Shown piece after piece: positions 1 through 59,261 of a stretch of 59,261 bases of DNA. Origin of the DNA: Gammaproteobacteria bacterium (GTDB lineage Bacteria > Pseudomonadota > Gammaproteobacteria > UBA4575); contig JABDMD010000163.1 in the NCBI GenBank assembly GCA_013001685.1, forward strand, positions 1 to 59,261, written 5' to 3'. The notes below the pieces were generated by a model that saw nothing but the letters and a program-made list of their open reading frames with translations, ran no database searches and had not been told where the DNA came from. A program made the position numbers and the translations under genes. How positions within the stretch are numbered: position 1 is the stretch's first letter; each line of letters opens with the position of its first letter.

Positions 1-135
1 TTCATCTTATTCGATACGAGTCGAATTATTAATGGTGGCGAAACAAATTATATTTTGGCTACTACAGGGATATTTTTAAGTATTTACAATATTTTTACTG
101 CGCTATTGCATTTATTAGGTTTTGCTAACGATTAA
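1..135 (+). CDS. yccA: Bax inhibitor-1/YccA family membrane protein, 3' end only (partial)
   Basis: Frame +1 reads [44 protein letters not shown]. The ...DTSRII.GGETNYI.AT...F..LL.LLG motif is the typical YccA C-terminus. Not in the ORF track. Confidence 0.85.
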
Positions 136-159
136 TATACTCGCAACCATGAAAAACAA

Positions 160-345
160 ATGAGCGGGATAGAAATTGGCTACGTTGTATTAATAGTAGC
201 CTTACTAATCTTTCTTTTTCCAAGAGCAAAATATTGGTTGAGTAATAGCCCCAAAGCTGAAGGTGGAGACTGGCAAGCTTTTCTTTTGCCAATAGCATTG
301 ATAATTGCGTTCGTTGGTGGGCTAATGTGGTTAGTTAGTCGCTAA
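160..345 (+). CDS. small two-helix membrane protein, unknown function
   Basis: 61 aa, two hydrophobic segments separated by SPKAEGGDW; followed by a terminator. Confidence 0.7.
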   Translation: MSGIEIGYVVLIVALLIFLFPRAKYWLSNSPKAEGGDWQAFLLPIALIIAFVGGLMWLVSR

Positions 346-363
346 AACTCGTATTCTTATAAC

Positions 364-393
364 AAAAATGCCTCTTAATCGAGAGGCATTTTT
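364..393. terminator. intrinsic terminator, probably bidirectional
   Basis: AAAAATGCCTCT-taatcg-AGAGGCATTTTT is a perfect 12-bp inverted repeat with A/T tails, between convergent genes. Confidence 0.85.
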
Positions 394-457
394 ATTTAAA
401 TCAATCAGATATGTACTTATGTTAATTTAGATTATCCTATTTAGGCTCCTATTATTA

Positions 458-940
458 CTAATCACGAAAATTATTAAATTGCAGCGGTATGCCTAAATTT
501 GAGTCTTTAAGTAGGCTCATGACATTCTGTAAATCATCACGCTTCTTGCCTGTAACGCGTAGTTTTTCACCCTGAATGGATGCTTGCACCTTAATTTTAG
601 AATCCTTTATCAGCTTAACCATTTTCTTGGCAGAATCTTTATCAATTCCTTGACGAAGTGTGATTTGCTGTCGAGCACACATATTGGCTTCTTCTACCTT
701 TCCTCGATCCATACACATAACATCGATGCCACGCTTTGACATTTTAGTGATTAAGATGTCGTAAACCTGGTCCAGTTGAAATTCTGATTTTGCTTGAATA
801 CGTATATTAGACTCTTCCCGTGTTACTTTGGCGTCAGAGCCCTTAAAATCGAAGCGAGTAGAAATTTCACGACTAGCTTGATCGATAGCATTACTCAATT
901 CATGTTCATCCACTTCGGAAACAGTATCAAATGAAGGCAT
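458..940 (-). CDS. yajQ: YajQ family nucleotide/c-di-GMP-binding protein
   Basis: MPSFDTVSEVD...RFDFKGS...RVTGKKRDDLQ...QFNNFRD. Start moved to the ATG at 940, which has GAGGGAG upstream. Confidence 0.95.
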   Translation of the reverse strand: MPSFDTVSEVDEHELSNAIDQASREISTRFDFKGSDAKVTREESNIRIQAKSEFQLDQVYDILITKMSKRGIDVMCMDRGKVEEANMCARQQITLRQGIDKDSAKKMVKLIKDSKIKVQASIQGEKLRVTGKKRDDLQNVMSLLKDSNLGIPLQFNNFRD

Positions 941-988
941 AGGCAATATTTCTCCCTCTGCAGGTAAATATTAAGGCAAAATTATAGA

Positions 989-1372
989 ATGTTTAGGTTA
1001 GCGATCCTTCTAGGTGCTGGCAATGCCGTATTGGCTATTATACTTGGTGCTTTTGCTGCTCATGCTTTACAAAACACTTTGAGTGAGCGAATGCTTGCTG
1101 TATTCAATACAGCAGTAGATTACCATTTGTATCACGCACTAGGGTTAATCGTCCTTAGTCTGCTCATTAAACAACGCCCTATTTCCAAAGCTTTAAAAAC
1201 TGCCGTTTATTTGATGTCGTTTGGGATAATTGTATTTTGTGGCAGCCTTTACGCACTAAGTCTCTCAGGCATTTTAAAACTAGGCATGATTACGCCATTT
1301 GGTGGTGTAGCTTTTATTATTGCTTGGTTTTTAGTGCTCATTGCATTTATAAAACAGGAACCCCAAGTATAG
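989..1372 (+). CDS. DUF423/YgdD-TMEM256 family membrane protein
   Basis: LGAFAAH...TAVDYHLYHAL...FCGSLYAL...GMITPFGG motifs. Confidence 0.9.
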   Translation: MFRLAILLGAGNAVLAIILGAFAAHALQNTLSERMLAVFNTAVDYHLYHALGLIVLSLLIKQRPISKALKTAVYLMSFGIIVFCGSLYALSLSGILKLGMITPFGGVAFIIAWFLVLIAFIKQEPQV

Positions 1373-1377
1373 CAATA

Positions 1378-1899
1378 TTATAAAAGCACTCCCTGTGATG
1401 AAGCATCGTCAGGTTTTTCTATGCACACCTCTACTTTATCCCCTACTCGTATAACCCCGCCTTTTCTAACCATCGCATTAATTCCACCATGGTTTCGCAT
1501 GGCATTGTAAGCACCAAAACCGAGCGCCTCTTCCATTTTTTTACAAGGCGCACAGTTTCCTGTGATCTCAAGCACTGCATCATTAATTTTTAGACTATGT
1601 CTAAGTAATACACTTAAGTTAAGCCCAGAAATTACAATATTGCGACGTAATATTTCCGGTGAAATTTTATATATATTCAGCAAAGATTCTATAACTGGGA
1701 AATATTCCGCTTGAATAATTGTAACTTGTCTTTTACCGCCTGGTTTTTGACCAGCTTTGTCTCCTACCAAACCGTGATCTAGTAATAGTTCAGCGATATC
1801 TACTTGTTTGATTTCTTTATTTTTTTTGGCCCTTAACCCTATCCACTCAATAGTTCCTGGACGTGAAAAATGGGTTTTCAATTCATTTATTGAAGCCAT
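1378..1899 (-). CDS. MOSC domain protein
   Basis: GLVGD...RQVTII...LRRNIVISG...LEITGNCAPCKKM...GGINA...GGVIRVGD. Confidence 0.9.
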   Translation of the reverse strand: MASINELKTHFSRPGTIEWIGLRAKKNKEIKQVDIAELLLDHGLVGDKAGQKPGGKRQVTIIQAEYFPVIESLLNIYKISPEILRRNIVISGLNLSVLLRHSLKINDAVLEITGNCAPCKKMEEALGFGAYNAMRNHGGINAMVRKGGVIRVGDKVEVCIEKPDDASSQGVLL

Positions 1900-2062
1900 A
1901 AATATATTAATGAACCTATATTCAAAAATGCTTTACAGTACGCATTCTAACCTTATAAAAAATTATAATATCGCTGCAATTCAAGTAGTTGCGTATTGCA
2001 TACTAAAATATTTCTTAGCCAATCCTATGTTAGAACATGGAAAGCTAGGGTAGAATTAGTAC

Positions 2063-2147
2063 GATAACCGAGTCCCCAAACCTACGTTATTAATTTAATG
2101 TAGGTCCCGAAGCCAGCGTGCCCCAACCCGCGCTGGCTTTTTTATTT
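2063..2147 (+). ncRNA. candidate small RNA with C-rich single-stranded motifs
   Basis: TAGAAT -10-like box at 2051-2056; hairpin CCTACGTTA/TAATGTAGG at 2081-2104; GTCCCC, GTCCC and GCCCCAACCC motifs; ends in a plus-strand terminator with no plus-strand CDS upstream. 5' end is estimated. Confidence 0.4.
2110..2147 (+). terminator. intrinsic terminator
   Basis: AAGCCAGCG...CGCTGGCTT stem followed by TTTTATTT on the plus strand; the minus strand lacks a U-tract. Confidence 0.8.
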
Positions 2148-2151
2148 CTGA

Positions 2152-3471
<1,320 letters not shown>

Positions 3472-3843
3472 TTAAATGGCTCGAGCTAGACTCAAACCAA
3501 GAAAACAAGCGAACAAACATAAACTGACACTTACAAGCACATTTCCCATGGCGCTTATAAAATTTCCCTGTTGAATCAGATTTAAAGTTTCAAATGAAAA
3601 TGTAGAAAATGTCGTGAAACCACCTAGAACACCAACTAAAATAGCAAATCGCACTTCCTCAGAAACAGTAATGCGCTCTAACAGTATGAAGGATAGAAAA
3701 CCAATCAATAATGAGCCCGCAACATTCACCAGCAAGGTTCCATACGGAAATGAGGTTCCAAACCACTGAAGTGAATGTGTTTGAATTAAATACCTCAAAA
3801 CTGAGCCTATTGCTCCACCAATGGCCACTCCCACCAGAATCAA
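3472..3843 (-). CDS. crcB: fluoride efflux channel CrcB/Fluc
   Basis: GGAIGSVLRY, PYGTLLVN, GGFTTFSTFSFE. Start moved to the TTG at 3843, which follows GAGGAGG. Confidence 0.95.
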   Translation of the reverse strand: MILVGVAIGGAIGSVLRYLIQTHSLQWFGTSFPYGTLLVNVAGSLLIGFLSFILLERITVSEEVRFAILVGVLGGFTTFSTFSFETLNLIQQGNFISAMGNVLVSVSLCLFACFLGLSLARAI

Positions 3844-3955
3844 AGTTTCCTCCTCTTTTGCGTGCACAATAGATTCTTCATCGTAGGCCACGAATGGTAT
3901 CAATCAATGGTATATTGCGATACATCGAAATGATTAAAAGAAGCTCAGTTAATAT

Positions 3956-5422
3956 ATGCGTGGCTCAATCTCAACTACAGATCTTGCAAAACAATTTCAT
4001 AATGTATTGCCTAAAGATGCGGTTTTAGACAAGGACGAACAACTAAGACCTTATGAATGCGATGCTCTAACCGCATATAGACAACTGCCCCGCCTAGCAT
4101 TGTTACCTAGCAAAATTGAAGAAATTCAAGCTATCGTAAAAATATGCAAAGAATATAAAATCCCAATCGTTGCGCGTGGTGCTGGTACTAGCCTATCGGG
4201 TGGAGCATTGCCGCATGCAGATGGAATACTGCTGAATTTAGCCAAACTCAATAAAATCATCGAAATTGATGTTCATAACAGAACTGCCACCGTACAACCT
4301 GGTGTCCGAAATCTTGCTATATCAGAAGCGGCAGAACCGCATGGGCTTTATTATGCCCCCGACCCGTCTTCGCAGATCGCTTGCACTATAGGCGGCAACA
4401 TTGCAGAAAACTCTGGGGGCGTGCATTGCCTTAAATACGGACTTACTTTACACAACATCCTAGCCTTAAAAATTTTGACAGTAGATGGTGAAATTTTAGA
4501 GCTAGGTGGGAAAAATTTAGATTCATCTGGCTTTGACTTACTTGCACTAATGATAGGTTCTGAAGGAATGTTAGGCATTACTTTAGAAGCAACGGTAAAG
4601 CTACTTCCACATCCACATGACAGAAAAGTGCTGTTAGCCGCATTTGATCAAATACAAAAAGCGGGCGATGCAGTAAACGGCATCATTTCCAAAGGTGTAA
4701 TTCCTGCAGGTCTTGAAATGCTCGACCAACTCACTATCCAAGCTACAGAAATGTATTGTAGCCCCGGTTACCCATCGAATGCTGCAGCTATATTAATTTG
4801 TGAATTAGATGGTTTTGATGAGGAACTTGAAACACAAGTTCAATTGGTTAAAAAAATACTTATCGATCATCAAGCAATTGAAGTTCGTGTAGCAAAAGAT
4901 AATCAAGAAGCGGAATTATTTTGGTTAGGACGCAAAGCTTCCTTCCCTGCACTCGGTAATTTAACTCCTGACTACTACTGCATGGATGGAACCATTCCAA
5001 GAAAACATTTAGCGCATGTATTGGAAAGCATCAGCAATCTTTCAGTTAAACATAGTTTACGTGTAGCAAATGTCTTTCATGCCGGTGATGGTAATTTACA
5101 CCCGGTAATATTATATGATGCAAATGTACCAGGTGAGCTTGAAACTGCAGAAAAACTCGGTGGAGAAATTTTAGAACTCTGTGTAGAAGTTGGCGGCACA
5201 ATTACTGGTGAACATGGTGTTGGCGTCGAAAAACTCAATCAAATGTGTGTGCAGTTTAGTGATGCTGAACTAAACACATTCCATGCGATCAAAGCGGCGT
5301 TTGATGAAGACGGGCTACTCAATCCAGGAAAAGCGATCCCTACTCTTCATCGTTGCGCTGAATTTGGTGCCATGCATGTGCATCATGGCAAGCTCCCTCA
5401 CCCTGATATTCCTCGTTTTTAA
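3956..5422 (+). CDS. glcD: glycolate oxidase FAD-linked subunit
   Basis: ARGAGTSLSGGA, YYAPDPSSQIACTIGGN, HAGDGNLHP, TGEHGVGVEK, C-terminal PTLHRCAEFG. Confidence 0.95.
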   Translation: MRGSISTTDLAKQFHNVLPKDAVLDKDEQLRPYECDALTAYRQLPRLALLPSKIEEIQAIVKICKEYKIPIVARGAGTSLSGGALPHADGILLNLAKLNKIIEIDVHNRTATVQPGVRNLAISEAAEPHGLYYAPDPSSQIACTIGGNIAENSGGVHCLKYGLTLHNILALKILTVDGEILELGGKNLDSSGFDLLALMIGSEGMLGITLEATVKLLPHPHDRKVLLAAFDQIQKAGDAVNGIISKGVIPAGLEMLDQLTIQATEMYCSPGYPSNAAAILICELDGFDEELETQVQLVKKILIDHQAIEVRVAKDNQEAELFWLGRKASFPALGNLTPDYYCMDGTIPRKHLAHVLESISNLSVKHSLRVANVFHAGDGNLHPVILYDANVPGELETAEKLGGEILELCVEVGGTITGEHGVGVEKLNQMCVQFSDAELNTFHAIKAAFDEDGLLNPGKAIPTLHRCAEFGAMHVHHGKLPHPDIPRF

Positions 5423-5440
5423 TCTCGAAGCTTTATTACC

Positions 5441-6496
5441 ATGTCAGATTATAGAGATGAAATCACATCTAAACTTGAAGATGCTTTTCAGCAAAAAAAA
5501 GCATTGCAAATCAAAGCAGGCAGCACAAAACAGTTTTATGGCAGAGATATTTATGCAGAAGAACTCGCATTAACAGACCACACTGGGATTATTGAATACG
5601 AACCTTCAGAATTATATATAACCGCACGCAGTGGAACTCCATTACGCGAAATAGAACAAGCAATCGCAGAACAACACCAGATTTTACCTTGTGAACCACC
5701 CTATTTTGGGGCAAATGCAACCTTGGGCGGTACAGTTGCTTGTGGACTAGCCGGACCAAGGCGGGTAAATGCTGGCAGTGTGCGTGACTGCATTTTAGGA
5801 ACGGAAATTCTAAACGGCAAAGGTGAGCTGCTTCGTTTTGGCGGCAAGGTTATGAAGAATGTAGCCGGTTATGATGTATCACGACTAATATGCGGAGCAC
5901 TAGGAACATTGGGTGTGTTGATGTCAGTTAGTTTACGCTTATTGCCAAAACCTGCTTGCGAACAAACTATTGTTTTAACACTGGATAGCAACGCGGCAAT
6001 TAATAAAATGAACTTATGGACCAACACTCCCATGCCTATTTCAGCTACATTTTATGATGGTCATGATTTATATATACGTTTATCAAGTTCTTTGTCTGCA
6101 ATAGAAGCTTGTAAAAAAGAAATTGGTGGAGAATCAATTGATGAGAAGGATATATTTTGGACTAATATTAAAGAGCAAACACACAACTTTTTTATTTCAG
6201 ATAAACCACTATGGAGGATTTCAGTTCCACCCAATACTGAAACGTTGAACATATCTGGAGAAAACGCAATTGAGTGGAATGGTGCTTTAAGATGGCACAA
6301 GAGTGATGCGGATGAAAATTCAATTCGCACTGAGGCTGAACGCGTTGGAGGGCATGCGACCTTATTTAAAGGGAATACTACTGATCAAGTTTTCCATCCA
6401 CTTTCCAAACCATCCATGAAACTTCATAAAAAACTTAAGCAGGTACTAGACCCTGTTGGTATTCTCAATCCAGGCAAAATGTTTGCTGAACTATAA
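5441..6496 (+). CDS. glcE: glycolate oxidase subunit GlcE
   Basis: YEPSEL, ATLGGTVACGLAGPRR, FGGKVMKNVAGYDVSRL, DPVGILNPG. Confidence 0.95.
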   Translation: MSDYRDEITSKLEDAFQQKKALQIKAGSTKQFYGRDIYAEELALTDHTGIIEYEPSELYITARSGTPLREIEQAIAEQHQILPCEPPYFGANATLGGTVACGLAGPRRVNAGSVRDCILGTEILNGKGELLRFGGKVMKNVAGYDVSRLICGALGTLGVLMSVSLRLLPKPACEQTIVLTLDSNAAINKMNLWTNTPMPISATFYDGHDLYIRLSSSLSAIEACKKEIGGESIDEKDIFWTNIKEQTHNFFISDKPLWRISVPPNTETLNISGENAIEWNGALRWHKSDADENSIRTEAERVGGHATLFKGNTTDQVFHPLSKPSMKLHKKLKQVLDPVGILNPGKMFAEL

Positions 6497-6502
6497 TTAT
6501 TT

Positions 6503-7732
6503 ATGCAAACTTCTTTTACATCTGAATTTACACAAACCGCTGACGGCCAACGCGTAAATAAGATTTTACGCAAATGTGTGCACTGTGGATTTTGTAATGC
6601 TACCTGTCCCACTTATCAATTAACAGGCGATGAATTAGATGGGCCACGTGGACGAATTTATTTAATTAAAAACTTTTTTGAGCAAGACTCTGAAGAAAAC
6701 AAGCAACAATCCACCAATGAAGTAAGATTAAAACATCTTGACCGATGCTTAACTTGTCTAGCATGTGAAACCACTTGTCCCTCTGGAGTGAAATACGGTG
6801 AATTAGTAGATATCGGCAGAAAACACATAAACGCTTCCATACAGCGTCCAGTAGCTAGCAAAATTAAACGCAATTTAATTTTAAGTGCTTTTTCTAACTC
6901 AACACGGGTTGCTGGACTTCTAGCAATAGCACGTATTTTTAAGCCGTTCTTGCCCGCAGCTTTGGCAGCCAAAATACCCGCCAAAATTAAATTACCTGCT
7001 AGCTCTGATTCAGAGATTTCTACTTCCTCATCACGAAAAATGCTCACAATAAAAGGCTGCGTACAAAATGCTGCAGCGCCGCAAATCAATTTGGCTACAA
7101 AAAGAGTTTTAAATAACTCCGATATTCAACTCGATGAAGTTAATTCTGCTTGTTGTGGCGCGCTCGCATTTCATCTCACCGAGACAGACCAAGCGCTTCG
7201 CACTATTTGCATCAACATCGATGACTGGTATCAGAAACTCAATAATGGCTATGAGAGTATTATAATTAATTCAAGTGGTTGTAGCTCATTTGTAAAGCAA
7301 TATGGCACTATTATGCAAGACGATAATAGCTATGCAGAGAAGGCTAAATTTATTTCGAAACACTGTATCGATCTGTCTGAATTAGCTAGTGAACTCAAAC
7401 CGAAAGCATCGCCTGATACAAATAAAACCATTGCCTTCCATAGCCCTTGCACCTTACAGCATGGCCAGAATATCAACGGAAAGATTGAAGAAAAATTGAT
7501 TCAAGCAGGTTATAAATTAGTAGTAGTTCAAGATTCGCATTTATGTTGTGGATCGGCAGGAACCTACTCCTTACTTGAAAGCGAATTGTCTTCACAGTTA
7601 TTAGAAAATAAGGTTTCAAACCTAGAAAAACATCAACCCGATATGATCGTAACAGCCAATATCGGCTGTCTCATGCATATACAATCAGGCACGAAAATTC
7701 CCGTCAAACATTGGATTGAGCTGTTAGCATAA
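6503..7732 (+). CDS. glcF: glycolate oxidase iron-sulfur subunit
   Basis: CVHCGFCNATCP and CLTCLACETTCP 4Fe-4S motifs; two CCG motifs; ANIGC. Confidence 0.95.
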   Translation: MQTSFTSEFTQTADGQRVNKILRKCVHCGFCNATCPTYQLTGDELDGPRGRIYLIKNFFEQDSEENKQQSTNEVRLKHLDRCLTCLACETTCPSGVKYGELVDIGRKHINASIQRPVASKIKRNLILSAFSNSTRVAGLLAIARIFKPFLPAALAAKIPAKIKLPASSDSEISTSSSRKMLTIKGCVQNAAAPQINLATKRVLNNSDIQLDEVNSACCGALAFHLTETDQALRTICINIDDWYQKLNNGYESIIINSSGCSSFVKQYGTIMQDDNSYAEKAKFISKHCIDLSELASELKPKASPDTNKTIAFHSPCTLQHGQNINGKIEEKLIQAGYKLVVVQDSHLCCGSAGTYSLLESELSSQLLENKVSNLEKHQPDMIVTANIGCLMHIQSGTKIPVKHWIELLA

Positions 7733-7760
7733 AGAAATAAATTTTTCTGGAGTTATTAAG

Positions 7761-8945
7761 ATGGACATCAATGTCTCATCCTCGGAATCAATAATATTTT
7801 CCATCTTTATTATTTTCACTAGTGCAGCAGTACTTGCCACTATCGCTCTATTTGCACGACAAGCATTGCTGGTAGCTTACATAGCCGTTGGAATCATTCT
7901 TGGACCTTCAGTATTAAGTTTTGTACCTGACACTGTGTTTTCCCAACAAATAGCCAAAGTCGGCATTATGTTCTTACTGTTTTTATTAGGCCTGAACCTA
8001 CACCCACAAAAGCTAATTGCTTCAATTATGCAATCAACCCTTATAACATTTGGTACCTCATTAATTTTTGCTTTGATCGGTTTTATAGCAGCAATGGCTT
8101 TAAAACTTCCATTTATGGATCAATTAATCATTGCCGCTGCTTTTATGTTTTCAAGTACTATTATTGGCTTAAAACTACTTCCTACAACCGTTTTACACCA
8201 CCAACATGTCGGCGAAATCATTATTAGTATTTTATTATTGCAAGATATTTTAGCGATTATTCTTTTACTTTTGATCGAAACTCAGGGGCCAGACATAAGT
8301 GCTCTTTTTGCTTTGGGTAAATTAGCACTTGCCTTACCTGGTTTGATTGCATTTGCATTTTTAGTTGAACGCTTTGTATTAATCAAATTAATGTCCAAAT
8401 TCGACAAAATTAAAGAATATATTTTCTTATTAGCAATAGGTTGGTGCTTAGGTATTGCAGAGCTGGCCCACTATATTGGGCTATCTCATGAAACAGGTGC
8501 GTTTATAGCAGGTGTTGCGATTGCAGTTGGTCCGATTTCTTTTTATATATCTGAAAGTCTCAAACCTATACGAGACTTCTTCTTAGTTATTTTCTTTTTT
8601 TCATTAGGTGCAAGCTTAGATATCAACCTTGCATGGAAACTGCTTATTCCAGCAATTATTACTAGTGTAGTTTTATTATTTATAAAGCCTTATGTATTTA
8701 AGTTTTTGATTAGAAAAAGCGGTGAATCTGAGCAAGATTCGAAAGAGATCGGTGTACGATTAGGCCAACTCAGCGAGTTTTCATTATTACTCGGTTTTGT
8801 AGCGTTCAGTGCAGGTTTAATCTCACTTAAAGCTTCAAATTTTATCCAGGTCTGCACAATTGTCAGCTTTATTCTTTCAACATACCTAATTGTTTTGAAA
8901 TACCCTACTCCAATCGCAATTTCAGACAAATTAAGACGGGACTAG
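7761..8945 (+). CDS. cation:proton antiporter (CPA2 family)
   Basis: About 12 TM segments; LFLLGL, SSTII..KLL, LLLQD, GAFIAG, IRDFF, QLSEFS motifs. Confidence 0.9.
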   Translation: MDINVSSSESIIFSIFIIFTSAAVLATIALFARQALLVAYIAVGIILGPSVLSFVPDTVFSQQIAKVGIMFLLFLLGLNLHPQKLIASIMQSTLITFGTSLIFALIGFIAAMALKLPFMDQLIIAAAFMFSSTIIGLKLLPTTVLHHQHVGEIIISILLLQDILAIILLLLIETQGPDISALFALGKLALALPGLIAFAFLVERFVLIKLMSKFDKIKEYIFLLAIGWCLGIAELAHYIGLSHETGAFIAGVAIAVGPISFYISESLKPIRDFFLVIFFFSLGASLDINLAWKLLIPAIITSVVLLFIKPYVFKFLIRKSGESEQDSKEIGVRLGQLSEFSLLLGFVAFSAGLISLKASNFIQVCTIVSFILSTYLIVLKYPTPIAISDKLRRD

Positions 8946-9210
8946 ATCAAAACGTTATTTTTTCGTCATGCAAAAGCACACAATATGTAGTGAAAATAGC
9001 TACCATCAAAATTATTCTCTCAGTTAACTAGTTTTACCAACTAATTGACTCAATGTAAGCCAAGCGTATACTCGTATTGATTGTATTTATATACGTATGC
9101 AATTTTGCGTTGGAATAAGAATAATAGCCTTATGCATTTCTAAAATACTGCAATGGTATTTATATAAGACCAACTTATTCCAGGGTCTATAAAATAATAG
9201 GAGGTTAGAC

Positions 9211-10728
9211 ATGAAGAACGATAATAAATCGGATCAACCAGCTAAGGAGAGCACTACAGAAGAAGCAACAGGAATTGTTGATCCTAAAATTACACGCCGT
9301 ACCTTTTTAAAAGGTTCCGCAGCAGTTTCAGCTGGGGCAATGGCACCCATGTATCTAGCAGGTATCAGCAAATCCTTTGCTGCGAAAAGTGGTGCGGTAA
9401 AAATTGGGCATATTGAAGACTTATCAGGAAACTTAGCTGTCTATGGTGTACAAAAAGATCATGCGGCTCAACTTGCTGTAAGTGAAATCAATGCCGGCTT
9501 AACCCTTAAGGGTGGACCAGTAGGATCAGGTGGCTTAGGCGCTATGTCTAACCACGCGACTAGTGCACCTGTAATGGGAAATGGAGATAAAGATCTCAAA
9601 GTTGTCGATGATGGTGGCAAGCTATCCGCTTCTGGTATGGCCTTTGTAGAAGATGAAGATGTATTGGTTGATTCCGGTGAGTCTGGAATATTAGGTCGTG
9701 AAGTCGAGCTTTTAAACACTGATGGTCAATCAAACAATAATATTTGGCAACAATTAACTAAAAAATTAATTCAAGAAGACAAAGTCGACTGTTTAGTTGC
9801 TGGTTTTACCAGTGCTGAGCGCGAAGCTATTCGACCCATCGTCGATCAATTCAAACAACTTTATATTTACACTAATCAGTATGAAGGTGGTGTAGCAGAT
9901 TCAAATACATTCTGCACTGGCGCAATTTGTGAACAGCAAGTTATCCCCGTAGTGGATTACATGATTCAAAAATTTGGTCCACGTGTTTACACTATAGCTG
10001 CAGACTATAACTTTGGACAACTCACCGCAGCTTGGACACGAGCTTTTGCACCACAAGTAGGTGGCGAAATCATTGGTGAAGAGTTTGTACCATTGAGTGT
10101 TTCGGACTTCACGACATCAATTGCTAAAGTACAGGCTGCCAAACCTGATTGGGTATTTACCTTGTTAGTTGGATCAAATCAATCTAACTACTATCCACAA
10201 GCAGCAGCTACAGGACTTAAATATCCTATGGCATCAACAGTTAATATGGCACAAGGCTATGAACATCGACGATTCAAAGCGCCATCACTTAACCGCATGT
10301 ACAACTGTGTTAATTATATTGAAGAAGTGCCCACTGCTCGCAACCGTGCATTTGTGAAACGCTGGTACAAGATGTTCCCAGATGATCCGTACATTGGTCA
10401 GATGGCACAGAACACCTATTTTTCAATTCACATGTACGCAAAAGCTGCGCGTATTGCAGGTACAACTGACCAAGAAGAAGTTAAACGTGCATTGGAATCT
10501 GGCCTACACATTGAAGCACCAGAAGGCACTGTGTTTATGGAGCCATCCACTCACCACTGCTCTCACTATATCCGCTTAGCAACTGCTGATGCAGACCATA
10601 ATGTTAGCTTTGTACGTGAATGGCCAAGTATACAACCATGGTGGTTACAACGCCTCGGAGTGAACTTGGTTAAACACAAGGAATACAAACAATATATTCC
10701 AGATGAAGATCCATTTTTCAAAAGCTGA
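9211..10728 (+). CDS. amide/urea-type ABC transporter substrate-binding protein (UrtA/FmdD-like), Tat signal
   Basis: TRRTFLKG twin-arginine motif; SAEREAIRP, YTNQYEGG, AADYNFGQ; GGAGG RBS. Confidence 0.85.
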   Translation: MKNDNKSDQPAKESTTEEATGIVDPKITRRTFLKGSAAVSAGAMAPMYLAGISKSFAAKSGAVKIGHIEDLSGNLAVYGVQKDHAAQLAVSEINAGLTLKGGPVGSGGLGAMSNHATSAPVMGNGDKDLKVVDDGGKLSASGMAFVEDEDVLVDSGESGILGREVELLNTDGQSNNNIWQQLTKKLIQEDKVDCLVAGFTSAEREAIRPIVDQFKQLYIYTNQYEGGVADSNTFCTGAICEQQVIPVVDYMIQKFGPRVYTIAADYNFGQLTAAWTRAFAPQVGGEIIGEEFVPLSVSDFTTSIAKVQAAKPDWVFTLLVGSNQSNYYPQAAATGLKYPMASTVNMAQGYEHRRFKAPSLNRMYNCVNYIEEVPTARNRAFVKRWYKMFPDDPYIGQMAQNTYFSIHMYAKAARIAGTTDQEEVKRALESGLHIEAPEGTVFMEPSTHHCSHYIRLATADADHNVSFVREWPSIQPWWLQRLGVNLVKHKEYKQYIPDEDPFFKS

Positions 10729-10761
10729 TTTGGTAAAAATGTACTAATAACAATAAATCGG

Positions 10762-10792
10762 AAGGTGTCAACTAACTTTAGTCGGCACCTTT
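10762..10792 (+). other. intercistronic stem-loop after the binding-protein gene (mRNA stabiliser or partial terminator)
   Basis: AAGGTGTCAACTAA / TTAGTCGGCACCTT imperfect inverted repeat. Confidence 0.55.
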
Positions 10793-10815
10793 ATCGATGA
10801 AGCAACGGAACAGCA

Positions 10816-11724
10816 TTGTCTATGGAAACCGATGCTCTTGCACTGAGCCTTACGTACCAGTTTGGTACGAACGCTGCGTTCTTATTTTTAGCAGCTCTTG
10901 GGCTAATCGTGATTTTGGGTATGATGAACATCATCAATCTTGCCCACGGCGAATTAATGATGATGGGAGCTTATGTCGCTACCATTACCCACAACCAATT
11001 AGGTCTTCCCTTTCCTTTAGCTGTTATTGTCAGTTTTTTTGCAGTTGCAGTATTTGGTGCCATTCTTGAATTGCTAATTGTTCGACGATTCTATGGTCGA
11101 GAGCTGGGTGCACTTGTTGTTACCTGGGGCATTAGTCTTATATTAGGCCAAGGAACATTGCTTGTTTTTGGGCCATTTATGCCTGCTATTAAAATACCAG
11201 GCGGGTCATACTCTTATGGTGGGTTTTCTTATTCAGCATACTGGTTAATTCTAATTGCTATCTCGATCGCTTTAATAGCAGGACTTTATTGGCTTTATCG
11301 CTATACAAATTACGGATTACAAGCACGCGCAACTATGCAAAATGCAGAAATGGCAAAGGCGTTAGGTGTGCCAACGAACCGCGTGTACCTACTTACATTT
11401 AGTTTAGGTGCAGGATTAGCAGGACTAAGCGGAGCCTTATTGGCGCCAACCTCTACAATTGCTCCTTTCATGGGTCAGCAATTTGTCGCACCAGCTTTCA
11501 TTACCGTTGTAGTTGGGGGAGCTGCCAATGTAATTAGCGGCGCAGTAGGTAGCAGCGTGTTACTTTCAGCTATTAAAACACCTATTGGCATGGCATATGG
11601 CGCGTTCTTAGGAACAGTTGCCTTACTGATTGCCTCCTTAATAATCATTCGTATCATGCCTGACGGTATTTCAGCAGCGATTCAAAAGTTAATGGATAGA
11701 AGACGTACTCGTAAAACAAAATGA
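10816..11724 (+). CDS. ABC permease (UrtB/LivH-like)
   Basis: GMMNIINLAHGELMMMGAY, RATMQNAEMA.ALG, AFITVVVGG. Start may be the ATG at 10822. Confidence 0.9.
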   Translation: MSMETDALALSLTYQFGTNAAFLFLAALGLIVILGMMNIINLAHGELMMMGAYVATITHNQLGLPFPLAVIVSFFAVAVFGAILELLIVRRFYGRELGALVVTWGISLILGQGTLLVFGPFMPAIKIPGGSYSYGGFSYSAYWLILIAISIALIAGLYWLYRYTNYGLQARATMQNAEMAKALGVPTNRVYLLTFSLGAGLAGLSGALLAPTSTIAPFMGQQFVAPAFITVVVGGAANVISGAVGSSVLLSAIKTPIGMAYGAFLGTVALLIASLIIIRIMPDGISAAIQKLMDRRRTRKTK

Positions 11725-12767
11725 CCTCAAAAATATTACATTTAATTGGTGGCGATGCTGACATAGGCACTTCCAAAACATTTTGGATTGGGTTCGTTAT
11801 TGCTGTAATTCTTTTTGCACTTTATCCCACTCAAGTTTCTGAATTTCGCGCATCAAATGTTTCCTATTATTTACTAAACATTCCGCTCGCACTCGGTATG
11901 GCATTGCTATGGGGATACTGTGGAGTATTAAGTTTTGGGCACGTAGCCTATTTTGGCATTGCCGGTTATACCTATGGAATTATTGCCGGTAATATGGCTG
12001 GAAATTCATTTGGTCCTATAGCAGGAGTCTTGGGCGGCTTACTAGCTAGCGCATTGGTTGCTGGAATTTTTGCATACTTTGTTTTCTACTCGCGTGTTCG
12101 CGAGTGGATCATTCCTATTCTCACACTTGTGTTAACCCTACTATTAGAAACTTTCCTTGGCCAAACTGCGGGCTATCAATGGCGTGTTGGTTCTGTATTG
12201 TTAGGTGGCTACAACGGCATGACTGGTATTCCGGCATTTCAGATAGGAAGTTTTGTTTTTATGGGTTATTCATTTTACTACTTCTGCATGGTGATTGTTT
12301 TAGCGTGCTACGTAGGGTTACGAATGCTCTTAAACTCTAAATTTGGTCAAGTGGTTACTGCAATCCGAGAAGATCCATTGCGCACAGAAATATTTGGTTA
12401 CGATATTCGTGCTAGACAATGGTTAGTGTTTGTTTTGTCCGCATTACTAGCAGCAATAAGTGGGTTGTTATATGTGCAATGGGGTAATTACATAACGCCT
12501 AGTCAAGTCGGCCTGTTATCAGCTGCACTGCCCGTTATTTGGGCAGCTGTTGGTGGCCGAACAAGTTTACTTGCCGTGCTTATCGCAACGATTGTATTAA
12601 ATTGGGTGACATTTACTTTGTCCTCACAAGGTAACCAATATGCGATGGTCATAATTGGTGCTGCTTTAGTAATCACTATGCTTTTCTTCCCTCGTGGAAT
12701 AGTCATCATGCTTGCAGAATGGATAGGTAAGGTTACAAATAGAAAAAACAGCGGGGCCGCAACTTAA
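11721..12767 (+). CDS. ABC permease (UrtC/LivM-like)
   Basis: LLWGYCGVLSFGH, GGYNG, AIREDPLR...FGY, IWAAVGGR. Confidence 0.9.
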   Translation: MTSKILHLIGGDADIGTSKTFWIGFVIAVILFALYPTQVSEFRASNVSYYLLNIPLALGMALLWGYCGVLSFGHVAYFGIAGYTYGIIAGNMAGNSFGPIAGVLGGLLASALVAGIFAYFVFYSRVREWIIPILTLVLTLLLETFLGQTAGYQWRVGSVLLGGYNGMTGIPAFQIGSFVFMGYSFYYFCMVIVLACYVGLRMLLNSKFGQVVTAIREDPLRTEIFGYDIRARQWLVFVLSALLAAISGLLYVQWGNYITPSQVGLLSAALPVIWAAVGGRTSLLAVLIATIVLNWVTFTLSSQGNQYAMVIIGAALVITMLFFPRGIVIMLAEWIGKVTNRKNSGAAT

Positions 12768-12768
12768 A

Positions 12769-13503
12769 ATGGCTAATCAATTTGCATTAGAGGCACGCAA
12801 GGTTAACAAACACTTTGGTGGGGTTGTTGCAGCTAATAACGTTGATTTGAAAATTGAGCCAGGTGAATTGCGTTGCATTATTGGTCCGAATGGTGCAGGG
12901 AAATCAACATTATTTTCACTTTTATGCGGTATTCAACGGGTTGATAGCGGTGAAATTTTTATACAAGGACATGATGTTACTCACATGCAACCATTTAAAC
13001 GAGTACGCCATGGTATCGGCTTAACGTTCCAAACAAACCGCGCATACCAGGAACTGAGCGTAAAACATAATCTGTTGGTGCCAAACCCGTCATTTGCTAT
13101 TTCAAAAGAAACTCATCAACAAGGCCGAGAAAGATATATGTTGGCGCTTGAAGAATTTGGACTAGATCAGAATGATGATACACCTGCTAGTGAAATACCT
13201 CACCACACTCTCCAATGGCTAGAAATTTCTATGGTGCTTGCGGGCTTCCCTGAACTGGTATTGATAGATGAGCCCACTGCAGGAATGTCTCGTGATGAAA
13301 CAGATCACACATCAATGGTATTGAAAAAACTTAATCAAAGTGGCCTCACTATAATTGTTGTTGAACATGATATGCATTTTGTTAAGAACGTTGCACAGAA
13401 AGTTACCGTTTTACATCAAGGACGTGTTTTCACTGAAGGAAGTCTAGATGAAGTTATTGCGAACGATGAAGTTAAAAATATTTATTTAGGGCATGCACAC
13501 TAA
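12769..13503 (+). CDS. ABC ATP-binding protein (UrtD/LivG-like)
   Basis: GPNGAGKST Walker A; LIDEPTAG; VEHDM. Confidence 0.92.
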   Translation: MANQFALEARKVNKHFGGVVAANNVDLKIEPGELRCIIGPNGAGKSTLFSLLCGIQRVDSGEIFIQGHDVTHMQPFKRVRHGIGLTFQTNRAYQELSVKHNLLVPNPSFAISKETHQQGRERYMLALEEFGLDQNDDTPASEIPHHTLQWLEISMVLAGFPELVLIDEPTAGMSRDETDHTSMVLKKLNQSGLTIIVVEHDMHFVKNVAQKVTVLHQGRVFTEGSLDEVIANDEVKNIYLGHAH

Positions 13504-13511
13504 TTAAAGTC

Positions 13512-14216
13512 ATGACAATCTTAAATATTAATAATGTTGTTGCTGGTTATAAAACAGCAAACGTTTTGCAAGGTGTTAGCATAACCTTATCAGAGAGTGA
13601 AATAGTTTCTGTTGTAGGTCGAAATGGCGTTGGAAAATCAACTCTTGTGAAAACCATCATTGGATTATTACCTGCACGGTCAGGTCAAATTATATTTAAT
13701 GAAAAAGACATTACCTCAACCAAAGCTAATAATCGAGCAAAATCTGGAATCGGCTATGTGCCACAAGGTCGCGGAATCTTTCCTGATTTAACCGTACAAG
13801 ATAATTTACGAATGGGAGGCTTAATAGGTACAAAACAAAAAAAACTTAACTTTGATTCTGTATTTAGTTATTTCCCTATTTTAAAAGAAAGACTACATCA
13901 GCGAGGCGGCACACTAAGTGGTGGCCAACAAGAGATGCTTGCGATTGCACGTGCACTTATCAACAAACCAAAACTTTTATTATTAGATGAACCTAGTGAT
14001 GGCGTTCAACCCAGCATTGTAGAAGAAATAGGCAAATTTCTCTTAAAGCTTAAAGACACTGGAGAGATTACAGTATTATTGGTTGAACAAAATTTTGATT
14101 TACTGCAAACCGTTTCTGATCGAGCCTATGCAATGGAGAAAGGCACAGTATCGGATACTTTGACAAAAGAAGATTTAAATAACGATGAAACACTCGCTGC
14201 ATATATTGCTGTGTAA
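13512..14216 (+). CDS. ABC ATP-binding protein (UrtE/LivF-like)
   Basis: GRNGVGKST, LSGGQQEMLAIARAL, LLLLDEP, VEQN. Confidence 0.92.
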   Translation: MTILNINNVVAGYKTANVLQGVSITLSESEIVSVVGRNGVGKSTLVKTIIGLLPARSGQIIFNEKDITSTKANNRAKSGIGYVPQGRGIFPDLTVQDNLRMGGLIGTKQKKLNFDSVFSYFPILKERLHQRGGTLSGGQQEMLAIARALINKPKLLLLDEPSDGVQPSIVEEIGKFLLKLKDTGEITVLLVEQNFDLLQTVSDRAYAMEKGTVSDTLTKEDLNNDETLAAYIAV

Positions 14217-14259
14217 TTAATTTACTAAATAATTTTTAAATAAACATGAGGTAAATATT

Positions 14260-15273
14260 ATGGAAATGATCATTCGAAAATATCCTAATGATTGGGTAGA
14301 GAATTCCATTATGTATAAACGTGGAGTTGGTAAAGGATCAAGTGGCGTTACCCATCATTTAACAGAGGACGTACAAGGCACATACATTTACACCATGGGC
14401 CCATATTCTGATCCAGTAATGACGATTAAACCCGGTGACCAAGTAGTGGTTGAAACACGAGATGCATTTGAAGGTGCGATTAAATCAGAGCAAGATAAAC
14501 CTTCTGAAATATTAAAAATGCCTTTTTTAAATCCTCAGGCTGGCCCAATTATGATAGAAGGTGCGGAGCCTGGAGATGCCGTTGCTGTACATATTGAATC
14601 AATGGTGCCACGCGGACCCAAACCTCAAGGCACTTGCTGCATGATAAAAGAATTTGGTGCATTAACGGGAACGTACTACACCGCGACATTAAATGAGCCT
14701 TTACCGGAAAAAGTTCGTAAAGTAGACATTGATGAGCAAAGTGTTTATTGGAGCGACAAAGTAACACTCCCTTATCGACCTCATATTGGAACCTTGTCCT
14801 TATCACCAGAAATTGATTCCATTAACTCCCTGACTCCTGACAATCATGGAGGCAACATGGACCTTCCCGATATGGGGCCTGGGACTATTACCTACTTACC
14901 CGTTCGTTCGCCCGGTGGACGCCTTTTCATAGGAGATGCACACGCATGTCAAGGTGATGGAGAAGTATGCGGAGTTGCAGTCGAATACCCTACGGTAACT
15001 ACGATTACCGTTGACTTAATTAAAGGTTACACGATTGAATGGCCAAGACTGGAAGCTGATGATTTTATTATGGGTATTGGCAGCACCAGACCATTAGAAG
15101 ATGCGACCAGAATTGCTTATAGAGAACTTATTTATTGGATGGAAAATGAATATAACTTTGATCGATGGGATGCATATATGATGCTTAGCCAATGCGGCAA
15201 AGTGCGGTTAGGTAATTTTGTAGATCCAAAATATACAGTAGGTGCGGCTTTACCTAAAAAATATTTAACCTAA
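14260..15273 (+). CDS. acetamidase/formamidase (FmdA/AmdA) family amidase
   Basis: NPQAGPI, HGGNMD, GDAHACQGDGEVCG..E metal-binding motifs. Confidence 0.92.
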   Translation: MEMIIRKYPNDWVENSIMYKRGVGKGSSGVTHHLTEDVQGTYIYTMGPYSDPVMTIKPGDQVVVETRDAFEGAIKSEQDKPSEILKMPFLNPQAGPIMIEGAEPGDAVAVHIESMVPRGPKPQGTCCMIKEFGALTGTYYTATLNEPLPEKVRKVDIDEQSVYWSDKVTLPYRPHIGTLSLSPEIDSINSLTPDNHGGNMDLPDMGPGTITYLPVRSPGGRLFIGDAHACQGDGEVCGVAVEYPTVTTITVDLIKGYTIEWPRLEADDFIMGIGSTRPLEDATRIAYRELIYWMENEYNFDRWDAYMMLSQCGKVRLGNFVDPKYTVGAALPKKYLT

Positions 15274-15295
15274 ACAGGTTATTAGCAATTTAGTA

Positions 15296-16480
15296 TTAAG
15301 AAAGGTTGTTTACTAACATTTCGGGATGTAGCTCATCTAAAGAGGTGCAGCCAAGTTGACCTAATGCACGGTCAATTTCTGTAGTGAGAATTGATAGTGC
15401 ATGATTAACTCCATCCTGCCCGCCTGCAGCAAGACCGAACAAGGTTGCTCGCCCAATCATTACTGCGTTCGCACCTAACGCAATTGCTTTTAGCACATCA
15501 GTGCCTCGCCTAAAACCACTATCAATTATAATTGTCATTTTATCTCCTACTGCTTCTACAATTTCTGGCAGTACTTCAATTGGTGCAACACAGCTATCCA
15601 ATTGTCTTCCGCCATGATTGCTGAGAATGATCCCATCACATCCTAGCTCTGTCGCATGAATTGCATCTGCAACATTCAAGATGCCTTTTAATATTAGTTT
15701 TCTTGGCCACTTTTCACGCAACCATGCTACCTCATCCCAAGAAATATCGGGTGCAAATAGTTTAGGGAAAATAGCCACTCCACCTTTTGCAGTTTTCGCT
15801 TCCGGTGGCATAAACTTAACAATATTTTCAAATCTAGGTACACCGTATGGAATTAACACGTCAAACATCCATCTTGGATGACATGCTACATCCATTATAT
15901 TTCGCATGGTTAGCTTTGCCGGCGCACGATAATTTCGCTTATCCCATTCACGGTTTCCAAACACATTTGCATCTGTAGTGAAAACTAAAGCCTCATAGTT
16001 TTGATCATCTGCACGTTTCAAAATATCTCGTGTAATGTCACGCTCTGTCATTACATAAAGTTGCATCCATAATCGTCCGCCAACTTCATTCGCAACATCT
16101 TCGAGACTTACATTGGAGACTGTACTTAAAGAAAACGGAATATTATTGTTTTTTGCAGCTTGTGCTAATGCAATATCTGCACGATGATGAAGCATGCCAT
16201 TAAGCCCAGTTGGAGCAATAACCAAGGGTGAATTTACTTCTTGGCCAAATAAATTAATGCGTTGATGACGTGAACTAGTATCCACTAAAGTATTTGGTTT
16301 AAAACGGATAGATTTAAGTGCAGTTTGGTTCCAGTTTAATGAATTTTCATCTTCAGCTCCGCCAATTACATATTCCAGCGCGAAGTTTGGAACTCGACAT
16401 CGCGCTATTTCATATAGTTCATCTATTGAAACAGCTTTTCGGAAATCATTACCTGAGTAAAGCTTACGTTTTAGTGGCAT
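15296..16480 (-). CDS. FMN-dependent alpha-hydroxy-acid oxidase/dehydrogenase (LldD/MdlB-like)
   Basis: SNHGGRQLD signature; WMQLY, KGIL, DSGFRRGTD. Confidence 0.95.
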   Translation of the reverse strand: MPLKRKLYSGNDFRKAVSIDELYEIARCRVPNFALEYVIGGAEDENSLNWNQTALKSIRFKPNTLVDTSSRHQRINLFGQEVNSPLVIAPTGLNGMLHHRADIALAQAAKNNNIPFSLSTVSNVSLEDVANEVGGRLWMQLYVMTERDITRDILKRADDQNYEALVFTTDANVFGNREWDKRNYRAPAKLTMRNIMDVACHPRWMFDVLIPYGVPRFENIVKFMPPEAKTAKGGVAIFPKLFAPDISWDEVAWLREKWPRKLILKGILNVADAIHATELGCDGIILSNHGGRQLDSCVAPIEVLPEIVEAVGDKMTIIIDSGFRRGTDVLKAIALGANAVMIGRATLFGLAAGGQDGVNHALSILTTEIDRALGQLGCTSLDELHPEMLVNNLS

Positions 16481-16672
16481 ACCAATTAATTAGCAATTAA
16501 CCAATCTTTAATATGACTGTTTTTATGATATTTATCCAATGTTGTAGTTTATTTATAAAATTCAATAGGATGCAGTATGAGCTGAGATTTCAACACGTTC
16601 ATCCTACTATGACATGCAACTATCAGCATATTAGATAAACTAAGAGGTAATTAATCTATTCTGAGCTGTTAT

Positions 16673-17074
16673 ATGGAATCTAGGATCAACTACTTTGCAC
16701 TTTTAATAATAATCACGGTTGGTGTGACCGCAGGCAACCTCATTTCTAATTTGATAACTGCAAAATACATAGATGCAGAAGTTGAAAAAGCCTCTGTAGA
16801 AATATCTAATGAACTTTCTACTAAACCCAAGAAAGCTCTACAAACAATCAAGAAACTAACGAAACCTACAGCTATTGAAAATACTGCGAGCCAGGAACAA
16901 CTCGTCGAACAAAGGAAATTAGACGAAAATGGAATTCGCTTAGCTAAAAATTGCAGTGAGTGGACCGTGGCACATAAAGACATGAATACCCAAACCAGCA
17001 AAAGAGGTATGGTAAAATATTGCGAACAATATCAGGAATATATTAGAACTGGAACATTGCCTCCTACAAATTAG
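16673..17074 (+). CDS. hypothetical membrane-anchored protein
   Basis: N-terminal TM helix, helical body, C-terminal Cys pair (CSEW...YC). Confidence 0.65.
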   Translation: MESRINYFALLIIITVGVTAGNLISNLITAKYIDAEVEKASVEISNELSTKPKKALQTIKKLTKPTAIENTASQEQLVEQRKLDENGIRLAKNCSEWTVAHKDMNTQTSKRGMVKYCEQYQEYIRTGTLPPTN

Positions 17075-17089
17075 AACTCCACGATAATT

Positions 17090-17374
17090 TTATTGATCTC
17101 CTGGTTTCCAAATACCAAAAGATTCGCCCACTGGTTGCATGGTTTGTTGTCTTTGTTTAGTAATATCATCATAAACGTATTTAGCGAACGCATTTAGCTC
17201 ATTCATAATTTCGTTTTTTTCGCCAGACGGTAAATCGTGATTACCGACAATAAAACCTATAATTGCTGCTAGGTACTGACCCGCAAGCAATGGATTTTTC
17301 GCGCGCTCATCTTCTTCTACTAGAACTTTTTCGATTTTTTCGATGAGTTCTCTTGATAACTTCAACTGATCCAT
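17090..17374 (-). CDS. hypothetical protein downstream of rarA
   Basis: 94 aa, AAGGA RBS, QYLAAIIG and FGIWKPG motifs. Confidence 0.75.
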   Translation of the reverse strand: MDQLKLSRELIEKIEKVLVEEDERAKNPLLAGQYLAAIIGFIVGNHDLPSGEKNEIMNELNAFAKYVYDDITKQRQQTMQPVGESFGIWKPGDQ

Positions 17375-17397
17375 TCAAATAGTCCTTTTTTAAATAT

Positions 17398-18738
17398 TTA
17401 TTGTTTGTTTTTTTGGCGTAAAGTTTCTAAATGTTGTTTTATCTTTACTTCAAGCCCACGGTCTTCTGGGAAATAATATTGTTGGCCTTTTAGCTCTTCG
17501 GGCAAATACACTTCACCAGCAGCATAAGCATCCTCTTCGTCATGCGCATAGCGATAACCTTCCCCATACCCTATTTCTTTCATGAGTTTTGTGGGTGCAT
17601 TGCGCAAATGCATAGGGACTTCTAAAGTGCCATATTCTTTGGCATCGCTCATTGCAGCTTTGTAAGCAGTATACACAGCATTACTTTTTGGAACACAACT
17701 CAGATAAACAATTGCGTGAGCAATTGCAAGCTCACCTTCCGGTGACCCTAAGCGATCATATGTATTCCATGCATCTACAGTAATCTGTAATCCACGAGGA
17801 TCAGCATTACCAATATCTTCACTTGCCATACGCACAACTCGACGTGCAATATAATGCGGATCACAACCACCATCAATTATTCGACAAAACCAATAGAGTG
17901 CCGCATCCGGATCGGAACCCCGCACTGATTTATGCAGTGCGGAAATTTGATCATAGAAGTATTCACCCTGCTTATCAAAGCGTCGCAAGGACTGTGAAGT
18001 AACTTCCTGGATGATATCTTTAGTGATTGTTTTCTTATTAGTATTTTCATCTAAAAGATCAACTGCAATTTCTAAGAAATTTAGAGCCCTTCGCGCATCT
18101 CCATCTGCCGAAACAGCCAACATCTCTTTAGCTTCTCGTTCAATTGCATCAACTTGACCATTTAATCCTTGTTCCTTGTCTTGAATGGCTTGCTCTATAC
18201 ATTGTTGAATATCTTCATGTGTGAGTCTTTTCAGCACATATGTGCGTGCTCTAGATAACAACGCATTATTAAGTTCGAACGAAGGATTTTCAGTTGTAGC
18301 ACCAATAAAATAGATTGTGCCATCTTCAATATGTGGCAGAAATGCATCTTGTTGTGCCTTGTTAAATCGATGGACCTCATCTACGAACAACACCGTTCTT
18401 GAATCTTGTCCTTGTCTATATGCTTTAGCTTGATCGATCGACTGCCGAATTTCTTTCACTCCTGAAAGCACTGCTGAAATCGGAATGAACTGTGCATCTG
18501 ATGTATTTGAAATAATTCGGGCTAGAGTTGTCTTACCTGTTCCAGGAGGTCCCCAGAAAATCATTGAATGCAACTTGCCGTGCTCTATCGCAACTCGAAG
18601 TGGTTTATCTTTAGAAAGTAAATGAGTTTGTCCAACAAACTCATCCAATGTTCGCGGGCGCATGCGATCTGCAAGCGGGCGATAAGAATTATCAGCTTGA
18701 TCAAATAAGTCTGGAGAATTTAAAACTGAATTAACGAT
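17398..18738 (-). CDS. rarA: replication-associated recombination protein A (RarA/MgsA)
   Basis: [46 protein letters not shown]. The conserved PLADRMRP lies upstream of the ORF-track ATG (18663), so the start is uncertain; 18738 is the proposed non-canonical start. Confidence 0.95.
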
Positions 18739-18792
18739 TATGGATCCCTGGAACGATTATCCAGAGTATTATCTCTTATTGGCAGGAAATTG

Positions 18793-18876
18793 TCCTTGGC
18801 AACTTCTCATGCGTTGCTCTAATAAGTTACATTCTTGTAACGATTCTTCTTCTGCAGTACCGCCATCCCTGGCGGT
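18793..18876 (-). repeat. GGA-hairpin dispersed repeat, copy 1
   Basis: ACCGCCA-GGGA-TGGCGGT, GTTACA-agaa-TGTAAC and GCAAC...GTTGC hairpins. 18793-18846 matches 33444-33497 at 41 of 54 nt (manual count). Confidence 0.7.
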
Positions 18877-18894
18877 CGTAGTCTTATTCTCTAT

Positions 18895-19542
18895 TTACTC
18901 GGATGGGTTACCCACTACATCTACACCTTCTGCAGCGATGAATTTAAACTGATTAGGAGGTAAGGTCACATTAGTTTTTAAATTGGTAAATTCGATTACC
19001 GTTTTCTGTGAGAAATGATCCTGAAGCTCCATTTTTTTCACACCTAGGTCATCTAAACCAATGAGAATCTTGTGGAATTCAGTATCTTGAACTAAGGGCG
19101 TTAACTCAACCCAATTTAAGCCCTCTTTGCCTCCTGCGTCCTTAATTTCAAAATCATCCCTAAGTGGGCGAATGTTCGTCAATAACATTATTGGTGCGTT
19201 GCCTAATGCAGTATCAATTGGTTTTGCGCTTGCTTGTAATAATTCTTCATCATAAATCCACAAATATTCACCATCAGCTAATATGAGTTGTGGATAGGGT
19301 TGTGTATATTGCCATCTAAATTTACCCGGTTTATCTAGAGCTACATCTCCCTTCGCTTCTTGAACCACTTCACCATTTTCATCGTATACAATTTGAATAA
19401 ATTGCCCTTGAAAAGAATTTACTTCAGCAAAATATTTATCTAAACGCTGAATAGCATCACTTGCAAATGCTGATCCAAAAATTGAGGTGCCAACTAACAG
19501 CAGCAGTGCAGTAAACAAATATGATTTTAAAGAACGTAACAT
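18895..19542 (-). CDS. lolA: outer membrane lipoprotein chaperone LolA
   Basis: Signal peptide; KPGKFRWQY..PYPQLILADG.YLWIYD; located between ftsK and rarA. Confidence 0.95.
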   Translation of the reverse strand: MLRSLKSYLFTALLLLVGTSIFGSAFASDAIQRLDKYFAEVNSFQGQFIQIVYDENGEVVQEAKGDVALDKPGKFRWQYTQPYPQLILADGEYLWIYDEELLQASAKPIDTALGNAPIMLLTNIRPLRDDFEIKDAGGKEGLNWVELTPLVQDTEFHKILIGLDDLGVKKMELQDHFSQKTVIEFTNLKTNVTLPPNQFKFIAAEGVDVVGNPSE

Positions 19543-19651
19543 GAAAGGTCTCCTGAAACCTAAAGCTTAGACTATATACAAAGGCTAAGATTCAGAAATT
19601 AAACAAAAAAAGTGTAAAAGATTATGAACTTATCTGAAAATAGGACAGTAT

Positions 19652-21994
19652 TTAGACATTCACTGGAGGTGGAGCAATCACCTCTCGTGTACCGTTGGAC
19701 TGAACTCCGCTGACTACGCCACTTGCTTCCATCTCTTCAATCATTCTAGCCGCACGGTTATATCCTACTTTAAGGCGCCGCTGTACATATGAAATAGACG
19801 CTTTACGAGTTTCCGTAACAATTGCTACTGCTTCATCATAGAGGGGATCCATATCATCTGAACTACTTAATGGTTCTAAACCAGGTATTGCATCGCCACT
19901 AGTTGAATCTTGAGTGACTTCTTCTAAATAAGCAGGCTCCCCTTTCTCTTTTAAGAACGCGACAACTTTATGCACTTCTTCATCCGATACAAACGCACCA
20001 TGTACACGTTCTGGTATAGAAGTTCCACCAGGCAGATACAACATATCACCATGACCAAGTAGTTGGTCCGCACCCATCTGGTCTAAGATAGTTCGTGAGT
20101 CCACTTTTGAAGACACTTGGAATGCAATTCTAGTTGGAATATTCGCTTTGATTAAGCCAGTAATCACATCCACGGATGGACGTTGTGTAGCTAAAATTAA
20201 ATGTATACCTGCAGCACGAGCTTTTTGTGCAATTCTTGCTATCAGCTCTTCAACTTTTTTACCCACCACCATCATCATGTCCGCAAGCTCGTCAATTACG
20301 ATTACAATATTAGGTAACTGTGTAAGTTCTTCTGGTTGTGCTGGCTCTAATCCTTCAACTTGGTCATTCTTAAACAACGGATCGAGAATAGGTTCACCGT
20401 CACCAATCGCTTTCTGAACTTTACTGTTGTAACCCGCCATATTACGTACACCTAATGCAGACATTAGGTGATAGCGGCGCTCCATTTCCGCCACACACCA
20501 GCGTAATGCATTGGATGCTTCTTTCATGTCAGTGACAACAGGTGAAAGCAGATGCGGAATACCTTCGTATACAGCAAGCTCTAACATTTTAGGATCAATC
20601 AAGATCATGCGTACTTGTTGAGGAGTAGCTTTGTATAAAATGCTTAATATCATTGCATTCAATGCAACAGATTTACCTGAACCTGTTGTACCTGCTACTA
20701 ATAAATGTGGCATCTTTGCTAGATCTGCAATAACTGGTTTGCCACTAATATCTTTACCTAAAGCAAGTATTAAAGGCGAAGCTTCATCATCATAAATTTC
20801 AGATTCGATAACATCATTTAGCACCACTAATTCACGATGCTCGTTAGGGATTTCAAGTCCAACATATGATTTTCCAGGAATAACTTCTACAACACGAACA
20901 CTAATCACTGAAAGTGCACGCGCAAGATCTTTAGCTAGGTTTGTCACCTTGCTGACTTTAATTCCTGGTGCAAGCTGTATCGCAAATCGGGTCACTACAG
21001 GACCTGGGTGTACTTCAACCACTTCAGCATCGATATTAAAATCGAGCAACTTAAGCTCAACTTGACGCGAAATAGCCTCTAAAGCTTCATTTGAGTATCC
21101 CTTAGAAGTATCTATAACCTTATCTAAGATAGAAACAGGTGGAAGATCCGTTGAAGCTGCTGCGTTGAAAAGTGGAATTTGACGCTCACGTTCTTTCCTA
21201 TCACTAGGTTCAATATCTTTTATAATAGGCTCGATTCTTGGCTTAGCATGTTTTTGAATTTTAACTTTAGTTTCTTTAACAATTTCATGGCGTTCAACTT
21301 TAGCTTTCATGCTGGCACGTTCTTCGCGCAACTCCCCAATGTAACGCCAAGCCCATGAACTAATTTTAAGCGTGTTTTTACCAGTAACATCGAGCAACCA
21401 TAGCCAAGAAAAACCAGAAAAAATCGTAATACCTGCAAAAAACAATGCAAGTAGTAACAATGTGGCACCAACAAAGCTAAATACTGAGACAAAGCCATTT
21501 CCGGTTAAATCACCTAAGACTCCACCTGCAAAACTTGGCATAAATCCAGATTGAAAATGCAAAGTGGCCAAGCCGCAGCCCGCCCCCAAAGTTAAAAGAA
21601 AACCAGCCCAACGAACACCTAGAGTTCGATAATCAATTTGTCCATTTTCTAGCTTGCCCTCATAAATTAGCCAACCGCTATAAGCCACCATCAGAGGCGC
21701 CAAGTAAGCAAGATAACCAAACATGAAGAAAAATAAGTCCGCAAAATAGGCTCCGACTGTGCCTCCGAGATTACCAACTAAGTCGTTGGTGCCAGTATGC
21801 GTCCAGCCAGGATCACCATGGTCATAACTTAGTAAGGCGACCATTAAATAGGCACCAAGAGCAACTAATACTACTAAAGCGCTCTCACGGAGGCCTTTGA
21901 GCAAAGTCAGATTATGAGGTGCTTTTGCGTTGCCTCTATTTGATCCTTTAGTCCTTCCCCGGGTCGCCGACTTCTTAACCGTTGCTTGTCTCAA
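19652..21994 (-). CDS. ftsK: DNA translocase FtsK
   Basis: 4TM N-domain, [29 protein letters not shown], gamma domain [16 protein letters not shown]. Confidence 0.98.
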
Positions 21995-22397
21995 TATCTC
22001 TATCCCATTGCTTGGCCATGCTCATGGCCTAAATTAAAGTAATTCTTAACTATATTAGCTAACCTATTGAATATTATATAAACAATAAATGCAAGTTTGC
22101 GCAAATTTTTAAATATGCATCATTTCATCTGGGGCCAAACTTTGGTAGGTATTATTATAATTGTGCCTGATAAACCAAAAGTTTAACAAAACACCTTAAT
22201 GTGTAGTGTTATTATAACATCATAGCTGTATCCAACATATCCTTCTGACATAAATCCTACTACTTGAATATTGCAGGCACTGATCCCATTTATTTATGCT
22301 TATGGCGGTAATTTACTTATTATCATCCCTTGCTATATGCCGCTCAATTAAGCGGTCTAATCATGTCTAGTCTGTATGACTTAAAATCACTTGTTGA

Positions 22398-23390
<993 letters not shown>

Positions 23391-23405
23391 ATCCTACTTA
23401 AAGTT

Positions 23406-24587
23406 TTGTTGACATCCGAGAACCCTAAATCGGTTCCAACTGATATAAATTTTAGTTTTATCAGTTCGCTAAAATATGTACAGCGGGCAGATTGGAACGC
23501 TTTGCTCGAGGATGATAATCCATTCTTATGTTATGAGTTTCTATCTGCATTAGAGCAAAACGATTGTTTGGGTGAGAAATATGGTTGGTATCCACATCAT
23601 TTAATTGTTCGTGACGTTGCTGGAGCGCTTATTGCCGCAACTCCACTATATATTAAAACTAATTCTTATGGGGAGTTTGTGTTTGATTGGTCATGGGCAT
23701 CGGCTTATGAACAGGCTGGACTAAACTATTACCCAAAACTAATCTCCTCTATTCCATACACTCCCGCTACAGGAAAACGTCTATTGCTTTCACCAAAGTT
23801 ATCATCAGAACAACAAGTTGATGTGGCATCGAAAATGATTCAAGCAACCTTAAGTGAATCCGAAAAGCTTAATATGTCAGGCACACATTGGTTATTTAAT
23901 GAAGCAGATGAATGCAATTACTTTAGAGAACAAGGTCAAATGTTTCGCTTGGGATGCCAATATCATTGGCATAATCATAACTACGAATCATTTGATCAGT
24001 TTTTAGATAAATTTATCTCTAGAAAAAGAAAAAAAGTAAAACAAGAAAGAAGATACGTAAAAGAACAAAATATTGAAATTAAGCGCGTGCATGGCAATGA
24101 ATTAAATGAAGAACAATGGCAGCAGATTCATAGATTTTATGAAAGCACTTTTTACCGTAAAAGTGGTATTCCAACATTGAGCTTAGATTTCTTTAAAGAA
24201 GTTGGTAGTACGATGGGTGAGCAAATTGTGCTTGTACTCTCTTATAGTGACGAGCAACTCGTGGCGTGTGCAATCAATTTTCGCAGTTCACATACACTAT
24301 ATGGAAGATTTTGGGGTTGTACTCACGCATTTCATAGCTTGCATTTTGAAGCATGTTATTACCAAGGTATAGAATATGCCATTTTCAACAAACTTAAAGT
24401 ATTTGAACCTGGTGCACAAGGCGAACATAAAATCAGCCGCGGTTTTTTACCTACTAAAACCTGGTCTGCTCATAGTATTCACGATTCACGCTTTGAGCCT
24501 TCTATAAGAGATTTCTGTAAGCGAGAACAAGAGTATATGCAACAAGACTATGATGAACTTATGATGCTCTCTCCTTATCGTTCTTAA
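23406..24587 (+). CDS. FemAB-like GNAT family protein (DUF482)
   Basis: SYGEFVFDWSWA, YYPKL, LYGRFWG, LHFEACYYQGIE, FEPGAQGEHK. Confidence 0.9.
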   Translation: MLTSENPKSVPTDINFSFISSLKYVQRADWNALLEDDNPFLCYEFLSALEQNDCLGEKYGWYPHHLIVRDVAGALIAATPLYIKTNSYGEFVFDWSWASAYEQAGLNYYPKLISSIPYTPATGKRLLLSPKLSSEQQVDVASKMIQATLSESEKLNMSGTHWLFNEADECNYFREQGQMFRLGCQYHWHNHNYESFDQFLDKFISRKRKKVKQERRYVKEQNIEIKRVHGNELNEEQWQQIHRFYESTFYRKSGIPTLSLDFFKEVGSTMGEQIVLVLSYSDEQLVACAINFRSSHTLYGRFWGCTHAFHSLHFEACYYQGIEYAIFNKLKVFEPGAQGEHKISRGFLPTKTWSAHSIHDSRFEPSIRDFCKREQEYMQQDYDELMMLSPYRS

Positions 24588-24639
24588 CTTTTAAATATAA
24601 AACATAGAATCATATAAGTTTTTGAATAGAGTAAGTTAA

Positions 24640-25368
24640 GTGGATATTACCTGGTTAGACCCTAGCAATACCGAAGCACCCTTCCCTGATATAAATCAAG
24701 CTTTAATCGATCCTGAAGGTTTACTTGCTGCAGGCGGCGATCTAAGTGTAACCAGATTATTAAGCGCTTACCGAAATGGCATATTCCCCTGGTATGAATA
24801 TGGACAGCCCATTCTATGGTGGTCTCCAAACCCAAGAGGAGTTTTATTTACTGAGAAATTCAAAATTTCTACCAGTCTCAGGAAAACACTACGCAAGCAT
24901 AATTGGACTGTTACTTTTGATGGTGACTTTAGAAAAACTGTCATGGCATGCGCTGCGCCAAGAAGTTATGCTCGAGGCACCTGGATTACTAATGAAATGC
25001 TAGAAGCATACTTTAATTTGCATCAAATAGGCCATGCACACTCTATAGAGCTTTGGGACCAACAAGAACGCTTGATTGGTGGCATCTACGGAGTACTAAT
25101 TGGAAAAATGTTTTATGGTGAATCGATGTTTAGCTTTCAGACTAGTGCATCAAAAGTGGCACTCGCTTATCTAGTCATGCACATGCGTCATTGGGGATTT
25201 CCATTGCTTGATTGCCAACTACCATCTAAACATTTAGCCAGTTTAGGAGCCGAATCCATCAGCAGAGAAGAATATATGAAGCACATGGCGCCACTTTGCA
25301 ATGATTCACTACTCGAATTTAAATGGAAACTAGATAAGAGCTTAGATATAGCGAATTGGAAAAAATAA
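24640..25368 (+). CDS. aat: leucyl/phenylalanyl-tRNA--protein transferase
   Basis: GLLAAGGDL, GIFPW, WWSPNPR, GESMFS, ASKVAL, LLDCQ. Confidence 0.97.
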   Translation: MDITWLDPSNTEAPFPDINQALIDPEGLLAAGGDLSVTRLLSAYRNGIFPWYEYGQPILWWSPNPRGVLFTEKFKISTSLRKTLRKHNWTVTFDGDFRKTVMACAAPRSYARGTWITNEMLEAYFNLHQIGHAHSIELWDQQERLIGGIYGVLIGKMFYGESMFSFQTSASKVALAYLVMHMRHWGFPLLDCQLPSKHLASLGAESISREEYMKHMAPLCNDSLLEFKWKLDKSLDIANWKK

Positions 25369-25374
25369 TAATAC

Positions 25375-26127
25375 TTACCATGGATCTACCGCAATGCCAT
25401 CAACTGGCAAGCCTGTAATCTTATCGATAACAAGCGCCATATCATTATTTTTACCCACCATTGGTAAAAATAAGTAGTCTTCTAGTTTTCCATTATATCG
25501 CTTTAGAAATCTATCTACTTTTATTTTACTATCTTTATTAACACCTACGAGTAATGACAGAGATTTACCTTTTTGTATTACCCTATCTGCGTTTGAAATA
25601 TATGGATGATAATATTCCGGCCTTCTTTCAAGATCAGGTTTACCTTCTGTTACTACCTCAAATAAAATCTTATTGCGCTCTTCTTTATCCTCAGGAAAGT
25701 CTGCAAATACTAATATAGGACCTTTATTAGGCTTAATTTTTAAATCAGGGTATTTAATTTTATTTGCATCGATCTCTACTTTACCAACCACTTCAACTCG
25801 ATCAACTGCAAAAACTAGATAATATGGTCGCTCCCCAAAAATGACTTGTACACCGTAGACTAATGCAGCGATTTGCACGAATGCCACCATGGAAATATCA
25901 AATACCAACCCTGGCTTGCCTTTTTTGAAAAGAACTAGTGTAAGTAATGGACCCATAACCAAATCGACCATTACTAGTACGCGAATTACTGACCAAGCTC
26001 CATTCGCTTGAAAATATGGGCGCGGATACCAAAAGAAGAATATTACCGCAAAAACAATCCCGATAATGGCTGAGCTAATAGCAAGATGTATTAGGAATGC
26101 TTTGATTTTATCTTTAGTAAAAAACAT
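25375..26127 (-). CDS. TfpX/TfpZ (FimB-like) type IV pilin accessory protein
   Basis: AFLIHLAIS, WYP, VDLVMGPLLT, QIAALVYG, RP..LVFAVDR, terminal DPW. Confidence 0.85.
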   Translation of the reverse strand: MFFTKDKIKAFLIHLAISSAIIGIVFAVIFFFWYPRPYFQANGAWSVIRVLVMVDLVMGPLLTLVLFKKGKPGLVFDISMVAFVQIAALVYGVQVIFGERPYYLVFAVDRVEVVGKVEIDANKIKYPDLKIKPNKGPILVFADFPEDKEERNKILFEVVTEGKPDLERRPEYYHPYISNADRVIQKGKSLSLLVGVNKDSKIKVDRFLKRYNGKLEDYLFLPMVGKNNDMALVIDKITGLPVDGIAVDPW

Positions 26128-26245
26128 TAATTAAGAAAATATTAAAGAATCAAGATTTATAATATTTTATTTATTACTTAATGTTTCACAATAACAATCA
26201 ACCTTAAATTTTTACCATTTATCGACTGGTTTTTTCTAATTTCGA

Positions 26246-27166
26246 TTATTCAATGCTTGAAACACTTAAACCTTTATCTTTGAGAAGTTTTTGTATACCG
26301 GTATCTCCCCAATAGTGTCCTGCTCCAACTGCGAAAAAGTATTTTCTATCAGGATTCTTTTTTAGTTTAGCGTGAATTCGATCCGCCATAATGATATTAC
26401 GGTCATGCAAAATCTTTTTCATGAAGCCTTTTGAAAACTCATCTTCTTTAACATATTTCACCATTAATGCACCAAAGGCATTGACATCGCCTTGCAAGTA
26501 ATACTCAATAAATTCTTCAGCTAGACTTTGATCTTGAGAGGCTGTTGTTTCCATAAATTCAATTGTATCTCGCAACATTTTTATTTCTTCGTCTTGTGAT
26601 AAATTATCAAAATACCCTAATTGTTCCTGTATAGTCTCAATCCCACCAGTCCCTTTACCCTCACTCCCTGCTCGCTGGTAAAGCTGTGCATCAAGTGGCA
26701 ATACACCAGGATTATTTAGTTGTTGTTCTAATATAGGCAAACTTGTAGCTAAAGCCCATACCTTAAACTTTAAAAAAGGGTCTATAGTGAGGATAGGATT
26801 GATGTCTTTTACTAGATTATTCGCTCTTTGCAATAATTCAGGCTCGATAATATCTACAAGAGTTTGATCGCCTTCCAACATTAAGTAATTAACTTGCGCT
26901 ATCAAATCACTAGTATCAAGAGGAATTTCCGTATAAACATATTCACTATCTTTAAAGGCTTGTTCAACACTTGAATGCAGTGCCGTTACACGCGCATCAG
27001 GTAGATGAATTGTACCAAATAGATAAGACGTAGTGCGGTCACCTTCAATTTTCCAGAGAAATGGCTTCTCAATTGCATCAGCAGCTAAATGACTACTAAA
27101 GATAAGAAAACAAACAAGCGCGTGAACATAAACTGATAAATATTTAGATATTGATTTATTATTCAC
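26246..27166 (-). CDS. TraB/GumN family protein
   Basis: FLWKI...SYLFGTIH, ET..EQ, RN..MA, FFAVGAGH; signal peptide. Confidence 0.9.
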   Translation of the reverse strand: MNNKSISKYLSVYVHALVCFLIFSSHLAADAIEKPFLWKIEGDRTTSYLFGTIHLPDARVTALHSSVEQAFKDSEYVYTEIPLDTSDLIAQVNYLMLEGDQTLVDIIEPELLQRANNLVKDINPILTIDPFLKFKVWALATSLPILEQQLNNPGVLPLDAQLYQRAGSEGKGTGGIETIQEQLGYFDNLSQDEEIKMLRDTIEFMETTASQDQSLAEEFIEYYLQGDVNAFGALMVKYVKEDEFSKGFMKKILHDRNIIMADRIHAKLKKNPDRKYFFAVGAGHYWGDTGIQKLLKDKGLSVSSIE

Positions 27167-27227
27167 TACATACTCACAACATTGAAATGAATCAAAAGAA
27201 TATTTAGAAAAATGATTACGAATATAA

Positions 27228-28364
27228 TTAAATATTATTTAGAATAGCGCGCTTTACTGAATCAAGTTCTGCATCAATAGTAAGCATTTCAGTAGCACTT
27301 TGCTTGATTGCAATATCAGGGTCTTTTAAACCATGTCCGGTTACTGTACATACTACTGTACTGCCATTTTGAATGTTGCCTACTTCCATATCATGCAACG
27401 CACCTGTAACAGAGGTAGCTGATGCTGGCTCACAGAAGACACCTTCTTTTGTTGCTAATAGCTTTTGCGTAGCCAGGATTTCTTCATCAGTAAATGAATT
27501 AAACCAGCCACCAGACTCTTTTACTGCAGCTTGCGCTAAATCCCAACTCTGTGGGTGACCTATACGAATTGCAGTTGCCACCGTATCAGGGTTATCAATC
27601 ATTGAACCTTTTATAAAAGGCGCCGCACCTGCGGCCTGGTAACCCAACATTTTAGGTCTATTGGAAATACTACTTTTACCGGTAAATTGACAATCACCAT
27701 TACAAAATCCACAAGCTTTAGTTACATGTTTGCCAGAACTCGCAGCAAGTTCTGCATAGCCTGTCCAATGTGCAGAAATATTTCCTGCATTGCCTACTGG
27801 TATACAGTGAAAATCAGGCGATTGCCCTAATGCTTCAGCAATTTCATAGGCAGCAGTTTTCTGTCCTTGTAAACGATATGGGTTTATTGAGTTCACTATA
27901 TTCACTGGTGCTTCATTGGCTACTTCTTTAACTAAACGCATACCATCATCAAAATTACCGCGGATTTGTATAATGCTTGCACCGTGCATCATCGCTTGAG
28001 CAAGTTTACCCATAGCAATTTTGCCATCAGGAATAAGCACAAATGCTTTGATGCCTGCACGTGCTGCATACGCAGCAGCAGATGCTGAAGTGTTACCTGT
28101 TGATGCACAAATTATCGCCTGGCTTCCTTCGGTTACGGCTTGCGTTACCGCAACGGTCATACCACGATCTTTAAAAGAACCCGTTGGATTCAAGCCTTCA
28201 AATTTTAGAAATAACTTAATATCTCTTTCATTAGCTTGTTTAATGTTATGACATTCAATTAATGGAGTATCCCCTTCACATAAACTAATCACTCTGCAAT
28301 CAGCAGCGAGAGGTAGTACATCGCGATAACGGTCAATAAGACCAGTGTAATGAGCTTTTTTCAT
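27228..28364 (-). CDS. thrC: threonine synthase
   Basis: [34 protein letters not shown]. Confidence 0.97.
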
Positions 28365-28386
28365 GCTAAATAATTTATTAGGTATA

Positions 28387-29706
28387 TTACGAAAGCGTTT
28401 CTAATCGAATACGCATAATTTTGTTAGTAACCGCCTCTAACTTTTCTATTTCAGAAATTGCTTTATTCATATTTAGCTCATTTACTTCATGAGTAAGAAT
28501 AATGATAGGCACATTAGAAATATTAGCTCGTGGTTCTTTTTGAATGATAGCTTCGATACTAATTGCGTGGTCAGCAAATATTTGTGTGACATCTGCAAGC
28601 ACACCCGGGCGATCCTGCACATGAATACGCAAATAGTATGCAGTAGATACATCATCCATAGATAAAATTGGAATATCGGATAGCGCACCAGGTTGAAATG
28701 CTAAATGTGGTACTCGATTTTCAGGATCGGAAGTTAAAGCTCGTACGACATCCACTAAATCTGCAACCACAGCTGAGCCTGTAGGTTCTGCGCCGGCTCC
28801 AGCCCCATAATATAAGCTCGGACCTAGTGCATCCGCTTTTACAACGATGGCATTCATAACACCATCAACATTAGCTAGTAATCTTCTACGTGGAATTAAC
28901 GTCGGATGAACGCGTAGCTCTAAGCCTTTCGTAGTTCGCTTTGCAATACCCAAATGTTTTATGCGGTAACCCAACTCTGCAGCATAGGCGACATCTTCAC
29001 GAGTGATCTGAGTAATGCCTTCGGTATAGACATTTTCAAACTGCAACGGCACACCAAATGCAATCGAAGCTAAAATCGTTAACTTATGTGCGGCATCTAT
29101 ACCTTCTACATCAAAAGTAGGATCTGCTTCAGCATAACCCAGCTGTTGTGCTTCTTTTAAAACGTCATCAAAATCTCGACCTTTATCGCGCATTTCCGTG
29201 AGAATGAAATTACCGGTGCCATTGATAATCCCTGCCAGCCATTGAATAGAATTACCGGCCAAACCTTCACGAATCGCTTTAATGATTGGAATGCCACCTG
29301 CCACCGCAGCTTCAAAAGCAACCGTAACGCCTTTTTCTTGCGCTCTCTGAAATATTTCATTGCCATGCAAAGCAATTAAAGCTTTATTTGCCGTAATGAC
29401 ATGTTTACCGTGCTCAATTGCTTTGAGCACTAGATCTTTTGCTTCATCCGTACCACCAATCAACTCAATAACAATTTCAACATTGGGATCTGTAACAACT
29501 TTATTAGAATCTTCTGTAAGCGTTATTGAAGAAGTATCACAAGCCCGTGATTTTTTGGTGTCACGCATACTAGCGATAGTAATCTGTATTCCTCTTCCAG
29601 CACGTCGTGCAATTTCATCCGCATTACGCATTAATATATTTGCAGTACCACTACCCACGGTACCGAGTCCTAATACACCAACTTTTACAGGTTCTAATAC
29701 AGACAT
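28387..29706 (-). CDS. hom: homoserine dehydrogenase with ACT domain
   Basis: [29 protein letters not shown]. Confidence 0.97.
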
Positions 29707-29722
29707 AGGCTTAAATATGTAT

Positions 29723-30919
29723 TCAATTTATAGTTTTGGATTCTTTCAACATTTTTTTAATATTTCTAACTGCTTGGCGTGTACGATGTTCATTTTCAAT
29801 TAAACTAAATCGCACATGGGTATCTCCATATTTACCAAACCCTACTCCTGGAGACACCGCAACTTTTGCTTCTTCTAGTAGTCTTTTAGAAAACTCGAGA
29901 GATCCAAGATGCATATACTGCTCAGGTATCTTTGCCCAAACAAACATCGTCGCTTTTGGCTTTTCTACTTGCCAACCAGCATTACACAAACCTTCGCAAA
30001 GCACATCACGTCTTCTTTTGTAGGTTGCACGCACTTCATCAATTACTTCTTGCGGCCCATTTAGTGCTTCAATCGCCGCTATTTGTATAGGGGTAAACAT
30101 TCCATAATCCAAGTATGATTTTATGCGTGATAGTGCCTCGACTAAAGTTGGATTACCACACATAAACCCAACTCGCCAACCTGGCATATTGTAAGTTTTC
30201 GACAAAGAGTAAAACTCAACTGCAATATCTTTGGCGCCGTCCACCTGGAGTATGGATGGCGCCACATAACCATCAAAAGTAATTTCACCATAGGCAATAT
30301 CATGCACTAGCCACATTTGATGCTGTTTGGCGATCGCTACTAATCGCTCTAAAAATGCTAAATCGACACATTGTGTGGTGGGATTACCTGGAAAATTCAC
30401 AATCAACATCTTTGGTTTTGGCCAAGAATCTTCAATGGCTTTTTCAAGCTCTGAAAAAAAATCAGAATCTTCTGTAAGTGGCACATAAATAATGTCTGCA
30501 CCCGCAATTACACAACCATAGGGATGAATCGGATAAGCAGGATTTGGTACCAAAACCGCGTCACCTGGACCTAATGTAGCTAAGGTTAAATGGGCTAAGC
30601 CCTCTTTAGAACCAATAGTTACAATGGCTTCTTTTTCTGGATCTATTTCGACATTAAACTTGCGTAAATACCAATCTGCGATCGCTTTACGTAAACGAGG
30701 AATACCTCGAGACAATGAATATCGATGGGTATTTTCACGTTGCGCGGCTTCTATTAACTTATCGGTTATATGTTTAGGGGCCGGCTTATCAGGATTGCCC
30801 ATGCCAAAATCGACAATATCCTCACCACGCGCACGCGCATTGGCTTTAAGTTCATTTACAATATTGAAAACATACGGGGGAAGCCGTGATATTCTGGGAA
30901 AATCTTCCATTCGATCCAT
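29723..30919 (-). CDS. alaC: alanine transaminase AlaC (class I/II aminotransferase)
   Basis: [40 protein letters not shown]; typical position upstream of hom. Confidence 0.9.
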
Positions 30920-31011
30920 CTATCCTAATAAGCGCTGAGTATAATACGCGATAAGCCAACATCTGCCCAACTCATTCTATTCATTAATCAAATTCAAATT
31001 CACCTACTCAG

Positions 31012-31389
31012 ATGGATATTACTCAAGATTTTGCTGACGCAAATTTCGTTATCACAGGCTACGAATCTGGTAGCGTATTCATCAATAATCAAGCTCATCA
31101 GCAAAGCTTGATCATCAGCTCAGACTCATTAATTTATCCATGGGAAGTTAACGATGTATTTCAATTAAACGAAACAAGCTTAGCTTCTATTTTAGAAGCT
31201 CAACCTGAGATTTTAATTATTGGTACTGGCGAAACCCTAATACTTCCTGAGCCAAAAATAATTGCGTTATTTGCACAACATCAAATTGGCCTAGAAACCA
31301 TGAACACAGGTGCTGCATGCAGAACTTATGGGATTTTAGTGGCCGAAGGAAGAAAAGCCACAGCAGGAATTATTTTCCCTAAAATCTAA
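31012..31389 (+). CDS. Mth938-like domain protein
   Basis: PEILIIGTG, IGLETMNTGAACRTY.ILVAEGR. Confidence 0.92.
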   Translation: MDITQDFADANFVITGYESGSVFINNQAHQQSLIISSDSLIYPWEVNDVFQLNETSLASILEAQPEILIIGTGETLILPEPKIIALFAQHQIGLETMNTGAACRTYGILVAEGRKATAGIIFPKI

Positions 31390-32135
31390 TTAATTTTTGG
31401 CAAATACTTAATTGGATCTACGGGTTTACCTTTATATCGTATTTCAAAGTGCAGTTTAGCCTCTGAAGTCCCCGTGTTACCTAATTCAGCAATTTTTTCT
31501 CCGCGCTTAACTTCACCGCCTTCTTTTACAAATAACTTTTTATTATGCGCATAAGCACTTATAAATTGTTCACTATGTTTAATAATTATTAAATTTCCAT
31601 AACTTGCCAAACCATTTCCACTATAAACAACCTTACCCGAAGAAGCCGCTAATACCGGTTGACCAATTTTACCTCCAATGTCGATTCCTTTATTGCCACC
31701 TGATCTTGGTGAATAGGTTCGAATCACCACTCCTTTTGTTGGCCAGTTCCAGTCATGTTTGATAGGTATACTTGCCGGTTTACTAACAGTACTTTTAGCT
31801 GAAGGTTTTTGTTTAGTTAAAACTTTTTTCGTAGAACTAGTTTTCTTCTTTGCCTGATAAGTTTTAGAAGTGACTTGCGAAGGGCTTAATTTAAGTCGCT
31901 GCCCAGCATAAATTGTATAAGGCGAACGAATTCTATTCCAACGTGCGATTTTTTTATAATCCAAGCCATGCCGAAATGCGATTGAGTATAATGTCTCGCC
32001 CTTTAAAACAGTATGATAGCCGTGATCATAATCGTAATAGACCTCACTATTACGATTCGATACACAAGAGAATAAAAAAAATATTAAAAATAATAAAAGA
32101 GAAACAGATATTATTTTTCGTATTTTTGTGGACAT
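31386..32135 (-). CDS. nlpD: LysM + M23 lipoprotein NlpD
   Basis: Lipobox FSC, LysM GETLYSIA, M23 YAHN and LHFEIR; follows pcm-yqaA. Confidence 0.9.
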   Translation of the reverse strand: MSTKIRKIISVSLLLFLIFFLFSCVSNRNSEVYYDYDHGYHTVLKGETLYSIAFRHGLDYKKIARWNRIRSPYTIYAGQRLKLSPSQVTSKTYQAKKKTSSTKKVLTKQKPSAKSTVSKPASIPIKHDWNWPTKGVVIRTYSPRSGGNKGIDIGGKIGQPVLAASSGKVVYSGNGLASYGNLIIIKHSEQFISAYAHNKKLFVKEGGEVKRGEKIAELGNTGTSEAKLHFEIRYKGKPVDPIKYLPKIN

Positions 32136-32719
32136 TAATGTAAAAATTTAAAATAAATTACTGCGGCAATAAGTAATAAGACCGTAATCCAGCCAATCCA
32201 TTCCACATATTTCTTCACCAAAGGCTCAAACTTAGGCCCTGCATACTTAAGAATACCTGCGACAAGGAAAAACCGTGATCCCCTACCTATAAAAGACGCT
32301 ACAATGAAAGGAATAAGTGCTAATGACAGCAAACCCGCAGTGACTGTGAATAACTTGTAAGGAATGGGAGAGAAACCTGCTACAAATACTACCCATATTC
32401 CCCACTCAGCAAACCAAGATTTAGCAGTTTCAAATTTAGGCAAATATGCCGAAGTTTGTAACCAAGGGTCAATATATTCAAAGGCAAAGGCACCAATGAA
32501 ATACCCAAGAATTCCACCTAATACGGAGGTAATCGTAGTTAAAAACGCAAACCACCAGGCCCTGTTTGGCCGTGCAACCGACATCGGCGCCAACATCACA
32601 TCTGGAGGAACTGGGAAAAAAGAAGATTCTGCAAAGCTTAATGCACCTAAATAATAAGTTGCATGTGGGTGTTTTGACCATCCCATAACTTTTTCATAAA
32701 GCCCGGCAAACAACTTCAC
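32135..32719 (-). CDS. yqaA: YqaA/DedA family membrane protein
   Basis: SFAESSFFPVPPD, GFSPIPYK, GRGSRFF. Confidence 0.88.
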   Translation of the reverse strand: MKLFAGLYEKVMGWSKHPHATYYLGALSFAESSFFPVPPDVMLAPMSVARPNRAWWFAFLTTITSVLGGILGYFIGAFAFEYIDPWLQTSAYLPKFETAKSWFAEWGIWVVFVAGFSPIPYKLFTVTAGLLSLALIPFIVASFIGRGSRFFLVAGILKYAGPKFEPLVKKYVEWIGWITVLLLIAAVIYFKFLH

Positions 32720-32746
32720 TTCAGCAAGCCTTTAAGACAATATAAT

Positions 32747-33412
32747 TCATACACTTCCTTGTATTAGTGGAACAAAACTCACACCATCAAGCCGTTCTTT
32801 AACAATTCCATCTTTAGTTTTATGTAGTAACAATAAATCCTGAACTTCTGATGTTCTTCCAACGGGTATCACCAAACGACCGTTTTCATCCAACTGTTCT
32901 ACTAATGCCTCAGGAATTTCTTTTGGTGCAGCAGTTACTACAATAGCATCGTAAGGTGCATAACTTTCCCAACCCCATGCGCCATCCGAAAGTTTAAATC
33001 GTATATTTCGCAAACCAAGTTCCATAGCTCGTCGTCGAGCTTGTTGATATAATGGCTCTACTCTCTCTACTGTGTACACATCTTTAATTAATGCAGCCAG
33101 AATTGCACCTTGATAGCCTGAACCCGTACCTACTTCTAATACTTTATTAGGTATTCCATCTCTTATAATTGCCTCAGTCATGCGTGCTACAACATAAGGT
33201 TGCGAGATAGTTTGTTTATGCCCAATTGGTAGCGCAGTATCTTCATAGGCGCGTGATGCCAATGCTTCATCTACAAACAAATGCCTAGGTGTCATGCGCA
33301 TGGCTTCTAACACACGCTCGTTACGAATACCTTTTTCTTCTAAACGCGTGATCAATCGGTCTCGCGTACGCTGAGACGTCATACCAATGCCTACATGATA
33401 TTTTGAGTTCAT
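32747..33412 (-). CDS. pcm: protein-L-isoaspartate O-methyltransferase
   Basis: [33 protein letters not shown]. Confidence 0.97.
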
Positions 33413-33443
33413 TATTTACAGGGCTACAATGTATGCTAGTTTT

Positions 33444-33510
33444 GGATTGTTACATGGTTTTAATTTATTAGGGCAACACAGGAACAGTTGCCGAGGAGCA
33501 AAAACCGGCG
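33444..33510 (+). repeat. GGA-hairpin dispersed repeat, copy 2
   Basis: GGCAAC-acaggaaca-GTTGCC hairpin with GGA in the loop, then GAGGAGCAAAAACCGGC; homologous to 18793-18846 in the opposite orientation. Confidence 0.7.
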
Positions 33511-33539
33511 AGTGCTCGATTAGCATATCAACATTTCCT

Positions 33540-34292
33540 TTATAGATCACAATTCGACACCCAATTTTCAACATCTTCCATCGCTTTGTAGTGTGTTAAA
33601 TCCAAGTGCATTGGTGAAACGGAAATATAATTATTATTCACTGCGTAAAAATCGGTACCAATACCTGCATCTTGTTCAGGGCCAGCAGCGCCTACCCAAT
33701 ATATCGGTTTGCCGCGCGGATCTATATCTTCAATAACTGGCTCAGCTTTATGTCGATTGCCTAAGCGTGTGGTTTGCACCCCTTTCAATTCTTTTTTAGC
33801 AATATCTGGAATATTAATATTGATAATCACATCACTGGGCAGCGTAGTCTCAGTAAGATTTGAAATCATTTCAGCACTCACTTTTGCAGCATCCTGCATA
33901 TATTTTGGTTGAAAAGAATTAAGGGATATAGCAACTGCAGGTAATCCTAAAAAACGACCCTCAATTGCTGCAGCGACCGTACCTGAATAAATTACATCAT
34001 CGCCTAAATTCGGCCCCTGATTTATCCCTGACACTACAATGTCAGGCTCGTCTTTTAACAGACCTGTGATAGCCAAATGAACGCAATCTGTAGGGGTGCC
34101 ATCCACGCTATACCAATTTTCTGCAATTTCATAGGCACGAATCGGTCGCTCAAGCGTCAAAGAATTACTTGCTGCACTGCGGTTACGATTTGGTGCTACC
34201 ACTGAAATTTTGCCAAGTGGCGCTAAAGCTTCAGCTAACAACATAAGGCCGCTGGCATGAATACCATCATCATTGCTTAATAATAGGTGCAT
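33540..34292 (-). CDS. surE: 5'/3'-nucleotidase SurE
   Basis: LLSNDDG, GTPTDCV, SGIN.G.N.G.DV.YSGTVAAA.EG. Start moved to the ATG at 34292. Confidence 0.97.
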   Translation of the reverse strand: MHLLLSNDDGIHASGLMLLAEALAPLGKISVVAPNRNRSAASNSLTLERPIRAYEIAENWYSVDGTPTDCVHLAITGLLKDEPDIVVSGINQGPNLGDDVIYSGTVAAAIEGRFLGLPAVAISLNSFQPKYMQDAAKVSAEMISNLTETTLPSDVIININIPDIAKKELKGVQTTRLGNRHKAEPVIEDIDPRGKPIYWVGAAGPEQDAGIGTDFYAVNNNYISVSPMHLDLTHYKAMEDVENWVSNCDL

Positions 34293-34400
34293 CTGTAGTA
34301 CTAAAATAAGGGTAAAATTAATACAAGCGGCAGGTAGAATACTACTTAGTATCGTGAGAGAAATAGTAGCAAATTCAAACACTAAAATGGAAATTTACTG

Positions 34401-34991
34401 ATGTCTCAGCACAAAGACTCCAGGGGAGATTTAAAAGGAAATACTAAACAAGACTCAAAATCAGAGGATGATCTCCGATTTGCTGACCTGCTGGATAGTG
34501 TAAAGCCATTACACAGAGATCATCATAATCGAGCAGATATCAAAGCTCCCAAACCAGACCCAATACCTAATGAAACATTAAAAGACGAGGAACGCGTTCT
34601 AGTAGAGTCTCTTGAAGTAAGTCTTGAAATCGAAGATTTACAACCTGGTGATAGCTTGTCTTTTTGTCGTTCTGGAATTCAAAAAAGCATTTTTAAAAAA
34701 CTTAAAAAAGGTCAATATAAAGTTGGCGCTGAACTAGACTTACATGGACACACACGCCCTGAAGCGCAAGTTACACTAGCTAAATTTATTCAGTTAGCGC
34801 GAGAAGATGATATTCGTTGTGTCAGAATCATTCATGGCAAAGGATATGGATCCAACAACCAAGGACCGAAGTTAAAACCTATGGTGAATAAATGGTTGCA
34901 ACAGCGTAATGAAATCCTTGCTTTTTGTTCTGCAAGACCGAGTGATGGTGGTACAGGTGCTGTATATGTTTTACTAAAATCATTACGTTAG
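34401..34991 (+). CDS. Smr/MutS family endonuclease
   Basis: LDLHG, IIHGKG, DGGTGAVYVLL. Confidence 0.93.
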   Translation: MSQHKDSRGDLKGNTKQDSKSEDDLRFADLLDSVKPLHRDHHNRADIKAPKPDPIPNETLKDEERVLVESLEVSLEIEDLQPGDSLSFCRSGIQKSIFKKLKKGQYKVGAELDLHGHTRPEAQVTLAKFIQLAREDDIRCVRIIHGKGYGSNNQGPKLKPMVNKWLQQRNEILAFCSARPSDGGTGAVYVLLKSLR

Positions 34992-35279
34992 TAAACATGG
35001 CATCAACAAACTACCCAATCACACAATGGAGATTTAACATGCTTTTTAGCAATGCAGACATATTTCACTAATCCTAAAATAGATTAGAAATTGAGAGATG
35101 ATTGCGTTCCCAACAGAAAGTCATCAAACCCTACGCTAACCCCATCCAGTAATATTCAAACCAATTTATTGCACATCCAATGAAAGGTTCCCAAACCACA
35201 CGCAAAATTTGATTCATAAAAAGTATAATACAGTATATGATTATCGAATTTAATAGCTAATATAATTAATGTTTATGGC

Positions 35280-36278
35280 GTGAATCGTTATAATAAGCAC
35301 ACAATACCAATCATTGGCCCTTATTATGCGAGATTGTCGAAACATATTTATTGCATTTACAATTATAATACTGATATTCGATTAGAACTTATATCATCCT
35401 TTGTCTCCGTAGCAGACCATTTAAGCTTCTCTACTGCGGCTAAAGAGCTCAATGTCACTCCTTCTAATCTTAGTCGTCAGGTTCGTGAATTAGAGTCCTC
35501 TCTAGGGATTCAGCTATTAGCGCGCACTACTCGCCGCCTAGCCTTAACTGAATTAGGCCAGCAGTTTTATGGCAGATGTCGAACTGGTTTATCAGAGATA
35601 GATCGTGCTGAGCAAATAGTCACTAAACTAGGCGATATTCCACAAGGCCTATTACATGTCTCTGCTCCAGTAACATTTGGCCAAGCCTACATCGCACCCG
35701 TGTTAGCTGGTTATCTTGAAAAGTATCCGAAAGTTGATATCGAACTAAATCTTAATGATGGTCATGTGGATTTTTTTGCTGACCGCGTAGATGTTGCTTT
35801 TCGTATAGGTGAATTTACCAATTTACAAAAAGGCGTGGAGCCTATTGCGCCAATTGAGAGAATACTTGTTGCATCCCCTGAGTATATAAATAATTATGGC
35901 ATGCCAGAAACCCCTTCTGATTTGGGATATCATCTTTGTTTAATTCATAACGTTGTAAGCCCAAATAACACCTGGACTTTCTATAAAGCGGGTAATAAAG
36001 AAGTAATCAAAGTAGACGGCAAAGTTTATGCCAATAACTTTATTCCATTACGTGAAACTGCGATAGGCGGCAAAGGTATTGCCTTACTTGCAACCATTAC
36101 AGTAATTGAAGAATTAAAAAATAGAAAACTTATTCAAGTGCTGCGTAATTGGCAGGTAGCACCTGCAAATGTATTTGCTACATACCCACCTTTTGATTAT
36201 ATCCCACCTAAGTCTTCAACCTTTGTGGAATATATTCGTGATAACTTTTTACAACTTGCAATAGAAGAGTCTATGTAA
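35280..36278 (+). CDS. LysR family transcriptional regulator (CrgA-like); start uncertain
   Basis: SFSTAAKEL...LSRQV..LE..LG..LL.RTTRRL.LT HTH; VDVAFRIG; the true start is probably downstream of 35280. Confidence 0.9.
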   Translation: MNRYNKHTIPIIGPYYARLSKHIYCIYNYNTDIRLELISSFVSVADHLSFSTAAKELNVTPSNLSRQVRELESSLGIQLLARTTRRLALTELGQQFYGRCRTGLSEIDRAEQIVTKLGDIPQGLLHVSAPVTFGQAYIAPVLAGYLEKYPKVDIELNLNDGHVDFFADRVDVAFRIGEFTNLQKGVEPIAPIERILVASPEYINNYGMPETPSDLGYHLCLIHNVVSPNNTWTFYKAGNKEVIKVDGKVYANNFIPLRETAIGGKGIALLATITVIEELKNRKLIQVLRNWQVAPANVFATYPPFDYIPPKSSTFVEYIRDNFLQLAIEESM

Positions 36279-36300
36279 AACTTTTACTTACAAAGAAGTA

Positions 36301-37494
36301 TTAGTCTCCACCCATACCCATTTTAAATGCAGTTCCAATTCCTAAAAATAGAAATACAATCCCCATAATTCCAAAATCTGCAAACATTAATGTTGCAGTA
36401 GGCAAATCTTTAATATTTTCTTCAAAACTTCCTTTTAGCCATTCTTCAAAACTGGGGTTAGTTTCAGAAATTCTTTTTAAGTGAGGAACAACAAATTCAT
36501 TGAAATCTGCAATCTCAGCATCGCTTATCTCGTCAACAGCATAAATTTCGAGGTAGCCATGATCATTTAGAAAAGCTATTAACTTTTCTTTATCTTCAAT
36601 ACCGTCACCAAAGGCTTCTGCAGCTTTTAAATCTTGTTGATAATATTTTTGATAAATTTCTTCTTCACCTGCTATTGCAGATGTAATGTCATGCGCCCAA
36701 GATTCTTGCAAACTTGACGTGGCCATATATTTGCCACCAAAGATAGAGAGCAACGTAAATACCGCACAGATTACACCAGTGGCAATTCCTTCTGATTCAA
36801 ACATCACAGCAGCTATGCCGACAGCTGCTCCAATTCCTATGGCAATAATAGCAAACTCATAACCAAACCAAACGGTAATATATTTCCACAGCAATGCGCC
36901 CACTACTGCAGCGCCTGCTGCTGCTGCTACACCAACAATATTTAAAGACTTATCTTTGTTGACTGATATAGATTGTGTAATAGTAGTCGCATTCGCTTTT
37001 GTTTCATTAGTATTTTGATTTGAGCCAAGCTTAATATCTGCTTCACTATTAGGATTTTTTAATGCAGGTGTACTAACAGAAGCAATATTTGCAGCAGACT
37101 GATCCGGCGCCAACAACTTATTTACATATACACCACATCCAGAACATTGCTCAGCTTTTTCTTGGCGCAGATTACACTTAGGGCATGTCATGGTGGTGTC
37201 TTCTTTAGCAGGTGCCATCTCTTCAATAGACAATGCCTTTGGATCGGATACAGCAGCTGGCTTATGCTCTTTTAAAGCTATCACCATACCTATACTCTCA
37301 AGGCGCGATTTCAATGCCTGCGCTTTGGTATGCTCTAAATCCTTCTTTAAAATCTTTTGTACGCCAACATAAGCACTTGCTTTTTCAGGAGTAATTTTAA
37401 AAAGCTTTGCAAAGCTTTGTTGAACGTCTGCTAAACCAAAATCGTCATGAATTTGTCCAGTGCTGATTACCGAAAATGTGGATGCATTACTCAT
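36301..37494 (-). CDS. hypothetical membrane protein with zinc ribbon
   Basis: N-terminal (F..LFK...ILKKDL...A......L..IG) domain, CPKC..CSGC zinc ribbon, three TM helices, acidic loop, C-terminal TM. Confidence 0.8.
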   Translation of the reverse strand: MSNASTFSVISTGQIHDDFGLADVQQSFAKLFKITPEKASAYVGVQKILKKDLEHTKAQALKSRLESIGMVIALKEHKPAAVSDPKALSIEEMAPAKEDTTMTCPKCNLRQEKAEQCSGCGVYVNKLLAPDQSAANIASVSTPALKNPNSEADIKLGSNQNTNETKANATTITQSISVNKDKSLNIVGVAAAAGAAVVGALLWKYITVWFGYEFAIIAIGIGAAVGIAAVMFESEGIATGVICAVFTLLSIFGGKYMATSSLQESWAHDITSAIAGEEEIYQKYYQQDLKAAEAFGDGIEDKEKLIAFLNDHGYLEIYAVDEISDAEIADFNEFVVPHLKRISETNPSFEEWLKGSFEENIKDLPTATLMFADFGIMGIVFLFLGIGTAFKMGMGGD

Positions 37495-37735
37495 AAATCT
37501 AACCCTATTTTTTCAGGCTAAATTGTATAAATATGACCATAAACACTCATCTGAATAACGATAAATGGCCAGATTACATGGCTCATTGACCCAATATCTG
37601 ACTTCGCCAAGTAAGGCCAAAAAGCACCTAATTTATTGTTCTTACTTACTTAATTATGTTTAGTCACATTTTGAAAAAAATCAGTGTACAAATTGTACCG
37701 CTGAATATCACTGGGAGTGAAAATGCCACTTAGTA

Positions 37736-37751
37736 TGTAAGTTAGTTCACA
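37736..37751. promoter_or_regulatory. possible CRP/Vfr-type binding site
   Basis: TGTAA-gttagt-TCACA, 9/10 match to TGTGA-N6-TCACA; the AT-rich background weakens this. Confidence 0.3.
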
Positions 37752-37809
37752 ATGTGGTGGTGTTTATAAGACCTGAAAATACTTAAAGATCTTTCAATAC
37801 AGGTTTAAT

Positions 37810-38271
37810 TTACTTTTTCATATATCCTTGCGGGCGAATTGCTACTGAGCAATTAACTTCTGCACAAAGTGTTCCATCTTTTAAGTAATATGCATAGGTA
37901 AATGTGGGTGTACTGCGTCCTTTTTCTTCAAGTTCTTTTGCAATGATAGGTTCTAATTCGGATGGAAAGTCAAAATGTAATACTAAATCAGTTGTTCCCG
38001 CACGAAGGAAGTCTATTGTTAATTTTCGCGTCCAAGCTGCATATTCTGGGAAAAGTTTCCCGCATGAAAGTGCGGCAACGGGGTCGGAAAGTGATGCCAT
38101 GAAACCACCAAACATAGTGCCCTGATGATTAATTGAAGCACCCGAGAGTGGTAACAGTAATTTTATAGAACGCCAGTCTGGTGTCAGTTCTAAAATCTTG
38201 ACTTGCATCATTTTAAACGGCTCGAAATTTTCGAGCCGTTTAATAACACCACCTAATTCGGCATCGGACAT
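37810..38271 (-). CDS. hotdog-fold thioesterase (PaaI/DUF4442-like)
   Basis: NHQGTMFGG...DP, W...L.IDF; directly downstream of fadE. Confidence 0.85.
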   Translation of the reverse strand: MSDAELGGVIKRLENFEPFKMMQVKILELTPDWRSIKLLLPLSGASINHQGTMFGGFMASLSDPVAALSCGKLFPEYAAWTRKLTIDFLRAGTTDLVLHFDFPSELEPIIAKELEEKGRSTPTFTYAYYLKDGTLCAEVNCSVAIRPQGYMKK

Positions 38272-38322
38272 TTTAAATCCTTTTTAAGCTACTTTTTTGG
38301 CAGAAATATGCGCCTGCAATTA

Positions 38323-40809
38323 CTAAGCAGCTTGTTTAGTTGCTTTTTTTGTGGATTTTCTAGCAGTTTTCTTAACTGTTTTTTGTGAAGCTATTTCTTT
38401 ATCAGGTGGAAAATCGTCTACCATAATCGCCTCACGAATTGCTTTATGTGATACCTCTACAAGTTTTGCTTCTTCTTGTGTAATGATACCTTGTGCTACT
38501 GCATCTTCTAACCAATTACCCGGCATTCCAAGTTCAGATGGTTTTATACGCGCTTTTTTAAGCTTCTTCTCCGCCTCGTTAGCTGCGATTACTGCATGAA
38601 ATGCATACTGCACACAACCTATAGGATCGCTAGGATCTGTAGTTTTATAAACACCCTCGGTTAATCGGTCTCTGGTTTCAGACGGCACAATCATCCTTTT
38701 CGCCACTTCATGACCAACTTCATCATTTGGGTAGCGTAAGCTTTTACCAGTTGGGAAAACAATCAAACGAAGAATTAGCCCAACTACTTTAGATGGGAAG
38801 TTACGTAGAATCTCATCTAACGCATGTTGAACATTGTATAGACAATATTTAGTGCTCCACTCTACAAACGGTAAATCTTCAGCGGGTCGACCCGTATCTT
38901 CAAAACGCTTTAAAACAGCAGAACTTAAATACATGTAACTCAAAGCATCTGCAAATCGGCCTGAGAGTTTTTCTTTACGTTTTAAGCCACCTCCTAAAAA
39001 CAACATGGCAAAGTCAGATACAAAAGCATAACTCGCACTCATTCTAGCTAAACGTTTAAAATAGCCACGTGTTGGCCCTTGGATTGGGCTTGGTGCTAAA
39101 CGACTGCGTGTTAAACCATATAAAAATGATCTTGCACCGTTACAAACTGCATAACCAAGATGTTTAAATAACGCCTGATCGAATCTCTGCAAACCTTCTT
39201 CTTTATTATCAAGTGAGGCTGCAGTTACTTCTTCTATTAAGTGCGGATGACAACGCATTGCGCCTTGACCAAAGATAATCAAACTACGAGTCAAAATATT
39301 AGCGCCTTCAACAGTGATACTAATTGGAATAGATTGATACGCGCGCGCAAGATAGTTACTTGGCCCGATACATATCCCACGTCCACCATGCACATCCATA
39401 GCATCGTTGATCACCTGACGCATCCCTTCAGTGTTATGATATTTAAGAATTGCAGTTACTACAGATGGCTTCTCGCCATGGTCAATTGCAGATGCGGTTA
39501 ATCTACGCCCTGACTCCATCATATATGATAAACCACCTATCCTTGTTAACGCCTCTTCAACACCTTCAAACTTTCCTATTGGAACATTAAATTGCTTGCG
39601 AATTGCAGCATAAGCACCGGTCATATAACTAGCAAACTTCCCTGCACCGGATCCCAAGGCAGGTAATGAAATTCCTCGCCCAACAGAGAGACATTCCACT
39701 AACATGCGCCAGCCTTTACCGATTTGATCTTGTCCGCCGATAATCCAATCCATTGGAATAAAAACATCTTTACCCCAGTTAGGGCCATTTTGAAATGCAG
39801 AATTAAGTGGGTTATGGCGATTACCTATTTCTACACCTGGAGTGGTAGTTGGTATCAATGCACATGTAATGCCTAAATCTTCTTGATCCCCTAACAAACC
39901 ATCCGGATCATAGGCCTTGAACGCTAAACCTAATACCGTTGCGACTGGAGCAAGTGTTATGTATCGTTTTTCCCAATTGAGACGCAAACCCAAGACTTCT
40001 TTACCTTCATGCATGCCTTTACACACCACACCAGTGTCCGTCATGGCGCCTGCATCAGAACCTGCATTAGGGCCTGTTAAAGCGAAACATGGAATCTCTT
40101 CACCAACGGCTAACCGTGGCAAATAGTGATTTTTTTGTTCTTCAGTACCGTAATGCAATAACAACTCAGCTGGGCCGAGTGAGTTGGGTACCATTACAGA
40201 GACCCCTGCAGCTCCACTGCGTGTAGAAATTTTCATCACAACAGCAGAATGAGCGATAGCAGAAAATTCTAGGCCACCATATTTTTTTGGGATGATCATG
40301 CCTAAAAATTTATTCTTCTTGATGTACTCCCAAGTTTCAGGAGATAAATCATTTAAATCATTAGTGACTTCCCAATCATCAATCATGGCGCATAGCTCAT
40401 CTACAGGGCCATCTAAATAGGCTTGTTCTTCTACGGTCAACTCTGAAACATTATGTTTTAACAGCTGATCCCATTCTGGATTGCCACGAAATAATTCTGC
40501 TTCCCACCAGGCTGTACCTGCTTCAATTGCGTCGCGCTCAGTTTGTGACATGGGAGGTAAAATTCTTTTTACATATGCCAACATAGGCTTACTAAGCATA
40601 GAGAGGCGTAGGCTAGATATATTTAGTAATGCAAGTGGGATAAATAATACCCAGAGAATGATTGCTGGAATCCCACCAAGAAATGGAGATAATGTGAGTG
40701 CTAAGAGAGCACCGCCAATTACAATTGTCCACACTGCAAATGACCATGTGGCTCTAGCTAAACCAAAAGCCAATGCTCCTATTGCTATCAACCATACAAG
40801 AAACGTCAT
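38323..40809 (-). CDS. fadE: acyl-CoA dehydrogenase FadE (with C-terminal DUF1974)
   Basis: VPNSLGPAELL, CFALT.P.AGSDA, ITVEGANILTR. Start moved to the ATG at 40809, which follows GGAGG. Confidence 0.95.
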   Translation of the reverse strand: MTFLVWLIAIGALAFGLARATWSFAVWTIVIGGALLALTLSPFLGGIPAIILWVLFIPLALLNISSLRLSMLSKPMLAYVKRILPPMSQTERDAIEAGTAWWEAELFRGNPEWDQLLKHNVSELTVEEQAYLDGPVDELCAMIDDWEVTNDLNDLSPETWEYIKKNKFLGMIIPKKYGGLEFSAIAHSAVVMKISTRSGAAGVSVMVPNSLGPAELLLHYGTEEQKNHYLPRLAVGEEIPCFALTGPNAGSDAGAMTDTGVVCKGMHEGKEVLGLRLNWEKRYITLAPVATVLGLAFKAYDPDGLLGDQEDLGITCALIPTTTPGVEIGNRHNPLNSAFQNGPNWGKDVFIPMDWIIGGQDQIGKGWRMLVECLSVGRGISLPALGSGAGKFASYMTGAYAAIRKQFNVPIGKFEGVEEALTRIGGLSYMMESGRRLTASAIDHGEKPSVVTAILKYHNTEGMRQVINDAMDVHGGRGICIGPSNYLARAYQSIPISITVEGANILTRSLIIFGQGAMRCHPHLIEEVTAASLDNKEEGLQRFDQALFKHLGYAVCNGARSFLYGLTRSRLAPSPIQGPTRGYFKRLARMSASYAFVSDFAMLFLGGGLKRKEKLSGRFADALSYMYLSSAVLKRFEDTGRPAEDLPFVEWSTKYCLYNVQHALDEILRNFPSKVVGLILRLIVFPTGKSLRYPNDEVGHEVAKRMIVPSETRDRLTEGVYKTTDPSDPIGCVQYAFHAVIAANEAEKKLKKARIKPSELGMPGNWLEDAVAQGIITQEEAKLVEVSHKAIREAIMVDDFPPDKEIASQKTVKKTARKSTKKATKQAA

Positions 40810-40902
40810 TGAAAAATCCTCCGTTATAGGGTATTTCATTAATTATTGGTAATATTGTACTGTAATAGACCACTGCAGCGTGGGTTAACGTACAACACAA
40901 GC

Positions 40903-40918
40903 ACAAATTTATGTTTGT
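40903..40918. promoter_or_regulatory. possible PsrA-type (TetR family) operator upstream of fadE
   Basis: aCAAAT-ttat-GTTTGt, one mismatch from CAAAC-N4-GTTTG; PsrA controls beta-oxidation genes in several gammaproteobacteria. Confidence 0.35.
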
Positions 40919-41023
40919 AAATTGCATGTTGTTATGTGTTTCGAGCAAAGATGCTCACATAGGAGAATTTATATCAAGTATTTTCAATAAATTATTGATA
41001 TTTAGTAATTTAGACTTTAGTTA

Positions 41024-41713
41024 TTACTCTAATACATATGTATAAGCCATCATTTGTCCGTTGCGATCTACCTGAATAGTAACCTCGGGCACAACTGATA
41101 GCTCTTGAACAGTTTGCAAAAAATTAGGGTCGGAAGCTGGCACATCATTAACCGCTTTAATCACATCTCCATTATACAAACCTAATGAGGCTGCTTTGGT
41201 ATCGGGTTGTATTTTTGACAGTGTAAAACCTACAATTTGCTCATCTTCTATCAGCGGCAAGAAACCAATTTCAGAAACCAGTCTCTGTTTCTCTTTGACA
41301 TAATCTGCCACTTCGCTTTTCGACAAAGTAATTGTTACTCGATTTTCTAAAGACTTCTCATATTCTGCTTGTAGAAGAATATCTCCAACACTACTTCGCA
41401 AAGACAAGATATATTCCTTGTCATTGCATTTAAGTTTTGCGGAATCCTGCAGCACTTTAAGTAAATCACAACCCTGGATATCATCTCCTAACTCTAATAA
41501 AAGCTCATCGCCATTTTCATCAACTAACATTGCATGAGCATTATTTTCACCTAAGAATGTGCCACTCAGTATCCAGTCGGGTTGATTGGCATAAGAAAAT
41601 GACGTTAGAAGAACAAAAATGGCCAACAAAGAAAACGTTGGCCATATATGTTTAAACAGGATAGAAATCAATCGGATAATTGAATGTGAAAGATGGAACA
41701 TCTTCTGCCCCAA
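41024..41713 (-). CDS. GspC-like protein with C-terminal PDZ domain; start uncertain
   Basis: TM/signal, LSGT...AML...GD.I.G..L..V (GspC HR-like), LGLYNGDVIKAVND...VDRNGQ (PDZ). Confidence 0.75.
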   Translation of the reverse strand: MGQKMFHLSHSIIRLISILFKHIWPTFSLLAIFVLLTSFSYANQPDWILSGTFLGENNAHAMLVDENGDELLLELGDDIQGCDLLKVLQDSAKLKCNDKEYILSLRSSVGDILLQAEYEKSLENRVTITLSKSEVADYVKEKQRLVSEIGFLPLIEDEQIVGFTLSKIQPDTKAASLGLYNGDVIKAVNDVPASDPNFLQTVQELSVVPEVTIQVDRNGQMMAYTYVLE

Positions 41714-42638
41714 AGTTAATCAGCTTTACACGCTGAAGTATTTTACTTTCAAGTGTTGGATTTCCTAATTGACTTGAAATAATACTCGCACTGGTAACTT
41801 TACCAGAAGGTGCAATGGTAATATTTAGTACTACCTTGCCCTGCAATGTAGCATCTTTACGCAACTCACGATTATAAAGGGTAAATAAACTACTTTTGTT
41901 ACGATCAAACATAATCTGAATTTTTTCTAGATCACGTGTTTTACCATAACCGGAACCATCACCATTGCCAGAACCATCGCCACTACCGGAACCGGTTCCA
42001 CCTCCCCCGAGCCCATCTACCCCACCAACTTGTCCGGCAGAACGACCACCAAGACCGTTACCACCTGTGCTGGTACTTAATGTTGCAGTGTTAATTCCAC
42101 CACTAGATTTACCATAGTTTTTTGTTACTAAAGAGCGCTTTGTTACTTGTCCAGATGTTCCACTCGTATTTAATGAACGCTCACCTAGAGCAGCTGATGA
42201 AGAAGATTTTTTAATATCTGACAAATCATCTTTCATCGCTAACAATCCAGAACTTGCTGCAACTTCTTTAGCTGACTTTGTAGGCACAGGTGCCTTCTTA
42301 GGCTTTGCAGCGGTCTTAATTGGTTCTTTCTTAGGTTGTGGCTTTGGCTTCACCTGCTTTGGTTTTGGTTTAGGTTTCACCTTTTTCTCAACTGGCACCA
42401 CTTTAGGTGGTGGAGGTGGGGGCACTTCCACTTTAGGAATTAGTTTTACTAAACGCTCAGGTTCTGGTTTTTCAACTTCTTCTGGTTCTGGCAAAGGTAA
42501 AAAGGTAAACAAAAACGCTAAGAAAATGATTCCCGCTACTGACCAACGTAAGAGCTTATTAAAACGCTGTTGTTGTTCAGGTTGGATCGTCCACGGTAAA
42601 TCATGTGGGTAATATGAATTCGAAATTACTGCGGCCAT
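41652..42638 (-). CDS. TonB-like energy transducer with AgmX/PglI-type C-terminal domain (GltG-like)
   Basis: One TM, Pro/Lys-rich then Gly-rich linker, LYNRELRKD..LQGKV...I.PSG.V...YPIDF. Confidence 0.85.
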   Translation of the reverse strand: MAAVISNSYYPHDLPWTIQPEQQQRFNKLLRWSVAGIIFLAFLFTFLPLPEPEEVEKPEPERLVKLIPKVEVPPPPPPKVVPVEKKVKPKPKPKQVKPKPQPKKEPIKTAAKPKKAPVPTKSAKEVAASSGLLAMKDDLSDIKKSSSSAALGERSLNTSGTSGQVTKRSLVTKNYGKSSGGINTATLSTSTGGNGLGGRSAGQVGGVDGLGGGGTGSGSGDGSGNGDGSGYGKTRDLEKIQIMFDRNKSSLFTLYNRELRKDATLQGKVVLNITIAPSGKVTSASIISSQLGNPTLESKILQRVKLINFGAEDVPSFTFNYPIDFYPV

Positions 42639-42639
42639 G

Positions 42640-43152
42640 TTATGACTCTATTTGGGACCCAATTTGGGTCTCTTTTTGAATTACGGATAGCGATATTTTA
42701 GAAAACCCTGCATAAGTCGCACAGAGACGCATTACGCGATCCAGCACTTTATATGGGACTTCCTTATCACCCATGATGGTAACTTCTCGCTCTGGATCTT
42801 CTTCAGATTCAGGCTCAACCTCGCTTGCTAATTGTTTTAACTTTTCGATAAATAAAGAAACTTCTATTGAATCTTCTTTCATCACTTCATCTATAGTAAT
42901 GACATCCTCACCTTGAAGCCGAACCGCTTCATTACTAAGCATTACTACAACAGATTCTTGCGGTCTCACTTCGGAAATCGATTCTGGCATTTCAATGCCT
43001 TTCGGATTAGGTAGTGGCGTGATCTCATTAGTATTCACCAGTAAGAAGAAAACCAATATGGTAAAAATATCCATCAACGACACCACATTAAATGGTGGTT
43101 GCTTATTACGCCCATGCTGGCGTTCCATGCGTTTTATTCTTCGATCATTCAC
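42640..43152 (-). CDS. ExbD/TolR family protein (AglS-like)
   Basis: NVVSLMDIFTILVFFLL TM with conserved Asp; IMGDKEVPY..L.RVM. Confidence 0.9.
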   Translation of the reverse strand: MNDRRIKRMERQHGRNKQPPFNVVSLMDIFTILVFFLLVNTNEITPLPNPKGIEMPESISEVRPQESVVVMLSNEAVRLQGEDVITIDEVMKEDSIEVSLFIEKLKQLASEVEPESEEDPEREVTIMGDKEVPYKVLDRVMRLCATYAGFSKISLSVIQKETQIGSQIES

Positions 43153-43178
43153 AATCTTTTCCTTAAATTCCTGAGATT

Positions 43179-43685
43179 CTATGAGACAGGAGCATCGCCC
43201 AGTGAAATCTCTGGAAATAGTTCAGCACGTGTGAAACTGCCACGCTCATCTTCAATATCAATGGCTCGAACAGCATCCATTACCAAGACAAGACTTTCAT
43301 AACCAATATCTGGCTCAAGTAAAATTGAAGCAGCAACATTGTCTGGGTATTTATATTTAACAGCTTGCAAAGTCTCCGAAAGTTTAAGCACATCATAACC
43401 TTCTTCAGTTTTAGCAATTTCATGTCGCTGAAAGTTGCCGTTCTTATCTTGGATAATTAAACGGTCATCTTTGACAATTACTTCTAAAACAATACGTTTT
43501 CTATCAGGCTCTACTTGATTAGACGCGGCAGGAAGATGCAATTCTAGAACTGTAATCTTTGCAAACACTAACATGATGAGTAGAAATGGAACTAAAATCA
43601 CCATCAAATTCATGAATGGCGTTACACTGAGTTCCGCATCACTATTCTTTTGAGAATGCCTGCGTAAACGTCTTTTATTAAGCAT
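43179..43685 (-). CDS. ExbD/TolR family protein (AglQ-like)
   Basis: ELSVTPFMNLMVILVPFLL TM; EPDIGYESLVLVMDAVR; ELFPEISLG. Confidence 0.88.
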   Translation of the reverse strand: MLNKRRLRRHSQKNSDAELSVTPFMNLMVILVPFLLIMLVFAKITVLELHLPAASNQVEPDRKRIVLEVIVKDDRLIIQDKNGNFQRHEIAKTEEGYDVLKLSETLQAVKYKYPDNVAASILLEPDIGYESLVLVMDAVRAIDIEDERGSFTRAELFPEISLGDAPVS

Positions 43686-43708
43686 TTTTAATACCCTTAC
43701 TTACGCAA

Positions 43709-44452
43709 CTAAGGTGCTGGTGCAGGTTTACGATCGGTTACAAAGTTCAGAACTTTTACAGAAGCCATTTCAAGGCTATCTACAATTTCTGTAGTCTTAG
43801 TTGATAACCAAGCATGCATTAGCAATAGTGGTATACCTACCATCAAACCAAATGCAGTGGTATTCATCGCAACCGAGATGTTTGCAGACAAAATATCGGC
43901 TTTATCAGCTGGATTGGCTTCGGCAATCGAAGTGAAAGCACCAATCAAACCAATAATGGTTCCTAGCAATCCAAGTAATGTAGCGATGTTCGCAAAGGTC
44001 GCTAGATAGTGTGTGCGCTTCTCCAGTTTCGGTAGCACTTCCATCAAGCCTTCTTCCATTGCAATTTCTACATCATCACGACGACGTGATGATTTTGCAC
44101 GTAGAAAACCATAATGAATAATTCGACTTACCGCAGCTTTAGATTTTTCTGCAAAACTCATTGCTTGTGATAAATTTCCAGATGCTAATGCTGACTGTAA
44201 TTTATTCCATGCAAGCGTATTGCGTGCACGTGATGCTGAAAGATATAAATATCTTTCAATCGCAATCGCAATACCAATCGCAAGAATAATTGCAATCGGA
44301 ATCATGAATGGTCCGCCAGACTGGAAAAATGTAACTACAGTTTCATATAGGCTCGGATCATGCACTTCTGGCGTGGCAAGCATTTCTGCTCCATCCATTA
44401 ATACAGTCTCTGAACCATCTGTAGTGATGATTTCTGACCCGTTCTCTTCCAT
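43709..44452 (-). CDS. MotA/TolQ/ExbB proton channel (AglR-like)
   Basis: ANIATLLGLLGTIIGLI.AF, ISVAMNTTAFGL. Confidence 0.93.
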   Translation of the reverse strand: MEENGSEIITTDGSETVLMDGAEMLATPEVHDPSLYETVVTFFQSGGPFMIPIAIILAIGIAIAIERYLYLSASRARNTLAWNKLQSALASGNLSQAMSFAEKSKAAVSRIIHYGFLRAKSSRRRDDVEIAMEEGLMEVLPKLEKRTHYLATFANIATLLGLLGTIIGLIGAFTSIAEANPADKADILSANISVAMNTTAFGLMVGIPLLLMHAWLSTKTTEIVDSLEMASVKVLNFVTDRKPAPAP

Positions 44453-44520
44453 TTTTTTGCTCCTTAGCGTTAAACGCTTAAATATAATTCTAGTTTTTAA
44501 ACTAGATTAAAAAACTACTA

Positions 44521-44793
44521 TCAATAATACTGTTCGTAATAACTTACTTTTCTCTTGTGCACATCCTTGTCTACAGGTCCAAGCACTTCATCAATTAAAC
44601 TTTGTAATGGTGATCCATCTAAATCACCTGGTTCAGGTGCTTTCCATGGAACAATTACCAATGCCTTAGGTAGTTCACGGTTACCAATAACATCAATGCC
44701 TTCTAGTTCTGGCGTAATACCTGGCACTTCGTCTTCTGCTGATATTGAATAGCAGGGTAATAACAAAGCAGTTAGTATTAGAATTCTTCTCAT
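44521..44793 (-). CDS. small exported protein (GltF/CglF-like)
   Basis: Signal peptide; I..IGNRELPK.L.IVPWK motif; position between the TPR genes and the motor genes. Confidence 0.65.
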   Translation of the reverse strand: MRRILILTALLLPCYSISAEDEVPGITPELEGIDVIGNRELPKALVIVPWKAPEPGDLDGSPLQSLIDEVLGPVDKDVHKRKVSYYEQYY

Positions 44794-44816
44794 TTGTTGT
44801 TGCCTTGTCTGAAAGT

Positions 44817-45485
44817 TTAGCTACCTTGCTTCTTTAACTGCGACATCCAAGCAATAACTTGCTTGTCTTCCCCACCAGTAAGTTTTAAATACTCTTGATA
44901 ATGGCCCAACGCACAGTCTATTTTCCTTAAATAGACATCACACAAAATAGCTAGATTCAGATGAGCGTTTTTATAATCCGGATATGCGGACAAAGCTCTC
45001 ATATAAAGCTGCTCGGCCTCTTCAAACTTACCATCTTCACGATTCAAAATGGCTAACTGGTTCAGAGCATAAGGATTATTAGGATTGATCTTTAGAGCCT
45101 TTTCAAACGCAGTTCTAGCTTTAGCCATATCACCCAATTCTTTATGTGCTACACCAATATTTACCCATGGACCTGAAATGCGCTCGTCCATCTTGGCTAC
45201 TTTTTGCATTTCTAAAATTGCAGTATCGTAATTTTTTGCACGCATATGTTTCAAAGCAGTGTTATAAGCACTTGCAGTTTTCTTGCTAATACGAAAATTT
45301 GGTTGCGCTAAAATTTTACCTGCTGACTTACTAGCGGATTTTTCAGTTTTTGCGCTCGTTTTAGAAGCAGTTGTCGATTTTTTAAGGCTCGGTAAATTTG
45401 CACAACTAGTAAGCATCACAACTAGCATGCTTGCAGTAATACTAATAGCAACAAATTTAATAAATATTCTGAACAAGGTCTTCAC
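44817..45485 (-). CDS. TPR lipoprotein (GltE-like)
   Basis: Lipobox LTSC; TPRs; HLNLAILCDVYL motif. Confidence 0.85.
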   Translation of the reverse strand: MKTLFRIFIKFVAISITASMLVVMLTSCANLPSLKKSTTASKTSAKTEKSASKSAGKILAQPNFRISKKTASAYNTALKHMRAKNYDTAILEMQKVAKMDERISGPWVNIGVAHKELGDMAKARTAFEKALKINPNNPYALNQLAILNREDGKFEEAEQLYMRALSAYPDYKNAHLNLAILCDVYLRKIDCALGHYQEYLKLTGGEDKQVIAWMSQLKKQGS

Positions 45486-48273
45486 TCCTTTCAGCTTTTA
45501 CATATTGTGCAGGTGATAGCACAGCTAATTCTGCCAAACTCTTTTTAACCCATTCGTCATAAATATCATCAGAAATACGTGAAGCATTTAGCTCATGAAG
45601 TTCAATTGCCTGCTCTTCAAACGGATAAGCTTGTTCTTCTAAAAGAATTTCATATTGGTCAAATTCTTCCACCGACAAACCTGAGGGACGATCAGACTCC
45701 ATCATTGCTATAGCAAATTCCTGATAAATTTTTGCCGACCAATAAGTTGCAGCAGTAGTAACTTGCTGAACTTTATAATTACTCGCCGCTTCATAAGCAT
45801 CTAATGCAACTTGCATTTGTCTCTTCTTAAGCTTTAAATTTTTCTTTAATGGATGAAGCAAAAAGATTTGGCTAAATGCATCATATTCTGGCTTAGCAAG
45901 ATCTAAGGTCGCATTAGCAGCTAAAAACTTAGTGCGATCACTACGTTCTGATCCTGCTCTCGCATCGGCATCAATAATTTTTCGCTGCCAATTTAATTTA
46001 TCATCAATGTATTTTCGCTCTGTATACATGTCGACAAGCTTCTGCATCGCTTCCATTGCCGGTTCAGTAGGTTTAGGATGGTCTTTCACATAGGCAATTA
46101 AGCTTTTTTCAGCACCATAAAAATCTCCACCCTTACCGTATAGCTCTGCTGCGTGAAAGCGCGCTTCACGTTTTAAGGCTGGATCACTTGAACTAGTGCC
46201 AATAGCTTCATACTCTTTCGCAGCCTTAAGATGTTGACCTCCTTTATCATATGAAACGGCTAATTTTTGAGTGACATCACCCTGTAATTCATGACTAGGA
46301 TAACGTTGACGGAAATCTTCTAAAGTACTCGATGCACGATTCCAGTCTTCAAGCTCTAGCAAGGCCGCTGATGCATCATATTGTGCAGTAGCACGAATTT
46401 CTGCATCCGGCACTACTTGACCCACTCTTAAATAATGGGAAACCGCAGCATCGAGGTCACCCGCCTTCTTGCTGGCTTCACCTTGTTTATAAACTGATGC
46501 CGCTAATCTATCTTTAAGTGGATCACGTAACTCTTCGTTAGCATCTACTTTACCTAATGCTTCTATATAAGCCTTTTCAGATGCACCATATTGACCGGTA
46601 TCAAACGCAGAATTTGCTTTTACAGTCCAAGCAGAGAGGACTAGTTTCTTATCTGCATTAGAATGGTCGCTAATAATAATGTCAGACGCTTTAGTGGCGC
46701 GCGCATAATCTTTTCGAGCGTAAAGTTCTTCAGCTGTTACCGTCATCACCTTGGCAACTTCGGGATGTTCGGGGAAGTTTTCGGTAAATTTAAAGCTGCT
46801 ATCGATTAATTGATTTTTAATTACAGATTGTTGGGCAGCTTGTTGATCTTGTTTTAGCCATTCGTTGTACGCAATGATGGCCGCATAACCGGACTCAGCA
46901 GATTTCGGGTGTTTTTTATAACCATATGCAGTTTTTTCATATTCTCGCACTGCATTTGCATATTGCTTAGTTTCATAATGCACTTCAGCAAGGTGAAAAT
47001 TCATCTCGGAAGCTTTTTCATCTTGTGGGAAAGATTCTAAGTACGCATTATACCAAGTAGCTGCTTCATTATAATATTCTTTAGGTTTCTTACGCTCTTT
47101 TTGTGCGATTGAATGATAATGCTTAGCAAGATCAGTAATGTTTGATTTTAAAAAAGTAACTATATCATCAGACTGAGCAACATCATTATGTTGCCAATAT
47201 TCTGACTTTAAGTTGTAGTCAACAACGAATTGTTTTTTCGCGCGTAATACTTCAGATGGAAATTCACCTTTCTTATAAGCCTCCATAGACTTAATCTGAA
47301 AATGTGGTGCTTTAGGACTAAATTGATGTGTTTCGACATATTGTCTATAGGTATTGGCCGCATCACTCCAGCGTCTTTTGTCTAAATATTGTTTGCCTAA
47401 TCTTTCATATACCAAAATTTCATAAGGTTGTCTTTCAGACTCAGTATAAAATTTAGATACTTCTTCAGGACCACCTAAATAAGCAAAACTTAAACTAATT
47501 GCACGTAAAGTGTCATCTAGTAATTCTTGATCGGGTTGAGATAACTGAGCAATATTTTCCTCTTCAACTCCAGCAACTAACAAGTTATCAAGTACGGTAT
47601 TAAAAGATGGAATACCGTAATCATAATCAACTTGTTTAAAGTGCGACCAACCGTGTTTGTACAAAGAGTGTATATAAAAACGACCTTCTGTCCCTTGTTT
47701 GATTACTGCCTCATACGCATCTTCAGCTTGTGCATATTGTTTTTCTACAAATAAAATTTCAGCACGTCTAAACTGAGTTTCGCCAAAATAGTTAGATTCT
47801 GGGTATTCATAGACTAGTTGATCTAAGGCTTTGAGGGCTTTCTCATGTTGGCCAGTAAGTTCGTAGGCACGAGAGAGTTGATAGAGAACTCGATCTCTAT
47901 TCGGGTATGCCGAATGATTAGCTAAAACATCCTCGTAAAGCTTAATAGTTTCTTTATAAGAATTTTTATCAGGGGCTTGAACGTTCTCTGCCATTTGATC
48001 TTCGGTCTCTTCCATACGTAAATCGCCCAATCTACGCAATACTTCTGGATGAACATTATTTGGATCTTCGTTAACCAGTTTTTTATACTGACTGATTGCT
48101 TTAGTACGGCTACTTACAACAGGCACATCTACTTTAACTTTGACACGTTTCTTATTGAGACCACCAATCGTACTGCCTCTCTTACCACCAAAGCTTCCAC
48201 AAGCAACTAGCATACTGGCAACAGTAACCATCAAAATTAATTTATGTGCAAGCTTTACCATAACTTCCACCAT
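45457..48273 (-). CDS. large TPR lipoprotein (GltD-like)
   Basis: Lipobox LVAC; many TPRs; C-terminal Y..LLEEQAYPFEE.AI..HE.N. Confidence 0.85.
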   Translation of the reverse strand: MVEVMVKLAHKLILMVTVASMLVACGSFGGKRGSTIGGLNKKRVKVKVDVPVVSSRTKAISQYKKLVNEDPNNVHPEVLRRLGDLRMEETEDQMAENVQAPDKNSYKETIKLYEDVLANHSAYPNRDRVLYQLSRAYELTGQHEKALKALDQLVYEYPESNYFGETQFRRAEILFVEKQYAQAEDAYEAVIKQGTEGRFYIHSLYKHGWSHFKQVDYDYGIPSFNTVLDNLLVAGVEEENIAQLSQPDQELLDDTLRAISLSFAYLGGPEEVSKFYTESERQPYEILVYERLGKQYLDKRRWSDAANTYRQYVETHQFSPKAPHFQIKSMEAYKKGEFPSEVLRAKKQFVVDYNLKSEYWQHNDVAQSDDIVTFLKSNITDLAKHYHSIAQKERKKPKEYYNEAATWYNAYLESFPQDEKASEMNFHLAEVHYETKQYANAVREYEKTAYGYKKHPKSAESGYAAIIAYNEWLKQDQQAAQQSVIKNQLIDSSFKFTENFPEHPEVAKVMTVTAEELYARKDYARATKASDIIISDHSNADKKLVLSAWTVKANSAFDTGQYGASEKAYIEALGKVDANEELRDPLKDRLAASVYKQGEASKKAGDLDAAVSHYLRVGQVVPDAEIRATAQYDASAALLELEDWNRASSTLEDFRQRYPSHELQGDVTQKLAVSYDKGGQHLKAAKEYEAIGTSSSDPALKREARFHAAELYGKGGDFYGAEKSLIAYVKDHPKPTEPAMEAMQKLVDMYTERKYIDDKLNWQRKIIDADARAGSERSDRTKFLAANATLDLAKPEYDAFSQIFLLHPLKKNLKLKKRQMQVALDAYEAASNYKVQQVTTAATYWSAKIYQEFAIAMMESDRPSGLSVEEFDQYEILLEEQAYPFEEQAIELHELNASRISDDIYDEWVKKSLAELAVLSPAQYVKAERSEDLVQNIY

Positions 48274-50222
48274 TTCTTAGATTTTTCAGGTTGAGCATCT
48301 TCGGGATTATTTTCGTCTGCACCAGGAATAGTCGAAGATGCTGCAGCATCGTAAGCAGATGCAAGTTGGTAACGAGCATGTTTTTCGTAACCAGTCAGAA
48401 TTTTTTCTCGATGATTTAGCTCTTTAACTGCTACATGCTCTAAATAACGCGATTGTTCTTCAAATACACGATTTGCAATCGGTATAAGTCGTTTAATTTC
48501 CTTATGTAAAGCAAGTATGCGTGCCTCAAATTCATCAAATTTCTCAACACTTTCTGTTATAGCTCTCTTAATCGAAACACTTTTTTCTGGAGTGATAGAA
48601 AGATGCTTTTCTATTTCAGAGACTTCTTGCTTATGGTTCCATGATCGTTCGATATAAGCGCTATAGATTTGCCAGTGCATAATGCCACGCATGAGTGCAA
48701 TTTTTTCACTCATTTGTGCGATTTTATTATTTTCTGGTTCTTGAAGTTTTAACAACTCTAAACGTTGTTCCAGTTGGCTAATCTCTGCTAGTTTACGTTT
48801 TTCTTCAGCTGTAGCCAGTTGCATAAATGCATTATCGTTTTCAATTTCATTAAGCACGAAAGAAATACTGTCTTGCTGTGCTTGAAGCTTACTTAGATCT
48901 AAACCATTTAATCTTTGTTGTACAAGTGGCAAGTACTTGTGATAGCGAGCTTTGCGGGTATCCAACATTGTTAGATATATTGAAATATTTTCGTCCCAAT
49001 GCGCTAAGTTTTTCTTTAAGAACAATAAATCGCGAAAATTTTTCAGTGCTTCATGAAATTCATGCTCAGCTAAAAGCTCAGTAAAATATTTAACTTCTGG
49101 TAATTCTGGCAGGTCTCTAAGTGTCCAGAACCAACCCATTTGTGGCCCACCCTTGGTGCGATCCAATAATGCATCTACCAATACACCTTGTTCAATCTGA
49201 TTTGCAGAATAAGCAAGCTCTTTTGCTTCCTCTTGATATATATCTGCTGCTTGTTCATATGCTTGTACGGCTCTGCCAAGTAAACCCATTTCGTTATATG
49301 CATGTGCAAGCGCTAATACACCTTCTTGCACTTCTGAATGATAAGCACTTCGATTACGTAATTCTTGCAGTGGTGCTAAAGCTGCACTGTGTTTTTTCGC
49401 ATTGGTATTAGCCCAACCGATTCCAAGTAATGCTAAATTAGAGTAAAGACCTTCAAGACGAACTTTTTCTAAATACTTGATTGCATCCGCGGGACGATCA
49501 TTTTGAATTAAAGTTAAGCCTGAGGCGAGATTCGCTCTATCTCTAAGTGTGCGCATGGTTTCTGTTTTTGCTTTTAATTTACCAACCTTCTTAAGGTGCT
49601 CAATACCTTTGTCTACATTGCCTCGCTTTGTATAAGCTATACCGAGGTTATAGTCCGCATAGTTCTTATAGTTCTTTGGTGCCTTCCATTTATCCAAGCT
49701 TGAAATGGCAGCGTCATATTTACCCTGCGCCATATAAACTTGACCTGTTAACAGCTTTAATTCACCAAATACACTTTCTTGTACAGGTCCACTGACGTTA
49801 CTTAAAAAGTCTGCAGATTCATCAATGTAGCCACGTTGATAATAAATTTTTGCTAGATAGTAATAAGCACGATTCTTAATCGCATCACGCACATTACCTT
49901 GCAGCAATCTATCAAATATTCTTGAAGCTTCTTTGTGTAAACCGTATGAAAGATCTATTCCACCGAGCAATAATTCATCATCAGGTACATGATTAGTTGT
50001 TCTATTCAAATCACGTGCTGCAAGCAAATGAACAATAGAGGTAAAATAATCTTCTTGATAAAAATGGAATAATACTTCGCCATAATGAAGATCTTTAATA
50101 ATATTAGGTTGTTCGATATTTGCAAAAGACACTGCCGAACACAACGAAAGCACACAAATGCAAAAAGCCAAGTTAGCCTTGGCTTTAAAAACATTCAACG
50201 TTTTAGTCCTAGATAACAACAT
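48255..50222 (-). CDS. exported TPR/coiled-coil protein (GltC-like)
   Basis: Signal peptide, DLHYGEVLF.FYQ, TPRs, long coiled-coil C-terminal half. Confidence 0.8.
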   Translation of the reverse strand: MLLSRTKTLNVFKAKANLAFCICVLSLCSAVSFANIEQPNIIKDLHYGEVLFHFYQEDYFTSIVHLLAARDLNRTTNHVPDDELLLGGIDLSYGLHKEASRIFDRLLQGNVRDAIKNRAYYYLAKIYYQRGYIDESADFLSNVSGPVQESVFGELKLLTGQVYMAQGKYDAAISSLDKWKAPKNYKNYADYNLGIAYTKRGNVDKGIEHLKKVGKLKAKTETMRTLRDRANLASGLTLIQNDRPADAIKYLEKVRLEGLYSNLALLGIGWANTNAKKHSAALAPLQELRNRSAYHSEVQEGVLALAHAYNEMGLLGRAVQAYEQAADIYQEEAKELAYSANQIEQGVLVDALLDRTKGGPQMGWFWTLRDLPELPEVKYFTELLAEHEFHEALKNFRDLLFLKKNLAHWDENISIYLTMLDTRKARYHKYLPLVQQRLNGLDLSKLQAQQDSISFVLNEIENDNAFMQLATAEEKRKLAEISQLEQRLELLKLQEPENNKIAQMSEKIALMRGIMHWQIYSAYIERSWNHKQEVSEIEKHLSITPEKSVSIKRAITESVEKFDEFEARILALHKEIKRLIPIANRVFEEQSRYLEHVAVKELNHREKILTGYEKHARYQLASAYDAAASSTIPGADENNPEDAQPEKSKKWWKLW

Positions 50223-50230
50223 CTATAAAC

Positions 50231-50779
50231 TTATTCCCACTCCTTAACCACAAAGTCTGGTTGATGTTTTGGAGTTCGGTCGGTAATTTTTAACTCCAGA
50301 TACTTAGCACCCAATCCTTTATCGATAATACGATTTGCACCGCGTTTAAAATCCCTACCTTTAGGTCCCTTACCTACAAAATAAGCAACTAACTCATGCT
50401 CACCTGAAGGCAAGTTTCCAATATAAATTTGATGTACACCACCACGTAATAAAGCATCTACTTCACGTTCGGTATATAGATAATTAGCTACAATTTTTTC
50501 ATTCAATGTTACTTGCACTGAATCTAAATCAAAAAAATCACCCACATCAACCGATACATATACAGCAACCTGAGTGCTAGAAGGATAAAGTAACTCTTCT
50601 TCTAAGATATAAAGATCACGATTCAGCTCAAGCACTTCTTCTTTCAATACTTGAATATCTTCATCTAAACCCTGAAAGTCTTGATCTTCACTTGCATTTA
50701 ATTCACCAATATCTGCTGCAGCACTACAAACGTAGACCAACAAAATACAAGTAAAAAACAAAATAAATTTCTTATACAT
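50231..50779 (-). CDS. exported coiled-coil + beta-sandwich protein, unknown function
   Basis: Signal peptide from MYKKF (ATG 50779); LKEEVLELNRDL..LEEELL; no HTH. Confidence 0.75.
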   Translation of the reverse strand: MYKKFILFFTCILLVYVCSAAADIGELNASEDQDFQGLDEDIQVLKEEVLELNRDLYILEEELLYPSSTQVAVYVSVDVGDFFDLDSVQVTLNEKIVANYLYTEREVDALLRGGVHQIYIGNLPSGEHELVAYFVGKGPKGRDFKRGANRIIDKGLGAKYLELKITDRTPKHQPDFVVKEWE

Positions 50780-50814
50780 ATTTTTTCTCCACATACCCAA
50801 GCTAGTTATCTCAA

Positions 50815-51942
50815 TCAAAACCATGAAGAAAAATAGAATTGGATTGTTGTAGCATCAAATGAATATCCACTTCCTAAACTTCCCACATCTGTAACAGATT
50901 CAATTCCGGAGTAATCGTCATAGTCAAAATCCAAATACTCGATCGCAAGATTTAATGAAGCTGTGCGTAATAATTTGTAATCTTTAAATAAGTCATAACG
51001 AAGTCGACCACCTACAGCAAAGCTATCAAATGAACTCAGTTCTTTATCCCGTGCCATATACCTCAATCTAGAACTGAAATTGTCGCTATAAAAATCTGCT
51101 TTATCTTGTGTGTAATAGCGGCCATAAACATCAACAACCCATTGATTTCCAATATATTGTGAGTAATTTAGGTCAACGGTAGATGAACGAACATCCCAAG
51201 TGTCCCTATAAAACCGATAACCGAGTGATGTAGATGCACGATGCTGCCAATACTTAATACCTTTCAAAGAGTAAGCTTGCCCAGTACGTGTGTCTGGGTA
51301 CTCTTCTGAACCACTACCTAGCGAGACACCGTTTACAAAAACAAAGCGATATGGGTTGTTTAAAAAGCCTTCTTCTACTGTGGCTTCATAATCAAATGCC
51401 ATTACAAATGATTTAGTAATAACTTGTGAGATACCAGCTCTGAATGAATAACGATCTAGATCTTCTGCAAAACTATCTAGGTCAACTCTTTCTACATCAT
51501 CTGACCCGATTGAAGCGCCAATATTCATTTTTGTCATGGCACCAAACATTTCATGAGAAATATCAAAACTCACCATATTTGATTCATAATCGTCTTCTTC
51601 GCTATATGTGTAGGAAAGATCCATAAGAGTGTTGTCACGCAAGTAGGTGCCACCTAGCGTGTATTCATCTCTATCTTCTTCATATTTACTAGCACCAGCC
51701 AACACATCTGGTGATGCACCACTTATACTATCGTGATGGTAACCACCATAAACTGAATACTTTCCAGCAAAGTTTTTACGCACCAGCATAGTGGCACCGT
51801 CTACTTCAACACCACCGCCATCATAATAGTGATAACCAATATCTGCTCTTTCTTCAGGCAAAACTTCAGCCCAAGTATTTTGAATACTAAAAATACTAAG
51901 AATGAAAATTACTAGATATATTGTGTGTGTAGTCTTTATCAT
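50815..51942 (-). CDS. DUF3570 family outer-membrane beta-barrel protein
   Basis: Signal peptide, Y.GGG..V, D.ISGAS, E.DY.S, GFL.NPYR, YR.Y.D.W, RYY.Q..A.FY, terminal aromatic residue. Confidence 0.85.
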   Translation of the reverse strand: MIKTTHTIYLVIFILSIFSIQNTWAEVLPEERADIGYHYYDGGGVEVDGATMLVRKNFAGKYSVYGGYHHDSISGASPDVLAGASKYEEDRDEYTLGGTYLRDNTLMDLSYTYSEEDDYESNMVSFDISHEMFGAMTKMNIGASIGSDDVERVDLDSFAEDLDRYSFRAGISQVITKSFVMAFDYEATVEEGFLNNPYRFVFVNGVSLGSGSEEYPDTRTGQAYSLKGIKYWQHRASTSLGYRFYRDTWDVRSSTVDLNYSQYIGNQWVVDVYGRYYTQDKADFYSDNFSSRLRYMARDKELSSFDSFAVGGRLRYDLFKDYKLLRTASLNLAIEYLDFDYDDYSGIESVTDVGSLGSGYSFDATTIQFYFSSWF

Positions 51943-51956
51943 TTTAATTATTAAAA

Positions 51957-52223
51957 TTAGTTACAGCCACAACCACCGCCATGCGCGTAACCCGCACCGC
52001 GAGCACCTTCACGTGTATTGAATACATGTTGTCTATATTTGTTAGATAGTGGATCTTTATTAAAACTCATAATCGGATCAGCCAAATACTCACGCTCATA
52101 AGGCGCAACCCAAGGCTCAATATTCGGCAAACTTGGTAAACGGAAAGATGAACACGCACTCACAGATATTAAAATTGAAATAATGAAAATCGCTGGCAAT
52201 ACTTTTGTTGCTTTTTTAAGCAT
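51957..52223 (-). CDS. DUF4266 family lipoprotein
   Basis: Lipobox VSAC; PWV.PYER..LAD..M; REGA.G...GGGCGCN. Confidence 0.9.
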   Translation of the reverse strand: MLKKATKVLPAIFIISILISVSACSSFRLPSLPNIEPWVAPYEREYLADPIMSFNKDPLSNKYRQHVFNTREGARGAGYAHGGGCGCN

Positions 52224-52237
52224 AAATCACCTCTTTC

Positions 52238-52747
52238 TCATCCTTCTTTTCTTAAGGCCTGTATCTGTCTGTGATACTTCTCGATATAGCCTTTTTTAAA
52301 GCCACGATTTACATGCCTAATCTTTCCAGCACGATCAATAATGATGGTTGTTGGCATGGCCTTAATATCAAAACTTTTGCTAACGTCTTTCTCGGTATCA
52401 AATAACACTGGGAAATTAACCTCTAACTTATTTGCTAAATGAATAGCTTTAGATTGGTCTTCATCGAGATTGATACCTAATAATTCGAAGTCGTATGGAT
52501 CAAGTGATTCATGCAACTCGTTTAAATGTGGGATTTCTTCAGCACAGGGGCCGCACCAAGTGGCCCAAAAATTCAACATGACGATACGGCCTTTTAGTTC
52601 ACTCAAACGCACATTCTTTCCAGATGTACTTTTTAGAACAAAATCTGGTGCACTATCTGCTTTGATCTTTGCAAAAGCCACTACGCTTATGAAACTCATA
52701 AATAACAACGTAGTGATAGTAATTATAATCAGCTGTTTTTTTCTCAT
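52238..52747 (-). CDS. TlpA-like thiol-disulfide oxidoreductase
   Basis: NFWATWCGPC, MPTT.IIDR.G. Start moved to the ATG at 52747. Confidence 0.93.
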   Translation of the reverse strand: MRKKQLIIITITTLLFMSFISVVAFAKIKADSAPDFVLKSTSGKNVRLSELKGRIVMLNFWATWCGPCAEEIPHLNELHESLDPYDFELLGINLDEDQSKAIHLANKLEVNFPVLFDTEKDVSKSFDIKAMPTTIIIDRAGKIRHVNRGFKKGYIEKYHRQIQALRKEG

Positions 52748-52794
52748 AGCTTTTCGCTTCCTTGAATACTCAGTAATTCCGTAAATCAGACTCA

Positions 52795-53433
52795 TTAGAA
52801 AAACACACCTATATTCGCTGTAATTTCGAAATTGTTAGTAAATTCGTTATCTCCTAGCAAATCCGTTTCATAGACGATGTCACGCACATCCAGTCGTAGT
52901 GATAACCAGTCTGTTGGCAACACTTTCATGCCAAAACCCACGTTATAGGCAAACTCATCTTCATCATTAAACTCAACATTGCCTACCCCAAACATCAGGT
53001 AAAAACTACTGGTCATTGCAAAATTTCGCCCTAGAAAGATTTCGCCAGGAAAAATGTTGTAACCAATTGATACGTTGTAATAGTTAATGTCTTCGTTCTG
53101 TAGAATATTGAAGGTGGTAAGATTCTCTAATGTAGCGTCAGATGCTTCGGACATACCAACAGCGCCTTCAATAAAAAAGTCTTCAGTAATATGATATGCC
53201 GCTCGCAAGCCATAACTAGGTTCGGTACCAAAATCTTCTACATCTAAAACACCGTAATAAGCCGTGATTTCAAAATTTTCTGTATCAATACGTGGTACAA
53301 CGATATCTCTACGATAAATATCCGGTTCAATTACTTGCTCCTGTGTAGATTCAGGCTCAGGTGCATCATCTTCTGCATACACTGGCTGCAAAATAAAAAT
53401 GAGTAATAAAATAAGAATTAATTTAACTTTCAT
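52795..53433 (-). CDS. outer-membrane beta-barrel protein (GltA/GltB-like)
   Basis: Signal peptide, IDTENFEI, R.AYHITEDFF.E, alternating beta strands, terminal FF. Confidence 0.85.
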   Translation of the reverse strand: MKVKLILILLLIFILQPVYAEDDAPEPESTQEQVIEPDIYRRDIVVPRIDTENFEITAYYGVLDVEDFGTEPSYGLRAAYHITEDFFIEGAVGMSEASDATLENLTTFNILQNEDINYYNVSIGYNIFPGEIFLGRNFAMTSSFYLMFGVGNVEFNDEDEFAYNVGFGMKVLPTDWLSLRLDVRDIVYETDLLGDNEFTNNFEITANIGVFF

Positions 53434-53455
53434 GCGATGTCCTATAAGTTAAGCA

Positions 53456-54271
53456 TCAGAAAAAAAATGAAACCCCTGCGCTGAATTCATCAAACTCATC
53501 GTTCCGATCATCTTCTGATAGAACGATGTAACGTCGATAATCACCACGCAAAAAGAATCTTTTAGTTAAGTAATAACGCATTCCCAAACCTAAGTTGGCC
53601 AAGTCATCTTCAGTTTCTATAACTTGGATTAATGCACCTTTTGGTTCGTTTTCAAAACGACCATAGCCAATAGTAAAATGTGGCGTGAGACGCCAATCAG
53701 GGAAAGGTGTGGAAACTAAATTAACAGCATATATATCTGAACTGGATAATTTGCCTGCCACTTTCGAAACTTGAAATTCAAGTGCAATATTCTCGGTAAA
53801 CTTATATGCGAGTCGAACGGAAACTATTGGATCGCTATCAAATTCACCTGCTGAGATTCCAAATTCAATGCGACGATGTAGATAGTCATCATATAAAACA
53901 TCTCTAAATGATTTTGGAATACCTGCTACCGTTAAGGTTTGTTCCATTTGCGCACGACTTACCCAACCCTCTACACCACGATCATTCCTGACTTTAAACC
54001 AGTCAGTTTTGCGCTTCATAATATCTATCCAATCATGGCGTTTAACCACATGAAAAATTGGATAACCTCGACCTGGACCTGTGTGCAATTCAATGTAAGG
54101 GTCAACGATCTTTACGCGTTGATATTCTTTTTCTGCAAAAGCATTAGAAAAAGGTGCAAATACAAGCACAAAAAATAAAAGCACTACAAATGAGTGAGTT
54201 ATATTTTGGAAAGAATCAAAAAAATATCTACAATTAAAGTAATTTTCTTTCATAGAATTTATGGTGCGCAA
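53456..54271 (-). CDS. bacterial SH3 domain + outer-membrane beta-barrel protein; start uncertain
   Basis: DPYIELHTGPGRGYPIF...WFKV...GWV (SH3b) followed by an 8-strand-like barrel ending SFFF. Confidence 0.85.
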   Translation of the reverse strand: MRTINSMKENYFNCRYFFDSFQNITHSFVVLLFFVLVFAPFSNAFAEKEYQRVKIVDPYIELHTGPGRGYPIFHVVKRHDWIDIMKRKTDWFKVRNDRGVEGWVSRAQMEQTLTVAGIPKSFRDVLYDDYLHRRIEFGISAGEFDSDPIVSVRLAYKFTENIALEFQVSKVAGKLSSSDIYAVNLVSTPFPDWRLTPHFTIGYGRFENEPKGALIQVIETEDDLANLGLGMRYYLTKRFFLRGDYRRYIVLSEDDRNDEFDEFSAGVSFFF

Positions 54272-54783
54272 CCTGCTACATTAACCGCAGGATTAGCCAT
54301 GATTAATGTGCAGCTAGGAATAGTGGCTGGTGCTATTGAACATGCTGAGCCATCTGTAGGAGCTGAGATAGAACGCCATTCTGAAATTGCGTTATAACAA
54401 AGACTTGCTGTATTAAATCGTGCACCACCGGTAGGATGCCCTGACCCTGTAGCTCTAGTTAAGAGTAGATTATTATTTAAAGTTCGCGCTTCAACAGCAT
54501 TGAAGTTCATCATCATTTCTATAGAACCCATTGCCGCACCAGGTGTTAAACCAAAGCCTGCTGCTGGGACACCACTAGGTAAGTTATGGCAACCATTTTG
54601 TGAACAAGACTGCCCATCTGATGTGGTGTTATGCATTATAGGATCTACACATGTCTCATAGAGATTGATGCATAGGCTTACACCACTGTTAGGAAGTGAT
54701 TCGTTGGATGTACTGTCACATCCTTGTAATAAAATGATTGGTGCTATTGCGACCAGCAGCACCAGTCGCAATATTGATTGCAC
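54259..54783 (-). CDS. Cys-rich lipoprotein with an atypical CX4CH heme motif
   Basis: Lipobox LQGC; CSQNGCH; distal GHP; resembles the last heme domain of the upstream gene. Confidence 0.7.
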   Translation of the reverse strand: MQSILRLVLLVAIAPIILLQGCDSTSNESLPNSGVSLCINLYETCVDPIMHNTTSDGQSCSQNGCHNLPSGVPAAGFGLTPGAAMGSIEMMMNFNAVEARTLNNNLLLTRATGSGHPTGGARFNTASLCYNAISEWRSISAPTDGSACSIAPATIPSCTLIMANPAVNVAGCAP

Positions 54784-54804
54784 GACAAACCTCTGTTTTA
54801 TCTA

Positions 54805-57738
54805 CTAATTTAGACAGGTTGGATTACTAGCTTCACCCATCATAAGCCAGGTCAAAATTGTGTCGTAAGAGGATCCTGGACCAGTGTCTAAGAAAACCGG
54901 TCGAGTGGCACTAAGCGGATCATTGATATCCACAAGAATCTGTGGATGCGGTAGATTAGGAGCAACATTGTCCGAAATAGGACGTAATAACAAATCATTG
55001 TTCATTGGATCACAAAGATTATTTATCATTGCGCGCGTAACATTGAAGTCACCAGCTTGATTACCTGTTAGGACAAAACGATTGAACTCATCTGCTTCAT
55101 CGTTTTCATCTGCAAACTGAGCAGGATCAACACTAGAGTCTCCACTAAAGCCTTCCGGTGCATGGCAAGACATACATTCAGCTTTTAGTATTGGATGAAT
55201 CTGGTCATTAAATACAGTTCGACTTACTGTTCTGCTCGAAACAATCGCATCTCGAACAACATACTGTCCATTTACAAGTTCGTAAGGTTCGTTTGTATAC
55301 TGTGCACCAATATCTACCCAAGTAGAAATTAGCCATTTTTCATCGGCTGTTAACATTGAAGCATGATCAGTCACTCCAATATCGTAACTGCCACCTGCTC
55401 TCAACTTAGTATTAAAAATAGTTTCAACTAAGTGACTAGTTCGCGAACTGTTTGCTGAGCTGCCTACGCGCACTAACGCTGGACCACGTGGGAATACTAC
55501 ACGGCCGCTTTCTCTAACAATTGGTGGAAGCGGTATACCATTCTCATCAACTCTGAATGGCCCACGCATTAATTGATCATAAGAAATTATATGCCCTGCA
55601 AATCCAGATAACCCACCTTCAAGTGTAAGTCCTGCTGAAATTGGATCACTCAACAAGCTATTTTTGTGGCAGCTAACACATGTATTCGCACCGCGGTCCT
55701 TTTCCCAAATTGGTTGAATATGTGTTACATAATCAATTCGACCATTTACAGGAATTGGAGTATCTAAATTATCAAGCGCTAATTTAAAGTTTTGCTCCAA
55801 ACCACTTGACCAATACTCTGTAAAGTCAGCACTAATAGGACTCAAACTTGGTGCACCTTGATTATTCAATCGCGCACGAGTTTCAGCCATAGTTTCTGCA
55901 CCTAATGCATTTGCATGACTACCCGCTATGGGAGAAACGTTTAATGCAGATTCAGCACGTCTCGGTGAATGACAACCACTACATGTTCTAGTTTCACCTG
56001 GACGCACTTGCAGCCAGTTCGTATGCGTCTGGAATGCTCGTCCGTCTTTATCCAATACACTAATAGTTAAAGCAGAGTCAGCTGGAACCTTTGCTAATAT
56101 AGAGCCATCAGGTTCTACAGGAACATATCCCAACACTTCTTGCATTTCAAAATTGGTACGGCCAATCGCACTTCTAGAAATTCCTGGTGGGGTTGGCAAT
56201 GCACGTGTTACACGTGCAAAGTAGCCTGGTCGATTTAAATAACTTGCGTTATTTGGATCTTTCATCGCTAATAAATCTGGAACACCGCCATTTTTAGGAA
56301 TATTTTCACCTAATGCAGGTACAAGTACGCGATCGCCCATAATATCTAAAAAGTCAGTGTGGTAAACAGACTTTACACCTATCACACCCATACCTTGACC
56401 GTTACCTAAACCATTTGGCTCAGCAGCCATTATTGGATCAACAGGTTTCTCAGGAATAATTAATGGGTAATCACTTAATGCGCGTGGGAAAAGTGGCACT
56501 GGATCTACTAACGCTTTACCTGGTGAATCGGTTTGTACAACGCGTGCAACTTGCGAATCAAAATCTAGCATCCAAATTTGGTACTTCGTAGGACCAAATA
56601 CTTGTTTAACACTACCATTAAACGGATGGGTTTCTGTTGGTATTCCACCAAATTGTGCATTTGGTGCAATTGCATAAGAAACGACTGCACGGTTAGTTCC
56701 ATCCCATAGTGGCATTGGCGTGGAATAACGACCACCCGGTGAGAAACTTCCATCAAAGGTTACAACCTGGTTATTAAAGTACATGTCGATTTGACCATTG
56801 CAACCCGCAGGCACACCGGGAGCTGGTTCGCAATGCTCTGAATAATTAGCAGTATCAATTGAAACTATGGTTCCACCTTCATCGGTACCAGATAGTGGCA
56901 TTAATGTAGACATGATTCTTCCATTTCTTTGCTCCATGGGATGCAAGAAAGAGTTACCAGGACTAAACGCACCATATAAAACAAATAAATCAGTACCATC
57001 TGGATTTACTGTAAAAATCGGAAAGTGATTTCGATTCGCTAAATGATCCCAACGACTAAACATAATTCGCCCATCTTTGAGTACAGTAGGGTTGCGATCA
57101 TGACTTTGGTTAAATGAAATCTGAGTAATGTCTTGTGTAGCAGGATCCAACACATGTAATTGTAATGCTGGTTCTCTTTCGTATTCATCTAATGTTTTAT
57201 GTTTTGCAATATTTTGATCCGTCATCATTTCCTGCATACGCTTTTGACGATTTGAAGTAAATACGATTCTTCCGTCAGGCAAATATGCAGGATCCACATC
57301 GTCGCCAAATTCAGCGACCACGTTATCAGTTATCAAAGGAGCATATTGTTTAGTGGCAACATCCATTTCCCATAAGCTGAATGTTTCATCATTAGGACCA
57401 CGCATAGAGAAAACTACTTTAGTAGCGTCAAAATTAACCGAAGGATCAGAAACATCACCTTGACCTTGCGTATAAGCCGCGGTGATATTCATAGGTAGTA
57501 TTACTGGAATTGAGGCATCCTTATAAATGAGGTCACCACCAGCTGAAAAGGTAACGCCATCGGTAGGATCACCAATCGCATCCAAATTTCTTTGAGCATA
57601 TACAACAGGGAAATCACCATTGATAGTCGTAAACCCTTCTGATGATGTAGATGAACCCGTCTTACAACTAGGGAGTACTAACAGTGCACATAGCACTATA
57701 ACTGTCGCCACCCAAATATGTGTAAAATTCCTTTTCAT
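54805..57738 (-). CDS. multiheme beta-propeller lipoprotein related to hydrazine synthase alpha (HzsA-like)
   Basis: Lipobox LPSC; TolB/PD40-like repeats (DP.YLPDGRIVFTS.R, DGRIMFSRWD); VEPDGS...VPA...GETRTCSGCH; further CVSCH and CMSCH. Start moved to the ATG at 57738 (GGAG RBS). Confidence 0.85.
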   Translation of the reverse strand: MKRNFTHIWVATVIVLCALLVLPSCKTGSSTSSEGFTTINGDFPVVYAQRNLDAIGDPTDGVTFSAGGDLIYKDASIPVILPMNITAAYTQGQGDVSDPSVNFDATKVVFSMRGPNDETFSLWEMDVATKQYAPLITDNVVAEFGDDVDPAYLPDGRIVFTSNRQKRMQEMMTDQNIAKHKTLDEYEREPALQLHVLDPATQDITQISFNQSHDRNPTVLKDGRIMFSRWDHLANRNHFPIFTVNPDGTDLFVLYGAFSPGNSFLHPMEQRNGRIMSTLMPLSGTDEGGTIVSIDTANYSEHCEPAPGVPAGCNGQIDMYFNNQVVTFDGSFSPGGRYSTPMPLWDGTNRAVVSYAIAPNAQFGGIPTETHPFNGSVKQVFGPTKYQIWMLDFDSQVARVVQTDSPGKALVDPVPLFPRALSDYPLIIPEKPVDPIMAAEPNGLGNGQGMGVIGVKSVYHTDFLDIMGDRVLVPALGENIPKNGGVPDLLAMKDPNNASYLNRPGYFARVTRALPTPPGISRSAIGRTNFEMQEVLGYVPVEPDGSILAKVPADSALTISVLDKDGRAFQTHTNWLQVRPGETRTCSGCHSPRRAESALNVSPIAGSHANALGAETMAETRARLNNQGAPSLSPISADFTEYWSSGLEQNFKLALDNLDTPIPVNGRIDYVTHIQPIWEKDRGANTCVSCHKNSLLSDPISAGLTLEGGLSGFAGHIISYDQLMRGPFRVDENGIPLPPIVRESGRVVFPRGPALVRVGSSANSSRTSHLVETIFNTKLRAGGSYDIGVTDHASMLTADEKWLISTWVDIGAQYTNEPYELVNGQYVVRDAIVSSRTVSRTVFNDQIHPILKAECMSCHAPEGFSGDSSVDPAQFADENDEADEFNRFVLTGNQAGDFNVTRAMINNLCDPMNNDLLLRPISDNVAPNLPHPQILVDINDPLSATRPVFLDTGPGSSYDTILTWLMMGEASNPTCLN

Positions 57739-58003
57739 TACCAACTCCAAAAATGTATGAAGATCCTTCTCTATGTAAAAACTCACGTAGATTCAGTCAT
57801 TAACATCAAAAAAATTGACGTTATAACCGCTCTTACGTAATAGCCCTATGTCTCTGATTTAAAAGAACTATATGAACTGATTATTCTCTGGTTAAATGAG
57901 AGGAACCATGACAGGAGTATCAACGGTCAAAACAAACAGACTAATGGTATTAATAATTACCGTACTGAATTAGAAAAAATTTATTCAGTATGTTAGGTGT
58001 GAA

Positions 58004-59047
58004 TCACTTCACACTAGAATTGGAATTTGAAGAGTTTTGTGACTTTTTTTGTTCTTTTTCTAGGCCTTGTGAATAGTAAAGTTTACCTTGCTTATCAACG
58101 ATCACTCCTTCCACACCCTCTAAAATATTCAATAGTGCAAGACCTTTATCTGGTCCCATCACAAAGATACTGGTAGACAATGCATCTGTGGTTGTCGAAT
58201 CACTCGCAAGTATCGAAGCGCTACGAACCTCGCTTGCTGAATTACCTGTCGTTGGATGAATAATGTGATGATATTTCTCACCATCTTCAATAAAGAATCT
58301 CTCATAATCTCCAGATGTAGAAAGAGCTTCGTCTTGTAAGGGCAACATAACTATCACTTCTTCTGTATTTGCAGGATCTCGAATACCCACCAACCAAGCA
58401 CGCCCACGACGGTCTCCAAGTAAACGAGTATCACCACCAGCTGAGACTAATGCATGCTTAATTCCCAGATTACGTAAATGTTGAATCGATTGATCCACCG
58501 CAAAACCTTTTGCAATCCCTCCCAAATCAATTTTTACACCATGCTTTAAATAGCTAATACTCAATTGATGTTTGTCCAACACTAAATTTTTATAATCAAT
58601 GAGTAGCTTTGCAGCCGCAACTTCTTCTTCTGTGGGTTTTATTTCTTTTCGATAATTATACAAGTGACCAACACTTGCATAGGTAATATCAAATGCTCCA
58701 TTGGTAAGTTGCGAAAACTCAATTGACTTTTCAATCAATTCAAATAAATCTTGATCGACTTCTATTGGCCCTTCGTGCGCATACTTATTTATTTTCGATA
58801 ACTGACTTTGTTCAATGTAAGGACTCATCAAACGATTAACACGATCCATTTCTGCGAGCACTTTATCTATGCCCTTTTGACGCACATCTGCATCTGCATG
58901 CCATATTTCAACACGGATTGTTGTTCCCATGATGGCTTCATCTTCTGTCTGCCATTCAGCACTTAATTGCGATGAAAATGCAAAAAATATAAAACAGGCC
59001 AGAATACGGAAGCTATTCAAAAACATCGATATAAATATATATTTCAT
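58004..59047 (-). CDS. apbE: FAD:protein FMN transferase
   Basis: MGT, GAFDIT, IDLGGIAKG, GGD, STSGDYE, HHIIHP.TG, DALST. Confidence 0.96.
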   Translation of the reverse strand: MKYIFISMFLNSFRILACFIFFAFSSQLSAEWQTEDEAIMGTTIRVEIWHADADVRQKGIDKVLAEMDRVNRLMSPYIEQSQLSKINKYAHEGPIEVDQDLFELIEKSIEFSQLTNGAFDITYASVGHLYNYRKEIKPTEEEVAAAKLLIDYKNLVLDKHQLSISYLKHGVKIDLGGIAKGFAVDQSIQHLRNLGIKHALVSAGGDTRLLGDRRGRAWLVGIRDPANTEEVIVMLPLQDEALSTSGDYERFFIEDGEKYHHIIHPTTGNSASEVRSASILASDSTTTDALSTSIFVMGPDKGLALLNILEGVEGVIVDKQGKLYYSQGLEKEQKKSQNSSNSNSSVK

Positions 59048-59171
59048 ATAGGAATTGAAAAATTTAAACTGTGGGATAATAAGAATAAGTTAGACTCTAA
59101 CAAAGAATTCGAGTTCATATAATATGGACATTATACTTATAATGTATATCAGTGAATCAACAAGAACCTAT

Positions 59172-59261
59172 ATGACTTCAAATAACACTAAATCTGATTC
59201 TATTCAGCATAATCCTAGCTGCATGGATGACTTTGATCCAGCTTCTATAGATGCCAAACAA
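59172..59261 (+). CDS. probable 5' end of molybdopterin molybdotransferase MoeA (partial)
   Basis: MTSNNTKSDSIQHNPSCMDDFDPASIDAKQ. SCxDD(F/Y)DPxS resembles the N-terminal extension of beta/gammaproteobacterial MoeA; only 30 codons are visible. Confidence 0.5.
   Translation, partial: MTSNNTKSDSIQHNPSCMDDFDPASIDAKQ

Follow-up and report, generated by a model that had tools for sequence, protein, structure and literature searches.

What does a gene cluster that joins heme, flavin and thiol redox proteins to a Glt-type proton motor do in the bacterial envelope? The locus described here brings together three problems. The gammaproteobacterial Glt 'core complex' is widespread, and its role has been an open question since 2011. 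The function of DUF3570 flavinylation systems was termed 'uncertain' in a 2021 survey (PMC8238504), and no homologue of the hydrazine synthase subunit HzsA outside anammox bacteria has a known function (PMC12758564). The linkage of these elements in one locus gives the Glt core complex a candidate outer-membrane module and a candidate, testable cargo. A literature search yielded no described function and no paper describing the combination of redox cassette and Glt-type core, in agreement with the earlier note on this DNA, which knew of no functional description of the combined system. According to record titles, the same locus occurs in the cultured bacteria Piscinibacter caeni, Ideonella lacteola, Rubrivivax albus and Scleromatobacter humisilvae, so that hypotheses on its role are testable by ordinary genetics and biochemistry.

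Layout of the cluster

Families were assigned by Pfam and NCBIfam profile searches, and export signals or membrane anchors were judged by eye from the translations. In the window (the whole stretch of DNA analysed, 59,261 nt), positions 41024–59047 hold 18 co-oriented ORFs, all on the minus strand. The earlier note, correct as to co-orientation and coordinates, gave a total of 17, and its own list names 18; it likewise counted 16 genes from the HzsA-like gene to the PDZ/GspC-like gene, where 17 are present. Over this interval, neighbouring longest ORFs overlap by up to 62 nt or are separated by up to 68 nt, a tight spacing that had been recognized. The gap behind apbE, put at ∼260 bp, is 217 nt to the longest HzsA-like ORF and ∼265 nt to the next in-frame ATG. 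At the junction of the two supposed halves, again measured on longest ORFs, the DUF3570 gene overlaps the p197 gene by 10 nt. The gene cluster itself is thus confirmed, and its interpretation as one machine is partly supported.

The outer-membrane and redox cassette

The most upstream gene, apbE (58004..59047), encodes an FAD:protein FMN transferase (PF02424, 277 bits) that carries an export signal at its N-terminus. Its gene is placed in related loci either upstream of the HzsA-like gene or between the DUF3570 and p197 genes, and often adjoins the core rather than the cassette. The HzsA-like lipoprotein (54805..57786) consists of a PD40/TolB-like β-propeller, an HZS_alpha middle domain (PF18582, 73.3 bits, cut-off 26.6) and three CXXCH heme motifs (CSGCH, CVSCH and CMSCH), the third on a C-terminal extension. 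The heme site that follows the middle domain, C-x-G-C-H, is invariant, and the lipobox residue C41 and the heme residues C602/C605/H606 and C703/C706/H707 are conserved in 18/18 sequences. Four collinear segments of the family profile align with hydrazine synthase alpha (5c2v_A; E 1e-20). The third heme domain is confined to a clade that also carries the next gene (54259..54783), encoding a 174-aa monoheme-type lipoprotein with a CX4CH motif (CSQNGCH) and Asp at position +2 after the lipobox Cys. Residues C22 (lipobox), C60, C65 and H66 of this protein are invariant in 17/17 aligned relatives; it has no sequence match in Pfam, NCBIfam or the PDB (the latter at E ≤ 1), and among the mapped loci its gene is seen only beside long, three-heme HzsA-like genes.

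Two small outer-membrane β-barrels follow. The 271-aa protein (53456..54271; PF13505, 44 bits), a candidate GltB-like barrel and conserved cassette member, carries an N-terminal, periplasmic SH3 domain (SH3_3, 28.8 bits) and matches TIGR04565 only in part. The 212-aa protein (52795..53433; PF13505) is a candidate GltA-like barrel with a strong match to TIGR04565 (OMP_myx_plus, 146.5 bits, cut-off 60). In the whole genome, TIGR04565 finds these two barrels only. Next come a membrane-anchored TlpA/ResA-like thiol:disulfide oxidoreductase with a WCGPC motif (52238..52795; AhpC-TSA 108.6 bits, Redoxin 98 bits), whose best NCBIfam match is ResA (127 bits, under the cut-off of 170), and a small DUF4266 lipoprotein with a C-terminal CXC in the sequence GCGCN (51957..52223; PF14086, 77.7 bits).

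The last cassette gene (50815..51942) encodes a DUF3570 protein (PF12094, 130 bits) that models as a 16-strand outer-membrane barrel (AF2, pLDDT 91.6), with Foldseek matches to outer-membrane barrels only. It bears two candidate flavinylation motifs, SGAS (74–77) and AGAS (83–86), corresponding to SSAS and TTAS in the consensus of the cassette subfamily; Ser77, the last residue of the first site, is conserved in ≥90% of 29 sequences. For a DUF3570 protein of Chlorobium luteolum, flavinylation by ApbE has been demonstrated (PMC8238504), and judging from its sequence the window protein is a probable ApbE substrate. No dsbD gene adjoins the cluster; the genome carries one at another site, on contig C110.

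The motor core

The core starts with p197 (50231..50824), an exported protein modelled as a long helix and a β-sandwich (AF2, pLDDT 89.1), with no Pfam or NCBIfam family and no Foldseek match of its model at E ≤ 1e-3. It is the first core gene in most loci, with the cassette present or absent. Three TPR proteins follow. The 655-aa periplasmic protein (48255..50222; TPR families), which has a C-terminal helical region, is GltC-like by size and position (673 aa for Myxococcus xanthus GltC, PMC4488436). The 938-aa lipoprotein (45457..48273; TPR_6, LVAC lipobox) is GltD-like and has YbgF-type repeats (TIGR02795, 94 bits, cut-off 90.1). The 222-aa lipoprotein (44817..45485; TPR families, LTSC lipobox) is GltE-like, its score of 43 bits against NF033758 (gliding_GltE) lying far under the cut-off of 225. 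The small exported protein p90 (44521..44793; 90 aa), present in most core loci and without family match in Pfam or NCBIfam, is a possible GltF analogue.

The stator genes comprise a TolQ/ExbB/AglR-type proton channel (43709..44452; PF01618, 98 bits), one of six MotA/ExbB/TolQ-family genes in the genome, and two ExbD/TolR paralogues (PF02472). The first paralogue (43179..43685) has Asn at the position of the transmembrane Asp, as do 66/70 members of its family, the other four having Asp; in the second (42640..43152) the protonatable transmembrane Asp is invariant (69/69 sequences). This trio of adjacent genes, one PF01618 and two PF02472, is kept together in most core loci. The TonB-like transducer (41652..42638) has ∼31 cytoplasmic residues, one transmembrane helix, a Pro/Lys-rich linker and a C-terminal domain of the TonB_C (TIGR01352, 37.8 bits) and GltG/GltJ type; its match to NF033768, the AgmX/PglI C-terminal domain (63.6 bits, cut-off 40), is the only one in the genome. 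The final gene (41024..41713) encodes a membrane-anchored PDZ/GspC-like protein (PDZ 20 bits, GspC_delta 61 bits, both below cut-off). It is a local addition to the system, a lineage-specific accessory found co-oriented at the same position in only 4/89 GltD-anchored loci (L001, L003, L057 and L062).

Linkage of cassette and core across genomes

Two blocks recur across genomes: a six-gene cassette (HzsA-like, two small outer-membrane barrels, TlpA, DUF4266 and DUF3570) and a nine-gene Glt-type core (p197, three TPR proteins, p90, TolQ, two ExbD and the GltG-like TonB protein). Among 400 evenly sampled genomes of the class, a GltD-like gene is present in 77 (78 with G000, which the counts leave out) and an HzsA-like gene in 53, of which 50 also carry the GltD-like gene, against ∼10 expected by chance. 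The three HzsA-positive genomes lacking GltD have weak partial matches (E 3.6e-36 to 4.5e-14) and no cassette; of the 46 genomes whose HzsA-like match reaches E ≤ 1e-47, none lacks GltD. Both genes lie on one contig within 25 kb in 36 genomes (within 10.4 kb in 33), with HzsA on the upstream side of gltD in 34/36, co-oriented or divergent. Among 89 GltD-anchored loci, the cassette is co-oriented in 22, the cassette or HzsA is divergent in 13, ApbE alone is present in seven and the core stands alone in 47. In a set of 80 named loci, ranging from Thiotrichales-labelled metagenome-assembled genomes to Burkholderiales and Nitrospirota, 47 are co-oriented with the core, seven are divergent, two are coreless despite sufficient flank and 24 are too short to judge, so that linkage holds in 54 of the 56 judgeable loci. 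Where DUF3570 and p197 are same-strand neighbours (62 loci), the median distance between their aligned parts is 50 bp, and it is ≤150 bp in 53.

The association has its limits. Of the 47 genomes that match the HzsA-like gene strongly, 11 carry the cassette on a different contig from the core, and in several of them (e.g. L090, L091, L092 and L096) the contig is long enough to show the cassette truly apart from the core; adjacency is therefore not obligatory. Likewise, an HzsA-like match is missing from 27/77 core-bearing genomes, so that the core can function in the absence of this cassette, and in a FastTree tree a large GltD-like clade is core-only in 24/26 rows. Nine genomes have a locus with cassette and scaffold that lacks motor genes, plus a second, full core locus that includes them. 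Finally, TlpA, DUF4266, DUF3570 and ApbE also form a free-standing cluster in the same genome (L109), a unit that is widespread elsewhere (PMC8238504) and has its own function.

The earlier note had proposed the linkage of redox and motor genes as the test of its reading, which a usual lack of linkage in other genomes would contradict. The linkage is strongly supported: the two parts co-occur in other genomes, where they are usually adjacent, and in the window their junction genes overlap, hence they are not usually unlinked. The division into two halves fares less well: recurrent cassette and core blocks do exist, but they are not cleanly separable, since p197 is a member of the core, ApbE often adjoins the core, the outer-membrane components that a Glt-type machine would otherwise lack appear to sit in the 'redox half', and the PDZ gene is local.

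A proposed trans-envelope machine and its rivals

Collectively, these data make it reasonably probable that all 18 genes belong to one trans-envelope system, and that this system is a machine of the Glt/Nfs type, of the simple 'core complex' form. The TolQ-like channel and the TolR-like pair, one with a protonatable Asp and one with Asn, would constitute the inner-membrane stator, the TonB-like protein with its GltG/GltJ-type C-terminal domain would act as transducer, and the TPR lipoproteins together with p197 and p90 would build the periplasmic scaffold. The cassette would supply the outer-membrane module, made up of two small paired barrels, one of them SH3-tethered, and the HzsA-like c-type cytochrome lipoprotein, joined in this clade by the CX4CH heme lipoprotein. 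A thiol/flavin electron chain may run from TlpA via the CXC of DUF4266 to an ApbE-attached FMN on the 16-strand DUF3570 barrel. Proton flow through the stator would be transmitted by the scaffold to the outer-membrane module, where the heme lipoprotein may be positioned, exposed or conformationally driven, by analogy with the exposure of CglB by GltABHK. Electrons could be exchanged, at or across the outer membrane, between the hemes and the thiol/flavin chain of the periplasm. The machine may operate, assemble or export a redox complex. In a bolder version, which we regard as doubtful, the Agl-Glt/Nfs family would be ancestrally a redox and not a motility family, with the proton-driven gammaproteobacterial core complex assembling, exposing or gating an outer-membrane electron conduit of the covalently flavinylated porin DUF3570 and the HzsA-like surface cytochrome, fed from the periplasm by DsbD, TlpA and the DUF4266 thiol relay. 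If true, electrons would cross the outer membrane by a route of a new type, through flavin-porin and cytochrome, coupled to the proton-motive force.

The payload is where a structural explanation departs from this scheme. The cassette may have no redox cargo and serve structure and maintenance, the whole being a second Tol-Pal-like system for outer-membrane tethering or integrity, in which the propeller would be a TolB-like partner, the barrels would be Pal/OmpA-like anchors, and TlpA, DUF4266 and DUF3570 would mature or repair the machine (e.g. by apocytochrome reduction or envelope thiol repair). The parallel in parts covers TolQ, TolR-type and TolA/TonB-like proteins, PD40/TolB-like propeller repeats, the YbgF/CpoB-type TPR repeats that bring the GltD-like protein above the TIGR02795 cut-off and the SH3 domain on one barrel; moreover, the NCBIfam models that the TlpA protein matches best, ResA and TlpA, describe cytochrome-maturation reductases. 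Yet two heme sites are invariant in all 18 HzsA-like sequences, and the dedicated ApbE and the conserved FMN-site Ser of DUF3570 favour real electron transfer. The five other MotA/ExbB/TolQ-family genes of the genome indicate, in addition, that housekeeping systems are probably separate. We therefore consider the structural explanation unlikely.

Quite unlikely, in our view, is the idea of two independent envelope systems, a DUF3570/HzsA-like redox system and a Tol/Glt-like one, that are neighbours by inherited synteny and have no functional coupling. It accounts for the many core-only loci, for several free-standing cassettes (L090–L092 and L094–L096) and for the TlpA–DUF4266–DUF3570–ApbE unit that also stands alone in the same genome. 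It is at odds with the excess of co-occurrence over chance, with the presence of GltD in every genome with an HzsA-like match at E ≤ 1e-47, with an adjacency retained over many families and two phyla in both co-oriented and divergent arrangements, with the overlap of the DUF3570 and p197 genes, and with the location in the cassette of Glt-type barrels that are otherwise missing from the core. As to a true gliding apparatus like Myxococcus Agl-Glt, with the heme lipoprotein as surface adhesin, the Glt-type markers NF033768 and TIGR04565 and the set of one TolQ and two TolR would fit, but the short cytoplasmic part of the GltG-like protein is devoid of FHA, ZnR and GYF domains and so offers no visible link to a cytoplasmic platform, the cluster has no equivalents of GltI, GltJ or GltH, and Luciano et al. 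reason that motility takes more than the core (PMC3169522). Gliding is thus highly improbable.

Comparison with known systems

A single trans-envelope machine, the reading preferred here, shares features with several known systems. The families ApbE, DUF3570 and DUF4266 occur together here as in the flavinylation clusters of Meheust et al. 2021 (eLife), which also have a thioredoxin-like protein, and the C-terminal CXC of DUF4266 is common to both. Where two [S/T]GA[S/T] motifs are expected of DUF3570, the window protein has candidate tandem xxA[S/T] sites. The window DUF3570 belongs to a divergent subfamily, matching its profile over positions 113–384 of 427 and being ∼30% identical to a canonical copy on contig C19; the thioredoxin-fold protein, with its WCGPC motif, belongs to the AhpC-TSA/Redoxin type, whereas that of the survey is PF13899; and DsbD, which accompanies many surveyed clusters, is here encoded only elsewhere in the genome. 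The present cluster additionally contains the HzsA-like cytochrome and two barrels and is linked to a Glt-type core, additions that find no mention in the main text of Meheust et al.

With HzsA of anammox bacteria (PDB 5C2V chain A), the HzsA-like protein has in common the β-propeller, the middle domain ending in C-x-G-C-H and a second heme, all collinear, as well as a conserved C-terminal W-x-D-x-G-A-Q motif. It is distinguished by being a lipoprotein in hosts that are not anammox bacteria and, in this clade, by the third heme domain and the CX4CH partner. A true hydrazine synthase alpha subunit was considered and rejected (NF052339, 79.9 bits where the equivalog cut-off is 800, in the middle domain only), and the cluster encodes no beta or gamma hydrazine synthase subunit.

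With the Tol-Pal and TonB-ExbBD systems, the cluster has in common a proton-driven TolQ/TolR-type stator with transmembrane Asp, an elongated, Pro-rich transducer with TonB-like C-terminal domain, OmpA-like barrels, a PD40 propeller and TPR repeats of the YbgF type. The cluster differs from these systems in its two distinct TolR paralogues (Asp and Asn), its large TPR scaffold and its redox cofactors, and in having neither a TonB-dependent transporter nor Pal. In porin–cytochrome conduits (MtrCAB, Cyc2), an outer-membrane barrel is encoded beside a c-type cytochrome lipoprotein. The comparison with these conduits is mechanistic and implies no sequence relation; here, the barrel would carry covalent FMN, the cytochrome would be HzsA-like and a proton-driven motor would be added.

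The closest counterparts are the Agl-Glt gliding machinery and the Agl-Nfs spore-coat machinery of M. xanthus, together with the gammaproteobacterial seven-gene 'core complex'. The latter was defined as aglRQS with gltC, D, E and G (Luciano et al. 2011, PMC3169522), and is treated in the literature consulted as a stand-alone set, the cassette being unmentioned. Like Agl-Glt/Nfs, the cluster is a single probable operon with one TolQ-like and two TolR-like genes and a TonB-like protein ending in an AgmX/PglI domain. Its three TPR proteins, two of them lipoproteins, match those of Agl-Glt in size, a likeness that lies in architecture, size, lipobox and gene order. The M. xanthus order gltK-gltB-gltA is paralleled, in order and size only, by the lipoprotein and paired small barrels of the cluster: lipoprotein, barrel, barrel and TPR protein measure 174, 271, 212 and 655 aa in the window, and cglC/gltK-gltB-gltA-gltC products 172, 275, 256 and 673 aa in M. 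xanthus (PMC4488436). M. xanthus Nfs borrows the Agl motor (PMC3858216), and some genomes with the present system similarly pair a scaffold locus devoid of motor genes with a complete one. The cytoplasmic platform of Agl-Glt (FHA GltG, ZnR/GYF GltJ, GltI, AglZ and MglA) is not encoded within the cluster, whose GltG-like protein lacks FHA, ZnR and GYF domains, and the core has two extra conserved genes without known family, p197 and p90. At the outer membrane, a c-type cytochrome lipoprotein, accompanied by a thiol/flavin chain, takes the place of the M. xanthus adhesin CglB. We read the system as a variant of the Agl-Glt/Nfs kind, and its combination with a redox cassette as new.

Gene content and junctions of the locus

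Eighteen ORFs, all on the minus strand, occupy positions 41024-59047 of the window. The earlier note had counted 17 genes, 16 of them from the HzsA-like gene onwards; each count is one short, since its own list names 18, and the gene names in that list are confirmed by Pfam and NCBIfam. From start to end, the products are ApbE; an HzsA-like protein (HZS_alpha and PD40, with three CXXCH motifs); a CX4CH lipoprotein without a family; an SH3 plus outer-membrane protein (OMP) barrel; a further OMP barrel; a TlpA/ResA-like WCGPC protein; DUF4266, ending GCGCN; DUF3570; a 197-aa protein without a family (p197); three TPR proteins; a 90-aa protein without a family (p90); MotA_ExbB; two ExbD proteins; a TonB-like protein; and a PDZ/GspC-like protein. 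The sequences were inspected by eye for signal peptides, lipoboxes and membrane anchors.

Junctions from the HzsA-like gene to the final gene range between a 62-nt overlap and a 68-nt gap, and the longest HzsA-like ORF begins 217 nt after the end of apbE. The genes for DUF3570 and p197 overlap by 10 nt, which leaves no space for a promoter or terminator between the two halves of the locus. A consensus scan found no promoter-like or terminator-like site at this junction; overall, promoter-like sites are rarer than in shuffles and terminator-like sites occur in about the expected number. Contigs of only 86-383 bases, from three runs labelled metatranscriptomic WGS but probably DNA, have no bearing on co-transcription, and none spans the DUF3570/p197 junction.

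Right behind the stop codon of the TonB-like gene stands a hairpin with a 10-bp stem followed by a T-run (41619-41645, minus strand), which falls within the 5′ coding part (TM helix) of the PDZ/GspC-like ORF. Because the PDZ/GspC-like ORF is co-oriented at its window position in just 4 of 89 GltD-anchored loci, this hairpin may mark the end of the conserved operon. Housekeeping genes in the flank (27228-37494) give no functional hint. A 397-aa ORF there (36301-37494, minus strand), without a Pfam match at E≤1e-5, has surE, pcm, an nlpD-like gene, hom and a LysR regulator as neighbours. On the other side, the contig stops 214 bases beyond apbE; in a same-genus relative (L113, 2455-8615), MoeA, MoaE, MoaB/Mog-type and MoaA genes of molybdenum cofactor (Moco) biosynthesis lie directly upstream of apbE.

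Linkage of the redox cassette and the Glt-type core

Co-occurrence was assessed in 400 genomes evenly drawn from the class of the window, in which the named relatives carry the labels Gammaproteobacteria or Thiotrichales. The GltD-like TPR protein is matched in 78 of 400 genomes and the HzsA-like protein in 54 of 401, counting the genome of the window in both cases and leaving one genome (G271) unscored for GltD. Without the window's genome, 77 genomes have the GltD-like protein, 53 the HzsA-like protein and 50 both. The three HzsA-positive but GltD-negative genomes have weak partial matches, at loci (L105-L107) without a cassette; 7 of the 53 HzsA-like matches are weaker than E 1e-30, and GltD is present in each of the 46 genomes whose match reaches E≤1e-47. 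Both genes lie on one contig within 25 kb in 36 genomes and within 10.4 kb in 33; in 34 of these 36 genomes the HzsA-like gene lies upstream of gltD, either co-oriented at ∼5-8 kb or divergent at ∼8-10 kb.

Locus maps were drawn from 89 GltD-anchored stretches, each ≤20 kb, and 20 more fetched stretches, on which 18 families were mapped by phmmer and then by HMMs made from the first hits. Leaving out six fragment or weak rows (two each in G129 and G419, one in G164:C114 and one in G321) from 95 GltD places gives 89 loci in 74 genomes. The maps resolve into two blocks: a core of p197, the 655-aa GltC-like TPR protein, the GltD-like protein, TPR222, p90, TolQ, two ExbD and the TonB-like protein, and a cassette of the HzsA-like protein, SH3-barrel, barrel, TlpA, DUF4266 and DUF3570. 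The place of apbE varies: ahead of the HzsA-like gene, between those for DUF3570 and p197, or alone ahead of p197. The cassette is co-oriented upstream of the core in 22 of 89 loci; in 13 the cassette or the HzsA-like gene is divergent, in 7 there is only apbE and in 47 the core only. Counted by genome, linkage within the fetched stretch holds for 35 of 74, a lower bound because several core-only stretches run to the contig end. Judged by ORF sizes, no obviously conserved alternative cassette lies upstream of the 54 core-only or ApbE-only loci, which are without HzsA-like and DUF3570 genes. On a FastTree phylogeny of GltD, computed with long-branch and composition warnings, linkage is clustered and a large core-only clade is present. 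In one locus (L089; G208:C11, about 124.4-126.9 kb), the HzsA-like gene is matched only in pieces, one with four in-frame stops, and may be degraded, with the other cassette genes and the core retained.

Nine genomes carry two Glt-like loci, one with the cassette and a scaffold without TolQ, ExbD and TonB-like genes (L037, L053, L055, L059, L060, L067, L077, L078 and L081) and a partner with a complete core without the cassette (L058, L040, L065, L030, L038, L051, L073, L063 and L070).

Beyond the sample, an alignment of 18 HzsA-like proteins used as query found at least 578 relatives in named genomes. In the loci of the best 80 among these at least 578 relatives, a set biased by its closeness to the query, the core is co-oriented downstream in 47, divergent upstream in 7 and missing despite sufficient flank in 2, and 24 are too short to judge. 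They span Thiotrichales-labelled MAGs (85-86% identity), Nevskia, Acidiferrobacterales, Chromatiales, many Burkholderiales and Nitrospirota. Going by record titles, cultured bacteria with the locus include Piscinibacter caeni (L128), Ideonella lacteola (L130), Rubrivivax albus (L141) and Scleromatobacter humisilvae (L161). Where the DUF3570 and p197 genes are direct neighbours on the same strand (62 loci), the median gap between their aligned parts is 50 bp. The earlier note had joined redox and motor genes in one system, a claim open to refutation if the halves were usually unlinked in other genomes; co-occurrence, adjacency and the close DUF3570-p197 spacing show that they are not. The linkage part of its combined machine is therefore established, and the mechanism stands as a proposal.

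The motor core

The motor genes comprise one of TolQ type and two of TolR type. At the transmembrane proton site, ExbD2 (42640-43152) has Asp in 69 of 69 family members and ExbD1 (43179-43685) has Asn in 66 of 70, which indicates a putative heteromeric stator having one protonatable site. The TonB-like protein scores above the cut-off for the AgmX/PglI (GltJ/GltG) C-terminal domain (63.6 versus 40 bits), with ∼31 cytoplasmic residues and without an FHA, ZnR or GYF domain. On these domain features, the cluster fits the ‘core complex’ type of Luciano et al. rather than a full gliding machine. The AF2 model of p197 is a long helix plus a beta-sandwich (pLDDT 89). Foldseek against the PDB gave nothing at E≤1e-3 for p197, with generic beta-sandwiches only; a sequence search of the PDB returned nothing under E 0.45; and the Atlas returned only unnamed clusters, auto-labelled "AraC", without a Pfam family.

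Heme lipoproteins, barrels and the thiol/flavin unit

Four collinear segments of the HzsA-like family align with hydrazine synthase alpha (5c2v_A; E 1e-20), and the lipobox Cys and two heme sites are kept in 18 of 18 sequences. At 79.9 bits, the score is far below the hydrazine synthase equivalog cut-off of 800. The CX4CH gene (54259-54783) is found in 10 sample loci, all with the long three-heme HzsA-like type, and in no short-type locus. Its product has no match in a PDB sequence search, and its Atlas lead is to PSCyt1-bearing clusters at 0.94. Behind the lipobox Cys, it has Asp at +2, as do several relatives; in others this residue is Gln, Asn, Glu, Gly or Ser. In E. coli, a lipoprotein with Asp at +2 is retained in the inner membrane. 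If this applies here, the CX4CH lipoprotein would be an inner-membrane electron entry point, not a GltK-like outer-membrane partner. No function is known for HzsA homologues outside anammox in the account of PMC12758564.

The smaller barrel (212 aa) scores 146 bits with TIGR04565 (OMP_myx_plus; cut-off 60), and the larger one (271 aa) matches this family partially; the whole genome has no other matches. Complex prediction for the two barrels plus the GltC-like TPR protein scored 0.00 against a mark of 0.32, with controls not run, and gives evidence in neither direction.

ApbE flavinylates DUF3570 at two sites, and DUF3570 is accompanied by DUF4266, a thioredoxin-like protein and, in many cases, DsbD, in a unit of uncertain function (Meheust et al., PMC8238504). 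AF2 models the window's DUF3570 as a barrel with 16 long strands (pLDDT 91.6), for which Foldseek returned outer-membrane barrels only (e.g. FadL, PelB, OmpG, AlgE and PgaA; TM 0.4-0.54). The motif sites (residues 74-77 and 83-86) fall where strand 3 ends and in the strand 3-4 loop, which strand parity puts on the side of the long loops. Should the usual OMP topology apply, secondary structure alone would place the flavins on the outer face or inside the lumen. The same genome encodes DsbD and has a second TlpA-like, DUF4266, DUF3570 and ApbE cluster (G000:C19, L109 3601-6608), which lacks neighbouring HzsA-like, barrel and Glt genes. Its DUF3570 (403 aa) matches PF12094 at 212 bits across the full profile. 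It represents the flavinylation cluster in its canonical form; the cassette DUF3570 is divergent, sharing ∼30% identity with the canonical copy.

Proposed mechanism and alternatives

Most likely, the locus encodes a single Glt/Nfs-type trans-envelope machine with a redox-active outer-membrane module. Beside the family memberships, the conserved blocks with their co-occurrence and adjacency, and the barrel fold, all of which are observed, the following steps are proposed. Proton flow via the TolQ/TolR-like stator would move the GltG-like transducer, and the TPR scaffold with p197 and p90 would relay this to the paired barrels, by which the HzsA-like heme lipoprotein would be held or exposed. 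Electrons would pass from DsbD through TlpA, the CXC of DUF4266 and FMN-DUF3570 to the hemes, or in reverse.

Several observations speak against a single machine or set limits to it: 27 of the 77 core-bearing genomes have no HzsA-like match, cassette and core are on separate contigs in 11 of 47 genomes (some pairs being truly apart), the core-only GltD clade is large, and the thiol/flavin unit occurs by itself elsewhere. Two systems in mere synteny are hard to square with co-occurrence in 50 of 53 genomes. It is possible that a Tol-Pal-like structural system is served by the redox genes as maturation helpers. A true gliding machine fails as an explanation, with the cytoplasmic platform missing from the cluster.

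Comparison with known systems

Each half is already in print as a system of unknown function. The core complex of Gammaproteobacteria consists of aglRQS, gltC, D, E, G and one extra gene, without a known function (PMC3169522), and is treated likewise in PMC3858216 and a 2020 preprint. For the other half, the main text of PMC8238504, in its account of DUF3570, leaves Tol/Exb, TPR or hydrazine-synthase-like neighbours and an outer-membrane location unmentioned. Literature on DUF3570 or DUF4266 yielded none on Glt, and that on Glt with ApbE, HzsA-like/PF18582 proteins or AglRQS in Gammaproteobacteria yielded nothing joining both halves; cassette genes next to DUF3570 or the core may already be listed, without comment, in the supplements of the two key papers (file 1 for PMC8238504; Figure S1 and Table S3 for PMC3169522). 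New relative to this literature is the joining of a redox cassette and a Glt-type core in conserved linkage.

In M. xanthus, the outer-membrane module is encoded by cglC/gltK (lipoprotein, 172 aa), gltB (275), gltA (256) and gltC (673) (PMC4488436). The barrels GltA and GltB are OmpA-like paralogues; each stabilises the other as well as GltC, and it is this module that brings the adhesin CglB, a lipoprotein, to the surface (PMC4488436, PMC11761067). The window has a like order: a lipoprotein (174 aa), a barrel (271), a barrel (212) and, farther on, a TPR protein (655). Drawn from sizes, order and family names rather than from direct sequence comparison, the parallel would make these proteins a Glt-like module. 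The Agl motor of M. xanthus serves both Glt and Nfs (PMC3858216). Since motor-less cassette loci coexist with a full core in nine genomes, the analogy suggests that here, too, one motor may be able to serve two scaffolds.

Follow-up and report, generated by a model that had tools for sequence, protein, structure and literature searches.

Why should a gammaproteobacterium encode a relative of HzsA, the alpha subunit of hydrazine synthase in anammox bacteria, and what might such a protein do there? The question is raised by a lipoprotein gene in a 59,261-nucleotide contig of a Gammaproteobacteria bacterium (GCA_013001685.1, JABDMD010000163.1), the whole of which is called the window here. The gene is the second of an operon of 18 genes, all on the (-) strand (Table 1). 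An earlier note had described its product as an HzsA-like triheme lipoprotein in a non-anammox context, combining a catalytic haem with a two-haem electron wire, and as probably the functional payload of the cluster.

Table 1. Features of the HzsA-related gene and its operon, in the order of transcription; positions are counted from the first letter of the window.
Feature	Position	Strand	Basis or remark
ApbE (FAD:protein FMN transferase), first operon gene	58004..59047	(-)	Pfam ApbE, E 1.6e-82
ORF for the HzsA-related lipoprotein	54805..57786	(-)	GTG start
HzsA-related three-haem lipoprotein gene, 977 aa	54805..57738	(-)	ORF/translation, Pfam HZS_alpha, model, 5C2V_A top structural match
Signal peptide and lipobox, residues 1-25	57664..57738	(-)	LVLPS-C25, Lys26 at +2
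TolB-like beta-propeller, residues ~41-420	56479..57618	(-)	PD40 repeat, TolB alignment, part of 41-835 HzsA match
Middle domain, residues ~421-640, with Pfam HZS_alpha match and haem motif 1	55819..56478	(-)	Pfam, profile alignment
Haem motif 1, CSGCH, residues 586-590	55969-55983	(-)	aligns with HzsA alpha-I CSGCH
Cytochrome domain 2, residues ~641-830	55249..55818	(-)	profile alignment colinear with HzsA alpha-II domain
Haem motif 2, CVSCH, residues 687-691	55666-55680	(-)	aligns with HzsA CAMCH
Candidate distal His792 (DHASM)	55363-55365	(-)	aligns with HzsA His772
Extra cytochrome domain 3, residues ~831-977	54808..55248	(-)	past end of HzsA match at model residue 835
Haem motif 3, CMSCH, residues 855-859	55162-55176	(-)	in domain 3
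Candidate distal His931-Pro932 (PHP)	54943-54948	(-)	in domain 3
174-aa monohaem lipoprotein, C-x4-CH at residues 60-66 (54586-54606)	54259..54783	(-)	invariant His116; paralogue of domain 3
SH3 domain + small outer-membrane beta-barrel (OMP-SH3)	53456..54271	(-)	Pfam OMP_b-brl, SH3_3
Small outer-membrane beta-barrel (OMP_myx)	52795..53433	(-)	NCBIfam TIGR04565 OMP_myx_plus, E 6.6e-43, 146.5 bits vs cut-off 60
TlpA/ResA-like thiol-disulfide oxidoreductase, CGPC at residue 81	52238..52795	(-)	Pfam AhpC-TSA, Redoxin, Thioredoxin; E 2.6e-31
DUF4266 lipoprotein, C-terminus ...GGGCGCN	51957..52223	(-)	Pfam, E 1.3e-21
DUF3570, modelled 16-strand outer-membrane barrel	50815..51942	(-)	Pfam, E 1e-37
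197-aa exported protein (u197)	50231..50824	(-)	no family match (Pfam, NCBIfam)
TPR protein, 655 aa (TPR655)	48255-50222	(-)	Pfam TPR families
TPR protein, 938 aa (TPR938)	45457-48273	(-)	Pfam TPR; YbgF/CpoB model, E 8.1e-27
TPR lipoprotein, 222 aa	44817-45485	(-)	Pfam TPR families
90-aa ORF	in motor-gene block 41024..44793	(-)	
ExbB-like	43709-44452	(-)	Pfam MotA_ExbB, E 3.9e-28
Two ExbD-like	43179-43685 and 42640-43152	(-)	Pfam ExbD, E 1.1e-13 and 1e-15
TonB-like	41652-42638	(-)	Pfam TonB_C, E 1.4e-4, 22.7 bits, just below 24.6-bit cut-off
PDZ-like protein, 229 aa	in motor-gene block 41024..44793	(-)	Pfam PDZ weak, E 8.7e-4

Architecture and conservation of the HzsA-related protein

Translation from the ATG at 57738 gives a protein with the N-terminus MKRNF..., and an identical database protein has the same start. 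Judged from its sequence, the product would be a Sec-exported, lipid-anchored c-type cytochrome. The lipobox cysteine is invariant in both alignments of relatives (20/20 and 53/53), and the sole basis for placing the protein at the outer membrane is the E. coli sorting rule, applied to the Lys at +2. Much of what the earlier note had read from the DNA was confirmed: the lipobox, the beta-propeller repeats (Pfam PD40, E 2.7e-07; modelled propeller on TolB with a VIA Z of ~27.9 over residues 31-419, 267-274 residues aligned), and three CxxCH motifs with exactly matching coordinates. The segment VPVEPDGS..VPAD..RPGETRTCSGCH is likewise present, coinciding with the Pfam HZS_alpha match (PF18582; residues 519-590 = 55969-56184, E 2.4e-20, 73.3 bits against a cut-off of 26.6). 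In the predicted architecture a TolB-like propeller is followed by a middle domain for haem 1, a class-I-type domain for haem 2 and a further domain for haem 3, the last two haems being probably bis-His ligated. Domain 3 is an extra, duplicated haem domain added C-terminal to the three-domain architecture of the HzsA type.

The three CxxCH motifs, H792 and H931-P932 are invariant in 20/20 relatives with 46-79% identity. Among 53 wider relatives (29-79% identity), all retain motifs 1 and 2, 52 retain H590 and 52 retain H792, while domain 3 is present in 43 and absent from 10, with motif 3 and H931 kept in every one of the 43 carriers. Such invariance of both the motifs and the distal histidines, which had been proposed from the strings DHASML and PHP, indicates conservation above chance. 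Invariant columns amount to 26% in the propeller, the most conserved domain (alignment A1), 23% in the middle domain, 15% in haem domain 2 and 10% in haem domain 3.

The family is large. At least 2515 relatives are present in databases, one of them already named 'HzsA-related protein'; two from Thioalkalivibrio (P0086 and P0091, the latter bearing that name in UniRef) are 45-46% identical to it along 98% of its length, and among 201 sampled gammaproteobacterial genomes 25 carry the HZS_alpha domain. With full-length homology and a PF18582 score above the cut-off, the protein belongs to this database family. Since non-anammox homologues of HzsA have also been published (PMC12758564), the non-anammox context is not unusual.

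Likeness to hydrazine synthase and its limits

The AlphaFold model of the protein (pLDDT 85.5, pTM 0.83) found chain A of PDB 5C2V, HzsA of 'Ca. Kuenenia stuttgartiensis', as its top Foldseek match (E 1.1e-31, target-normalised TM 0.66), followed by TolB (1.9e-11). Superposition with VIA gave a Z of 35.7 and an rmsd of 2.8 over 595 residues, with model residues 41-835 lying on chain residues 55-808, and the profile match to the PDB sequence of HzsA (E 7.5e-35) is colinear across the middle and alpha-II domains. In this profile alignment haem motifs 1 and 2 fall on the CSGCH and CAMCH motifs of HzsA, and H792 on His772, reported as the distal ligand of haem alpha-II (PMC12758564). The HzsA-like fold is therefore borne out: both proteins have the same propeller/middle/cytochrome arrangement, the alpha-I and alpha-II CxxCH motifs are in matching positions, and the bis-His pattern of haem alpha-II appears to be kept, but identity is only 17-22%, and the protein studied here adds a third haem domain and a lipoprotein anchor.

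Identity as a hydrazine synthase was rejected. With the HzsA equivalog model NF052339, whose cut-off is 800 bits, the protein reaches 80 bits, and only residues 523-592 are matched. Nor does the likeness extend to the haem ligand and the zinc site. The position of the HzsA ligand Tyr591 would correspond to R594 in an ungapped HMM alignment, and this position is Arg in 20/20 close and 39/53 wider relatives, with Tyr outside the five commonest residues there. The zinc site of HzsA consists of His587 of the CxxCH motif and the propeller residue Cys303, a cysteine reported not to be universal even among anammox bacteria (PMC12758564); no equivalent propeller Cys is conserved here, C25 of the lipobox being the sole invariant Cys upstream of the haem motifs in the 20 and the 53 relatives. 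As the earlier note had observed, the operon and window hold no HzsB- or HzsC-like neighbour (Pfam, no CCP_MauG match), and the two CCP_MauG (HzsC-like) matches of the genome lie on other contigs (C179 and C55). Whereas HzsA has HzsB and HzsC as partners, the HzsA-related protein has other operon partners and is found in aerobic or facultative Proteobacteria.

With neither the Tyr ligand nor the zinc-site Cys present, ordinary ligation by His590 is the most likely state of haem 1. Candidates for a sixth ligand among the wider relatives are M617 (50/53), H572 (50/53) and H195 (53/53), any of which could make haem 1 six-coordinate; it would then carry electrons and not be a catalytic site. The idea of a catalytic haem served by a two-haem wire is unproven: haem alpha-II of HzsA is reported to lie too far from the other haems for efficient electron transfer (PMC12607021), and if the haem geometry were HzsA-like here, the proposed wire would break.

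These observations bear on whether the protein could process nitrogen oxides or hydroxylamine by a chemistry akin to that of hydrazine synthase, for example in the detoxification of hydroxylamine or NO at haem 1. The common fold and HZS_alpha middle domain, the identical haem position and the retention of the distal His of haem alpha-II, absent from the published clade I (PMC12758564), would agree with such an activity, yet we regard it as highly improbable given the missing Tyr591 ligand, the missing His587/Cys303 zinc site and beta/gamma subunits that make and channel hydroxylamine, the low equivalog score, and an operon in which Pfam and NCBIfam models found no nitrogen-cycle gene.

A further comparison is provided by clades I-IV of Hagglund et al. 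(2025; PMC12758564), which likewise consist of HZS_alpha proteins from outside the anammox bacteria and are described as having a canonical-looking haem alpha-I pocket. As in the present protein, Tyr591 and Cys303 are reported not to be conserved. These clades were selected for adjoining beta-gamma homologues and stem mostly from Planctomycetota and Desulfobacterota; clades I-III also have an FG-GAP protein as neighbour, and clade III has ABC binding proteins. Going by that description, His772 is missing from clade I, and haem alpha-II altogether from clades II and III, whereas the HzsA-related protein keeps haem alpha-II and its His, carries the third haem domain, and is surrounded by flavin, thiol and motor genes.

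The operon and the modules it resembles

Gene order in the operon is conserved in Gamma- and Betaproteobacteria among the closest 80 of 586 confirmed genomic loci, the sample to which the counts of same-strand neighbours below refer, each given for the loci with enough flank. Neighbours on the same strand and in the same order were OMP-SH3 (64/65), OMP_myx (63/64), TlpA (60/64), DUF4266 (58/62), DUF3570 (55/58), u197 (47/55), TPR655 (47/55) and TPR938 (42/51). ApbE lies upstream on the expected strand in 53/72 loci and gave no match in 16/72; in locus L006 the gene preceding ApbE is divergent. A C-x4-CH ORF of 100 aa or more separates the HzsA-like gene from the next gene in 53/67 loci, and is absent from all six examined loci with a two-haem form. 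The family of this 174-aa lipoprotein has C22, C60, C65, H66, H116 and W136 as invariant residues, and it matches domain 3 in hhalign with a probability of 94% (E 1.4e-7). Terminator-like sites within the operon show no excess (1 observed against 3.8 expected).

The cluster is a combination of a published flavinylation module, ApbE/DUF3570/TlpA/DUF4266, with a Ton/Tol-like motor set, an identity that the earlier note had missed. Flavinylation of DUF3570 by ApbE was reported from an experiment with Chlorobium luteolum, and a cluster of ApbE, DUF3570, a thioredoxin-like protein and DUF4266 (CXC) was described among the 'DsbD systems' (Meheust et al., 2021; PMC8238504). All four parts are adjacent and co-oriented here, but embedded between the three-haem cytochrome and the Ton/Tol-like genes, with DsbD outside the operon; CcmE is also encoded in the genome. 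The terms haem protein, HZS and hydrazine do not occur in the main text of that paper. The C-terminal CGC of DUF4266 is kept in 38/38 aligned homologues. The DUF3570 model (pLDDT 88; sequence ending in ..SSWF) has only outer-membrane barrels as Foldseek matches. Its two ApbE-type sites, DSISGAS (residues 71-77) and DVLAGAS (79-85), contain SGAS (74-77) and AGAS (82-85), each preceded by D-x-x; among 59 homologues of these loci the strict [S/T]GA[S/T] occurs twice in none and at least once in 13, most having S-N-A-S and T-T-A-S in its place, so that flavinylation of DUF3570 may not be general. In the model the loop with these sites would join strands 3 and 4 on the long-loop side, which is normally extracellular. 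The genome has few multihaem cytochromes, with 12 ORFs that contain at least two CxxCH motifs.

Downstream, the genes from 41652 to 50222 (-) present the same cast as the AglRQS-GltCDEG 'core complex' (Luciano et al., 2011; PMC3169522), namely single ExbB/TolQ-like and TonB-like proteins, a pair of ExbD/TolR-like proteins, three TPR proteins and an additional gene, all in one operon; the likeness is one of gene cast. This complex is reported in non-gliding Gamma- and Betaproteobacteria, and the accessible part of that paper makes no link to cytochromes or flavinylation. With TolB, the HzsA-related protein has the beta-propeller fold in common, and its operon likewise has motor genes of the TolQRA/ExbBD-TonB type and a gene for a YbgF-like TPR protein.

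The protein could be mainly a structural, TolB-like periplasmic part of the Ton/Tol-like machine encoded downstream, its haems acting as redox sensors or stabilising cofactors. The match of the propeller to TolB, the Tol-Pal cast of the operon, the occurrence of the core complex in Gamma- and Betaproteobacteria (PMC3169522) and the rank of the propeller as the most conserved domain would all agree with this role. We nevertheless consider it unlikely. Only the propeller fold is common to the two proteins, as the score with the TolB equivalog (TIGR02800, cut-off 343 bits) is 22.3 bits and the N-terminal domain of TolB has no match, and, unlike TolB, the protein carries three haem domains. The strict conservation of haem motifs and distal histidines and the redox-cofactor neighbours ApbE, TlpA, DUF4266 and DUF3570 are hard to explain without redox chemistry, and the two-haem form occurs in loci whose TPR genes lie elsewhere or are unseen within the flank (L067, L070, L076, L078 and L079).

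A possible envelope relay

We suggest, with slightly better than even confidence, that the HzsA-related protein is the haem end of a thiol-flavin-haem relay in the cell envelope, encoded by its own operon. Reducing equivalents would enter by thiol-disulfide exchange, passing from DsbD to TlpA and on to the C-terminal CGC of DUF4266, and FMN, put on the DUF3570 barrel by ApbE, would turn two-electron into one-electron steps. From there electrons would move on, perhaps by way of the C-x4-CH monohaem lipoprotein and then haems 3 and 2, towards haem 1, round which the highly conserved propeller and middle domain would form a site where a putative periplasmic or outer-membrane substrate is reduced, or oxidised if the flow were reversed. 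The site is placed there because the propeller and middle domain have a higher share of invariant columns than haem domains 2 and 3. Co-conservation of the TPR/ExbB/ExbD/TonB-like genes suggests that the chemistry might be coupled to an envelope machine driven by the proton motive force; gene neighbourhood is, however, no proof of a physical or functional link with the motor genes. A point against the relay is that, by the usual barrel topology, the DUF3570 site loop would be among the long loops on the extracellular side, away from a periplasmic cytochrome. That the protein is the functional payload of the cluster is plausible.

A bolder version, which we think improbable, would unite these parts in one electron path that reaches or crosses the outer membrane: the thiol relay (TlpA, DUF4266), a flavinylated DUF3570 and the HzsA-fold cytochromes (three haems and one C-x4-CH haem) would be powered or gated by a proton-driven Ton/Tol-like motor related to the gliding-motility core complex, and the propeller/haem-1 pocket would provide a catalytic site of a new kind, sharing its ancestor with the hydrazine-forming site of anammox bacteria. 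If true, the operon would encode a type of redox machine in the envelope that has so far escaped recognition.

A quite unlikely alternative to the relay is that the flavinylated DUF3570 barrel and the lipoprotein cytochromes form an electron conduit across the outer membrane, serving extracellular iron, manganese, sulfur species or oxidants. Known porin-cytochrome conduits have longer cofactor chains than the four haems and two flavins that would be available here. The scarcity of multihaem cytochromes in the genome speaks against a conduit as well, as do the lack of any metal-handling gene in the operon by Pfam and NCBIfam and the presence of ordinary heterotrophs (Ideonella, Nevskia, Steroidobacter) among the carriers. 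The modelled barrel with its C-terminal Phe and a flavinylation loop on the normally extracellular side would suit a conduit, but this loop topology derives from a model and a general rule. ApbE flavinylates DUF3570, and 25 such clusters are reported with a VIT1 iron transporter (PMC8238504). Further points in favour are carriers such as Acidiferrobacteraceae, Thioalkalivibrio, Thiohalobacter, Thiodiazotropha, Rubrivivax, Methylibium, Rhizobacter and 'Bacterium MnTg04', and the source organism itself occurs in metagenomes of sediment and beach sand (10 studies).

Fold and ancestry of the HzsA-like lipoprotein

To our knowledge, hydrazine synthase was long held to be without relatives. Over 600 structural matches to its alpha subunit, HzsA, are now described from outside the anammox bacteria, with no function tested (Hagglund et al., 2025; PMC12758564). 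The four non-anammox clades selected in that study for adjoining beta-gamma homologues, chiefly from Planctomycetota and Desulfobacterota, are reported to lack Tyr591 and Cys303; clade I is also described as lacking His772, and clades II and III as lacking haem alpha-II, the second haem of HzsA.

The gene studied here lies in an open reading frame (54805..57786, minus strand) that starts with GTG; an ATG at 57738 gives a protein of 977 residues beginning MKRNFTHIWVATVIVLCALLVLPSC, a length matched by an identical database protein. Its lipobox Cys25 is followed by Lys and is invariant in the aligned relatives (20/20 and 53/53). The earlier note had read three CxxCH motifs from the gene, and our coordinates agree exactly for all three (Table). 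The segment VEPDGS...GETRTCSGCH, which it had also picked out, proved to be the Pfam HZS_alpha middle domain (PF18582, residues 519-590, E 2.4e-20, 73.3 bits against a cut-off of 26.6); a whole-genome scan reconfirmed it and showed just one copy in the genome (2.64 Mb, 99% complete). The two histidines proposed as distal ligands, H792 (DHASM) and H931 (PHP, with P932), are invariant together with all three CxxCH in 20 relatives of 46-79% identity. Among 53 relatives reaching down to 29% identity, motifs 1 and 2 occur in every one and H590 and H792 in 52 each, while the last domain is absent from 10 and the 43 that possess it all keep motif 3 and H931. As a whole, the observation is confirmed.

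The family is large. A word-indexed search in which 8000 candidates were scored returned at least 2515 relatives at E <= 0.001, and PF18582 was found in all 120 of the relatives listed, nearly all of them from Gammaproteobacteria MAGs; relatives in Thioalkalivibrio share 45-46% identity, and one bears the UniRef name "HzsA-related protein". In an exhaustive HMMER search of 50%-identity representatives, the number of matching clusters fell from 4411 at E <= 0.001 to 2086 at 1e-10 and 330 at 1e-30. Of 201 genomes sampled evenly from the class, 25 have the HZS_alpha domain (22 of 170 among high-quality genomes). The protein is one more member of a large, database-labelled clade without functional study.

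The HzsA-like fold that had been proposed is borne out by an AlphaFold2 model built from the 53-sequence alignment (mean pLDDT 85.5, pTM 0.83), for which the top PDB match in Foldseek is HzsA itself (5C2V_A, E 1.1e-31, TM 0.66 normalised by target). VIA-align superposes 595 residues at 2.8 Å rmsd (Z 35.7; model 41-835, chain 55-808). Given the ranges of the structural matches, the propeller, middle and first cytochrome domains jointly correspond to HzsA, and residues 835-977 (domain 3) are an addition. TolB is the next fold in Foldseek (E 1.9e-11), and the VIA-align match to it (Z about 27.9) is restricted to residues 31-419. We regard a TolB-like structural or sensor role as rather unlikely. 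Invariant columns make up 26% of the propeller and 23% of the middle domain, compared with 15% of haem domain 2 and 10% of haem domain 3. Conservation that is highest in the first two domains speaks for a functional site around haem 1 and against a role as wire only. The protein might also form part of a trans-outer-membrane conduit, a role that seems quite improbable.

Departures from hydrazine synthase

Aligned with 5C2V_A, the family profile gives a single colinear stretch (E 7.5e-35; profile 503-802, chain index 492-771). Published HzsA numbering equals chain index + 27, as checked twice with residues named in PMC12758564 (564 Tyr = Tyr591, 745 His = His772). Motif 1 pairs with the CSGCH of haem alpha-I, motif 2 with the CAMCH of haem alpha-II, and H792 with the distal His772. 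Haem alpha-II of HzsA is described as low-potential and bis-His, with no proposed function (Versantvoort et al., 2025; PMC12607021). A single-sequence phmmer comparison had paired motif 3 with CAMCH, an assignment ruled out by the profile alignment and the structural range, which show the pairing to be an effect of domain duplication, motif 2 being the counterpart of alpha-II and domain 3 the added one.

The four residues past the motif-1 His read S-P-R-R in the HzsA-like protein and Y-G-S-Y in HzsA, so that R594 stands in place of the iron ligand Tyr591; Arg occupies this position in 20/20 close relatives and 39/53 of the wider set. Upstream of the haem motifs, the 20- and 53-relative alignments contain no invariant Cys besides that of the lipobox, and hence no counterpart of the Cys303/His587 zinc site. 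With the curated HzsA equivalog model the protein reaches 80 bits, the cut-off being 800, and the two CCP/MauG-type genes of the genome both lie on contigs other than that of the window. For these reasons we describe the protein as having the HzsA alpha fold and ancestry without the features of hydrazine synthesis. The earlier interpretation, a catalytic haem site plus a two-haem wire in an HzsA-like protein, is supported in part: the fold and the conserved haem motifs stand, the wire is a hypothesis, and the HzsA-type active-site features are missing. Nitrogen-oxide chemistry would be in keeping with the ancestry and with the retained haem motifs; beside the replaced ligand and the missing zinc site, we consider it highly improbable. 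Compared with HzsA, its only characterised relative, the protein has a predicted canonical ligation of haem 1, an additional haem domain and a lipid anchor, with flavin, thiol and motor partners in place of the beta and gamma subunits.

An operon conserved in Gamma- and Betaproteobacteria

Every gene from 59047 down to 41024 lies on the minus strand with short gaps (Table). At L006, one of the related loci, the gene preceding ApbE is divergent, which marks ApbE as the operon start. A non-coding gap of 265 bp (57739-58003) separates ApbE from the HzsA-like gene, and measures about 263 bp in L006. Across 41000-59261 there were no Rfam matches at E up to 0.1, and within 54200-59261 neither promoter-like sites (16, with 15.5 expected from shuffling) nor terminator-like sites (1, with 3.8 expected) were in excess. 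The 174-, 197- and 90-aa proteins have no Pfam or NCBIfam match. ESM Atlas clusters for the 197-aa protein (u197) are unnamed or mislabelled and without a Pfam family, and their automatic name, "AraC regulator", looks wrong for a secreted protein.

Features of the operon and of the HzsA-like gene. The last column gives the loci with the neighbour on the same strand and in the same order, among loci with enough flank.
Feature	Coordinates	Strand	Order of transcription	Basis	Loci
ApbE	58004-59047	-	1 (first)		53/72 (upstream)
HzsA-like gene	54805..57738	-	2		
HZS_alpha middle domain	55969-56184	-		PF18582	
Motif 1, CSGCH (residues 586-590)	55969-55983	-		coordinate arithmetic on translation	
Motif 2, CVSCH (residues 687-691)	55666-55680	-		coordinate arithmetic on translation	
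Motif 3, CMSCH (residues 855-859)	55162-55176	-		coordinate arithmetic on translation	
174-aa lipoprotein	54259..54783	-	3	translated ORF	
SH3 domain + small outer-membrane barrel (OMP-SH3)		-	4	family matches	64/65
OMP_myx_plus barrel (OMP_myx)		-	5	family match	63/64
TlpA/ResA-like thioredoxin, CGPC		-	6	family match + motif	60/64
DUF4266, C-terminus GGGCGCN		-	7	family match	58/62
DUF3570	50815-51942	-	8	family match	55/58
Exported 197-aa protein (u197)	50231-50824	-	9		47/55
TPR proteins of 655, 938 (YbgF-like, E 8.1e-27) and 222 aa		-	10 (after u197)	family matches	655: 47/55; 938: 42/51
90-aa ORF		-	11 (after TPR genes)		
ExbB-like, two ExbD-like, TonB-like		-	12 (after 90-aa ORF)	family matches	
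PDZ protein		-	13 (last)	family match, weak	

Gene order was compared after a scan of one genome per species, in which 586 of 601 pattern matches were confirmed as relatives; since the best 80 of the 586 loci were kept, the sample is tilted towards close relatives. These 80 come from gammaproteobacterial sources (Thiotrichales-like and other MAGs, Nevskia, Acidiferrobacteraceae, Steroidobacter-group genomes), from many Burkholderiales (Rubrivivax, Methylibium, Ideonella, Rhizobacter, Scleromatobacter) and from one Nitrospiria MAG; the Thioalkalivibrio relatives stem from the protein search.

With the 174-aa lipoprotein, the operon probably encodes a fourth site for haem. The CxxxxCH pattern is established as a haem-c motif and features in the name of NCBIfam TIGR01904; in 53 of 67 loci, the space separating the HzsA-like gene from the SH3 barrel contains a C-x4-CH ORF of 100 aa or more. 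Two more have CxxCH instead, of which that in L078 starts inside the HzsA-like match and may be the C-terminus of that gene itself; the rest have no such ORF or are evident mis-picks by the script. All 22 aligned sequences share the lipobox Cys, C60, C65-H66, H116 and W136. When profiles are compared, residues 30-140 align with residues 831-968 of the HzsA-like protein (probability 94%, E 1.4e-7); the haem motifs coincide, H116 falls on H931 and W136 on W964, so that the site would sit on a paralogue of domain 3. Complex prediction for HzsA-like residues 500-977 with four haems and the small lipoprotein gave 0.00 against a mark of 0.32, and carries no weight either way.

A two-haem form, which ends near query residue 820 and lacks haem domain 3, is seen in L067, L071, L076, L077, L079 and L080 (also L070 and L075); several of these loci have their TPR genes upstream, on the opposite strand or out of range. 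In the six examined, only 54-155 bp precede the SH3 barrel gene and the small lipoprotein gene is absent. The loci examined have both domain 3 and this gene, or neither.

The stretch 41652-50222 has the same cast as the "core complex" aglR, aglQ, aglS, gltC, gltD, gltE and gltG (Luciano et al., 2011; PMC3169522), a likeness of family composition. That cast is given as one TolQ-like, two TolR-like, one TonB-like and three TPR proteins plus one extra gene; Gamma- and Betaproteobacteria, Geobacter and Fibrobacter are reported to carry it as one operon, described there as of unknown function.

A possible thiol-flavin-haem relay

Thiol-disulfide exchange is two-electron chemistry, whereas c-type haems are one-electron carriers. 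Thiol-disulfide exchange could run through DsbD, TlpA and DUF4266, with covalent FMN on DUF3570 as the adaptor and the haem side formed by the HzsA-like lipoprotein together with its small paralogue; because FMN could bridge the two chemistries, the operon reads as a thiol-flavin-haem relay. On balance we lean towards such a relay, which would either lie along the inner face of the outer membrane or span that membrane.

ApbE was shown experimentally to flavinylate the DUF3570 protein of Chlorobium luteolum at two [S/T]GA[S/T] sites, and published clusters combine ApbE, DUF3570, a thioredoxin-like protein and DUF4266 (with C-terminal CXC), some with DsbD, their function being called uncertain (Meheust et al., 2021; PMC8238504). 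The main text of that paper never mentions hydrazine or HZS, and its supplementary tables may still list the domain. Two candidate ApbE-type sites, DSISGAS (71-77) and DVLAGAS (79-85), occur in the DUF3570 protein of the window, the CGC C-terminus of DUF4266 is kept in 38/38 homologues, and DsbD and CcmE genes are found elsewhere in the genome.

Several points speak against the relay. Haem 1 might be six-coordinate through M617, H572 or H195; in HzsA geometry, alpha-II is reported not to be wired to alpha-I (PMC12607021); and the flavin motif, judged by sequence, is degenerate in most relatives, the strict form occurring at least once in 13 of 59 DUF3570 homologues from the loci and twice in none, with S-N-A-S ... 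T-T-A-S as the usual reading. Both haem and flavin attachment are predictions.

The DUF3570 translation ends in ..SSWF, and its model (pLDDT 88, pTM 0.81) has 16 long strands and matches only generic outer-membrane barrels in Foldseek (among them FadL, OmpG, PelBC and 4Y25; E about 1e-10 to 1e-7, TM 0.3-0.66). The model puts the ApbE-type sites (residues 71-85) in a loop of low confidence that joins strands 3 and 4 on the long-loop side. Long loops of outer-membrane barrels are usually extracellular, which raises the question of which way the flavins would face.

That a large clade of Proteobacteria retains the complete HzsA alpha fold, with the second haem and its distal His, offers a clue to the evolutionary origin of the enzyme. 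The gene order also unites three published, functionally unsolved pieces: the HzsA homologues, the ApbE/DUF3570/TlpA/DUF4266 module and the Agl/Glt-like core complex. We found no literature on this clade or its link to the flavinylation module, and no publication joining the HzsA homologue, flavinylation module and motor set at the level of the operon. The biology of the operon is testable and not confined to this window, and the joint unit could be studied in cultured carriers such as Thioalkalivibrio, Ideonella or Scleromatobacter. If the link is functional, it would represent a common envelope redox system in sediment and soil Proteobacteria.

DNA of the organism was detected in 20 runs from 10 studies, most of them labelled sediment, marine sediment or beach sand; one run is labelled a protist metagenome and another has no label. 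Among 24 runs listed, none was recorded as containing its RNA; two runs with a metatranscriptomic label were flagged "probably DNA", their short contigs falling in 14/30 and 10/30 operon bins, one of 974 nt spanning 56883-57849. The remainder of the window is ordinary chromosomal housekeeping. A 397-aa ORF without Pfam match (36301-37494, minus strand) has a zinc-ribbon-like pair, CPKC...CSGC, followed by a Gly/Ala-rich hydrophobic C-terminal half. On the plus strand, 3956-7732 and 9211-15273 hold a GlcD/GlcE/GlcF-like FAD/Fe-S oxidase trio and then transport and hydrolase genes (a Tat-signal periplasmic binding protein, two permeases, two ABC ATPases and a formamidase/acetamidase-family gene), which resembles a cluster for taking up and hydrolysing an amide or urea.
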